Origin: Mobula hypostoma
Lineage: Eukaryota
DNA: 64,000 nucleotides
Assembly (NCBI RefSeq): GCF_963921235.1
Contig: NC_086097.1
Span: forward strand, 141,050,001 to 141,114,000
Direction of reading: 5' to 3'
Within the stretch, counting starts at the first letter, position 1; every line of letters starts with the position of its first letter. Positions 1 to 64,000 of this stretch are shown one piece after another. Below the pieces are notes generated by a model. The model saw only the letters and a list, made by a program, of their open reading frames with translations, did not search any database and had not been told where the DNA came from. A program made the translations under genes and the position numbers.

Positions 1-3000
1 AGACAGGAGGCTGGAGACTTCAGGTTAGCGGTGAAGCAGGAGGCTGGACACTTCCAGCTAGAGGCTCGGCAGGAGGCTGCAGTCTTCAGACTAGAGGCTC
101 GGCAGAAGGCTGCAGTCTTCAGGTTAGAGGTTAGTCAGGAGGCTGGAGTCTTCATGCTAGTGGCTAAGCAGGAGGCTGGAGTCTTCAGTCTGGAGGCTAG
201 AGGCTAGAGACTTGTAGCGAGGCTTGGTAGGAGGCTGGAAACTTGAGACGAGGCGAGGCTTGGCAGGAGCCGAGAGACTTGAGACTTCAGGAGAGGCTTG
301 GCAGGAGGTTGGAGACTTCAGGCTAGAGGCTAAGCAGGAGGCTGGAATTTTCAGGCTAGAGGCTAGGCAGAAGGCTGTAGTCTTCAGGCTAGAGGCTAGG
401 CAGGATGTTGGAGTCTTCAGGCCTGAAGCTAGGCAGCAGGCTGGAATCTTCAGGCTTCAGGCTAGGCGGAAGGCTGGAGCCTTCAGGATTGTGGCTAGGC
501 AGGAGACTGGAGTCTTCAGGCTTGAGGCTAGGCAGGAGGTTGGAGTCTTACGGATTGAGGCTAGGCAGGAGGCTGGAGTCTTCAGGCTTGAGGCTAGGCA
601 GGAGGCTGGAGTCTGCAGGCTTGAGACTAGGCAGGAGGCTGAAGTCTTTAGGTTTGATGCTCGGCAAGAGGATGGAGTCTTCAGGCTTGAGGCTAGAGGA
701 TAAAGATTTCAAGCGATGCTTCGTAGGAGGCTGGAGACTGGAGACGAGGCGATCCTTGGCAGTAGGGTGGAGACTTGAGAATTCAGGCGAGGCTTGACAG
801 GAGGCTAGCGACTTGAGACTTGAGACGAGGCTAGGCACGTGGCAGTACTCCAGGCTAGAGGCTATGCAGGCTGTTGGAGTCGTCTGGCTTGAGGTTAGGC
901 AGGAGGCTGGAGTCTTTAGGCTAGAGGCTAGAGGCTAGAGACTTGAAGCGAGGCTTCGTAGGAGGGTGGAGACTTTTGACGAGGCGAGGCTTGGCAGGAG
1001 GCTGGACTCTTGAGAATTGAGGCGAGGCTTGGCAGGAGGGTGGAGTCTTCAGGACTGAGGCTAGGGAGGAGGCTAGAGTCTTCAAGCTTGAGGCTAGGCA
1101 GGAGGCTGGAGTCTTCAGGTTAGCGGTGAAGCAGGAGGCTGGAGTCTTCCGGCTAGTGGCTAGGCAGGAGGCTGTGGTCTTCAGACTTCAGGCTAGGCTG
1201 GAGGCTAGAGTCTTCAGGCTGGAAACTAGGCAGGAGGCTGGCATTTTCAGGCTTGAGGGCAGGCTGGATACTGGAGTCATCAGACTTGAGGTTAGGCAGG
1301 AGGCTGGAGTCTTCATGCTAGTGGCTAAGCAGGAGGCTGGAGTCTTCAGTCTGGAGGCTAGAGGCTAGAGACTTGTAGCGAGGCTTGGTAGGAGGCTGGA
1401 AACTTGAGACGAGGAGAGGCTTGGCAGGAGCCGAGAGACGTGAGACTTCAGGAGAGGCTTGGCAGGAGGTTGGAGACTTCAGGCTAGAGGCTAAGCAGGA
1501 GGCTGGAATTTTCAGGCTAGAGGCTAGGCAGAAGGCTGTAGTCTTCAGGCTAGAGGCTAGGCAGGATGTTGGAGTCTTCAGGCCTGAAGCTAGGCAGCAG
1601 GCTGGAGTCTTCAGGCTTCAGGCTAGGCGGAAGGCTGGAGCCTTCAGGATTGTGGCTAGGCAGGAGGCTGGAGTCTTCAGGCTTGAAGCTAGGCAGGAGG
1701 CTGGAGTCTTAAGGATTGAGGCTAGGCAGGAGGATGGAGTCATCAGGCTTGAGGCTAGGCAGGAGGTTGGAGTCTTACGGATTGAGGCTAGGCAGGAGGC
1801 TGGAGTCTGCAGGCTTGAGACTAGGCAGGAGGCTGAAGTCTTTAGGTTTGATGCTCGGCAAGAGGATGGAGTCTTCAGGCTTGAGGCTAGAGGATAAAGA
1901 TTTCAAGCGATGCTTCGTAGGAGGCTGGAGACTGGAGACGAGGCGATCCTTGGCAGTAGGGTGGAGACTTGAGAATTCAGGCGAGGCTTGACAGGAGGCT
2001 AGCGACTTGAGACTTGAGACGAGGCTAGGCACGTGGCAGTACTCCAGGCTAGAGGCTATGCAGGCTGTTGGAGTCGTCTGGCTTGAAGTTAGGCAGGAGG
2101 CTGGAGTCTTTAGGCTAGAGGCTAGAGGCTAGAGACTTGAAGCGAGGCTTCGTAGGAGGCTGGAGACTTTTGACGAGGCGAGGCTTGGCAGGAGGATGGA
2201 CTCTTGAGAATTGAGGCGAGGCTTGGCAGGAGGGTGGAGTCTTCAGGACTGAGGCTAGGGAGGAGGCTAGAGTCTTCAAGCTTGAGGCTAGGCAGGAGGC
2301 TGGAGTCTTCAGGTTAGCGGTGAAGCAGGAGGCTGGAGTCTTCCGGCTAGTGGCTAGGCAGGAGGCTGTGGTCTTCAGACTTGAGGCTAGGCTGGAGGCT
2401 GGAGTCTTCAGGCTGGAAACTAGGCAGGAGGCTGGCATTTTCAGGCTTGAGGGTAGGCTGGATACTGGAGTCTTCAGAATTGATGTTAGGCAGAAGGCTT
2501 GAGGTTAGGCAGGAGGCTGGAGTCTTCAGGCTTGAGGCTAAGCAGGAGGTTTCAGCCTTCAAGCTCGAGGCTAGGCAGGAGGATGGAGTCGTCAGGATTG
2601 AGGCAGAGGCTGGGCAGGAGTCTGGAGTCTTCAGGCTTGAGGCTAGGCAGTAGGCTGCAGTCTTCAGGCTAGAGGCTAGGCAGGAGGATGCAGTCTTCAG
2701 GCTAGATGCTAGGCATGATGTTGGAGTCGTCAGGATTGAGGCTGGGCAGGAGGCTGGAGTCTTCAGGCTTGAGTCTAGGCAGGAGACCGGAGACTTCAGG
2801 TTTGTGGCTAGGCAGGAGGCTGTATTCTTCAGGCTAGAGGCTAAGCAGGAGGCTAGAGTCTTCAGGCTTGCGGCTAGGGAGTAGGCTGGTGTCTTCAGGC
2901 ATCAGACTGGGCAGGAATCTGAAGTCTTCCGGCTTGAGACTAGGCAGGAGGCTGGAGTCGTCAGGATTGAGGCTGATGCTAGGCAGGAGTCTGGACCTCT

Positions 3001-6000
3001 TCAGGCTAGAGGCTAGGCAGGAGGCTGGAGTCTTCAGGCGTGAGGCTAGGCAGGAGGCTGCAGTCTTCAGGCTAGAGGATAGGCAGGAGGCTGCAGTCTT
3101 CAGGCTAGATGCTAGGCATGATTGTGGAGTCTTCTGGATTGAGGCTAGGCAGGAGTCTGGAGTATTCAGGCATCCGGCTAGGCAGCGGGCAGCATTATTC
3201 AGGTTTCAGACTAGGCAGGAGGCTGGAATCTTCAGGCTAGATGTTAAGCACGAGGCTGGTGTCTTCAGGCATCAGGATAGGCACGAAGCTGGAGTCTTCA
3301 AGCTTGAGGCTAGGCAGGAGGCTGGAGTCTTCAGTCTTGAGGCTAAGCAGGAGTCTTGAGTCTTCAGACGAGGCAGGAGCCTGGGGTCTTCAAGCTTGAG
3401 TTTAGGCAGGAGGTTGGAGTCTTCAGGCTAGAGGCTAAGCAGGAGGCTGGAGTCTTCAGGCTAGAGGCTAGGCAGGAGGATGGAGTCTTCAGGCTAGAGG
3501 CTAGGCAGGATGTTGGAGTCTTCAGGCTAGAAGCTAGGCAGGAGGCTGGAGTCTTCAGGCGTGAGGCTCAGCAGGAGGCTGGAGTCTTCAGGCTTGAGGC
3601 TAGGCAGGAGGCTAGTGTCTTCAGGCATCAGGCTGGGCAGGAATCTGGAGTGTTCAGGCTTGAGGCTAAGCAGGAGGTTTGAGCCTTCAGGCTCGAGGCT
3701 AGGCAGGAGGATGGAGTCGTCAGGATTGAGGCTGAGGCTTGGCAGGAGTCTGGAGTCTTCAGGCTTGAGGCTAGGCAGTAGGCTGCAGTCTTCAGGCTAG
3801 AGGCTAGGCAGTAGGCTGCAGTCTTCAGGCTAGATGCTAGGCATGATGTTGGAGTCGTCAGGATTAGGCTAGGCAGGAGGCTGGAGTCTTCAGGCTTGAG
3901 GCTAGGCAGGAGACTGGAGACTTCAGGTTTGTGGCTAGGCAGGAGGCTGTATTCTTCAGGCTAGAGGCTCGGCAGGAGGGTAGAGTCTTCAGGCTTGAGG
4001 CTAGGCAGGAGGCTAGAGTCTTCAGGCTTGCGGCTAGGAAGGAGGCTGGTGTCTTCAGGCATCAGACTGGGCAGGAATCTGAAGTCTTCAGGCTTGAGAC
4101 TAAGCAGGAGGCTGGAGTCGTCAGGATTGAGGCTGATGCTAGGCAGGAGTCTGGACTCTTCAGGCTAGAGGCTAGGCAGGAGGCTTGAGTCTTCAAGCTT
4201 GAGGCTAGGCAGGAGGCTTGAGTCTTCAGGCGTGAGGCTAGGCAGGAGGCTGGAGTCTTCAGGCTAGAGGATAGGCAGGAGGCTGCAGTCTTCAGGCTAG
4301 ATGCTAGGCATGATTGTGGAGTCGTCCGGATTGAGGCTAGGCAGGAGTCTGGAGTATTCAGGCTTCAGGCTAGGCAGGAGGCTGGAGTTTTCAGGCTTGA
4401 GGCTAGGCAGGAGGCTGGAATCTTCAGGCTAGAGGCTAAGCACGAGGCTGGTGTCTTCAGGCATCAGGATAGGCACGAAGCTGGAGTCTTCAAGCTTGAG
4501 GCTAGGCAGGAGGCTGGAGTCTTCAGGCGTGAGGCTAGGCAGGAGGCTGGAGACTTCAGGCTTGAGGCTAAGCAGGAGTCTTGAGTCTTCAGACTAGGCA
4601 GGAGGCTGGAGTCTTCAAGCTAGAGGTTAGGCAGGAGGCTGGAGTCTTCAGGCTAGAGGCTAGGCAGGATGTTGGAGTCTTCAGGCCTGAAGCTAGGCAG
4701 GAGGCTGGAGTCTTCAGGCTTGAGGCTAGGCAGGAGGCTGGAGTCTTCAGGATTGAGGCTAGGCAGGAGGCTGGAGTCTTCAGGCTTGAGGCTAGGCAGG
4801 AGGCTGGAGTCTTCAGGCTTGAGGCTAGGCAGGAGGCTGGAGTCTTCAGGCTTGAGGTTAGGCAGGAGGCTGGAGTCTTCAGGCTTGAGGCTAGGCAGGA
4901 GGCTGGAGTCTTCAGGCTTGAGGCTTAGCAGGAGGCTGGAGTCTTCAGGCTTGAGGCTAGGCAGGAGGCTGGTGTCTTCAGGCATCAGGCTGGGCAGGAA
5001 TCTGGAGTCTTCAGGCTTGAGGCTAGGCAGGAGGCTGGAGTCGTCAGGATTGAGGCTGATGCTAGGCAGGAGTCTGGACTCTTCAGGCTTGAGGCTAGGC
5101 AGGAGGCTTGAGTCTTCAAGCTTGAGGCTAGGCAGGAGGCTGGAGTCTTCAATCTAGAGTTTAGGCAGGAGGCTGGAGTCTTCAGGCTAGAGGCTAGGCA
5201 GGAGGGTAGAGTCTTCAGGCTAGATGCTAGGCATGATTGTGGAGTCGTCAGGATTGAGGCTAGGCAGGAGTCTGGAGTATTCAGGCTTGAGGCTAGGCAG
5301 GAGGCTGGAATCTTCAGACTTCAGGTTAGGCAGCAGGCTGGAATCTTCAGGCTAAAGGCTAAGCACGAGGCTGGTGTTTTCAGGCATCAGGATAGGCAGG
5401 ATGCTGGAGTCTTCAAGCTTGAGGCTAGGCAGGAGGCTGGAGTCTTCAGGCGTGAGGCTAGGCAGGAGGCTGGAGACTTCAGGCTTGAGGCTAGGCAGGA
5501 GGCTGGAGTCTTTAGGCTTGAGGCTAGGCAGGAGACTGGACTCTTCAGGCTTGAGGCTAGGCAGGAGGCTGGAATCTTCAGGCTTGAGGCTAAGCAGGAG
5601 GTTTGAGCCTTCAGGCTCGAGGCTAGGCAGGAGGATGGAGTCGTCAGGATTGAGGCTGAGGCTGGGCAGGAGTCTGGAGTCTTCAGGCTAGAGGCTAGGC
5701 AGGAGGCTGCAGTCTTCAGGCTAGATGCTAGGCATGATGTTGGAGTCGTCAGGATTGAGGCTAGGCAGGAGGCTGGAGTCTTCAGGCTTGAGGCTAGGCA
5801 GGAGACTGGAGACTTCAGGTTTGTGGCTAGGCAGGAGGCTGTATTCTTCAGGCTAGAGGCTAAGCAGGAGTGTAGAGTCTTCAGGCTTGAGGCTAGGAAG
5901 GAGGCTGGTGTCTTCAGGCATCAGACTGGGCAGGAATCTGAAGTCTTCAGGCTTGAGACTAAGCAGGAGGCTAGAGTCGTCAGGATTGAGGCTGATGCTA

Positions 6001-9000
6001 GGCAGGAGTCTGGAGTCTTCAGGCTTGAGGCTAGGCAGGAGGCTGGAGTCTTCAGGCTTGAGGCTAGGCAGGAGGCTGCAGTCTTCAGGCTAGAGGCTAG
6101 GCAGGAGGCTGCAGTCTTCAGGCTAGATGCTAGGCATGATTGTGGAGTCGTCAGGATTGAGGCTAGGCAGGAGTCTGGAGTATTCAGGCATCCGGCTAGG
6201 CAGCGGGCAGCATTATTCAGGTTTCAGACTAGGCAGAAGGCTGGAATCTTCAGGCTAGATGTTAAGCACGAGGCTGGTGTCTTCAGGCATCAGGATAGGC
6301 ACGAAGCTGGAGTCTTCAAGCTTGAGGCAAGGCAGGAGGTTGGAGTCTTCAGGCTAGAGGCTAAGCAGGAGGCTGGAGTCTTCAGGCTAGAGGCTAGGCA
6401 GGAGGGTAGAGTCTTCAGGACTGAAGCTAGGCAGGAGGCTGGAGTCTTCAGGTTAGAGGTGAAGCAGGAGTCTGGAGTCTTCAGGCTAGAGGCTAGGCAG
6501 GAGGCTGGAGTCTTCAGGCCTGAAGCTAGGCAGGAGGCTAGAGTCTTCAGGCTAGAAGCTAGGCTGGAGGCTGGAGTCTTCAGTCTTGAACCGAAGTAGG
6601 AGGCTTGAGTCTTCAGGCTACAGGATAGGCAGGAGGCTGCAGTCTTCAGGCTAGATGCTAGGCATGATTGTGGAGTCGTCAGGATTGAGGCTAGGCAGGA
6701 GTCTGGAGTATTCAGGCATCAGGCTAGGCAGCGGGCAGCATTATTCAGGTTTCAGGCTAGGCAGGAGGCTGGAATCTTCAGGCTAGAGGCTAAGCACGAG
6801 GCTGGTGTCTTCAGGCATCAGGATAGGCACGAAGCTGGAGTCTTCAAGCTTGAGGCTAGGCAGGAGGCTGGAGTCTTCAGGCGTGAGGCTAGGCAGGAGG
6901 ATGGAGACTTCAGTCTTGAGGCTAAGCAGGAGTCTTGAGTCTTCAGACTAGGCAGGAGGCTGGAGTCTTCAAGCTTGAGGTTAGGCAGGAGGTTGGAATC
7001 TTCAGGCTTGAGGCTAAGCAGGAGGTTTGAGCCTTCAAGCTCGAGGCTAGGCAGGAGGATGGAGTCGTCAGGATTGAGGCTGAGGCTGGGCAGGAGTCTG
7101 GAGTCTTCAGGCTAGAGGCCAGGCAGGAGGATGCAGTCTTCAGGCTAGATGCTAGGCATGATGTTGGAGTCGTCAGGATTGAGGCTGGGCAGGAGGCTGG
7201 AGTCTTCAGGCTTGAGTCTAGGCAGGAGACCGGAGACTTCAGGTTTGTGGCTAGGCAGGAGGCTGTATTCTTCAGGCTAGAGGCTAAGCAGGAGGCTAGA
7301 GTCTTCAGGCTTGCGGCTAGGAAGTAGGCTGGTGTCTTCAGGCATCAGACTGGGCAGGAATCTGAAGTCTTCCGGCTTGAGACTAGGCAGGAGGCTGGAG
7401 TCGTCAGGATTGAGGCTGATGCTAGGCAGGAGTCTGGACCTCTTCAGGCTAGAGGCTAGGCAGGAGGCTGGAGTCTTCAGGCGTGAGGCTAGGCAGGAGG
7501 CTGCAGTCTTCAGGCTAGAGGATAGGCAGGAGGCTGCAGTCTTCAGGCTAGATGCTAGGCATGATTGTGGAGTCGTCAGGATTGAGGCTAGGCAGGAGTC
7601 TGGAGTATTCAGGCTTCAGGCTAGGCAGCAGGCTGGATTATTCAGGTTTCAGGCTAGGCAGGAGGCTGGAATCATCAGGTTAGAGGCTAAGCACGAGGCT
7701 GGTGTCTTCAGGCATCAGGATAGGCACGAAGCTGGAGTCTTCAAGCTTCAGGCTAGGCAGGAGGCTGGAGTATTCAGGCTTGAGGCTAAGCAGGAGTCTT
7801 GAGTCTTCAGACTAGGCAGGAGGCTGGAGTCTTCAAGCTAGAGGTTAGGCAGGAGGTTGGAGTCTTCAGGCTAGAGGCTAAGCAGGAGGCTGGAGTTTTC
7901 AGGCTAGAGGCTAGGCAGAAGGCTGTAGTCTTCAGGCTAGAGGCTAGGCAGGATGTTGGAGTCTTCAGGCCTGAAGCTAGGCAGGAGGCTGGAGTCTTCA
8001 GGTTAGAGGCTAGGCAGGAGTCTGGAGTCTTCAGGCTTGAGGCTAGGCAGGAGGCTGGAGTCTTCAGGCTTGAGGCTAGGCAGGAGGCTAGTGTCTTCAG
8101 GCATCAGGCTGGGCAGGAATCTGGAGTGTTCAGGCTTGAGGCTAAGCAGGAGGTTTGAGCCTTCAGACTAGGCAGGAGGCTGGAGTCTTCAAGCTTGAGG
8201 CTAGGCAGGAGGCTGGAGTCTTCAGGCTTGAGGCTAAGCAGGAGGTTTGAGCCTTCAGGCTCGAGGCTAGGCAGGAGGATGGAGTCGTCAGGATTGAGGC
8301 TGAGGCTAGGCAGGAGTCTGGAGTCTTCAGGCTTGAGGCTAGGCAGTAGGCTGCAGTCTTCAGGCTAGAGGCTAGGCAGGAGGCTGCAGTCTTCAGGCTA
8401 GATGCTAGGCATGATGTTGGAGTCGTCAGGATTGAGGCTAGGCAGGAGGCTGGAGTCTTCAGGCTTGAGGCTAGGCAGGAGACTGGAGACTTCAGGTTTG
8501 TGGCTAGGCAGGAGGCTGTATTCTTCAGGCTATAGGCTAGGCAGGAGTGTAGAGTCTTCAGGCTTGAGGCTAGGAAGGAGGCTAGTGTCTTCAGGCATCA
8601 GACTGGGCAGGAATCTGAAGTCTTCAGGCTTGAGACTAAGCAGGAGGCTGGAGTCGTCAGGATTGAGGCTGATGCTAGGCAGGAGTCTGGACTCTTCAGG
8701 CTAGAGGCTAGGCAGGAGGCTGGAGTCTTCAGGCGTGAGGCTAGGCAGGAGGCTGCAGTCTTCAGGCTACAGGATAGGCAGGAGGCTGCAGTCTTCAGGC
8801 TAGATGCTAGGCATGAGGCTGGAGTCTTCAGGCGTGAGGCTAGGCAGGAGTCTGGAGTATTCAGGCTTCAGGCTAGGCAGCAGGCTGGATTATTCAGGTT
8901 TCAGGCTAGGCAGGAGGCTGGAATATTCAGGCTAGTGGCTAAGCACGAGGCTGGTGTCTTCAGGCATCAGGATAGGCACGAAGCTGGAGTCTTCAAGCTT

Positions 9001-12000
9001 CAGGCTAGGCAGGAGGCTGGAGTCTTCAGGCTTGAGGCTAAGCAGGAGTCTTGAGTCTTCAGACTAGGCAGGAGGCTGGAGTCTTCAAGCTTGAGTTTAG
9101 GCAGGAGGTTGGAGTCTTCAGGCTGGAGGCTAAGCAGGTGGCTGGAGTTTTCAGGCTAGAGGCTAGGCAGAAGGATGTTGTCTTCAGGCTAGAGGCTAGG
9201 CAGGATGTTGGAGTCTTCAGGCGTGAGGCTCAGCAGGAGGCTGGAGTCTTCAGGCTTGAGGCTAGGCAGGAGGCTAGTGTCTTCAGGCATCAGGCTGGGC
9301 AGGAATCTGGAGTGTTCAGGCTTGAGGCTAAGCAGGAGGTTTGAGCCTTCAGTCTCGAGGCTAGGCAGGAGGATGGAGTCGTCAGGATTGAGGCTGAGGC
9401 TGGGCAGGAGACTGGAGTCTTCATGCTTGAGGCTAGGCAGTAGGCTGCAGTCTTCAGGCTAGAGGCTAGGCAGGAGGCTGCAGTCTTCAGGCTAGATGCT
9501 AGGCATGATGTTGGAGTCGTCAGGATTGAGGCTAGGCAGGAGGCTGGAGTCTTCAGGCTTGAGGCTAGGCAGGAGACCGGAGACTTCAGGTTTGTGGCTA
9601 GGCAGGAGGCTGTATTCTTCAGGCTAGAGGCTAGCCAGGAGGGTAGGCTCTTCAGGCTTGAGGCTAGGCAGGAGGCTAGAGTCTTCAGGCTTGAGGCTAG
9701 GAAGGAGGCTGGTGTCTTCAGGCATCAGACTGGGCAGGAATCTGAAGTCTTCAGGCTTGAGACTAAGCAGGAGGCTGGAGTCGTCAGGATTGAGGCTGAT
9801 GCTAGGCAGGAGTCTGGACTCTTCAGGCTAGAGGCTAGGCAGGAGGCTTGAGTCTTCAAGCTTGAGGCTAGGCAGGAGGCTGGAGTCTTCAGGCGTGAGG
9901 CTAGGCAGGAGGCTGGAGTCTTCAGGCTAGAGGCTAGGCAGGAGGGTAGAGTCTTCAGGCTAGATGCTAGGCATGATTGTGGAGTCGTCAGGATTGAGGC
10001 TAGGCAGGAGTCTGGAGTATTCAGGCTTCAGGCTAGGCAGCAGGCTGGATTATTCAGGTTTCAGGCTAGGCAGGAGGCTGGAATCATCAGGTTAGAGGCT
10101 AAGCACGAGGCTGGTGTCTTCAGGCATCAGGATAGGCACGAAGCTGGAGTCTTCAAGCTTGAGGCTAGGCAGGAGGCTGGAGTCTTCAGGCGTGAGGCTA
10201 GGCAGGAGGATGGAGACTTCAGTCTTGAGGCTAAGCAGGAGTCTTGAGTCTTCAGACTAGGCAGGAGGCTGGAGTCTTCAAGCTAGAGGTTAGGCAGGAG
10301 GCTGGAGTTTTCAGGCTAGAGGCTAGGCAGAAGGCTGTAGTCTTCAGGCTAGAGGCTAGGCAGGAGGCTGGAGTCTTCAGGCTTCAGGCTAGGCAGGAGG
10401 CTGGAGTATTCAGGATTGAGGCGAGGCAGGAGGCTGGAGTCTTCAGGCTTGAGGCTAGGCAGGAGGCTGGAGTCTTCAGGCTTGAGGCTAGGCAGGAGGC
10501 TGGAGTCTTCAGGCTTGAGGCTAGGCAGGAGGCTGGAGTCTTCAGGCTTGAGGCTAGGCAGGAGGCTGGAGTCTTCAGGCTTGAGGCTAGGCAGGAGGAT
10601 GGAGTCTTCAGGCTTGAGGCTAGGCAGGAGGCTGGTGTCTTCAGGCATCAGACTGGGCAGGAATCTGGAGTCTTCAGGCTTGAGACTAAGCAGGAGGCTG
10701 GAGTCGTCAGGATTGAGGCTGATGCTAGGCAGGAGTCTGGACTCTTCAGGCTTGAGGCTAGGCAGGAGGCTGGAGTCTTCAAGCTTGAGGCTAGGCAGGA
10801 GGCTGGAGTCTTCAGGCGTGAGGCTAGGCAGGAGGCTGGAGTCTTCAGGCTAGAGGCTAGGCAGGAGGCTGCAGTCTTCAGGCTAGATGCTAGGCATGAT
10901 TGTGGAGTCGTCAGGATTGAGGCTAGGCAGGAGTCTGGAGTATTCAGGCTTCAGGCTAGGCAGCAGGCTGGATTATTCAGGTTTCAGGCTAGGCAGGAGG
11001 CTGGAATCTTCAGGCTAGAGGCTAAGCACGAGGCTGGTGTCTTCAGGCATCAGGATAGGCACGAAGCTGGAGTATTCAGGCTTCAGGCTAGGCAGGAGGC
11101 TGGAGTTTTCAGGCGTGAAGCTAGGCAGGAGGCTGGAGACTTCAGGCTTGAGGCTAAGCAGGAGTCTTGAGTCTTCAGACTAGGCAGGAGGCTGGAGTCT
11201 TCAAGCTAGAGGTTAGGCAGGAGGTTGGAGTCTTCAGGCGAGAGGCTAAGCAGGAGGCTGGAGTTTTCAGGCTAGAGGCTAGGCAGAAGGCTGTAGTCTT
11301 CAGGCTAGAGGCTAGGCAGGATGTTGGAGTCTTCAGACTTGAGGTTAGGCAGGCGGCTGGAGTCTTCACGTTTGAGGCTAGGCAGGAGGCTGGAGTCTTC
11401 AGGTTTGAGGCTAAACAGGAGGCTGGAGTCTTCAGGCTTGAGGCTAGGCAGGAGGCTAGTGTCTTCAGGCATCAGGCTGGGCAGGAATCTGGAGTGTTCA
11501 GGCTTGAGGCTAGGCAGGAGGCTGGAGTCTTTAGGCTTGAGGCTAGGCAGGAGACTGGACTCTTCAGGCTTGAGGTTAGGCAGAAGGCTTGAGTCTTCAA
11601 GCTTGAGGCTCGGCAGGAAGCTGGAGTCTTCAGGCTTGAGGCTAAGCAGGAGGTTTGAGCCTTCAGGCTCGAGGCTAGGCAGGAGGATGGAGTCGTCAGG
11701 ATTGAGGCTGAGGCTAGGCAGGAGTCTGGAGTCTTCAGGCTTGAGGCTAGGCAGTAGGCTGCAGTCTTCAGGCTAGAGGCTAGGCAGGAGGCTGCAGTCT
11801 TCAGGCTAGATGCTAGGCATGATGTTGGAGTCGTCAGGAATGAGGCTAGGCAGGAGGCTGGAGTCTTCAGGCTTGAGGCTAGGCAGGAGACCGGAGACTT
11901 CAGGTTTGTGGCTAGGCAGGAGGCTGTATTCTTCAGGCTAGAGGCTAGGCAGGAGTGTAGAGTCTTCAGGCTTGAGGCTAGGAAGGAGGCTGGTGTCTTC

Positions 12001-15000
12001 AGGCATCAGACTGGGCAGGAATCTGAAGTCTTCAGGCTTGAGACTAAGCAGGAGGCTGGAGTCGTCAGGATTGAGGCTGATGCTAGGCAGGAGTCTGGAC
12101 TCTTCAGGCTTGAGGCTAGGCAGGAGGCTTGAGTCTTCAGGCTTGAGGCTAGGCAGGAGGCTGCAGTCTTCAGGCTAGATGCTAGGCATGATTGTGGAGT
12201 CGTCAGGATTGAGGCTAGGCAGGAGTCTGGAGTATTCAGGCTTCAGGCTAGGCAGGAGGCTGGATTATTCAGGTTTGAGGCTAAGCACGAGGCTGGTGTC
12301 TTCAGGCATCAGGATAGGCACGAAGCTGGAGTCTTCAAGCTTGAGGCTAGGCAGGAGGCTGGAGTCTTCAATCTAGAGTTTAGGCAGGAGGCTGGAGTCT
12401 TCAGGCTAGAGGCTAGGCAGGAGGCTAGAGTCTTCAGGTTTGAGGCTAGGCAGGAGGCTGGAGACTTCAGGTTAGCGGTGAAGCAGGAGGCTGGACACTT
12501 CCGGCTAGAGGCTAGGCAGGAGGCTGGAGTCTTCAGACTTGAGGCTAGGCAGGAGGCTGGAGTCTTCAGGCTTGAGGCTAGGCAGGAGGCTGGAGTCTTC
12601 AGGCTTGAGGCTAGGCAGGAGGCTTGAGTCTTCAGGCTTGAGGCTAGGCAGGAGGCTGGAGTCTTTAGGCTAGAGGTTAGGCAGGAGGCTGGAGTCTTCA
12701 TGCTAGTGGCTAAGCAGGAGGCTGGAGTCTTCAGTCTGGAGGCTAGAGGCTAGAGACTTGTAGCGAGGCTTGGTAGGAGGCTGGAAACTTGAGACGAGGC
12801 GAGGCTTGGCAGGAGCCGAGAGACTTGAGACTTCAGGCGAGGCTTGGCAGGAGGTTGGAGACTTCAGGACTGAGGCTAGGCAGGAGGCTGGAGTCTTCAG
12901 GCTTCAGGCTAGGCAGGAGGCTGGAGTCTTCAGGATTGAGGCTAGGCAGGAGGCTGGAGTCTTCAGGCTTGAAGCTAGGCAGGAGGCTGGAGTCTTTAGG
13001 ATTGAGGCTAGGCAGGAGGATGGAGTCATCAGGCTTGAGGCTAGGCAGGATGTTGGAGTCTTAAGGATTGAGGCTAGGCAGGAGGCTGGAGTCTTCAGGC
13101 TTGAGGCTAGGCAGGAGGCTGGAGTCTTCAGGCTTGAGGCTAGGCAGGAGGCTGGAGTCTTTAGGTTTGAGGCTAGGCAGGAGGCTGGAGTCTTCAGGCT
13201 TGAGGCTAGAGGCTAAAGATTTCAAGCGATGCTTCGTAGGAGGCTGGAGACTGGAGACGAGGCGATCCTTGGCAGTAGGGTGGAGACTTGAGAATTCAGG
13301 CGAGGCTTGACAGGAGGCTAGCGACTTGAGACTTGAGACGAGGCTAGGCACGTGGCAGTACTCCAGGCTAGAGGCTATGCAGGCTGTTGGAGTCGTCTGG
13401 CTTGAGGTTAGGCAGGAGGCTGGAGTCTTTAGGGTAGAGGCTAGAGGCTAGAGACATGAAGCGAGGCTTCGTAGGAGGGTGGAGACTTTTGACGAGGCGA
13501 GACTTGGCAGGAGGCTGGACTCTTGAGAATTGAGGCGAGGCTTGGCAGGAGGGTGGAGTCTTCAGGACTGAGGCTAGGGAGGAGGCTAGAGTCTTCAAGC
13601 TTGAGGCTAGGCAGGAGGCTGGAGTCTTCAGGTTATCGGTGAAGCAGGAGGCTGGAGTCTTCCGGCTAGTGGTTAGGCAGCAGGCTGTGGTCTTCAGACT
13701 TGAGGCTAGGCAGGAGGCTGGAGTCTTCAGGCTGGAAACTAGGCAGGAGGCTGGCATTTTCAGGCTTGAGGGTAGGCTGGATACTGGAGTCTTCATACTT
13801 GAGGTTAGGCAGGAGGCTGGAGTCTTCAGGCTTGAGGCTAAGCAGGAGGCTGGAGTCTTCAGGCTGGAAGCTAGGCAGGAGGCTGGCATTTTCAGGCTTG
13901 AGGGTAGGCTGGATACTGGAGTCTTCAGGATTGAGGCTAGGCAGGAGGCTGGAGTCTTCAGGCTTGAGGCTAGGCAGGAGGCTGGAGTCTTCAGGCTAGA
14001 GGTTAGGCAGGAGGCTGGAGTCTTCATGCTAGTGGCTAAGCAGGAGGCTGGAGTCTTCAGGCTTGAAGCTAGGCATGAGGCTGGAGTCTTAAGGATTGAG
14101 GCTAGGCAGGAGGATGGAGTCATCAGGCTTGAGGCTAGGCAGGAGGTTGGAGTCTTACGGATTGAGGCTAGGCAGGAGGCTGGAGTCTTCAGGCTTGAGG
14201 CTAGAGGATAAAGATTTCAAGCGATGCTTCGTAGGAGGCTGGAGACTGGAGACGAGGCGATCCTTGGCAGTAGGGTGGAGACTTGAGAATTCAGGCGAGG
14301 CTTGACAGGAGGCTAGCGATTTGAGACTTGAGACGAGGCTAGGCACGTGGCAGTACTCCAGGCTAGAGGCTATGCAGGCTGTTGGAGTCGTCTGGCTTGA
14401 AGTTAGGCAGGAGGCTGGAGTCTTTAGGCTAGAGGCAAGAGGCTACAGACTTGAAGCGAGGCTTCGTAGGAGGGTGGAGACTTTTGACGAGGCGAGGCTT
14501 GGCAGGAGGCTGGACTCTTGAGAATTGAGGCGAGGCTTGGCAGGAGGGTAGAGTCTTCAGGACTGAGGCTAGGGAGGAACCTAGAGTCTTCAAGCTTGAG
14601 GCTAGGCAGGAGGCTGGAGTCTTCAGGTTATCGGTGAAGAAGGAGGCTGGAGTCTTTCGGCTAGTGGCTAGGCAGCAGGCTGTGGTCTTCAGACTTGAGG
14701 CTAGGCTGGAGGCTGGAGTCTTCAGGCTGGAAACTAGGCAGGAGGCTGGCATTTTCAGGCTTGAGGGTAGGCCGGATACTGGAGTCTTCATACTTGAGGT
14801 TAGGCAGGAGGCTGGAGTCTTCACGTTTGAGGCTAGGCAGGAGGCTGGAGTCTTCAGGCTTGAGGCTAAGCAGGAGGCTGGAGTCTTCAGGCTGGAAGCT
14901 AGGCAGGAGGCTGGCATTTTCAGGCTTGAGGGTAGGCAGGAGGCTGGAGTCTTCAGGATTGAGGCTAGGCAGGAGGCTGGAGTCTTCAGGCTTGAGGCTA

Positions 15001-18000
15001 GGCAGGAGGCTGGAGACTTCAGGCTTGAGGCTAAGCAGGATGTTGGAGTCTTCAGACTTGAGGTTAGGCAGGCGGCTGGAGTATTCACGTTTGTGGCTAG
15101 GCAGGAGGCTGGAGTCTTCAGGTTTGAGGCTAAACAGGAGGCTGGAGTCTTCAGGCTTGAGGCTAGGCAGGAGGCTAGTGTCTTCAGGCATCAGGCTGGG
15201 CAGGAATCTGGAGTGTTCAGGCTTGAGGCTAGGCAGGAGACTGGACTCTTCAGGCTTGAGGCTAGGCAGGAGGCTGGAATCTTCAGACTTGAGGTTAGGC
15301 AGAAGGCTTGAGTCTTCAAGCTTGAGGCTAGGCAGGAGGCTGGAGTCTTCAGGCTTGAGGCTAAGCAGGAGGTTTGAGCCTTCAGGCTCGAGGCTAGGCA
15401 GGAGGATGGAGTCGTCAGGATTGAGGCTGAGGCTGGGCAGGAGTCTGGAGTCTTCAGGCTTGAGGCTAGGCAGTAGGCTGCAGTCTTCAGGCTACAGGCT
15501 AGGCAGGAGGCTGCATTCTTCAGGCTAGATGCTAGGCATGATGTTGGAGTCGTCAGGAATGAGGCTAGGCAGGAGGCTGGAGTCTTCAGGCTTGAGGCTA
15601 GGCAGGAGACCGGAGACTTCAGGTTTGTGGCTAGGCAGGAGGCTGTATTCTTCAGGCTAGAGGCTAGGCAGGAGGCTAGAGTCTTCAGCCTTGCGGCTAG
15701 GAAGGAGGCTGGTGTCTTCAGGCATCAGACTGGGCAGGAATCTGAAGTCCTCAGGCTTGAGACTAAGCAGGAGGCTGGAGTCGTCAGGATTGAGGCTGAT
15801 GCTAGGCAGGAGTCTGGACTCTTCAGGCTAGAGGCTAGGCAGGAGGCTTGAGTCTTCAAACTTGAGGCTAGGCAGGAGGCTGCAGTCTTCAGGCTAGATG
15901 CTAGACATGATTGTGGAGTCGTCAGGATTGAGGCTAGGCAGGAGTCTGGAGTATTCAGGCATCAGGCTAGGCAGCGGGCAGCATTATTCAGGTTTCAGGC
16001 TAGGCACGAGGCTGGTGTCTTCAGGCATCAGGATAGGCACGAAGCTGGAGTCTTCAAGCTTGAGGCTAGGCAGGAGGTTGGAGTCTTCAGGCTAGAGGCT
16101 AAGCAGGAGGCTGGAGTTTTCAGGCTAGAGGCTAGGCAGGAGGCTAGAGTCTTCAGGTTTGAGGCTAGGCAGGAGGCTGGAGACTTCAGGTTAGCGGTGA
16201 AGCAGGAGGCTGGACACTTCCGGCTAGAGGCTAGGCAGGAGGCTGGAGTCTTCAGACTTGAGGCTAGGCTGGAGGCTGGAGTCTTCAGGCTAGAAGCTAG
16301 GCTGGAGGCTGGAGTCTTCAGTCTTGAACCTAAGTAGGAGGCTTGAGTCTTCAGGCTTGAGGCTAGGCAGGAGGCTGGAGTCTTCAGGCTAGAGGTTAGG
16401 CAGGAGGCTGGAGTCTTCATGCTAGTGGCTAAGCAGGAGGCTGGAGTCTTCAGTCTGGAGGCTAGAGGCTAGAGACTTGTAGCGAGGCTTGGTAGGAGGC
16501 TGGAAACTTGAGACGAGGCGAGGCTTGGCAGGAGCCGAGAGACTTGAGACTTCAGGCGAGGCTTGGCAGGAGGTTGGAGACTTCAGGATTGAGTGTAGGC
16601 AGCAGGCTGGAGTCTTCAGGCTTCAGGCTAGGCGGAAGGCTGGAGCCTTCAGGATTGTGGCTAGGCAGGAGGCTGGAGTCTTCAGGCTTGAAGCTAGGCA
16701 GGAGGCTGGAGTCTTAAGGATTGAGGCTAGGCAGGAGGATGGAGTCATCAGGCTTGAGGCTAGGCAGGAGGTTGGAGTCTTACGGATTGAGGCTAGGCAG
16801 GAGGCTGGAGTCTTCAGGCTTGAGGCTAGGCAGGAGGCTGGAGTCTTCAGGCTTGAGACTAGGCAGGAGGCTGAAGTCTTTAGGTTTGATGCTCGGCAAG
16901 AGGATGGAGTCTTCAGGCTTGAGGCTAGAGGATAAAGATTTCAAGCGATGCTTCGTAGGAGGCTGGAGACTGGAGACGAGGCGATCCTTGGCAGTAGGGT
17001 GGAGACTTGAGAATTCAGGCGAGGCTTGACAGGAGGCTAGCGACTTGAGACTTGAGACGAGGCTAGGCACGTGGCAGTACTCCAGGCTAGAGGCTATGCA
17101 GGCTGTTGGAGTCGTCTGGCTTGAGGTTAGGCAGGAGGCTGGAGTCTTTAGGCTAGAGGCTAGGCAGGAGGCTGGAGTCTTCAGGCTTGAGGCTAGGCAG
17201 GAGGGTGGAGACTTTTGACGAGGCGAGGCTTGGCAGGAGGCTGGACTCTTGAGAATTGAGGCGAGGCTTGGCAGGAGGGTGGAGTCTTCAGGACTGAGGC
17301 TAGGGAGGAGGCTAGAGTCTTCAAGCTTGAGGCTAGGCAGGAGGCTGGAGTCTTCAGGTTATCGGTGAAGCAGGAGGCTGGAGTCTTCCGGCTAGTGGCT
17401 AGGCAGCAGGCTGTGGTCTTCAGACTTGAGGCTAGGCTGGAGGCTGGAGTCTTCAGGCTGGAAACTAGGCAGGAGGCTGGCATTTTCAGGCTTGAGGGTA
17501 GGCTGGATACTGGAGTCTTCATACTTGAGGTTAGGCAGGAGGCTGGAGTCTTCAGGCTTGAGGCTAAGCAGGAGGCTGGAGTCTTCAGGCTGGAAGCTAG
17601 GCAGGAGGCTGGCATTTTCAGGCTTGAGGGTAGGCTGGATACTGGAATCTTCAGAATTGAGGTTAGGCAGAAGGCTTGAGGCTAGGCAGGAGGCTGGAGT
17701 CTTCAGGCTAGAGGTTAGGCAGGAGGCTGGAGTCTTCATGCTAGTGGCTAAGCAGGAGGCTGGAGTCTTCAGGCTTGAAGCTAGGCATGAGGCTGGAGTC
17801 TTAAGGATTGAGGCTAGGCAGGAGGATGGAGTCATCAGGCTTGAGGCTAGGCAGGAGGTTGGAGTCTTACGGATTGAGGCTAGGCAGGAGGCTGGAGTCT
17901 TCAGGCTTGAGGCTAGAGGATAAAGATTTCAAGCGATGCTTCGTAGGAGGCTGGAGACTGGAGACGAGGCGATCCTTGGCAGTAGGGTGGAGACTTGAGA

Positions 18001-21000
18001 ATTCAGGCGAGGCTTGACAGGAGGCTAGCGATTTGAGACTTGAGACGAGGCTAGGCACGTGGCAGTACTCCAGGCTAGAGGCTATGCAGGCTGTTGGAGT
18101 CGTCTGGCTTGAAGTTAGGCAGGAGGCTGGAGTCTTTAGGCTAGAGGCAAGAGGCTACAGACTTGAAGCGAGGCTTCGTAGGAGGGTGGAGACTTTTGAC
18201 GAGGCGAGGCTTGGCAGGAGGCTGGACTCTTGAGAATTGAGGCGAGGCTTGGCAGGAGGGTAGAGTCTTCAGGACTGAGGCTAGGGAGGAACCTTGAGTC
18301 TTCAAGCTTGAGGCTAGGCAGGAGGCTGGAGTCTTCAGGTTATCGGTGAAGAAGGAGGCTGGAGTCTTTCGGCTAGTGGCTAGGCAGCAGGCTGTGGTCT
18401 TCAGACTTGAGGCTAGGCTGGAGGCTGGAGTCTTCAGGCTGGAAACTAGGCAGGAGGCTGGCATTTTCAGGCTTGAGGGTAGGCCGGATACTGGAGTCTT
18501 CAGGCTTGAGGTTAGGCAGGAGGCTGGAGTCTTCAGGTTTGAGGCTAGGCAGGAGGCTGGAGGCTTCAGGCTTGAGGCTAAGCAGGAGGCTGGAGTCTTC
18601 AGGCTGGAAGCTAGGCAGGAGGCTGGCATTTTCAGGCTTGAGGGTAGGCTGGATACTGGAAACTTCAGAATTGAGGTTAGGTAGAAGGCTTGAGGCTAGG
18701 CAGGAGGCTGGAGACTTCAGGCTTGAGGCTAGGCAGGAGGTTGGAGTCTTCAGACTTGAGGTTAGGCAGGAGGCTGGAGTCTTCAGTCTAGAAGCTAGGC
18801 AGGAGGCTGGAGTCTTCAGGACTGAGGCTAGGCAGGAGGCTGGAGTCTTTAGGCTAGAGGCTAGGCAGGAGGCTAGTGTCTTCAGGCATCAGGCTGGGCA
18901 GGAATCTGGAGTGTTCAGGCTTGAGGCAAGGCAGGAGACTGGACTCTTCAGGCTTGAGGCTAGGCAGGAGGCTGGAGTCTTCAGACTTGAGGTTAGGCAG
19001 AAGGCTGGAGTCTTCAAGCTTGAGGCTAGGCAGGAGGCTGGAGTCTTCAGGCTTGAGGATAAGCAGGATGTTTAAGCCTTCAGGCTCGAGGCTAGGCAGG
19101 AGGATGGAGTCAGGATTGAGGCTGAGGCTTGGCAGGAGGCTGGAGTCTTCAGGCTTGAGGCTAGGCAGTAGGACTTGAGACTTCAGGCGAGGCTTGGCAG
19201 GAGGCTGGAGACTTGAGGCGAGGCTTGGCAGGAGGTTGGAGACTTCAGGATTGAGTGTAGGCAGGAGGCTGGAGTCTTCAGGCTTGAGGCTAGGCAGGAG
19301 GCTGGAGTCTTCAGACTTGAGGCTAGGTTGGAGGCTGGAGTCTTCAGGATAGAGGTTAGGCAGGAGGCTGGAGTCTTCATGCTAGAGGCTAAGCAGGAGG
19401 CTGGAGTCTTCAGGCTAGAGGCTAGGCAGGAGGCTGGAGTCTTCAGGCTAGAGGCTTGGTAGGAGGCTGGAAACTTGAGACGAGGCAAGGCTTGGCAGGA
19501 GCCTAGAGACTTGAGACTTCAGGCGAGGCTTGGCAGGAGGCTGGAGACTTGAGGCGAGGCTTGGCAGGAGGTTGGAGACTTCAGGATTGAGTGTAGGCAG
19601 GAGGCTAGTGTCTTCAGGCATCAGGCTGGGCAGGAATCTGGAGTGTTCAGGCTTGAGGCTAGGCAGGAGGATGGAGTCTTTAGGCTTGAGGCTAGGCAGG
19701 AGACTGGACTCTTCAGGCTTGAGGTTAGGCAGAAGGTTTGAGTCTTCAAGCTTGAGGCTCGGCAGGAAGCTGCAGTCTTCAGGCTACAGGCTAGGCAGGA
19801 GGCTGCATTCTTCAGGCTAGATGCTAGGCATGATGTTGGAGTCGTCAGGAATGAGGCTAGGCAGGAGGCTGGAGTCTTCAGGCTTGAGGCTAGGCAGGAG
19901 ACCGGAGACTTCAGGTTTGTGGCTAGGCAGGAGGCTGGAGTCTTCAGGCTAGAGGCTAGGCAGGAGGCTAGAGTCTTCAGGCTTGAGGCTAGGCAGGAGG
20001 CTGGTGTCTTCAGGCATCAGGCTGGGCAGGAATCTGGAGTCTTCAGGCTTGAGGCTAGGCAGGGGGCTGGAGTCTTCAGGCGTGAGGCTAGGCAGGAGGC
20101 TGGAGTCTTCAGGCTTGAGGCTAGGCAGGAGGCTGGAGTCTTCAGACTTGAGGCTAGGCTGGAGGCTGGAGTCTTCAGGCTAGAGGCTAGAGCAGGAGGT
20201 GGAGTCGTCAGGATTGAGGCTAGGCAGGAGTCTGGAGGATTGAGGCTGAGGCTAGGCAGGAGGCTGGAATCTTCAGGCTAGAGGCTAAGCACGAGGCTGG
20301 TGTTTTCAGGCATCAGGATAGGCACGAAGCTGGAGTCTTCAAGCTTGAGGCTAGGCAGGAGGCTGGAGTCTTCAATCTAGAGTTTAGGCAGGAGGCTGGA
20401 GTCTTCAGGCTAGAGGCTAGGCAGGAGGCTGGAGTCTTCAGGATTGAGGCTAGGCAGGAGGCTGGAGACTTCAGGTTAGCGGTGAAGCAGGAGGCTGGAC
20501 ACTTCCGGCTAGAGGCTAGGCAGGAGGCTGGAGTCTTCAGACTTGAGGCTAGGCTGGAGGCTGGAGTCTTCAGGCTAGAAGCTAGGCTGGAGGCTGGAGT
20601 CTTCAGGCTTGAAGCTAGGCAGGAGGCTGGAGTCTTCAGGCTTGAGGCTAGGTAGGAGGCTGGAGTCTTCAGGCTAGAGGTTAGGCAGGAGGCTGGAGTC
20701 TTCATGCTAGTGGCTAACCAGGAGGCTGGAGTCTTCAGTCTGGAGGCTAGAGGCTAGAGACTTGAAGCGAGGCTTGGTAGGAGGCTGGAAACTTGAGACG
20801 AGGCAAGGCTTGGCAGGAGCCTAGAGACTTGAGACTTCAGGCTTGAGACTAAGTAGGAGGCTTGAGTCTTCAGGCTCAGGCTAGGCAAGAGGCTGGAGTC
20901 GTCAGGCTAGGGGTTAGGCAGGAGGCTGGAGTCTTCAGGCTAGAAGCTAGGCAGGAGGCTGGAGACTTCAGGCTTGAGACTAAGTAGGAGGCTTGAGTCT

Positions 21001-23150
21001 TCAGGCTAGAGGTTAGGCAGGAGGCTGGAGTCTTCATGCTAGTGGCTAACCAGGAGGCTGGAGTCTTCAGTCTGGAGGCTAAAGGCTAGAGACTTGAAGC
21101 GAGGCTTGGTAGGAGGCTGGAAACTTGAGAAGAGGCGAGGCTTGGCAGGAGGTTGGAGACTTCAGGATTGAGTGTAGGCAGGAGGCTGGAGTCTTCAGGC
21201 TTGAGGCTAGGCAGGAGGCTGGAGTCTTCAGGCTTGAAGCTAGGCAGGAGGCTAGTGTCTTCAGGCATCAGGCTGGGCAGGAATCTGGAGTGTTCAGGCT
21301 TGAGGCTAGGCAGGAGGCTGGAGTCTTTAGGCTTGAGGCTAGGCAGGAGACTGGACTCTTCAGGCTTGAGGCTAGGCAGGAGGCTGGAATCTTCAGACTT
21401 GAGGTTAGGCAGAAGGCTTGAGTCTTCAAGCTTGAGGCTAGGCAGGAGGCTGGAGTCTTCATGCTTGAGGCTAAGCAGGAGGTATGAGCCTTCAGGCTCG
21501 AGGCTAGGCAGGAGGATGGAGTCGTCAGGATTGAGGCTGAGGCTAGGCAGGAGGCTGGAATCTTCAGGCTAGAGGCTAAGCACGAGGCTGGTGTTTTCAG
21601 GCATCAGGATAGGCACGAAGCTGGAGTCTTCAAGCTTGAGGCTAGGCAGGGGGCTGGAGTTTTCAGGCGTGAGGCTAGGCAGGAGGCTGGAGTCTTCAGG
21701 ATTGAGGCTAGGCAGGAGGCTGGAGTCTTCAGGCGTGAGGCAGTGCAGGAGGCTGGAGACTTCAGGCTTGAGGCTAAGATGGAGTCTTGAGTCTTCAGAC
21801 TTGAGGTTAGGGAGGAGGCTGGAGTCTTCAGGATTGAGGCTAGGCAGGAGGCTGGAGTCTTCAGGTTTGTGGCTTGGCAGGAGGCTGGCGTCTTCAGGTT
21901 TGTGGCTAGGCTGGAGGATGGAGTCTTCAGGCTAGAAGCTAGGCAGTAGGCTGTAGTCTTCACGCTAGAGGCTAGGCAGGATGTTGGAGTCGTCAGGCTT
22001 GAGGTTAGGCAGCAGGCTGGAGTCTTCACGCTTGAGGTTAGGGAGGAGGCTGCAGTCTTCAGGATTGAGGCTAGGCAGGAGGCTGGAGACTTCAGGCTTG
22101 AGGCTAGGCAGGAGGCTGGTGTCTTGAGGTTTCTGGCTAGGCAGGAGGCTGGCATCTTCAGGTTTGTGGCTAGGCAGGAGGCTGGAGTCTTCAGGCTTGA
22201 GGCTAGGCAGGAGGCTAGATTCTTCAGGCTTGAGGCTAGGCAGGAGGCTGGTGTCTTTAGGCTTGAGGCTAGGCAGGAGGTTGCAGTCTTCAGGCTTGAG
22301 GCTTGGTAGGAGGCTGGAGTCTTTAGGCTTGAGGCTAGGCAGGAGGCTGGAGTCTTCAGGTTAGAGGTTAGGCAGGGGGCTGGAGTCTTCCGGCTCGAGG
22401 CTAGGCAGGAGGCTGGAGTCTTCAGGTTATAGGTGAGGCAGGGGGCTGGAGTCTTCCGGCTCGAGGCTAGGCAGGAGGCTGGAATCTTCAGACTTGAAGC
22501 TAGGCTGTAGGCTGGAGTCTTCAGACTTGAGGTTAGGCAGGAGGCTGGAGTCTTCAGGGTTGAGGCTAGGCAGGAGGCTGGAGTCTTCAGGCTCGAAGTT
22601 AGGCAGGTGGCTGGAGTCCAGGCTTGAGGCTAAGCAGGAGGCTGGAGTCTTGAGGCTTGTGACTAGGCAGGAGGCTGGAGTCTTCAGGCTAGAAGTTAGG
22701 CAGGTGGCTGGAGTCCAGGCTTGAGGCTAAGCAGGAGGCTGGAGTCTTGAGGCTTGTGACTAGGCAGGAGGCTGGAGTCTTCAGGCTAGAAGTTAGGCAG
22801 GAGGCTGGACTCTTCAGGCTAGAGGCTAAGCAGGAGGCTGGAGTCTTCAGGCTAGTGGTTAGGCAGGACATTGGCGTCGTGAGGCTTGAGCTTAGGCAGG
22901 AGGCTGGAATCTTCAGTCTAGAGGGTAGAGGCTAGAGACTTGAAGCGAGGCTTCGTAGGAGGCTGGAGACTCGAGACGAGGCGAGGCTGGGCAGGAGGTT
23001 GGAGACCTCAGACTTGAGGCTAGGCTTGGCAAGAGCCTGGAGACCTGAGACTTGAGGCCTGGCTTGGCAGGAGGCTGGGGACTTGAGACTTGGGGCCTGG
23101 CTTGGCAGGAGGCTGGGGACTTGAGACTTGAGGTGAGTCGAGGCAGGAGA
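1..23150. repeat. Giant 33-bp minisatellite/satellite array (about 700 monomers in window, continuing off the left edge) with higher-order duplications
   Basis: Consensus GAGGCTAGGCAGGAGGCTGGAGTCTTCAGGCTT repeats throughout. The ORF track shows 11-aa periodicity (RLEARQEAGVF, GLRLGRRLESS, SLKTPASCLAS). Diverged spacer cassettes are interspersed. Confidence 0.98.
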
Positions 23151-23929
23151 CTGGAAGCTCCTCCTGGGCAGGGTGCGGAACTCCACCCGACGGAGGCAAG
23201 GGACAGGAAGGGACAGAACCAACCACAGCTAACGGCAAGACGGCCTGGCTCACCCGACAACGGCAGGGGACAGGAAGGGGCAGAACCAACCGCAGGTAAC
23301 GGCAAGACGGCCTGGCTCACCCGACAACGGCAGGGGACAGGAAGGGGCAGAACCAACCGCAGGTAATGGCAAGACGGCCTGGCTGACCCGACAGAGGCAA
23401 GGGACAGGAAGTGACAGAACCAACCACAGGTAACAGCAAGACGACCTGGCTTACCTGACGGAGGCAAGGGACAGGAAGGGACAGAACCAACCGCAGGTAA
23501 CAGCAAGATGGCCTGGTTTACCTGACGGAGGCAAGGGACAGGAAGGGAGCTGGTACGGGCTGGCTCCAGGACAAGACAGCAAGACAAGGCAAGGCTTCAG
23601 GCAATGCAAGGCAAGACAGAACTTCAGGCGCGGCGAGAGTTACTGGCAAGGCAAGGCAGGGCTTCAGGTATTGCAAGGCGAAACGAGAACTTGAGGCAAG
23701 GCGAGGAAACAGAAAGCAGTGGGAAGGGATACAAGGAGTAAGAACAAGAACAATCCAGCAGCCAGGCCCTGGTCTCTGAAGGTATTTATGCAGCCATCCC
23801 CAACGAGCATCAGCTAACTCAATTAGAGCTCAACAAGAACAGAAACAGGGTAGACAGGAAAACCTGGAGCAAGGGTCGATGGACCGGACCGTGAACCGGA
23901 TTACGGTCTTCACGGACTGGACCATGACA
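23151..23929 (-). mobile_element. Terminal part of an LTR (Gypsy-like) that appears to host the satellite array
   Basis: Ends ...ACCATGACA at 23929 (TGTCATGGT on the minus strand). GGTATTTAT (TATA-like on minus) at 23781-23789. Same terminus and motif spacing as the TSD-flanked LTR at 44194-45459. Confidence 0.75.
23184..23548. repeat. 67-bp tandem repeat, 5 full copies plus a partial, inside the LTR
   Basis: Unit cacccgacggaggcaagggacaggaagggacagaacc... starts at 23184, 23251, 23318, 23385, 23452 and 23519. Confidence 0.92.
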
Positions 23930-24561
23930 ACAGGATTTTGCAAATTTGATTGGGAGAAGCTGTTTGCAGGTATGGGAAGTGGCAGGCGTCTGAAAGTGTA
24001 ATAGGAAGGGTTCAGACCATAAGACATGAGAGTAGAAATTCGGCCATTTGGTCCATCGAGTCTGCCCGAATCCATCATAGTTGATTTATTACCCCCATCA
24101 ATGTCATTTTTCTGACCTCCCAGTAACCTTTGATTCCCTTTCTAATCAAGAACCTATCAATCTTTGCATTAAATATACCCAGTTATATTGGAAGCCAAGG
24201 CTGACAGAATTATGGATTATAGTTGATGAGGGATATTGAGGGTTTCTTCAGGGAAAAAGGAGAATATATGTCAAGTATTGTCTGTTGTGATCAAGTGAAT
24301 CCCCTGAACTGTACAAAAGATATAGGAGTACACTTAAGAGGAAAATCAGGAGGACAAATTCTTCCGATCGTTTTGACGGATAAGGCAAAGGGGAAACCTA
24401 AGGTGTTCTATAAGAATATCAAGAGGAAAAAGGTAACCAGAACGATTGTGGAGTTACACGAGATAGGGCAAGAACTTAAATGAATATTTATTATCTGTAA
24501 TTACTGTAGAGAAGACTGGAAGCTAAGAAGTTCATAGCAGAGAAAATGATGTCTTCAAATA

Positions 24562-26254
24562 CAGTGGCATGTAAAAGATTGGGCACTCCTGGTCAAAATT
24601 TCTGTTACTGTGAATAGCTAACCGAGTAAAAGATGATTTCCAAAAGGTATGAAGTTAAAGGTGAAACATTCATGTAATATTTTAAGCAAGAAAACTTTTT
24701 TATTCCCCTCTTTTACAGTTTCAAAATAACAAAAAAGGAAAAGTGCTCGAAGCAAAAGTTTGAGCACCCTGCATGGCAGTACTTAGTAACACCCCCTTTG
24801 GCAAGTACCACAGCATGTAAACGCTTTTTGTAGCCAGTTAAGGCTCTTTCAGTTCTTGTTTGGAGGGTTTTCGCCCATTCTTCCTTGCAAAAGGCTTCTA
24901 GCTCTATGGGATTCTTGGGCCGTCTTGCATGCATTGTTCTTTTGAGATCTATCCACAGATTCTCGATGATGTTTAGGTCAGAGGGCTGTGAGGGCCATGG
25001 CAAAACCTTCAGCTTGCACCTCTTGAGGTAGTCCGTTGTGGATTTTGAGGCGTGTTTAGGTTCCTTATCCTGTTGTAGAAGCCATCCTCTTTTCATCTTC
25101 GGCTTTTTTTTTACAGATGGTGTGATGTTTGCTTCCAGAATTTTTTGCTATTTAATTAAATTCATTCTTCCCACTACCAGTAAATGTTCCCCGTGCCACT
25201 GGCTGCAACACAAGCCCAAGCATGATCGATCCACCCCCGTACTTAACAGTTGGAGAGGTGTTTTTTTCATGAAATTCTGCACCCTTTTTTCTCCAAACGT
25301 ACCTTTGCTCATTGCGGCCAAAATGTTGTATTTAAAAGGTTTAAAGGACACTCTAAACAAGTCTGATGCATTTTGGAAAAAAGTCCTGTGGAATGACGAA
25401 GTTAAAATAAAACTTTTTGACAGCAATGAACAAAGGTATGTTTGGAGGAAAAAGGGTGCAGAATTACATGAAAAGAACATCTCTCCTACTGTTAAGCTCG
25501 GGGGTGGATCGATCATGCTTTGGGCTTGTGTTGCAGCCAGTCGCACGGGGAATATTTTTTTTAGATTATGAGAACACTCAGTCCTCTTTTACCGTCATTT
25601 AGAAATGCATACATGCATTAAGAAATGATACAATGCACTGGTAGAGGGAGGAATGAATTCAATTAAATACCAGCAAATTCTGAAAGCAAACATCAGTCCG
25701 TCTGTAAAAAAGCCGAAGATAAAAAGAGGATGGCTTCTACAACAGGATAATGAACATAAACACACCTCAAAATCCACAATGGACTACCTCAAGAGGCGCA
25801 AGCTGAGGGTTTTGCCGTGGCCCTCACAATCCCCTGACCTAAACATCATCGAGAATCTGTGGACAGACTTCAAAAGAGCAGTGCATGCAAGACGGCCCAA
25901 GAATCTCACAGAACTATAAGCCTTTTGCAAGGATTAGCGAAAATCCCCCAAACAAGAATTGAAAGAGTCTTAGCTGGCTACAAAAAGCGTTGACAGGCTG
26001 TGATACTTGCCAAAGGGGGTGTTACTAAGTACTGCTATGCAGGGTGCTCAAACTTTTGCTTCGGGCCCTTTTCCTTTTTTTGTTATTTTGAAACTGTAAA
26101 AGATGGAAATAAAAAAGTTCTCTTGCTTAAAATATTAAAGAAATGTATCATCTTTAACTTTATGCATTTTGGAAATCAGTTCATCTTTTACTCGCTTAGC
26201 TATTCACAGTAACAGAAATTTTGACCGGGGTGCCCAAACTTTTGTATGGCGCTG
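24562..26254. mobile_element. Palindromic (foldback) Tc1/mariner DD34E derivative built from two inverted 3' halves
   Basis: TA|CAGTGG...CGCTG|TA ends with long inverted repeats. Transposase C-terminal motifs (QQDxxxKH, WPSQSPDLNIIENLW) occur on the minus strand at 24713-25096 and on the plus strand at 25653-25919. Confidence 0.9.
25556..25635 (-). mobile_element. Short 5'-truncated retroposon 3' end inserted in the Tc1 right arm
   Basis: Its reverse complement matches the 3' tail at about 61010-61075 (atcatttcttaatgcatg...aaaagaggact...cataatc). It interrupts the Tc1 sequence ggggaa.attt|cactggtag. Confidence 0.7.
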
Positions 26255-26353
26255 TATATCCACACTACAAAAGGGAAGGTGCTGACAGTCTTAAAATTCG
26301 TCAAGGTGGATACAGTCCCGGGGCAGACTAAGTGTATTCTATGACACAGAGAG

Positions 26354-26540
26354 GCACCTTAGCGTAGTAGCTAGCGCAACGCTTTACAGTGCAAGTGACT
26401 GGGGTTCAAATCCTGTCGCACCCCTAAGGAGCTTTCCTCCCACATTTCAAAAATCTTCTGGTTAGTAGGCGAATTGGTCGTTGTAAGTTGTCTCGTGATT
26501 AGGTTATGAATAAATCAGGGGATCGCTGCACGACGTGGCC
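26354..26540 (+). mobile_element. tRNA-derived SINE (V-SINE/HE1-like) fragment
   Basis: A-box-like TAGCGTAGTAG and B-box GGGGTTCAAATCC, followed by the cctcccaca.tc.aaa...ggttag..gaattgg core. Confidence 0.6.
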
Positions 26541-26589
26541 TGAATGGCTGTAAGCAAATTGTTGGGCAGAGATATTTCTATAAATGTTA

Positions 26590-27150
26590 CCACGGGCGAA
26601 GTAACAGAAGAGTGTAAGGTGGCTACTGTTGTGTTTTTTGAGAAGTTGTGTAAGGACAAACTTGGGAACTACGGCGGACGGGGGGTGGTGGAGTGGGGGT
26701 GGTGGCTAGCCTAAAATCGGCGGCGGGAAATTTACAACAAGATCTGAGATAAACCAGCAATTGGGATTGAAACGACTCATTAGATAATCAGCATGATATT
26801 GAACGTGGGATATCATGTCAAGAAATTGATTTTTTTTGAAGAGGTGACCAAGAAGATCAACGAGAGCAGGGTGGTTAAAATTGACACAATTCATTTTAGC
26901 AAATTTTAACAACATTACGCTTGGTAGAATGGTCCTGAAGATCAACTCACATTCGATTAAGAATAGGCGAGCTACTTGCACACAGGCTTAGCCTGATGTC
27001 AACAGTCCAAGTGTGATGTGGATTTTGGTCATTGGTGTTCCACAAGGATCATGTTGGGTCCTCTACTGTTCATTACGGTTAGCGTGGACGAGTCGAGTTG
27101 TGTAGAAGGGCCCGTTTCTGTGTTGTGGAACTCAACTAGTCTATGACTCT
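26590..27150 (+). mobile_element. Decayed CR1 LINE reverse-transcriptase fragment
   Basis: Degenerate CR1 ORF2 motifs (KDKLGNY, FFEEVTKKI, GVPQGSxLGPLLF). Confidence 0.7.
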
Positions 27151-28674
27151 ATCCCAGGTAAATATATTTATTTGGAGATAAGGAATATCGAAAGACGGGA
27201 AAGTGGCGCCAGACTTGAAGGTCAGCCATCATTCCGGAGCCCCAATCAGCGGCGGGAGCAGAACACAGTTTCGAGGTTTCTGGCAGCTCGGTGACGCTTG
27301 TTTAAAAGCAGCCCTTCGCGGGCGTTCGGACATTCGGAGTCCCGAACAGCGACGGGAGTATAGAAGGGACAAGCGGGCGGCCATTGTTGGGAGTGGGCTA
27401 GTGGTGAGAGTAGGAGTGTCAGGCTTTGAGCAAAGGAGGCTTCGGCTGGAGAGGCGTTGGCTGTGGTTAAGTTTCTGGTGAGGTTCCATTTTCCCTCTCC
27501 CTTAGTGTAGTAAGTGGCCGTTGTGTGTCTTCTTCATGCCGGATGTTGGAGTCCTGGGAGACCCAGAGTCTCCCAGGGACCTACATCTGCGTGAAGTGCA
27601 ACCAGCTACAGTTCCTTGAATACCGTGTTAGCGATATGAAGCAGCAGCCGAATAACCTTCGGCTTATACGGGAGAGTGAGGAGATAATCGATTAGAGTTA
27701 AGTAGTCACCCCGATGTTGGAGGAGGCGAGTAGCTCGGTGATTGCCATGAGAAATAGAATTGTGAATAGCCAGTTAGCGCAGAGCATCGCTGTGGCCATT
27801 CCCCTCCAAAATAAGTATACACGTTTGGATACTGTTGTGGGGGGTGGCCTCCCAGGGGAATGCCACGGAGCCCAAGTTACTGGCACTGAGCATGGGGCCG
27901 TGGTGAAGAAAGTAAAGAAGGAGAAAGGACAGAGGTATTGATAGAGGACTCAATGGTCAGAAGAACAAACAGGAGATTCTGTGGACGTGTACGGGGAACC
28001 CGGATGGTATGTTGCCTCCAAGGTGCCAGGGTCAGGGACATCTCGTGTCCACAACACTTTACAGAAGGGCCGAGAGCAGCCAGATGTCTTGGCACATATT
28101 GGTACCAGTGACATAGGAAAGAACACCAATGCAGTCCTGGAGAGAGAATTTAGAGAGCTAGGCAGAAAGCTGAGAAGCAGAGCATCCAGGGTAGTAATTT
28201 CATGATTGCTACCCGTGCCACATGCTAATGAGGGTAGAAGCAGGATGATTTGGCAGATAAATACGTGGCTGAGGAGCTGCTTCAGGGGCAGGGGTTCAGG
28301 TTCTTGGATTATTGGGATCTGTTCTGGGTGAGGAATGACCTTTACAAAAGGAGTGGATTGCACCTGAACCCGAGGGGGACAAATATTCTCGCGGGCAGAT
28401 TTGTTATAGCTTTTTTTTGGGGGGGGGATTAAGCTAATTTCGCAGGGGGTGGGAACCGGAATGAAGGGACTCAGACTAGGAGGAAGTAAAGTCGGACGTA
28501 GCAGTATTTCAGTGGAGTAAGGGAAATTACAGTGGCATGAGAGAGGAGTTGGCCAAAGTAGATTGAAAGGAGCTGTTCACAGGGATGACAGCAGAGAAGC
28601 AATGGCGTGAGTTTCTGGGGGAAATGAGGAAGGTGCAATATAGATGTATTCCAAAAACGAAAAAATACTCAAAT

Positions 28675-29074
28675 TGTCATAGTTCCGTTTGGTTGTTCCC
28701 ATTTAACGCTCCTTTCTCCCTGATTATGCCCTAATTTCATCCATTAGATTTCCAATTGCTGCTAGTTTACTTAATTACGGTACACCTGGTTTGCATCAGA
28801 GACTGTGAAATAAGTACGATGGCGTCACTACACAGGTTGCCACTTTGTTGGTCTATTCTTGTGTGATACTTCGTTCTCTCGTCCGCTTAGAACCGTTAGT
28901 TCTAAGTTTAGTTCCAAGTTCCGCTCTAGTTTCAAGATAGTCCCTGTAGATCCCGTCTCCTTGCCAAGATTCCTCCGGTTTTCTGTTCTACATTCACGTC
29001 TACGCCAGCATCCCTAACTCAGTCGACGTGCCGGTGTCCCGCACTTGGCTTCTCCTCAGTCGCCCCGTGCAACA
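28675..29074. mobile_element. Solo LTR, 400 bp, with 5-bp TSD
   Basis: TGTCA...CAACA termini flanked by direct repeats CAAAT at 28670-28674 and 29075-29079. CR1 resumes in register. Confidence 0.85.
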
Positions 29075-30324
29075 CAAATGGCAAAATAGTACTACCGTGG
29101 CTGACAAGGGAAGTCAAAGTTCATGTAAAAACAAAACAGAGGGCATACAACAAAGCAAAAATTAGCGGGAAGATAGAAGATTGGAAAGCTTTTAAAAACC
29201 TAAAGAGAGCAACTAGCAAACAATATCAAAATGGAAAGTAAAAGCTTTTTCTAGTATATAAAAAAATTAAAGGGAGATGAGAGTGTGTATGGGACCGCTA
29301 GAAAATGTGGCTGGAGAAATAATAACGGTGGACAAGGAGATGGCAGATGAACTAAATAAGTATTTTTCTTCAGTCTTCCCTGTGGAAGACATTAGCAGTG
29401 TGTCAGGTGTTGTAGTGTGTGAAATAAGAGAAGTGAGTGCAGTTACTATTACAAGGGAGAAGATGCTCAAAAAGCTGAAAGACCTAAGGATACGTAACTC
29501 ACCTGAACCAAATGAACTGCACTCTCGGGTTCTGAAAGAGGTAGCGCTAGAGATCGTGGAAGTATTAGCAGTGATCTTTCAAAAATCGTTGGACTTTGGT
29601 ACGGTGCTAGGGGACTGGAAATTGCAAATGTCACTCCACTCCTTAAGAAAGGAGGAAGGCAGCAGAAAGGAAATTATAGACCAGTTAGCCTGACCTCAGT
29701 TGTTGGGAAGAGTTAGAGTCAATTGTTAAGGATGAGGTTGTGGAGTATTTGGTGGCACAGGACAAGATAGGACAAAGTCAGCTTGGTTGTCTTAAGGGAA
29801 TATCTTGCCTGACGAACCTGTTGGAATTCTTTGAGGAGGTTACAAGTCGGGTAGATAAAGAGGATGCATTAGATGTTGTATATTTGGACTTTCAGAAGAC
29901 CTTTGCCAAGGTGCCACACATGAGACTGCTTACTAAGTTAAGAGCTCATGATATTACAGGAAAGTTACTAACATGGTTAGAGCATTGGCTGATTGGTAGG
30001 AGACAGCGAATGGGAATAAAAGGATCCTTGTCTAGTTGGCTGCCAGAAACGAGTGGTGTTCCGCAGGGGCCGGTGGTGGGGCCACTTATTTGTATGCTGT
30101 ATATAAAAGATTTAGATGATGGAATTGTGGATTCGTTGTCAAGTTTATAGATGATACGAAGATTGGTGGAGGAGGAGGTAGTGCTGAGGAAACAGGTAGG
30201 ATGCAGGACTTAGACAGATCAGCAGAATGGGCAAGAATATGGCAAATAAAATACAATGTTGGAAAATGCATGGTCATGCACTTTAGTGGTAGAAATAAAT
30301 GTGCAGACTATTTTCTAAACGGGA

Positions 30325-30725
30325 AGCGTTAGTGTGATTTTTGGGTTTCGGTCATTTACATTTAGCAAATGGCTTTGGCTACCAGTATTCTGTTCCTTGA
30401 TAACGTATTGTGGATTTAATTTGGAACAATAGATTCCTAAAAGCTGTGAATCCCACTCTGGACGATTCTGGCGTCTGTGGGATGGATGTGAATTAGAAGG
30501 TGCGAAGTTTGTATGTAGTTTCAAAAGAAAGCATTGTATATACTTTGTAAATGTGTAATTGTCCTTTGTGTTTAGCACATACATATCGAGCCCCAGGTTG
30601 GGCCAGCAGACCTTCCCACCGACATCGTCTCCATAAGATGCTTGCTGTACATTGTTTTGTCGAATAAAGCAGCTGCTTTGTAGCTACCAGTAACTCCCTC
30701 TGGCGATTTTATTCACGCAACCACA
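30325..30725 (+). mobile_element. Solo LTR, 401 bp, with 4-bp TSD
   Basis: Flanked by GGGA/GGGA, AATAAA at about 30663, ends ...CAACCACA. The 5' terminus is mutated (AG instead of TG). Confidence 0.7.
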
Positions 30726-31926
30726 GGGAGAAAATCCATAAATCTGAGAAGCGACGGGACTTGGGAGTCCTTGTGCAGAACACCCTAATAGTTAACTTGT
30801 AGGAAGAGGCGGTGGTGAGGAAGGCAAATGCGATGTCAGCATTCATTTCAACAGGTCAAGAATACAAGAGCAGGCCGCACCTTGAGTTAAAGAAAACATG
30901 TGTTGGCATAGGAGACGGTCCAGACGCGTTTCACAAGAATGATTCCTGGAATGAAAGGGTGATCATACGAGGAACGTTTGATGGCTCTGTAATTGTTTGA
31001 TCGCTTTAAGTTAGAAGGTTGGGTGTTTGAAGGTTTCTCATTGAAACCTTTCGAATTTTGAAAGGCCTAGACAGAGTAGATGTGGAAAGGATGTTACTCA
31101 TGGTGGGGGAATCTAGGACACAAGGGCACACCCTCAGGATAGAGGGGCGTCCATTTAAAACAGATGCGGGAAAATTTCTGTAGCCAGAGGGTGGTAAATT
31201 TGTGGAATTTGTTACAGCAGGCAGCTGTGGAGGCCACGTCGTTGGGTGTATTTAAGGCAGAGATTGATAGGATTTTGATTGGACACGGCATCAAAGGTTA
31301 CGGGGAGAAGGCCGGGAAATGGGGTTGAGGAGGGGTAAAAAGGATCAGCCATGATTGAATGGGAAGCAGACCCGATGGGCAAAATAGCCTAATTCTGCTT
31401 CTATTACATATGTTCTTATGATCTTTATGAACCAGGAGCACGACAAAGGACAGACTCATCTCTCCCCATTTCTCCTTCTTTTCTGTTCTCATCTCTGTGG
31501 GGTGCTGCTTGAACCCTCGAGATCTGAAGCGAGAACGCTGTAATCACTCTGCGGGTCAAGCATCAGTACCCTTCGCTCCGGAGATTTCAGAGCTTTGAAT
31601 AATCGGCACTAATGAAACTGAATAACGGGATAATACGAGAGAAATGTCGGAGGCAGAGCGAGGCCAGGAAGGCAAGAGAGACAGAGGTTGCGTAACTTTT
31701 AATGTGAACTATATGTATTCGAAATTTCTACATCCGCAGACCAGCGACAGAAACCACAGCTGTTCGTCCCTCTCTCCTGGGAAAAGGATCGACGAATGAA
31801 AGTGTAAATGAAAGTGACGGTGAAGGACACACTGCGCAGCCGCTCGAACAACCCGCCTGTATCCGGGCACTTGCTATTTAATTCGAATGAGACGATGACA
31901 GGAGCAGTCCCCTAGGAAACTGCATC

Positions 31927-32270
31927 ATGTCGTTCTGTTCCTTCAAGACAGCGTGGCTTCAGTGTCTTTTATTTGCAGCTGGATATCTGGCCCAGGAATT
32001 GAAGATGCCTCACATTTCAATCACGAGGCCCGAGACGACGACGGTGAAGATACTGTGCGAGGTAAGGGCACTCGATGACATCCACTGGTACCAGCAACTC
32101 GCCAACCAGGCACCCAGAAGGATCCTGCGCTTTAGCAAAGGTCGAACGGAGCGGGATCCGGGAGTGTCCGCCAAGTTCTCAGCCGAGGGCAGTGACCCTT
32201 TCTTCTCTCTTGTGGTTGACAACATCGCCCTGACAGATGCCGCCATCTATTACTGTGCCCGCTGGGTCGG
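31927..32270 (+). CDS. TRGV: T-cell receptor gamma-type variable gene segment, apparently intact; signal peptide and V domain in one uninterrupted ORF
   Basis: MSFCSFKTAWLQCLLFAAGYLA|QELKMPHISITRP...C23...IHWYQQ (W41)...DAAIYYCARW. The SITR FR1 motif and YYCAxW end are typical of TCR gamma V. Directly followed by a 23-RSS. Confidence 0.88.
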
Positions 32271-32309
32271 CACAGTGTGAAGCGGCGGTAGAAGGGCGAT
32301 ACAAAAACC
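32271..32309 (+). other. Recombination signal sequence, consensus 23-RSS
   Basis: CACAGTG (32271-32277), 23-nt spacer, ACAAAAACC (32301-32309). Confidence 0.98.
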
Positions 32310-32554
32310 CCAGTCTCTCCTACCGCTCGACTGTTTCACCAGGGAAAGGAAACTTCATGGCGTTGACCGGAGATGGAGGCAGCGTTCCCACTAAACAAAA
32401 GGAATGTAATTCTATTCAGGGATCCAGTGCTGAAGCGGGAAGCGGCACGTGGTGCAGAAAACACAGGTGCGGCAGGTCTTCAGAACAGCTGACGGAAGAT
32501 AGTTGTTTATTACAAGCGCAATTTACTACAAAGTTAGCGAAGTTATGCTCTGTG

Positions 32555-32940
32555 TACGGAGCCACACCTGGAATATCGTATCCAGCATTGGTCCGGTTAT
32601 TTAAGGATCTCAATTATCTAGAAGCAGTTCACAGAGGGTTCATTGGAACGATGAAAAAGGGATGGACAGGCCAGACTCATATCTACTGCAGTTTTGAATA
32701 GTCAAAGGGATCTTAATTAAAACGTACTGTTCGCTGATGAATGTAGACAGTGAGGCGTGTAGAGGATGTTTCCATTCGTACAAGAGCCTAGAATGGGAGT
32801 CAGTGTTGAATGGTTGTCCATTAACGAGAGAGATGAAGAGAGGGGTTTCTTTCTAAAGTTGGTGACTCCTGGGAGCTCTAGGGTGAGCAGGGTCTTTGAA
32901 TAATTTGAAGGCAGAGGGAGATTAATTATAGTCAAGCGAG
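32555..32940 (+). mobile_element. Old CR1 3' fragment between the two V segments
   Basis: Degenerate PHLEYxxQxW motif and CR1 3'-region similarity. Confidence 0.6.
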
Positions 32941-33039
32941 AGCGTGAAAGTTTACCGCGAGTAGTCGGAATGAAGAATTGAGTGTCGATCTCACCGAGGC
33001 ATAATGGAAAGTTGCAGCGACCAGTGACTTCAGGCAGAG

Positions 33040-33295
33040 ACGCCAGGTGTGCGTGGACAAGAATTCACCTCGGGGTCACACTCGACTTCCTGCGGACAGC
33101 GGCTGGGTTGGGTTTCTGGGTCACGTGGGGGGGGGTGAGATCCGGATTGAAATTCAGCGCCGAGTCTGAATAGTAAAGGACAGGTCGTGACGTCATCGCG
33201 CCAAAAGGAATCCGCAGTTTGCGGTTTCGAGAAGGAGTGAAGCGGTCGGCAGGATCTCAGTCACCTGGATCAACGCGACGCTCTGTCTCCCCAAC
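33040..33295 (+). promoter_or_regulatory. Promoter of the second V: CRE/TCR-decamer-like site, RUNX, ETS and E-box motifs
   Basis: TGACGTCA at 33188-33195 (cGTGACGTCA, 9/10 to the TCR V decamer AGTGAYRTCA). TGCGGT at about 33220, CTTCCTG at about 33086, CAGGTG and CACCTG at about 33044 and 33263. CpG-rich, about 100 bp upstream of the ATG. Confidence 0.7.
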
Positions 33296-33728
33296 ATGAA
33301 GGTGTTGCTGACCGTCATTTTATTGACCTGCTTTCTCGGTCAGTGTTTAGCATTTTAGTCTCCGTTTTCCTTCGCCCTTCGTCACCACACTGTGGAATAA
33401 TTCAATCACGTTGTATTATTTTCTCCCACAGGAAAAGTGGCGCTTCAGATATTGACACAGGCTCAATTATTGATCACCAGGATTCCGACAAAATTTGTGC
33501 ACTTTTACTGTGATGTTCAACAAATATATTTTGCGGAAGCTGTACCGGCAGAAGCCGGGTGAAGGCCTGCAGCGGCTATTGTATTTTAAGAATTCATCCG
33601 ATACTCAGAAGGATGTGTCTGACGAGCGATTAATTGCGAGCAAAGTACCTGAGACTCAATCGTGCACTTTATTCTTGCCGAACATAAGCGAGAATGATTC
33701 TGGCACTTCCTGCTGCGCTTACTGGCTA
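33296..33728 (+). pseudogene. TRGV: TCR gamma-type V pseudogene with split leader
   Basis: Leader exon 33296-33338 (MKVLLTVILLTCFL-G, GTCAGT donor). Phase-1 intron to the ttttctcccacAG acceptor; V exon from 33432 (QILTQ...FYC). Frameshift at the W41 position, then YRQKPGE...DSGTSCCAYW (YYC changed to SCC). Confidence 0.9.
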
Positions 33729-33767
33729 CAAACAGACCAAATGCGAAGGGATGCCAGTACATAAACC
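33729..33767 (+). other. Degenerate 23-RSS of the V pseudogene
   Basis: CAAACAG, exactly 23 nt, then ACATAAACC. The heptamer has lost the critical CAC. Confidence 0.8.
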
Positions 33768-34212
33768 CAACGGGTATCTTGTGCATAAGGTGTTCACTGA
33801 TTGCAGACCAAATAGCAACTGTTGTGCCTCATGATCTCCGCGACTATCTGACTTTAACGAATGCTATCTGTTGTTTTTAACCACGGTGCAATTTGCATAT
33901 TACTTTATAGCTTGGTTGAAGAAAACTGCTTCGATTAACATGGATCCAAATTTCATGAATGAATACGAGCCAGGAACCTAAGAACCTTACTTGCTGCACA
34001 TTCTCATAACCAAACCATTGTGCAAGAGACTTAAAGGGTATTATTTGTGGCGGTGTTCCATGGAATGAACAAGGCTAAATCTGCTATTACAGGTAATTTT
34101 ATTTTTTTCTGTAGAGAAATATGACATAGTAACACAAAACCCCGAGATAGAGCAACACACACAACACGCTGGAGGAACTCACAGGTTGGGCAGCATCTGT
34201 GGATCCGAGATA

Positions 34213-34280
34213 GAGTACTGTGCAAAGTCTTAGGAACTTATGTATATAGCTAGGGTGCCTCAGTCTTTAGCACAGTAGTG
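34213..34280. mobile_element. Tc1-type MITE
   Basis: Inverted ends gagtactgtgcaaa...agcacagtagtg, flanked by TA. Confidence 0.6.
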
Positions 34281-34683
34281 TAATTTTATGTACTGCTCTG
34301 TACTGCTGCCGTAAAAAAAAGCAATTTCATGCCATATGTGAGTGATGGTAAACTTGATTCTGATATGGGTCTCTGGACTGAGAGTGGGAAGTGGGTAGGC
34401 AGAGGGGAATTGTGGTTGAGGAAAGGGGAAGGGAGAAAGGGAGGGAGCAGGGAGCACCAGAGAGACGTGTTGCAATGATCAATAAACCGATTGTTTGGAA
34501 TCAAATGAACTTGCCTGATGTCTCAGGACTGGGTGTGTCTGCACCAGCGCCTCCCTCCGCCCCTGGCATTCTTTCTCCGCTCCTGCCCCAAGCCCCTTCC
34601 GCGGCGCTCCATCTTCGCATTTCCCAGCATCCGTTGCTTCTACCAGATTTACAAACTCACTCTCCGCTCCTCGTTGACAAATA

Positions 34684-34742
34684 CAGTGGTGTGCAAAAGT
34701 CTAAAGCACCCTATACATGCGTGAAACTTTTGCACACGACTG
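34684..34742. mobile_element. 59-bp Tc1-type MITE
   Basis: TA|CAGTGGTGTGCAAAAGT...ACTTTTGCACACGACTG|TA. Confidence 0.8.
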
Positions 34743-34937
34743 TATACTAACCACACGGGCCTCCAATCTGCAAAACATCCCTCTGTGTAGTCTGCAAGAC
34801 ACCCCTCCATTGGCATTCACTAGGTCCTACTACAAGGCAGTTTGGTATCCTTATGGTTCACCTCGCTCACCCTGGATTCCGTGTACCATGCGGATTCTTC
34901 TACAAGGCCTTGCTAAAGTCCATGTAGACAAAACCCT

Positions 34938-35328
34938 TGTCACAATCACGGATTCGGCGCACAGCAGATTCGGCAATTGCGCTCGTGACTATAGTATGTA
35001 ACACCATTCGTTCCGTTGTAGTTTTTGACGAGACTTGAACGCAGGACACAGCAATACTTTGCTTTCTGCATTACGCCTTGACTGAGAAATTGGACTGTTG
35101 AGTCGACTGAATCTGAAGACTACCGGTATTCGTTTAATTCTTAGTTGTTCTTTTCAGCCGCAGTGTAGGCTTCGTTTTCCTTTTGAGAGCATTAGTTAAC
35201 GGCTCTGTTTGGCCTAGCGTTTATTGCTTTGTTTCCCTTCAACACCATTCGCATTAAAGTCTGTGATCTATCGATCCTGCTTCAGTGCCTCTTGCTCCGC
35301 ACTTGGGCCATGTCCGAACCTGGTGACA
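34938..35328 (+). mobile_element. Solo LTR, 391 bp, with 5-bp TSD
   Basis: TGTCAC...GTGACA termini, ACCCT direct repeats at 34933-34937 and 35329-35333, ATTAAA near the 3' end. Confidence 0.88.
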
Positions 35329-35939
35329 ACCCTCCCTTCATTAATACACTTAGTCACTTCTTCCACAGTGCCAGTCAAGCTGTAGACACGTGGCATTCCC
35401 ATGTACTGACTATCCTGACTATTCCCAGTCAGTCCGGCCTTTCTAAATGCTCCGAAATCTCGACCCTCAGAAAACCTTCCAGCAACTAGTCCGTTCTTTC
35501 CTGCCTTGTCCTTGCCTGTCTGGGCTTCATCTACTTAAGTATATATAGAAATGTCTCTCGACAATAGTGATTGTGTCTGAATCACCTATCAACTTCTACT
35601 CCTTACCCTCCCCGCTTCTTATTGTAGTTTCTGCCTCCATATAGTCCCAAATGAAGGGTCTCATTCCCCCCACCCCCAAAACGTTTGCAGTTTATTCCCC
35701 TCAATAGATACTGCCTGAATTGCTGAGTTCCTCCACCATTTTGTGTGTGTTGGTCTGGGTTTCTAGCATCTGCAAAATGGCTTGTGTTTATCGACGACAC
35801 ATGTGCCTGAACATGGTTCATAATGACTGGCAGGGTCCTAGGGAGTACTGAGGGTCTCGAGCTGAAGTCTAGCGTCATCCATTTCTACTGAGCCTCGGGT
35901 CCCGCATGGGGCTACTGACCCAAATTTTGCTGCTATCCT

Positions 35940-36240
35940 CTGAAAGACCATTCCCCCACACCCACAACAATATACAAAGTAATATAACCGTTGCTGAGGG
36001 GAATCGCCAGGGGAGAATCCTGCATTTTCTGTCTTTTACTTTTATATCTGGTGGTGGTCACCCAACTGACTGTGGCCTGCATCTTCGGTGTGACCGCATC
36101 AACATAGCTCTTACCTCTGATGATCTCAGAACCCCAGATAATCTTTACAGCATCCAGCTCCAGCTCCTTGACGCTGTCAGTCAAGCTGCATCTGGGGGTG
36201 CCTCCCGCTGCAGTAGTCATCACGGGCACTGCGAATTTCC
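35940..36240 (-). mobile_element. CR1 ORF1 N-terminal fragment
   Basis: Minus-strand peptide VKELELDAVKII...AIPLSNGY resembles the ORF1 copies at 27.6 and 55.7 kb. Confidence 0.7.
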
Positions 36241-36619
36241 TTAATCATCGACATTATGCAGGACAGGCATACTACTCCCCTAACTACCATGCAGACTACA
36301 CTAAGTCTACATCCAGGATGAGGATAAAAAGACCTTATCTGTACCTCCTCTCTGCCTCCTCACCAGAGCGTCAGGGACAAAGCCTCAGCACTTAGCCTCA
36401 ATAAGCCACTTCCTGCTCACACACACAGCCATTCCCAAAAAAATCAGTGAATGTTTGTGTCAGCGATGAACATACCCAAGTTTGTGCTGGATGCAGCCCG
36501 TTAGTGTCGCCGTGCGTTCAGGTGCCAAGAGAGCATGCCCAACAGAATAACAACGTAGTGTATAGAATGAAACAAGTAGCAGCAGCAACAACAACAACAA
36601 CAGAAAAAAACAAGACAAC

Positions 36620-36790
36620 AATATCAAAACAAACAGACGAGAAAGTTTGCAGATGGTGGAAATCTAAAGCAACACATGGAAAACGCTGCAGGAACTCAGC
36701 AGATCAGGTAGCAGCCTGGAAATAAATAAACAGTCGAAGTTTCAAGCTGAGACTCTTCCTCGGCACGAAAAAAGGAAGGGGAAAGGCGAC
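36620..36790 (-). mobile_element. Penelope-like terminal repeat fragment with a degenerate hammerhead
   Basis: Homologous to 54453-54641. The core reads CCGAGGA...GAAACTTC on the minus strand (mutated). Related copies lie at about 34140-34205 and 35630-35790. Confidence 0.6.
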
Positions 36791-37039
36791 AGAACAAAAA
36801 GGTGGGGGAGTGGAAGGACGATAGTTATGATAGGTGAAGCCCTAGTGATTCGTGCAGCATAAAAACAAACCCTTCTCCACCTTCCCACCCATCCATCCAA
36901 ACCCTTACGCATAGAGACAGGCCTCCAATCCCAGGGCAGACCGCCTTAGCGCCTCCAGACCATGTCCTCGGACTCTCAAGCTCGCAGACAACGGACCACT
37001 AACCTCCAATTTCTGGCTCGTACTCAGAGATTAGACTTT

Positions 37040-38860
37040 CTGGCCTTTATTTCCACCAGTACTGAGGACCAAGATGGTACGGACAATGGGAGCACAGGAG
37101 CGATTACAGGACTGCTTTGAATCGGTGGCCTGGACCTTATTCAGGGTTTCATCTTCGAATCCGGATGATTATGCGATAGTTGTTATCCACTTCATTAAAA
37201 CCTGTGTGCCTATGAAAACTTGCTGTACCTTCCCAAATCAGAAGCTCTGGATGAACCAGGCGGTTCGTCGTCAGCGGGGGTTAGATCTGTGGTATTTAAA
37301 TCTGGTGACCTAGGTCTGTACAAGAAAACCAGGCGTGACTTGCGGAAGGCTATTTCAAGAGCGAAGAAATTGTTCCAAGCGAGGTTGGAGGCGACATCGG
37401 ATGCACGTCAACTCTGGCAGGGTTTTGTATTCGTTACTTCCTACAAAGCGAAACCCAATTGTAGGAATGGCAGCGATGCTTCATTACCAAATGAGCTCAA
37501 CGCCTTTTATGCCCGCTTTGAAAGGGGGAATATAATTACAGCTGTGAAGATCCCTGCTGCTTCCGGTGACCCTGTGATCTCTGACTCGGCGGCCGATGTT
37601 AGGCTGGCTTTCGGGAGGGCGAACCCTCTTAAGGCGGCAGGCCTTGATGGAGTACCTGCTAAGGCTCTGAAAACTTGTGCGCACGAATATTCAAGGATAT
37701 TTTCAGTCTCTCACTGATACGGTCAGAAGTTCTCACCTGCTTCAAAAAGGCAACAATTATACCAGTGCCTAAGAAAAGTAGTATGAACTGCCTTAATATC
37801 TATCCCCAGGAGTACTCATATCTACGGTGATGAAAGGCTTTGACAGGTTGGTCATGGCTAGAATGAACTCTATTTCAGCAAGGTCCTGGAGCCAGAATCG
37901 CCACACTACGGTTGACACAATCCCATTGGCTCTCCAGACAGCCTCCGATAACCTGGACAATACGAACACCTATGTCAGGATGCTGCTCATTGTCTGTAGC
38001 GTTTAACATCATCATTCCCACAGACTCAATGGATAAGCTACAGCAGCTGGGCCTTTGTACCTCCCTTTGCAATTGGATCCTCAACTTCCTAACTGGAAGA
38101 CCACAGTCTATGCGGACTGCTGATAATATCTCCTCCTCACTGACGATCAACACTGGCGCACCTCACGAGTGTGTGATTAGGCCATTGCCCTACTCCCGCT
38201 ATAGTCATGACTATGTGGCTATGTATAGCTCAAATGTCATCCATAGATTTGCTGATATTCCAGCTGGTTGACTGGTGTCGCAGCATCAACCTTGCACTCA
38301 ACGTCAGTAAGATGAAAGAGTTAATTGTGGACTTCAGGAAGGGTAAGACGTGGGAACACGAACCAATCCTCAGCGAGATCAGAAGAGGAGAGTGTGAGCA
38401 TTTTTAAGTTCCTGGGTGTCAAGATCTCTGTGAATCTAACCTGGACCCAACATATTGATGCAGCTATAAAGAAGGCAAGACAGCAGCTAGAGTTCATTCG
38501 GAGTTTGAAGAGATTTGGTTTGTCACCTAAAATATTCGATAATTTCTATAGATGTACTATGGACAGCATTCTGACAGGCTGCATCACTGTCTGGTAATGG
38601 GGTGCTACTGCACAGGACTGAAAGAAGCTACAGAAAATTGTAAATTTAGTCAGCTCCATCTTGGGTACTGGCTTCCGTAGTAACCAAGACATCTTCAAGG
38701 AGAGGTGCCTCAGATTAAGGAGCCCCAACACCCAGGACATGACTTCTTCTCATTCTTACCATCAGGTAGGAGATACAGAAACCTGAAGGAACACACTCAG
38801 TGTTTCAGGAACAGCTTTCTCCCCTCTGCCATCCAATTCCTAAATGGGCATTGAACCCAT
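37040..38860 (+). mobile_element. 5'-truncated Rex1/Babar LINE (linker, RT and 3' end), defective
   Basis: QERLQDCFESVxW, SLPNELNAFYARFE, KAAGx[24 protein letters not shown] motifs; frameshifted. Confidence 0.88.
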
Positions 38861-39589
38861 GAACACTACTTTATTTTTATATATATATATATTTCTGTTT
38901 TGCACTATTTTAATCTAAATATTTAATATAGTTAAATATTTAGTATCTAAATATTTAATATAGTTAATCCCCGACTTTTGTCTTCAACCTGTTCAAAATT
39001 CAATGCACAGTTATTATCAAAGTATGTATACAGTAAATAATCCTGTAAAGAAACACCATGGAACCCCTTAAAAGAAAACACCCAATACATGAAAAAAATG
39101 CAAATCATGCAAATAGCAAAAAGTGAGCAAATAATACAGAGAACATTAATCCCCAAGAAATAGTCCAGGAGAGACAGTCAGTCTAAGTCAGTTCAATTTA
39201 GTATTATGTCAATGACTGCAAGTCTCAGACGCAGAACCAATTCATCACCGTAGCGCCTCAATCAAGTCGCACAAATAGTAAAAAAGAGTAATCAGAAACA
39301 CATAGAGCATGAACCGAAGAGTCCTCCAAACATGAATTTGCGGAGCGCATTCTGCTCTGAGGACATTAGACATCAAACCATAGACTCCCAGAAAAGAGCT
39401 TTCTGGGCTTTCTACCTCCGAATTCACCGGAGCTCTAGGCTTTGCACTCTGTACTTGACTAACCTCTGGGTATTGACCCCAGGGCTCACCAGTCACCTTT
39501 GGCCCTGCTTCTAAATGCATAATAATTGCTTTCCAGCTGCTACTGTTCACTGCCTGGGAACTCATTAATAGAGTATCCATTACTCTTCC

Positions 39590-40030
39590 CATAATGTCTT
39601 TGTTATCAAATCAGCGATGATCCCCTGAATTGTTAGTAATGGTAGAGCAAGAGACTCCATGGATGTTGAAGTTACAAATTCTGTTGGAATACTGCTGATG
39701 ATAATCCACAGGCCTTGTAAATGTCCATTTGATGATAACTAGGCACAGTAGGCTCATCCATATTGTTAGTTCTTTCACTGCCTGCTGCAGGGTCTGGCAG
39801 ATATATTTAGCTTCAACAGTGGTAGTGCTACTAATTCAGATGATGTCAATATTGAATGTCCTCACTCAGAGTACTTTCTGTCCTCTTGCTACTCTCAACA
39901 TTTCATTCTGCGCTGTGCAACATGGAGGAATAGTGCTTCACCAGATAAATTGATAATCTTCATCAGCTTATAGAGGAAGATGGTAGGTTTTAATCAGAAG
40001 GATGTTTCCTTGATCTTAGAGGAAGATACT
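39590..40030 (-). mobile_element. Old LINE endonuclease fragment
   Basis: Degenerate minus-strand APE motifs (NLPSS..., DIQY [GDFN-like], EPT). Confidence 0.5.
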
Positions 40031-40119
40031 TTGTGAATCTGGAGTCAATATGAGGGCATTCACATTTGCATCACTCTTCTGCTAAATGACCTTGGAGTTT
40101 GACTAACCCAAGTATTGCA

Positions 40120-40729
40120 ATGGAGGTATCTAGCACGTCCTCTGTAAGTATTATCCTGCAAGGTGAGTGACACCTCCTTGAATATCAGTGGTGTGAAATC
40201 ACTCACATGTTGCAGGAAAGTGGAGCAAATTGGCCTGGGATGTGCTGGGAAGCATCCAGTAAGGAACATGGTAGAAACCTGCAGCGCTTTCATAGGCATG
40301 GCATGGGGGGCATAAAATGCAATTTGAATTTCTGTATGTGGTATTTCTTTAAATGAAGTGCACCTTTACTTTTTCCTGATTATTACTTATAAAACTATTT
40401 TCCTATTCTTTCAAGGTAATGCTTATTGCTTGCATTCTATCAGAACCAGAACAATTGTTAAAGAGGCTCAAGATGTATTGTTTTCGTGGCAGTGTTCCAA
40501 GGAAGGAATGAAGGCAAATCTGAAAAAAAAAGTTTGCTACATATTTGTATCTAGAGGGGCATTAAATTTTAAAACACAAAAAAACTCAAAATATTTTAAG
40601 TAAACAAGCATCACCATCCTTGCATGGCCATCATTTGGTATTGTAATTCCACCACCGATCACACAAATGGAATACAGAAGAATTCTAAACAGCTGTTTCA
40701 ACAGTTGCTCCAGGCGAATCGTCACAGAT
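40120..40729 (+). pseudogene. Candidate heavily decayed third V segment
   Basis: 43-nt leader-like exon with GTGAGT donor (40163) and acceptor at 40415. Cys at mature position 22, V-C-Y at the W41 position, one in-frame stop, Cys at 40706, CACAGAT at 40723. No nonamer and poor FR2/FR3 similarity. Confidence 0.35.
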
Positions 40730-41195
40730 GTCAAGGTAATTGGACAAATAAAGCTTATTTTCTTCAGAGACATTTCGCTGTTCCATTGTTCAATTCAAAC
40801 TATGCTTTCATGTTAAATTTCATCTCATTCTGAAAATTTATCTAATTATTATTTTATGCAGAATACACTGGCTTTAGTATAATTAGCTCCCATTAAGGAA
40901 TCATACTGTGAGAATGGAACGTTGTGTACTTGATGTGAACTTTTCAGAACACTGGAAAGCGTATTCTAAAAAAAGAATCCTAGACTGATAATCTTCAAAT
41001 CTTGATATTAATCTAACATGAGGGTAAAACAATATTTTAAATAATGATGTAATTTATTTACACTATGAGAATAATTCAAATTACAGAGATTATCCAGTAA
41101 AGAACATACTATCAACAAACAATACGGAAAAAAACACCGTAGCATCGCGAGCAAATTCATAGTATTATAAGAAAACAAAGATGGTTCATGCCATA

Positions 41196-41733
41196 CACTC
41201 AGTGGCCACTTTATTAGGTACACCTGCACACCTGCTCATTAATACAAATAACTAATCAGCCAATCATGTGGCAGTAACTCAATACATGCAGACGTGGGCA
41301 AGAAGTTCAGTTGTTGCTCAGACCCAACATCAGAATGGGGAAAAATGTGATATATACCACTTAAACTGTGGAATAAGTTTTGGTGCCACATGGTGTGGTT
41401 TTGAGTATCTCAGAAACTGCTGATCTCCTGGGATTTTAATGCACAACAGTCTTAACAGTTTACAGAGGGTGGTGTGAAAAATAAACAAAAAAATCCAATG
41501 AGTGGCAGTTCTGTGGGCCAAAACGCCTTGTTAATGAGAGGTCAGAGGAGAATAGCCAGACTGGTTCAAGCTGACAGAAAGGCGACAGTAACTCAAATAA
41601 CCATCTGTTACAACAGTGGTGTGCAGTAGAGCATCCCTGCATGGATGACACCTCAAACCTTGAAATGGATGAGCTATAGCAGCAGAAGACCACACTTGAT
41701 TCCACTTGTACTTAATAAAGTGGCCACTGAGCG
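41196..41733 (+). mobile_element. Non-autonomous Tc1 internal-deletion derivative
   Basis: TA|CACTCAGTGGCCACTTTATTAGGTACA...TGTACTTAATAAAGTGGCCACTGAGCG|TA. Remnant N-terminal transposase HTH region (SETADLLGF, RGQRRIARLVQADRKATVTQI). Confidence 0.9.
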
Positions 41734-43020
41734 TATATCCTATCTTTGCAACGTGACAAAAGATGAAGACTTTCAAAGACACCAACCGCACTGTAGTTAC
41801 ACTGTAGAAAGCATTTCCTGCTGTATGAAAAGGCGAACATACAGAGTGTAGATGATACTGGGTAGACACCTGGAAAGGCAGTTCTACAGTTGTTGCCAGG
41901 GTTGTTTGAACTGAAATGATCTACAGTTTGCTACATATCACTGAAGCTAAAATATGATAATCAGAATGCAGGTTAGCTGTAGTTGTGGAAATGTCTTGGT
42001 TCATAATTTATAATAAGTGTCATATATGCAGTGGCTATTCAGAAACATTTCCAGGGTGAAATTGGCTAACATGAAGGAACATAAGTTTAAGGAGATTGGA
42101 GGAAATTCTAGGGCAAGGGTATCAGATGTAATTTTTTTCCACAGTGTTAAGTGTGTGGCACAGTAGTGGTAGAGACAGGTTCATTAAGGCCTCTGGGAAG
42201 AGACGGTTAAATTCATCTTAGAGTCAGTCAGAAATTCAGCACATCATGGGCTGAAGTGTTCTATAATTTCTTTCTTGCTTTTATGGGTTTTTTTTTGGTT
42301 GATCTGAGGCTGCCAGGATTTTGATTTCACTTCCTTGAGACTGACATTGGACCATCATTTAAGTCACTGTATCCTGCATTCATTTCTTCATGGAGTAATA
42401 GATTTCTACTGTAACTCATTTAATCTTTCTTCACAGCATGAGTGAATGCATGCAGAAAATTATCCTCCATAGACTGAAAACAGACTGTGAATTTTGTGTT
42501 ATGTTGGCTCAGCTGTAAAATCCAAATCCCTTGGATGAATCAAAGAATATGTAACTCTATTTTTCTCAATAAAGTAATATAGTATCTCTCATTATTTGAA
42601 ATGTTTACTCTCTCCATAACAACTTCTACTTAATGAGGCACTCTCAGAGAAGCAAAATGGACACAGAAGCATTATCAAGTGAAAAGAAACTGATGCCAGG
42701 GCATATAAGGAGAATGAAGGGAACCATCCAAAAGCTTGATTAAAGAGAAGGGTCTAAATTAGTGTCCTAAGGCAGGAAAGATAGGTGACAAGGCTGGAAG
42801 GCTCAGGGGCAACATTCCAGATTTCAGAAATTCAGGAATTTACTATTTCAAGGGATGGCCTCTAATTTTTCAGTGATTAATTTCAGAGTTGAGCATGAGC
42901 AAGAAACTAGTTGTTCTTAGAGACTGCCAAGAAAGCTGTGCCCATAGAGAGATTTGAGATCAAGAATGACAATTATAAATAAGATATTGCACATCATCTC
43001 TCTTCATCAGTTGATGGAGG

Positions 43021-43485
43021 TGTAACATGGAAACAGATTTGAGAATCCAGTGAGTGGAACAGGAAACACTGATTACGAGTAAGCATATCAACCATTTATT
43101 TACAGACAAACAGTAAAACACTTAACCAAACATCTAATTCAAACAAGAACTTATGTAGGCCACCCTAAGTTACAAAAACGATGACACTGAACATTCAGTA
43201 ATATCTCAAACTCAACAGGTACTTCATTAAGTCTCCCCAAGTTACACCGCTACAGAGCTAAACATTCAACAAAGGTGTGTTGCTAAGTGTGTGAATGGGC
43301 CCTCCTATATCTACAGCATACTTTTCCTTGGTTCTTCAGTCCTAATGATGGCTCTGGAACTGGAAACTGGTTCCTTGGCACACAAGGCAACCAATGGGAA
43401 AGAGCTGCTGCATCCCTCAAATAGGCCAATCAACGATGCCACAGCAGAAGTGGCTTTTGACCAGCAAGTAAATTCATTCTTCACA
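43021..43485 (-). mobile_element. 3' LTR of an endogenous retrovirus
   Basis: Minus strand TGTGAAG...TGTTACA with AATAAA about 70 nt before the end. Preceded by a purine-rich PPT-like tract and the env stop. Confidence 0.65.
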
Positions 43486-44193
43486 TTATATCCATCCTTC
43501 GAAAGATGTGACACCATCCGGCCCTCAGACTAGTATGAATCCCGCAAATGCCCCACTAAACTACATATAAAATACCAAAGTACAGTTTGTACAATACCCA
43601 GTATTATAAACCCAATAGTCATCTCCAGTGTACTACAGTAGTCTCCAGCTTCCCTCCAGAGTTTAATAGGACTGGCTCCCACTTAACCGTATGCACCGAC
43701 TGTCAGAGAAGTCGGTGAGCAATGTTCCCCAACTCATCAGGAGTGTAGGTGCAGCATTTCTGACCAGTAAGGGCCCAAGTGCCAATTTTTTGTGCAAACA
43801 GGTAATCAAAGTCCATCCATATCAGTTTCTGAGACAGTCTGAATATATCATACTGGGAAAGGCTATCATCCAAAATCTTTCTGCCTCCTTGACATCTCTC
43901 CTACTCCTCTGATCAACGTGGACTGGGTGTTCATCAAGGGAACTGAGGTGGTGTATGCACCCCAAATACCCCAGACAGTAGCAGCCAGAACACCTGGAAG
44001 GGAGCCATGGGTAGGTCCAGGAGCCGCATATCCAGTAAGTGACATTCAGTATCCAGGGAGTGTCCATCTTCATAGCAACATTCGCTGTAGACACAGTCAT
44101 CCCAGGATACTGTTCCTGCTCACACTCGCCATTATCCGTGATTGAACTTGTGCCTATCACACTACCTACACCAACATTCCTTTCCCTTCCCTA

Positions 44194-45459
44194 TGTCACA
44201 ATGGGGTGCTGGGAACAGACCCAAATGCGAGAAACAGACACTGAAGTACAAGGAACAGGGCTTGACTAGAGTAGGGATGTGACAGGATACAGATAAGGAG
44301 CAGGAACAAGAATGCAGACTAGGGCTTGGACCCCGAGCCAGAGACTGGACAAGGACCCAGAATCTGGGTCTTGCCTTGGGCTCGGGCCCGAGAACCAGGC
44401 ATGGACATGACATGACTGCAGGACTGGAGGCTGGGATCGTGAGGCTAGAAGCTTGGAGACAGGTCGGGGTCTTGAGGTTTGAGGCTTGAGGCTGGGGTCT
44501 TGGTCCTGAGGTCTGCAGGCTGGCGTCTTGGGTCCTGAGGCCTGCAGGCTGGCGTCTTGGGTCCTGAGGCCTGCAGGCCAGAGTCTTGGATCCTGAGGCC
44601 TGCAGGCTGGCGTTTTGGGTCCCAAGGCCTGCAGGCTGGCATCTTGGGTCTTGAGGCCTGCAGGCTGGCGTCTTGGGTCTTGAGGCCTGCAGGCTTGCAT
44701 CTTTGTCTTCAGGCCTGCAGGCTGGGTTCCTGGCCTTGAAATGTGGAGGCTTGGGAATGGACTCTGAGCCAGAGACTGGGCAAGGACCCAGAACCTGGGA
44801 CTTGACTCAGTCTCGGACTCCAGAACTAGGCAAGGACAAGATGAGGCTACATGACTGGACATGTCTTGGGTGAGGAACTCCTCGGTAGGGCGAGACACAA
44901 GGACAGGTAAAGGCACATGGGCAGGACTCGGATAGGACTGGACTAGGCACGGACTGGACGAGGGCCTTCAGGAGCATGGAGCCATGGAGTAGAAGAGACA
45001 GGAGCATGTAACACAGAGCCGGGACCCCTCCTTGGGAACAGGACGTAGGGCTGGGACTCATACACAGAACACCGAACATGATGAGACAGATCCCAACACA
45101 AGGTTGCGGCAAACGGCCGGACGTACCTAGCGAAGGCCTGGACACAGAGGGACAATTCCACACAACGAAAGACAGTTCCTTATCTGGACCTAACCACGCC
45201 CCGGTCTTGCTCCTGCAGTAAAACTTCAGCTATACAGGCGGGGTATCCAGGCAGAGAGTCAGTCGAGGGGGGAAAGACAAGGAGGGGAACAGGACAGTCC
45301 AGCAGGGAATCCCTGGTTTGCAGAGGTATTTATGTTCCAGTCCCAAAACGAGAAACAGGTGCCCACAACAGAAACTGGGGAAAACCAGAAACTCCAGAAC
45401 AAGGAACCATGGACCAGACTATGTTCCGGAACATGGACATTACGGACCAGACCATGACA
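44194..45459 (-). mobile_element. Solo LTR, 1266 bp, with 5-bp TSD, inserted in env; related to the satellite-bearing LTR
   Basis: TGTCA...ACCATGACA termini, CCCTA direct repeats at 44189-44193 and 45460-45464, GGTATTTAT at 45325-45333. Confidence 0.92.
44500..44725. repeat. 29-bp minisatellite, about 8 copies, inside the solo LTR
   Basis: Unit GAGGCCTGCAGGCTGGCGTCTTGGGTCCT; cctgcagg recurs at 44541, 44570, 44599, 44628, 44657 and 44686. Confidence 0.93.
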
Positions 45460-47631
45460 CCCTATCAGCTAGGTATCACTTTCAGAGTTGGGACGTTAGA
45501 CAAATTGTACATAGGAAAATATCAGCCCTTAAAGCACTATTTCCACTGAGGGTTACTAGGGTTCAAGTTCACTAAGGCCACTACCATACTGTGCGGTGAG
45601 GTTGTCTGGAATGGACTACTCTCTCTCAGCTGCCCCAAATAGAATTTCAAACCCAAGAAGCTGGACAATTTTCCACAAGAGTCTTTTTCCCTTACCATTG
45701 AAAGGGATCAGAATTAATGGCGTCACTTCTATAGCCTAGTTAGGAGTCCTCATACAAATTTAGCAATCCTACAGGTTGGTCCTATTTGCATATTCCTACA
45801 CCATCCACTGGAATGTAGTATAGGGCCTCCCTCCGCAAGTCAGCATCATCACCACTGCCGTCAGCATCCACCCGTTTATCATTTTTTCATGTAGGGGATG
45901 CAAACTCACTCACTCTTAATAGTCGTTGGGTATTTAGATGCAAAGCAGTCTTTGTTAGCAAAAACAACTTTTAGGATTGCTCCCAAATCTTCCAAAATAT
46001 GAATTCCAAATTTCCAATTTAACTGTCCACCAATGAGCACTTTCCCCAAGTGCCCAAATTCCCCTGATTTAGACCATGCTTTACTGTATTAATACAGTTT
46101 TGCAGTTGGGTATTTTATATTCTGCAGATTTTCTCGAAATCCAATGTGCTCCTTTAATTACATTGTATAATTGAGTCATTGTTTTTTTTCTGCTGTTTAA
46201 AATAATAATTCAGTTGATTAAGTTAGGCTTGCCGTAATAGCCAATAGGATTTTCTTGTTAACGTTTTGTCCAATAAGGTGCGCTGGAACATTCCAGAGGG
46301 ATTGGGAGTGGGGTTGCCAAATTTTTCTGCAGAGAGTGCAGGACTTTTGGGGGAAGAAGGAGAAAGAAGGAAAATGTAAATGGAGATGGAAAATGGACAA
46401 GGACAACAAGCATAGCAGAAGAACATGAACTTATTTGAAAGGACAGATATTGCTGTAGAAGAATCTTTGTGCAGATAATAGTTTCATGGAGAATGTACAG
46501 GTCACTTGTAATTAGCTTGTTATCACACAACCTTGGAGAAAGTTCCATACTCCTTGTCCTTGGATATTTACTTATGTTTCACTTGGACTGTGCTTTCAGG
46601 CAGAATTGTTCAGTACCATGAGTAAATGAAGTGAAGCAAACTGGATTGATTACACAACAATAAGCTCCAACAATTATGTGCACACTATAGGTTACTTAAT
46701 ATATGGGTAATGGGCCCTTTTCCTTATCATAATTTGTTATAGTTTCAAATATTTTGTTCATATAATTTTAATTTAAGCTTATATTAGTGTGTGAGTTCAA
46801 TTTATGCTTTCTGGTGAACTTTAAACAGCACAGTTATATTGTTGTTAAGTTCGATTCATTGTGATAACTCACTTATTATGAGCCAATGGTAAGAGGCTTA
46901 TACCCATTTCCCTCTGAAATGTAGGCATCTCATATCCAGAATAAAGATGCAGAGATTTCATCACCTCCTCCTGGATTTCACATCTGGCCAATGTGGAATC
47001 CTGGTGTCTCCGTACTTTTCTTCCTTCAGAACCTTTGCAAGTAACAGTTAATTCCCATGATGAAAAGTTAACACATTTCGCAAAGACCAAATGAAAAGAA
47101 AGGACAGCTGGGTGCGCCCCAACAAGTTAACACATTCACACAGCCACTTAAAGGCATAACCCTCTTAAAGACAAGATTTCCTGAGAATTCACTTCACAAG
47201 AGGCAAAATATGTCAATTGCTAAACTCTTACACTGAAGCATAGGAATAATTCAAACATCCTTCTAATACAGCTTTAAAAAACACAAGAAAGACTTTACAC
47301 ACACTCACTCAAGGAAACTCACTGTGGCTATGCTTCATGCAGCATGTTTCAAACTCAAACCATTCACGGGGGGAGGGGGTGTACCTACGAGCGTATGATC
47401 CCCTCCCTATGGGGGCATTGCAGGAAAGTACAACCAACCCTTGATGCCACTGAAAGTCCTACCTTTGCAGAGCCTCCGGCAAGAGATATAGGGAATCCTG
47501 AATGGAATGCAGGGAATCCTATGGAGGGCAGAAGGAACACTTACAGGGAGAAGGCTTGAAGAATGACCCTTCTCCATTAATGGCCTCCTCACCTCTTTTC
47601 CCTGACAATTCTCCTTCCACATGTCATTGAT

Positions 47632-47709
47632 CTGGGTTCCCAACCTGGGATCCATGGACTTCTTACTTAATGCTATTGGTCCATGACATAAAAACATTGG
47701 GAACCCCTG
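47632..47709. mobile_element. hAT/Charlie-like MITE
   Basis: Inverted ends ctgggttcccaacc...gggaacccctg with an internal ccatgga/tccatg palindrome. TSD not clear. Confidence 0.55.
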
Positions 47710-48559
47710 TCGTAGAGGGTGGGGGTAGGAACCCTATTTACCTGTTCCCTTGGGACCCTGGCTTTGTGAAATGCCAAAAACATTTCCTTTGGGGTCACGT
47801 GGGAACCTGCAGCTCCAAGCTGCTTGTCTGATTTGCACACCCTATTACAAGGACCCTTCCCCATGTACTCTAAGCCTTTCTGCAAACAAATGGCTGCATT
47901 TATGGAATACCCAAATGCCTATGCTATTAAAGACAGCACCACTTCTTTCAAGTGGGGAACAATTGCCATAACGAGGGAGCCTTCCCTTAACACTGTAACA
48001 AAGGTGGTAAATTTTGGGTGTGAGTTGTTTTGTATTCAGGATTCCTCAGACAAGTGTTGAAAGTTCAAATGGATTCTGTGAATTAGAATGTGCCCTCATT
48101 CTAAATATGTAATTCTTCAAGATTACCTAATCAAACTCAAGACATTAAAGTAGGTCCCTGTAATGACTGAAACTGTAGTTCATCACTACTGTCATCTTTC
48201 TGTTGCAAGATGCAAAAGCTCAGTGTACTGAAGAGTGCTGGGAAAGGGAAAGGAGAAATGGATTCTCCAGAAGACCTGCTTGTGCCGAATAAAGATCTCC
48301 TACTTCCTCGTACCATGACCTTCAGTGGTTTATTCAGAGTCACACCATTCACTACAATTCTGTGGAAGTACGTTTACCAAATTGAGTGATCTTGTGTATT
48401 GCTCAGCTTATGCAATTTACGGACATCTGTTAGGATGTAACCTGTTCATAACCCAGAGAGTGCCTGTAATGGTTGAATGAGGGTTTGTAATGGGCCACGA
48501 GGGTACCATTTGTACTGAAACACTGCTACAGCTGCCCCACAGCAACTTGTGAATGACCA

Positions 48560-51277
48560 GTTTTTTGACTGAGTCTTGCTGACACAATGCAAAGTTGTTG
48601 CTGTGATACCACTCAACCATCTAATCTATCTCTCTCCTGTATGCCTCCTCGTTGCCATATGAGATTCTGCCAACAGTGGTGCCATCAGCCAATTTATAGA
48701 TGGTACTTGAGCTGTGCCCAGCCAAACAGTCATGTGTGCAGAGAGAGTAGAGCAGTGAGCTAAGCACACTACCTTAATGTGGACCTGTGTTGATTGTCAG
48801 TGAGAAAGAAATGTTATTACCAAACCTCACTGACTGTGGTGTCCCTATGAGGAAGTAAACGATTCATTTCTAGACGAAGGTCCAAAGCGCTGGGTTTTGA
48901 AGCTTGTTGATTAATACTGATGGGATGATGGCAATGAATGCTGAACTGTAATCAATAAACAGCAGCCTGATATAGGTACTGTTGTTATCCAGATTGTCCA
49001 CAGCCGAGTGGAGACCCAGTGAGATTGCACCCACTGTAGATCTGTGGTGCCAGTAGCCAGATTGCAGCAATTCCAGGTCCTTGCTCAGGCCGTAGTTAAT
49101 TCTAGCCATGGCCAACCTCGCAAAGCTCTTCATCACAATAGTTGTGAGTGCTACTGGGTGATAGTAATTGAATCAACTCAACGTTCTCTTATGATTGATG
49201 CCCTTTTGAAGCAGGTGGAAACATCCGACTGCAGCATAGAGAGATTGAACGTGTCCTTGAACATTCCGCCAGTTCGTTGGCATGGGTTTTCATTGCCCTA
49301 CCAGATACACGCTCGGGGCCTGACCCCTTGCAAGGGATCACTCTCTTAAAGATTTCCTGATGTCAGCCTTCAAGACAGGAATCACCGGGTTACCAGATGC
49401 TACAGGGATTTGGACAAGTATCATTCATGTTTAAAATGAATGATACTTGACACTAGACATTCTGGGTCAGGTATACAGGACTGAGGCAGAACCACCACAT
49501 CTGTTTACCATGATGATTTAATCATGAAGAACACTACACCTCCTCTACCTTTAAGAGATTCTGTGGTGTCTCAGAAAGGCAGTGTCCCTTGTTAGGGACC
49601 TCCAGCACCCAGGTCATGCCCTTTTCTCACTGTTACAGTGATTTGGACAGCTGTAGCTTTAATCTTCTTTTCAAATCAGCAATAAAAGTTGTTGAGCTCA
49701 TCTGGGACTGAATCATTACAGCCAATCACAATGTTAGGTTTCACCTTGTAGGAATCAATAGCCTGCAAATCCTGCCAGGGCAGATGTGCATCCAATTCAA
49801 TCTCACACTTCAAGTGCAAAAGTCTTGTTTTCAACTCCTGAAGTAGCTTCCCGTAGGTCGTTCTTGGACTTCTTGTATAGTTCTGGATCACTGGTCTTGA
49901 ACTCCACAGATCTAACCCTCAGGTGACTGCGAATATCCTGGTTCATCTACGGCTATTGGTTTGGGTATGTTTTCGAAGGCACACGCTCATCTGCACCGGT
50001 GTCGATTAAGTCAGTAACAACTGTGGTGTATTCATTCAGATTCAAAGATGAATTCATGAAGATTGTCCATTCCACAATTCAAAGCAGACCTGTAAGCACT
50101 CCTCCACCTCCCTTGACCATATTTTCATGGTCCCCACCACTGGTGCTGCTGTCCCCACTCTGTCTGTACGCGGGAGCAGAAGTACAGCCAAGTGACTGGG
50201 CTTGCTGAAGTGCAAGCATTGGATGGCACAGTAAGTGTTCTTGATGGTGATCTAACAGTGACCAAGTGTGTTGGCTCCTCTGGTTCCACAAGTGACATTG
50301 GTGGTAGATGCTCAGAGACTTCTTCAAGCTGGCCTGGTTAAAATCCCCTGCAATAATCAGGAAGGCATCAGGATACACTTTTTCATAACTGCTGATTACG
50401 GTGCTCAGCTCCTCTAGTGCCTGCCTGATGTTGGCCGGTGGTGGAATATTCACTGCTAGCAAGATGATGGCAGTAAACTCCCTCATTTTTAAAATGAACG
50501 ATACTTGACACTAGACATTCTGGGTCAGCTATACAGGACTGAGACAGAACCACCACATCTGTTTTCCATGATGATTTAATCATGAAGCACACTACATCCC
50601 CTCTACCTTTAAGAGATTCTGTGGTGTCTCAGAAAGGCAGTGTCCATTATTAAGGATCTCCAGCACCCAGGGCATGTCCTTTTCTCACTGTTACCATCAG
50701 GCAGGAGATACAGAAGTCTGAAGGCACACACTCAGCGATTCAGGAACAGCTTCTTCCCCTCTGTCATCCAGTTCCTCTGGTTCAATCGGAGTGGGGTCGG
50801 TAACTTTCGGTCTAACCGGAGTATTGCCGTCTTTCCCGTTCTTAGACATAGCGGACCTTAAAAGCATCCAAATATATAATAGCAATCCGCTGCAAGGTAT
50901 TGTAAAAATCGGTGCCTTAAAAGTTAGCTTAAATGTAGCTGATCATAGGATAAAGCTCAGAGGTAATGGAGCGAGTCAAGAACACGACTTCGCTCCATGA
51001 GCTCTACCGGAAGTCTCCCCATCCGGTTCCTAAATGGACGTTGAAGCTTTGGACAGTACCTCACTTTTTAAATATACAGTATTTCTGTTTTCGCACATCA
51101 TTTTAAATCTATTCAGTATACATAATTGATTTACTTGTTTACTTATTATTATGTTTTATTTTATTAATTATTTTTTTCTCTCTCTGATAGATTATGTATT
51201 ATATTGAACTGCTGCTGCTAAGTTAACAAATTTCACGTCAAATGCTGGTGATAATAAACCTGATTCTGATTCTGATT
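48560..51277. mobile_element. Rex1/Babar LINE with an inverted 5' part (minus, RT to EN) joined to a plus-strand 3' end and (ATTCTG)n tail
   Basis: Minus ORFs carry RT (NSTYIRLLFIDYSSAF) and EN (REFTAIILLAV...IAGDFNQA). Orientation flips at about 50600. Tail ctgattctgattctgatt ends at about 51277. Confidence 0.75.
50777..51020 (-). mobile_element. Isolated L1-like 5' end (5'UTR plus first ~24 codons of ORF1) with 11-bp TSD
   Basis: Minus strand starts GGGGAGACTTCCGGTAGAGCTCATGG, then ATG SKNGKDGNTPVRPK. Flanked by atccagttcct (50766-50776) and atccggttcct (51021-51031). Confidence 0.55.
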
Positions 51278-51679
51278 GTGGTCTGTCCACGCGATGGATG
51301 GTGAAGCCCTCAGGCTGCAGTACTGTATCCAAAATGGTAGGGGTGAGCTATGTTTCCATGAAGCAAAGTACACAGCAGCTCCGATGTCCTCCTGTTACTG
51401 TAATCTTGCTCTCCGGTCTTCAGTTATATTTTCCAGAGATTGTACGTTCACCATTAAGATGTTTGAGAGTTGAGGTCTGAAGGCCCTACATTTCAATCAC
51501 TTTTCAGCTGAGCACACACTCTGCATTTCTTTTTTCTTAAAGGGAGACTGCACTTATGACCAGAGTCTGCAGTCTGGGGTCAGCCGATTTTGAGAATTGA
51601 CAGATTTTTAAACGTCTTAAAACAATGTTACTTAGTGAAGTATCCATGACTGTGATTTCGCATTTCAGCTGTAGTAGTC

Positions 51680-52134
51680 TGTGGTAGAAATGGTTAAAAC
51701 TAGTGCATGATGGGATACTTGACCATTCTGGAACAGTTGGGCTTAAGACTGATGATGCGTGTTGAGAATAACCTTGGATGATAAGTGCAGACCAGGAACT
51801 CCAATTAATAAGACACTAGCCCCTGGAACCAGGAGGGAGGATGCATCTGGGGGTAAGTTATGAGTCCTGATAACAGGAAGCAGGAAGAACTGTGAGACTC
51901 GCGCTGAGAGATAATTGACGTATCTTTTCAATGATTGATCATGTACTGACTGTGGGATGCCAAAGTTATGTGAAGTTCTTTGTCTTGCTGTATAAATATG
52001 AGTTCTGTACAACCTAAAATTGAAGTTCTGGTGGCGGTGGAGACTGCTGCAGACTCTCCATGATATCATGTTAATAAACTCTTAAAAAGAAACTCAAAGT
52101 TACTCTGGTATTCTTAGTTAGTGTTTCGATGACA
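51680..52134 (+). mobile_element. Solo LTR, 455 bp, with 5-bp TSD
   Basis: TGTGG...TGACA termini, TATAAA at about 51991, AATAAA at about 52074, TAGTC direct repeats at 51675-51679 and 52135-52139. Confidence 0.88.
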
Positions 52135-52199
52135 TAGTCCTAAATGGGAATATTTAATGATTCCTTCGGAGCTGCACATAAAGAGTTGCCACTTTCCAC

Positions 52200-52526
52200 A
52201 TCATCTTGGAAACATCTCTTCTCATACTACCACCAGGGAGGAGGCAGGAATCTGAAGACCCACTATCATTGTATTCAGACCTGCTTCTTACGCTCTGCCG
52301 TCAGATTTCTGAATGGTCCATGAACCCATGAATACTACCTCGCTGTTCCTCTTTTGCACTATCTACCTATCTAACTATCTATCTATTTATTTATTTATTT
52401 ATTTATTTATTTATTGTAAAGTATAATAATTTTTATGTCTTGCTCTGTACTGCTGCCACAAAACAAAGAAGTTCAAGGCATACATCAGTGATAATAAAAC
52501 CTGTTTCTGATTCTGATTTCATTCTG
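52200..52526 (+). mobile_element. Rex1 3' fragment with (TATT)n microsatellite and ATTCTG tail
   Basis: ccaccagggaggagg...ctgaagacccac; (TATT)n at about 52383-52412; tail ctgattctgatt. Confidence 0.75.
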
Positions 52527-53439
52527 AATCTATACAATTTATAGACTAAATTTATAGAACCTATACAATGACTAAAAGGCCACACAACATGATGAACTGT
52601 GTCATCAGTGTGAAGACGGTCACTCTTACAAATGTCCCTGTGGAGAGGGAGACTATTGATGACAACATATAGTAAGTTTTTCTATTACATCGGTTCATTC
52701 ACCACCCGCTGTCAGCTATGTCCAGCTTGGTTATCGGTGCTGTTACCAATTCATTGGTGTTGAGGGACATTGCAGTTCCTCAATCAAAAAATATTTTGTG
52801 CCCTTTGTGATTTTTGGTGATTCATCCAGTGTTGTTCAACCTTCGGGAGTGCTTCTACAATAACTGACAGAGGACAGTGTGCCAGAATCAAAAGGCATTT
52901 GACCTCATACCAAGAGAATCCTTAGGTTCTGGAGCCAAAATTGAGGACATGACCTTTACACTACCATACTGTTAACTCTACATATCAGGGAATGTGTTGA
53001 AGGAATCTCACCTGGTGAGATAGGAATCTGCAGGTTGAGTGGGCACTTCTATGGGGAGTGTGGAATTCCTTTTGTAGAGCACTCCGCAGAGAATGTTGCA
53101 GGAGCATTCAGCTCTGACTTTGGCAATCTACAGGCACGTGGATAACTCACCTACAGCAAACTGACATTTCTGATGTGCACAAAGAAGTGCTTGGAGAGCA
53201 AGCACTTTGAGATGAGACAACATCTCAGCTATAGTACTGAAGACCTGTACATTAGAACCAGCTGTAGCACGAGCCAAGCTGTTCTAATGGAGTTACAACC
53301 CTGAATTGACCCCACCAGATGGTAAGATGTCCATATTTCTCTCCAAACAGCAGGCCTATCCAATCAAGCCAATTATCACCCAGTCAGAATTCTCTCAAAC
53401 TTCAGAAAAATGCAGTAGGATATTGTCAAAAGTGCATTA

Positions 53440-53720
53440 AATGGAACTATCAGCTTGTTTGCCAGTGTTCAAATTTGGTTTCCCTTGGACCCTCTGGATC
53501 CAAACCTCATCACAACCTTAGTCCAAATGCAGACCAAAGAACTGAAATCCAGAGGTGAGGTGAGAGTGATTATCGTTGATTCCGGGACAGTGTTTGATTG
53601 ACTGTAGCTCCCAGGACAACTAAAATCAATGGGCATCAATAGGAAATCACTCCATGGACTGGTGTCATAATTCACACAAAGTGTGTTGCATGTGGTTGTT
53701 GAGCATCCAGGCCCAGGCCC
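53440..53720 (+). mobile_element. Old LINE RT fragment
   Basis: Degenerate QFGF...ELKSRGEVRVI...VFD motifs. Confidence 0.55.
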
Positions 53721-54452
53721 AAAAAATTAATTCATGAATTTCTTCTCAGGGCTTGATATCTTTAGTTGCTTGATTAATTACCTTTCTTCCACCATAAAGG
53801 CTTAATTCAGGAAAATGAAAATTGCAAGAAAAGGTACTGTGGTCAAGGTACTGATTTTCCGTGGTCTCTAACAACTGGGACATCAAACATGAGTCTGAGT
53901 ATTCTGAGGTGAGTGACTCATCTCCTGATACTGCACTGTCTTCACTAACGTCTTCGTTAAAGCAATGGTGAGATCACATCTGTGCACAGCTCTGGTTTCT
54001 TTATTGAAGGAAAGACTGGAAGCAATTTAGAGAACTTTACTAACATCTAGAATGGCAAGTTAAACAACCTAGGTTTTCATCTGCAGTTTAGAGTAGTGAC
54101 TGCGCACTTAAGTCAGCAAACAAGGAAATGGCAGATACGTTGAATAAACATTTTTGCATCAGTCTTAATCATGGAAGATATAGCTAATATGTGTAAGGTA
54201 TCAGATAACATTAGAACTTACAGAAAAACTAATTGTAAGGGATAAAATATTGGAGAAAGTTCGGGGACTACAGTTGGACTAGACACAGGATCCACAATAC
54301 TGTGCTCCTGGAATTCAAATTAAGTGGCTGCGGAGAAAATGGACCATTGTTTGAAACTTTTCTTAATTCACCAAACTTCAAGAGGGTACCAGAAGATTGG
54401 AAAAGAGACAACAGGACCTCTTTCTTCAAAAAAGAAAACAAGGAACTATAGG

Positions 54453-54641
54453 GTCTCCCCCTCCCCCTCCTACTTTCAAATTTCTTACTCTCTCTTTTTT
54501 CCATTAGTCCTGACGAAGGTTCTCGGCCTGAAACGTTGACTGTACTTCTTCCTATAGATGCTGCCTGGCCTGCTGCGTTCCACCAGTATTTTGTGTGTGC
54601 TGCTTGAATTTCCAGCATCTGCAGATTTTCTCATGTTTGCA
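54453..54641 (+). mobile_element. Penelope-like terminal repeat insertion with 9-bp TSD
   Basis: AACTATAGG duplicated at 54444-54452 and 54642-54650; contains a CTGACGA...GAAACGTT core. Confidence 0.75.
54505..54542 (+). ncRNA. Minimal type I hammerhead ribozyme motif (PLE-type)
   Basis: Helix I tagtc/gactg; CUGACGA at 54510-54516; helix II agg...cct; GAAA at 54530-54533; palindromic AACGUU helix III; predicted cleavage after GUU at 54537. Confidence 0.7.
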
Positions 54642-55499
54642 AACTATAGGATAGTTAGTTTAACCGCTATTATTGGCAAAAATCAAATATAAAATAGGTA
54701 ATCATTTATAAAAGATGAATATAATTAAACCTAGTCAATATGGATTTATGAAAGGTAAATCATATTTGACAAATTCGCTTGAATTTTTTTTCGGGGTGTG
54801 CCAAGGAGGGTTTACAGAGGGGACTTGTGGATATAGTGTATTCAGATTTTCAAAAGGCATTTGACAAAGTGCGACACAAAAGATTGGTTCATCAAATAAA
54901 AGCCTGCAGTATCAAATGAAGTGTGCTAAAATTGACTGAATACTATCTGTCTCATAGAAAATTGAAAGTTGGAAATAAATGAGCCCTTCTCAGACTGGAA
55001 AGTTGTACCTGGTGTAGTACTCAGGGACTGCTTCTTGGCTCACTGTCGTTCACTGTTTATATTAATAGCCTGGAAGATGGAATCCAAATTTGTCAATGAT
55101 ACATAAATGGGTGGAAATATGTGCTATGGTCTATAATGGGATATCGATAGGTTGAGTAAATGGGAAAAGACTGGCAAATGAAGTTTCAGGTGGAAAATTG
55201 TGAAGTCATGCACTTTAATAAGAGGAATGAAAAGGTAGATTATTATCTGAATGGACAGACTGCAAGTGCGTGAAGTTTAGAGGGAACTACTCTTTTAGTG
55301 GGTGAATCACAAAAAGCCAACAAACAGATCCAACTAGTTTACTTACCTGATTTAAAAATGCAAGCTTGAGATTGTTTGGTTTATTAGCAATTGATACGAT
55401 GCAAAATAAAAGTTAGTTTTAAATGGAGTGGCCATTGTGGGTGCAGCCATTGGAGTGTACAGGCAAAATTATGGAGATTGAGGCATTGTCTCAAGAAGC

Positions 55500-58400
55500 G
55501 TCAGAGAGGAGGGGAAGTGCCTACGGTAAGTTTCTGGTAAGTTTCTTTCTTTTGCACAGTCAGAACAGTGGGAATGGCCATCAAGACAGTGAAGTACTCT
55601 CTTTGCAGGATGTGGGAAGACAGGCTCCAGTGTTCCTGATGACTACACCTGCAAGAAGTGCATCCAGCTGCAGCTTCTTATAGACTATGTTAGGGAACTG
55701 GAGCTGGAGTTGGATGAACTCCACATCATTCAGGAGTCTGAAGAGTTGTCTGACAGAAGACACAGGGAGCTAGTTACACCTAAGGTGCAGGACACAGACA
55801 AATGGCAAGAACAGGGAAAGGGAATACAGCCAGTGCAGGGCTCTCCTGTGGCCATTACATCAATAACAAGTATATTGGTTTTGATACTGTTGGGTGTAGA
55901 AGATGATCTGCCAGAGGAAAAGCAGACAGGCCTTTGGCATTGAGTCAGACTATGTGATTCAGAAGGGAAGGGAGGAAAAGAGGGTGAGCAGTCTTGATAG
56001 GGGATTCATTGGTTCGGGGAACAGATGGAAGTTTCTATGGATGAGAACAAGATTCCCGGATCGTATGCTACTTCCCGGGTGCTGGGTTTAGAGACATCTT
56101 GGATCAAATCCATAGCATTCTTAAGGGGAAGATAAGCAGCCAGAGTTTGTGTCCAAGTCAGTGCCAATGACATGGGAAGGAAAGGTGGCAAGGTCCTGCA
56201 GAGTGAGTTTAGGGAGCTAGGTGCTAAAGTTAGAGGACAGGAGCTACATAGTGGTAATGTCAGGAATGCTACCCTTACCACATGCTAGTGAGGCTTGAAA
56301 TAGGAGGATAATACAGTTTAACATGTGGCTAGCAAGATGGTGAGAGGGCTTCAGATCATTGGATCACTGGGCTCTCTTCCAGGGAAGGTGGGACCTGTAC
56401 AAATGTGATGGCTTGCACTTGGACTGGAGGGGACCAATATGCTTGCGGGAAGGTTTGCTATTGCCACTGTGGAGGGTTTAAAATACAGTTGCAGGGGGAT
56501 GGGAACCAGAGTGCCAGAGAAGATAATAGAATGCTTGTGAGAAATGAAGATATTAAGCCTACATACAAAGACAGGAATCAAAATGTTGAGCATTGTTGGA
56601 CTAATGTTGTGAGTTGGGTCTATTTTAATGCAAGGAGTGTTGTAGATAATGCAGATTAACTTAAATGATGGAGCAGCATGTAGAATTGTGATACAGTAGC
56701 CGTTAGTGAGACTCGGTTACAGGATGGGGCAGGACAAGTTGCTCAATATTTCGGGGTTCCATTGTTTTAAACATGATAGAAGGATGTGTATGGAAGTGCA
56801 GAGGAATGGCATTACTAATCAGGGAAAGTGTCTCAGACCGGAGGCTGGAGAACTTGTCTGTAAAAACTACATGGATGGAATTCAGGAATAAGAAAGAGAT
56901 GACCATGTTAATAAGGTTACATTATAGACCGCCCAATAGTCAATGGGATTTAGAGGAACAAATTTGTAGAGAGATAGCAGACAGTTGCAAGAGAAATAAG
57001 GTTGTGCTAATAGGTGATTTCAACTTTCCATATATTCACTAGGAATCAAATACTGCAAAAGGACTGGATGAGATTTCATTTGTCAAATGTGTTCAGGAAA
57101 GTTTCCTTAATATATAGAGTTCCCAGCTAGAGAAAGTGTGGTACTAGATGTACTATTAGGGAATGAGACAGGGTGAGTGATAGAAGTGTGCGTAGGGGAA
57201 CACTTTGGATATAGAGAACATAATTCTACTAGTTTCAATATAATTATGGAGAAGGATAGGTCTGATCATTGGGTTGAGATTCTAAATAAGAAGAAAAAGT
57301 ATGTTTTGATGGCTTCAGAAAGGATCTGGCAGATGTGGAATGGGATCAGTTGTTTTCTGGCAATATTTGTTGTCTGGAATGTTTGGTAAGCGAGAGGCCT
57401 TCAAAAGTGAAATTTTGACAGTACAGAGTTTATATGTTCCTATCAGAATAAAAAGCAAAGATAATAGGAGGACAAGGTGAAGGAGAGTCCTCAGAGCTTC
57501 TACAGTTATATTAAGAGCAAAAGGATAACAAGGGACAAAATTAGTCCTCTTGAAGATCAGTGTGGTTATCTATATGTGGAACTGAAAGAGATGGGGGGAG
57601 ATCTTAAATGGATTTTTTCCATTTGGATTTACTTGGGAGATGAACACAGAGTCTATAGACTGAGGATGGTGAAGTCATAGACTATATGGATTACAGAAGA
57701 GGTGCTTGCTGTTTTGAAGCAAATTAAGGTGGCTAAGTTCAGTGAGCCTGAGAAGTTGTTCCCTCAGACCTTTGCAAGAGGCTACTGCAGAAATTGCAGA
57801 GACCTTAGCAGAAGGATTTATAACATCCTATGCCATCCTTAGGCATCCTAAGTCCTGAGATGCCTGAGGACAGGAGGATAGATAATGATATTCTGTTGTT
57901 CACAAAAGGGTCTAGGAATAAGCCAGTAAATTATAGGTCCTTGAGCCTAACACCAGTAGTGGGTAAATTACTGAAAGGTATTCTGAGAGATAGGATATAT
58001 AATTGTTTGGATAGACAGGGCCTGGTAAAGGAAAGTCAACGTGACTTTGTGTATGTTAGGTCTTGTCTAACCAAACTTATAGAATTATTCGAGAAGGTTA
58101 CCAGAAAAATTGATGAAGGGAATACAGTGGATGTTGTCTACATGGACTTTAGTGAGGCCCTTGACAAAGTCCTGGATGGGAGGTTAGTCAGAAAGTTTCA
58201 GTCACTTGGCATTATGATGAGGTAGCAAACTGGATTCAATACAGGCTTCGCAGGAAAAGCAAGAGAGTCATATTAGATGGTTGCCTCTCTAACTTGAGAT
58301 CTGTGACTCATGTTGTGATGCAGGGATCCATGCTAGGTTCATTGCTGTTTGTCACCTATATCAACAATTTGATTGATAATGCGGTAAACCTGATCAGCAA

Positions 58401-59285
58401 ATTTTGGGAGCATAGTGGACAGCGAAGAAGGCTATCAAAGCTTGCAGCAGGATCTGGACCAGCTGGAATAATGGGGTGAAAAATGGTAACTTGAATTTAA
58501 TGCAGACAAGTGCGAGGTGTTGCTCTTTGGGAGGACAAACCAGGGTAGGGCTTACACAATGTAACAGTACGGCATTGAGGACTGTGGTAGAACAGAAGAA
58601 TCTGGGAGTATAGTTCAATAATTCCTTGCAAGTGGCATCACACGTAGATAAGTTGGTGAAGAGAACTTTGGCACATTGACTTTTAGAGTATCGAGTATAA
58701 GTTTGGGATGTTATGTTGCAGTTTTGTAAAACTTCGTTGAGGCCAAATATTTGTGTGTAGTTCTGGTCACCTACCTACAAGTAAGATTGAAAGATTACAA
58801 ATAAAATTTACAATGATGCTTCCAGAACTCGAGGACCTGAGCTATAGGGAACGGTTGAATAGGTTATACTGTAGCTTTATTGTCTGGAGTGTAGGAGAAT
58901 GGTGGGAGTTTTGATATAGGTATCAAAAACTATGAGGGGTATCAATTGGGGAAGTGTAAGTAGGCTTTTTTGCTCTGAGGCTGGGCAAAATTAGAACTAG
59001 AAGCCAAAAGGTAAGGGTGAAGGGTGAAATATTCAAGGGGAACATGAGGGGCAACTTCTTCACTCAGAGGATGGTGCGAGTGTGAAACGAGCTGCCAGTA
59101 GAAGTGGTGGATGTTGGTTTAATTTCAAACTGTGAAAGAAGTTTGGATAAGTACACAGATGGGAGAAGTTTAAAGGACTATAGTCCTGGAGCAGGACAAT
59201 GGAACTAGGTAGAATAATAGTTTGGTGTAGACTAATTGGGCCAAAGGCTTTCTTCCTCTGCTGTAGTGCTCTAGGACTCTATCAG
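55500..59285 (+). mobile_element. Near full-length, heavily mutated CR1 LINE (ORF1, EN, RT, 3' end)
   Basis: ORF1 CxxC and ELELELDEL plus esterase; EN YRPPNS and IGDFN; RT VVYMDFSxAxDKV; many stops and frameshifts. Confidence 0.9.
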
Positions 59286-59689
59286 TAGTTAATAAGACAA
59301 AGGGGTTGGATTTGGGAGGGGGTGTTATAATTGTACAGTTTGTTGATGAGGCTTCACCTGGAATACTGAATCAGAATGAGGTTCATTATCGCCGAAATAT
59401 GTCATGAAATTTGTTGTTTTGTGGCAGCAAAGTACAAGACATAGAAAATTACTGTAAGTTACAGTTAAATCTATATAGCTAGACAAGTAGTGCAAAAGAG
59501 GTACCGTCGCAATGTGCTCAGAGGAAGTGCTCCGGAAGAAGGTGGCGACAGCGAACGACGCTACCAAAGACAACGTCCTCAGGATGGGTTGCGAAGCAAT
59601 TCTTTTCACTTCACTTACATCTCTTTTTATTTCAGATATGGTCCTGCTGCTGTTAGAGAGCCAGTAATCTACATTCTAGTATTGTGATT

Positions 59690-60470
59690 TCGGGCTGATC
59701 AGGCAATTTGGTGCTTTGGGACTCAACACCTTCCTCTGCAACTGGATCCTTGACTTTCTAACCAACAAATTGCAATCAATAAGTAGATCCCACAATACCT
59801 CCACCATGATTTTTCTCAACACTGGCATCCTGAAAGGTTTCATGCTAAGTGATTACTCTGTACCCTGTACACACACGACTGCATGGCCAGACTCTGCTGT
59901 AATTACACCTGTAAATTTTCAAATGATATCAACATAGTGGGCTGTATTTGAAATACTGATGAGTCTGAGTAAAGAAAGATTTGGAGAGCTAGTGGCATGG
60001 TGTAATGACAACAACCTCAGTATCAGTAAAATGAGTAAATCAGTAAAATATCAGGACACTGAAGAAAGCTGGTCTACCTGAACAGATGCTGGTGACCTTT
60101 TACTGCTGCACCATAGAGAGCATCTTAACATACTGTATCTCTGTGTGGTATATCAGTTGTACAGCAGCTGATAGGAAAGCAAGTCAGCGGGTCATCTCTA
60201 GCGCACAGATCATCAGGACACAGCTCCCAGCCCTGGAGGACACCTACAGCTCACTCTGCCTAAGGAAAGCTACAAGCATCTGTAAAAACAATACACACCA
60301 TGCAATCATCTGTTTGAACTTCTTCCATCTGGCAGACGTTATAAGATTTTCTATGCCTGCACATCTAGACTGAAAAATAGCTTTTACCCCAGAGCTATAA
60401 TTGCTCTGAACCAATCGATCAAGCATCATCCATAAATTGTTACATTGCTACATTCAATACTGGTTTTATG
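59690..60470 (+). mobile_element. Rex1 RT and 3' fragment
   Basis: LCNWILDFLTNK, FYCCTIESILTYCISVWY motifs. Confidence 0.8.
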
Positions 60471-60579
60471 GCTGTCATGCATCTGAGTTGCATTTTTGTA
60501 CTGCAGGGCATTGCTTGTACTGGCTGGTTACTTGATTTTATTTATTGTTTATTTATTGGAGAATGGAAGTGAAAGCACA

Positions 60580-61075
60580 GAGGAACATCTGGAGAAATTT
60601 CTGAAATGCCCATTCGCCACTGTCGTTACTGCGTGGTCGTGAATCTTTCAGAGGATAGGCCCCAAAATCCCCAGCCTTGCCTGCTTTTGGCGACCGAGAA
60701 GGTGGTCGAATCGTTCAGACAGAGATGGCGCTCAGTACTCGGTGTCGGAGAGCTGATCAGAGCTCAAAGTTTTCGGATGACTCAGAGTCGGATTGTGGTA
60801 GGCATGGCTGAGAGAGTTTTTCTTCCTTCTCCCGTCTGCGTGAGATGTGGGACATTTGAGAAACTTTGAACTTTACTGTGCTCACTGACTTCTTCATCAA
60901 ATTATGGTATTGTTACACTGTTTGTAACTATATGTTATAATTATGTGGTTTTGGCAGTTTTTTCAGTCTTGGTTTGTCCTGTGTTTTGTAATATCACACC
61001 GGAAGAAATAATGTATCATTTCTTAATGCATGCATTACTAAATGACAGTAAAAGAGGACTATGTGTCTTCATAAT
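60580..61075 (+). mobile_element. Retroposon 3' UTR fragment, family unassigned
   Basis: Shares its 3' terminus with the insertion at 25556-25635. Confidence 0.55.
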
Positions 61076-61514
61076 CAAATTTTATTTGTTGTTTTACAGC
61101 ATTGAGTACGAGAGTTACAAACTCACTTTCGCTGTATTGGTGCAAGACAAATTGTACTATGCAATGACAATAAAGATATTTCATATTTCATAAAAGAATT
61201 GGTCATTGACTTCAGCAAGGGAGTGTTAATTATGCTGCTGTTTACATCAATGTGTAGAGGTCAAGATAGTTGAGAGTTTCAAATTCTTAGAAATGAACAT
61301 TACAGTTAGCCTGTCCTGGTCCAACCACATTAACACAACAATCAAGAACTTTGCCTTTATTTCTGTAGGATGCTAATAAAATTTGTCATTTGACCCCTCA
61401 CTAATTTTTATCACCATAAAAAGCATCATGGCTTGGTAATAGCAACTGTTCTGCAATGACAAAAAGAAAATTTCAGAAAGCTGTGGACACAGCTCACATA
61501 TCACAGAAACCAAC

Positions 61515-61990
61515 AGAATCAGAATCAGGTTTTTGAAATTTGTTGTTTTGCGGCAGCAGTGCATTGCAATAAATAAAGAAGAGGACATGTCCTGGGTGGT
61601 GAGGATCTTTAATGACGGATGCCACCTTTTTGAGGCATCGCTCCTTGAAGATGTCCTGGATGCTGGGGAAGCTGATACCCATAATGGAGATGAGTTAGTT
61701 TACAACCGTTTGCAGCTTGTTTTAATCCTGTGCAGTCGTCTCCCACCCCTCCCCCGCCCCCATACCAGTTGGTGATGCAGCTTGTTCAAATGCTCCCCAC
61801 GGTACACATGAAGAAATTTGCAAGTGTCTTTGACATATCAAATCTCCTCAAAATCTGAATGAATTATAGCCGCTCTTGTGCCATCTTTGTAGCTGCATCA
61901 ACATGTTGGGCCTAGGATAGATCTTAAAAGATGTTGACACCCAGGAACTTGAAACTGTTCACCCTTTCGACTTCTGATCCCCCAGTAAGA
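61515..61990 (-). mobile_element. Rex1 3' fragment
   Basis: cagaatcagaatcag tail (reverse of ATTCTG repeats); minus ORF FPSIQDIFKERCLKKVASVIKDPHHPGH. Confidence 0.8.
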
Positions 61991-62924
61991 AGGTGGACTT
62001 CGTCTATATTTTTTGCTGCCTCAATAAAGCAGCCACATAATTAAAGACCCTATTCAGCTCAGTCACTGTCTCTTCTCACACCAGGAGCATCCTTGTACCT
62101 TCCCCAGGCTGAAGATACAAAAGCCTGAAAACACGGACCACCAAGGTGGTTTATATCCCACTGTTGTAAGACTATTGACTGTTTCCATAGTATGATAAGA
62201 TGGACTCTTGAAATCACAATCTACCTCGTATTGACCTGCACCTTGCTGTCCACCTGCACTGCACTTTCTTTGTAATGCAGCACTTTATTCTGCACTCTCT
62301 TATTGTATTACATTGTACTGCACTGTCTCAATGCATACTTGTGATAAATTGATCTGTATTAACACTAGCAAAAGAAATTTTTCACTGTACTTCAGCATAT
62401 GTGACAATAATAAATCAATTTACCAATTTACCGAAAGTTTTGAAATTGGATTTTGATTTCAGAAGGCTGCAGTGTGGTTGGACTGAAGTAACCGCACAAA
62501 AATGTAGCACACACACATTGACAGATCAGAATGGGAGTGTAATGGAGAATGGAAAGGACAGGTAATAGGAGCCTCACAGTTGTCTCATGAGTATGTGCTC
62601 TGCAAAGTGATTGGCCAGTCTCTGTTTTCTCTAGTGCAGAGGAGAGAATATTGGGAGCACTGAATTCACAATAAACTAGATTCAAGGTTCATATGAATTC
62701 CTGCTTCCTTTGGAAGGACTACTTGAGGTGCCAGATGGTGAGAAGAGGTGACAGGACAGGTTTTATAACTCCTGTGGTTACATAAGAAGGTTCTTCAAGA
62801 AGGAAAGTAGCTGTTGAAGATGGAAGAGTGATTTATTGAGTCTTACAGGGAATGGACCCGTCATCATACTGAAAGTGAATACTTGTCTGGTGGCAAAATC
62901 TTGATAAAGGTGCCTGAAGTTGTG

Positions 62925-63120
62925 AAGCAACACACATCAAATTTGCTGGTGAACACAACAGGCCAGGCAGCATCTCTAGCAAGAGGTACAGTAGAAGTTT
63001 TGGGCTGACACCCTTCCTCAGGACTAACTGAAGGAAGAGCTAGTAAGAGATTTGAAAGTGGGAGGGAGAGGGGGAGATCCAAAATGATAGGGAGAAGGAA
63101 AGGGGGGAGAGAACCCACAG
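62925..63120 (-). mobile_element. Penelope-like terminal repeat with an inactivated hammerhead core
   Basis: Minus strand CTGAGGA a gggtgtcagccc AAAAC TTC; the conserved GAAA is mutated to AAAA. Confidence 0.65.
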
Positions 63121-63394
63121 GATGGGCAAGGGGTATAGTCAGAGGGACAGAGGGAGAAAAGAGAGAGAGAGAGAAAGAGTGTGTGTACCCAGGAAGAAGG
63201 AGAAGTTGTGAAGCCTGGGTTTTACTGCCTGGGGGTAGGTTCAATCCTCCTTGCTGTTACCTTAGGAAAATTTGTGACAAAGGTCCTCTCCCAAAGTCTC
63301 CTTTCAATGGCTGAATAGTTCCCTCTCATTCGTAGCGTAGATTCTAACATCAAGAACATGAGAGGGTTTGTTGAGAATCCTATCTGAATAGCCT

Positions 63395-63420
63395 TGTGTG
63401 TGTGTGTGTGTGTGTGTGTG
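63395..63420. repeat. (TG)13 microsatellite
   Basis: Direct read. Confidence 0.95.
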
Positions 63421-64000
63421 TATACACCAAACCAATGACTTTGGATCATTGGCTTCCGTGGTAGAGGGAAATCTCTACAATAGGGACTGGGTGCCCTTGA
63501 ACAAGATGGAGACCTGGGAACCAATATGCTAACAGGGAAATTTGCTTTTGCTGCCTGCAAAGGTTTGAATTAAATCTCCAGGGATGGGACTTGAGAGTGA
63601 AGTCAGTGAGGAGACAGGGTACATGCAGTGACCGAAGTGTTCAAGTCTATCAGTCAGGATCAACATCTTTACAGCGAAAGGGCAGATAGAGCCACTGCTT
63701 TAAATTGCATCTATTTCAATGCAGGAAGCTGTCAACAAAATATTATTTAAGTACATATATCACAATATCCTACCTTGAGATTAATTTTCCTGCAGGCATT
63801 TACAGGAAAATTAAAACTACAGGAGAATTGATGAAAATTTATACACAAAGAATGACAAACCAATGTGCAAAAGAAGACAAATTGTGTAAATAATATATAT
63901 ATAATTTATTATATGATACATATATAACATTATTATACAAAGTATAATTATATATTATATAGTATACCATGTATTATATAAATGTGTATAATATGTATAT

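Follow-up and report, generated by a model that had tools for sequence, protein, structure and literature searches.

The window analysed here (64,000 bp, C1:141050001-141114000) opens inside a tandem array of 33-bp units that runs off its left edge, and the question that it raises is where such an array comes from. A sequence-only reading of the window had proposed that the array grew inside a single LTR, from a small VNTR of that LTR, and had predicted that the other LTR terminus would be found to the left, preceded by the target-site duplication (TSD) ACAGG. Its description of the right edge, in which the 33-bp array passes into 67-bp repeats and then into a unique stretch ending ACCATGACA at 23929, was matched by TRF and by the sequence itself; ACAGG follows directly, and the inner motif GGTATTTAT finishes 140 bp inside the terminus, as had been stated. 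The parts of this region are given below, with strands taken from the leader, the ATG and the purine tract of two-LTR relatives.

1..22928, minus strand (putative sense of the element): portion of the 33-bp array that falls within the window (TRF, 4-22928: 693 copies, 78% matches)
22935..23155, minus strand: zone of a 38-bp variant at the edge of the array (TRF; compact relatives have this zone too)
23184..23548, minus strand: 67-bp repeat, 5.4 copies (TRF; a normal part of the LTR, relatives having typically 2-3.5 and up to 6.4 copies)
23579..23705, minus strand: second repeat, of 67/68 bp, 1.9 copies (TRF; a normal part of the LTR)
23781..23789, minus strand: GGTATTTAT (ATAAATACC on the minus strand), a TATA-like motif with a putative promoter role
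23925..23929, minus strand: LTR terminus (TGACA on the plus strand), the start of the LTR in the sense of the element
23930..23934, no strand: TSD ACAGG, matching the ACAGG ahead of the far terminus

Lying downstream of the TATA-like motif, the VNTR would belong to R/U5 of the LTR, as read from the sequence. The long open frames of the array (up to 341 codons) exist because its 11-codon unit is without stops in several frames, and a coding role for them was rejected.

To the left of the window we fetched 120 kb, which brings the sequence examined to 184 kb in total. The predicted terminus was found there. ACAGGTGTC occurs once in these 184 kb, at the left junction, 28,697 bp before the first base of the window, where the sequence reads ACAGG followed by TGTCGTAAGG, 250 bp past the left end of the array (left terminus and ACAGG at L033:1298-1307). 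The giant LTR delimited by the two termini (C1:141021303-141073929) measures 52,627 bp with no N in the assembled sequence, its exact length being that of the assembly because the array is spanned by no long read. It is bracketed as ACAGG/TGTCG...TGACA/ACAGG, with a perfect 5-bp TSD on both sides and termini of the TG...CA type (TGTCA...TGACA in its relatives); the odds of a 5-bp TSD match by chance are about 1 in 1,000, and this match had been predicted beforehand. Between the termini there are a single left arm and a single right arm, 81-90% and 82-90% identical, respectively, to those of compact relatives, and an array of 51.4 kb (1,553 copies by TRF), all head-to-tail in one orientation, which reaches 28.4 kb beyond the left edge of the window. 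Motif-free gaps longer than 150 bp are absent, and the giant contains neither an interior nor a second LTR, which makes it a solo LTR.

Some 250 bp separate the seed repeat from one terminus of the LTR that contains it, and the family to which the giant belongs is mostly of modest size. A 22-bp left-terminus motif has 312 exact matches in the genome. Among the first 30 of these by position, 24 copies end within 882-1,298 bp and carry 0-5 unit cores, their TSDs agreeing at 5/5 positions in 16, at 4/5 in 5 and at fewer in 3; the other six are four copies of about 1.6-2.0 kb, one without a right terminus in the locus, and the giant of the window, included by construction. A search with the right arm gave 3,298 first-look candidates, of which 40 were scored. 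Among relatives whose arms diverge by 9-12%, solo LTRs of 0.9-1.3 kb with 0-5 unit cores predominate. Intermediate lengths exist as well (2.0, 2.0, 3.4, 3.8, 5.0 and 6.7 kb), the four longest being copies chosen for their long arrays, with TSDs of 4/5 or 5/5. The left-terminus family is clustered on C1, where 12 of 19 matches lie at 89-142 Mb, among the matches listed.

Taken with four further loci described below, we consider it highly probable that the array is part of a single 52.6-kb LTR, that its internal 33-bp repeat expanded in place after an insertion of ordinary size, that LTR-LTR recombination left only a solo LTR of the element, and that the other loci had a like history. In the giant of the window, as at the four further loci, the array sits between LTR ends with an intact TSD, so that in situ growth of the element's own short repeat is the likely origin of each. 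The proposal of an LTR-internal VNTR grown in place thus stands, both termini and the TSD being present; its scale, put at about 100-fold, was corrected to an element about 50 times the usual length, in which 0-5 cores became about 1,500 units.

The same reading had pointed to a solo LTR 20 kb to the right of the giant as a compact relative preserving the state before expansion. Its features are as follows.

44189..44193, no strand: left copy of the TSD CCCTA
44194..45459, minus strand: 1,266-bp solo LTR belonging to a distant subfamily, its arms 33% from those of the giant
44480..44725, minus strand: 29-bp VNTR, 8.6 copies (TRF), homologous to the 33-mer
45460..45464, no strand: right copy of the TSD CCCTA

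That this is a TSD-flanked solo LTR with the inner motif 126 bp inside its end, as claimed, proved correct. The right ends of the two LTRs align, as had been anticipated (23550-23929 against 45000-45459: score 128, against 30.2±4.8 and a maximum of 50 in 500 shuffles), and so do the 29-bp unit, of which eight copies had been counted, and the 33-bp unit (score 47, against 15.9±5.5, with 2 of 5000 shuffles reaching 47). The suggested place of this LTR in the history of the giant did not hold up. In a comparison of 91 LTRs over 460 bp of their arms, its distance is 33% to the giant and 31% to the compact copies; from the giant to its five nearest compact copies the distance is 8.8-9.4% (median 11.6%). 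With arms so divergent and a 29-bp unit, the 44194 LTR is a cousin and not a precursor, and we rejected it as the direct 'before' state. On sequence grounds, the true compact state is that of the solo LTRs of the giant's own subfamily elsewhere in the genome, many of which carry the same 33-mer. Since the repeat is so common, the distance of 20 kb between the two LTRs is unremarkable.

The interior of the giant's array is diverse. Parsing yielded 1,482 units of 490 kinds, which differ by 10.7% from the commonest unit and by 18.2% from one another. Elsewhere, pairwise unit divergence is 0.6-7.9% in eight short arrays, 14.7% and 17.7% in two arrays of 3-7 kb, and 13.4% in a second giant, on C5. 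The terminal branches of the arms measure 0.083 for the window giant and 0.055 for the C5 giant, with a median of 0.047 over 85 other copies. Per lineage the monomers have diverged by about 9%, a value near the arm branch of 0.083; if mutation is about as fast in monomers as in arms, this suggests an onset of growth around the time of insertion. With a k-mer diagonal method we detected 101 duplicated segments of at least 400 bp at irregular offsets, with no single fixed higher-order unit. Block duplications of 0.5-2.8 kb are nested and mostly 95-100% identical, the longest (1.9-2.8 kb) at 97-100%, and the longest exact repeat within the array is 1,296 bp. Blocks that are 99-100% identical suggest recent turnover. 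A private 36-mer variant, all 19 genome matches of which fall in this array, is spread from 0.6 kb past its left end to 2.7 kb short of its right end.

Near-identical blocks are also what would be seen if the length of the array were largely an assembly artefact, a modest VNTR having been inflated by false duplication. A partner at 99% identity or more was found for 16 of 51 sampled 495-bp windows, nearly all of them left of the window under study, and false duplications are possible among these; identity is 99.6-100% between copies of the 2.4- and 2.8-kb blocks. However, the remaining 35 have no such partner, the number of distinct units is high and exact repeats are limited in length as given above, and collapsing every 99% block would probably leave well over half of the array. 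Assembled short-read contigs from four runs of one sample, which may be the source of the assembly, bear on the same point. A contig in all four runs spans the left junction without difference (L033:969-1350, across the left TSD); at the right junction there is no bridging contig among the matches listed, and contigs of organisms B and C contain sequence of the family, with no junction bridged among the matches listed. Among the 32 longest of more than 4,000 pieces, 10 come from flanks or junctions and 22 from the array; over these 22, contig depth, a crude measure, tracks assembled copy number (Spearman 0.93). With the left-flank contigs as reference, the ratio of depth to copy number is 0.8-4.1, with a median of 2.0; it is at least 1.0 for 18 of the 22 pieces and 0.79 at the lowest. 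Some right-flank contigs are about twice as deep as the left-flank ones, which probably represent a single haplotype; the median ratio therefore fits two alleles of equal copy number, and the scatter may come from allelic length differences between the sequenced animal and the assembly. Gross over-assembly is unlikely, and an array whose length is mostly artefact we consider very improbable.

Growth within the LTR is also what the other giants show. These are loci that were followed up and not a census of the genome; in all five, that of the window included, both termini are present together with a perfect 5-bp TSD of their own.

C5:86027237-86185560: giant LTR, 158,324 bp, TSD GAAAG
C1:66068792-66237534: giant LTR, 168,743 bp with one 200-N gap, TSD CATGC
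C1:107594604-107649260: giant LTR, 54,657 bp, TSD GCTAA
C1:90568111-90604583: giant LTR, 36,473 bp, TSD GAAAC

The C5 giant was found through a dimer pattern with 348 matches, among the 100 matches listed. All five lie in the interior of large chromosomes, at 66-141 of 256 Mb on C1 and at 86 of 232 Mb on C5. One related array, of about 7 kb in two parts on C71, departs from this pattern: a left arm is present, but the 16 kb past the array hold no right arm. The dominant periods of the five giants are 33; 33 with 59; 31 and 24; 7, 26 and 33; and 37, and any two of them have 0-0.7% of sampled 100-mers in common. With this little in common and with private variants, the arrays lack the homogenisation across loci that defines concerted evolution. 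A transfer of the window array from the C5 giant, with which it has 0.3% of 100-mers in common, was rejected.

The capture of an older, independent satellite, pasted or converted into the LTR, or from which the short repeat of the family was itself taken, is a formal alternative named for such arrays by Vondrak et al. (PMC7004042). Exact modal 33-mers number 1,679 genome-wide, about 730 of them in the two 33-mer giants, and the arrays that hold them were inspected in part. The window array, however, sits exactly where compact copies have their VNTR and passes gradually into the 38- and 67-bp zones that they also have, its private variant is limited to this locus, and the five giants differ in their units or mixes of units, yet all lie between LTR arms. 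We regard capture as extremely unlikely.

Expansion in place at separate loci agrees with the relationships of the arms. The tree of LTR arms is star-like, and the five giants span two subfamilies, four being in one and the 36-kb giant on the side of the 44194 LTR, from which it is 27% distant. Forcing the four giants of one subfamily into a single clade lowers the log-likelihood by 39.8 (FastTree, two distant LTRs left out, given without a formal test). We infer that runaway growth of the same seed region took place separately at the four other loci, with a unit of its own at each. In the tree, the 169-kb giant is sister to the 55-kb one (SH-like 0.90, arms 4.5% apart), and a 6.7-kb copy belongs to the same clade of five members, a relationship which would be expected had the giants descended from one already expanded copy by retrotransposition or duplication. 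Against such descent, their TSDs and flanks are different, the 169-kb and 55-kb arrays have no sampled 50-mers in common, the arms of the window giant are 11-12.5% from those of the other three giants of its subfamily, and reverse transcription of an LTR of 50-170 kb would be unlikely. Descent of the arrays themselves from one expanded copy is largely ruled out, and we give this explanation practically no weight. It is possible that a sublineage inherited a modestly longer seed, and the clade shared with the 6.7-kb copy hints at an inherited propensity.

Growth in place would have followed the insertion of an ordinary-sized, non-coding LTR retrotransposon at the C1 locus. Recombination between its LTRs likely reduced the element to a solo LTR, either before or after expansion set in. 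Expansion of the 33-bp repeat may have started near the time of insertion, given that monomer divergence is about that of the arms, with units duplicated singly at first and later as kilobase blocks. Growth would have continued through unequal exchange or replication template switching, both likely routes of duplication that fit the data equally. The arrays are most likely neutral by-products. Their persistence, as distinct from their origin, could instead be due to selection for centromere-like or heterochromatin-organising blocks; all five giants are interior to large chromosomes, and retrotransposon-derived arrays of plants can be centromeric, according to passages of 10.64898/2026.09.17.752431. 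Yet four of the giants are on one chromosome, tens of megabases apart and with unrelated block structure, and the LTR family itself is concentrated on that chromosome (12/19 C1 matches at 89-142 Mb, among the matches listed), and we think that selection of this kind is unlikely.

A broader claim, which we put forward tentatively and with more doubt than confidence, is that this LTR lineage is a recurrent generator of satellites. A G-rich seed of 7-bp GAGGCT-like subunits would be present at hundreds or thousands of dated insertion sites and would run away, at a rate that can be measured, to 35-170 kb; how prone a copy is to do so would depend on its seed sublineage or its chromosomal position, and lengths would still be changing between alleles. 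If this is true, the family amounts to a natural experiment, with replicates, on the passage from minisatellite to satellite in a vertebrate, since the birth of each array is bounded by its own TSD.

The growth of element-borne tandem repeats into satellites is an already established route, and the giants work alike. In Lathyrus sativus, short tandem arrays in the dispersed LTR retrotransposon Ogre occasionally grow long, and the lineage, non-autonomous carriers included, yields several different satellites (passages of PMC7004042). As with Ogre, one unit is found in the giant's family both as short arrays in dispersed elements and as long arrays. The Ogre repeats, however, are in the 3' UTR of the interior, at individual loci that were not addressable according to the authors (passages of PMC7004042), whereas the giants are inside solo LTRs of an animal and are bracketed by termini and TSD. 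In the mouse, the tandem repeats Ms6-hm and Hm-2 are expanded in MaLR LTRs, and in the eel a satellite derives from a Gypsy LTR (PMC9659126, PMC6947457 and PMC12628747). The mouse case is alike in being a repeat expansion inside a vertebrate retrotransposon-like LTR. Its units (Ms6-hm/Hm-2, Kelly 1994) are reportedly very short and its arrays roughly ten kb or less; compared with these sizes, the giants have units of 26-59 bp and lengths of 36-169 kb, at five loci in two subfamilies.

A human minisatellite at 16q24.1 has imperfect 33-bp units and a polymorphic length, covers 8.7 kb and has MLT1D on both sides; it is one locus, and the available passages of its description (PMC4411736) show neither a TSD nor an LTR origin of the unit. 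Satellites of squamate SINEs arise from an internal segment, reach up to 1,000 units and have many independent origins, and minor variants keep both termini of the element (passages of PMC10702118). In that case the element is a SINE and long loci grow uniform and common between loci, whereas the giants are LTRs, internally more diverse than short arrays and private to their locus. In plant centromeres there are arrays of transposon sub-sequences (passages of 10.64898/2026.09.17.752431). In a search of the open literature, neither this family nor any solo LTR tens of kilobases long and flanked by a TSD was listed. What is new is the bracketing locus by locus, by both termini and a TSD, repeatedly and at 36-169 kb; the giants further differ from known cases in lying within solo LTRs of a non-coding element, in size and in growing without homogenisation between loci.

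Claims that a satellite came from a transposon mostly rest on similarity, and the reverse, capture, is hard to exclude. At each giant locus the starting point (a 1-kb element), the boundaries and the relative age (arm divergence) can be read; unexpanded copies, in the hundreds, serve as controls, and the lengths form a series graded between 1 and 169 kb. It can therefore be tested whether seed sequence, age or chromosomal position is behind the runaway, and whether loci are homogenised. A single retroelement insertion can add 50-170 kb after it has inserted, DNA that annotation would split into 'LTR' and 'satellite'.

The LTR also occurs in pairs, and these inform on the nature of the element. 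Twelve pairs, 6.3-12.2% divergent, flank short interiors. Among 30 two-LTR loci fetched (of 82 matches), the interior is 158-183 bp long in 25 and 1,154 bp in one, and the upstream LTR end was not found in 4. Read on the strand that is minus in the window, the interior has a 17-nt leader that begins GAAC, not TGG, then an ATG with an ORF stub of 12-96 codons, and at its end a G-rich run directly before TGTCA in the sense of the element, a polypurine tract ahead of the 3' LTR. An interior of this size with an ORF stub makes the element non-autonomous and, judged by its sequence, TRIM-like with LTRs of about 1 kb. Two LTRs, a short non-coding interior and a purine tract are features of TRIMs, but TRIM LTRs measure about 100-250 bp. 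Complete LTRs of this family mostly measure 0.85-1.3 kb and most copies are solo LTRs, hence we did not file it as a TRIM.

A coding partner carrying this LTR was not found among 4 matches of the leader pattern, nor among 30 of 150 DUF4939 loci. Two DUF4939 loci resemble the family: L217, a DUF4939 match, has a similar LTR end and a 16-nt leader followed by MDSA (17 nt and MDPA in the giant's family), and in L222 the tail before the LTR aligns over 44 nt with the 3' end of the interior. This resemblance is at most suggestive of a Gypsy affinity. Apart from solo and paired LTRs, a tandem form with three LTRs occurs (L008).

Short VNTR arrays of 10-30 interior units (genome pieces L166, L167, L028 and L136) show an internal divergence of only 0.6-2.3%, which is exceeded by the divergence of the LTR arms across the family (median 9.6%). 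The small VNTR expansions therefore look recent and ongoing. At the other end of the size range, in the giant LTR on contig C5 (pieces L044-L054 and L063-L068), mismatches per unit relative to the commonest unit drop from about 2.6-3.3 to 1.7-2.1 toward the end bearing the TATA-like motif. Unlike in the C5 giant, a comparison of units along the array of the window's giant revealed no gradient of divergence from the commonest unit.

The 33-bp unit of the window's array (positions 1-22928) corresponds to 11 codons and leaves several frames without stops; as a consequence, open frames of up to 341 codons are found in the array on both strands. These long frames could be misleading for gene callers. 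The CpG observed/expected ratio of the same array is 0.17. To its right, the flank of the giant (positions 24000-25500) consists, as judged by contig depth, mostly of very high-copy repeat, amid which a single-copy stretch is found near 24232-24415.

Of the 19 places on C1 that match the left-terminus motif exactly, 12 lie within 89-142 Mb, one fifth of the chromosome, as do three of the four C1 giants. Elsewhere on C1 (C1:78767679-78796722, L244-L249), a unit of about 3.6 kb is present in about six tandem copies, each containing a junction of LTR end, short interior and LTR start of this family. This tandem is a block amplification carrying part of the family's element, and is a second route from this element to tandem DNA.

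Several other copies depart from the simple LTR. The one on C71 (C71:60530000-60542419; L058, L059, L250) starts with a left arm, after which the array runs for 1.2 kb, is interrupted for 4.5 kb and resumes for another 6.1 kb before giving way to unrelated sequence; no right arm was found within 16 kb, and the locus is a truncated or rearranged LTR copy. L008 is a tandem of three LTRs with a short interior between each, resembling tandem TRIM arrays. In L060 (C9:71567585-71572919), flanked by ACTCC/ACTGC, two copies lie in opposite orientation, one within the VNTR of the other, into which it appears to have inserted. Finally, L005 and L021, 23 kb apart on C66, are a local segmental duplication, since the TSD (GACAT) and flanks are the same in both; one of the two LTRs is 23 bp longer than the other.
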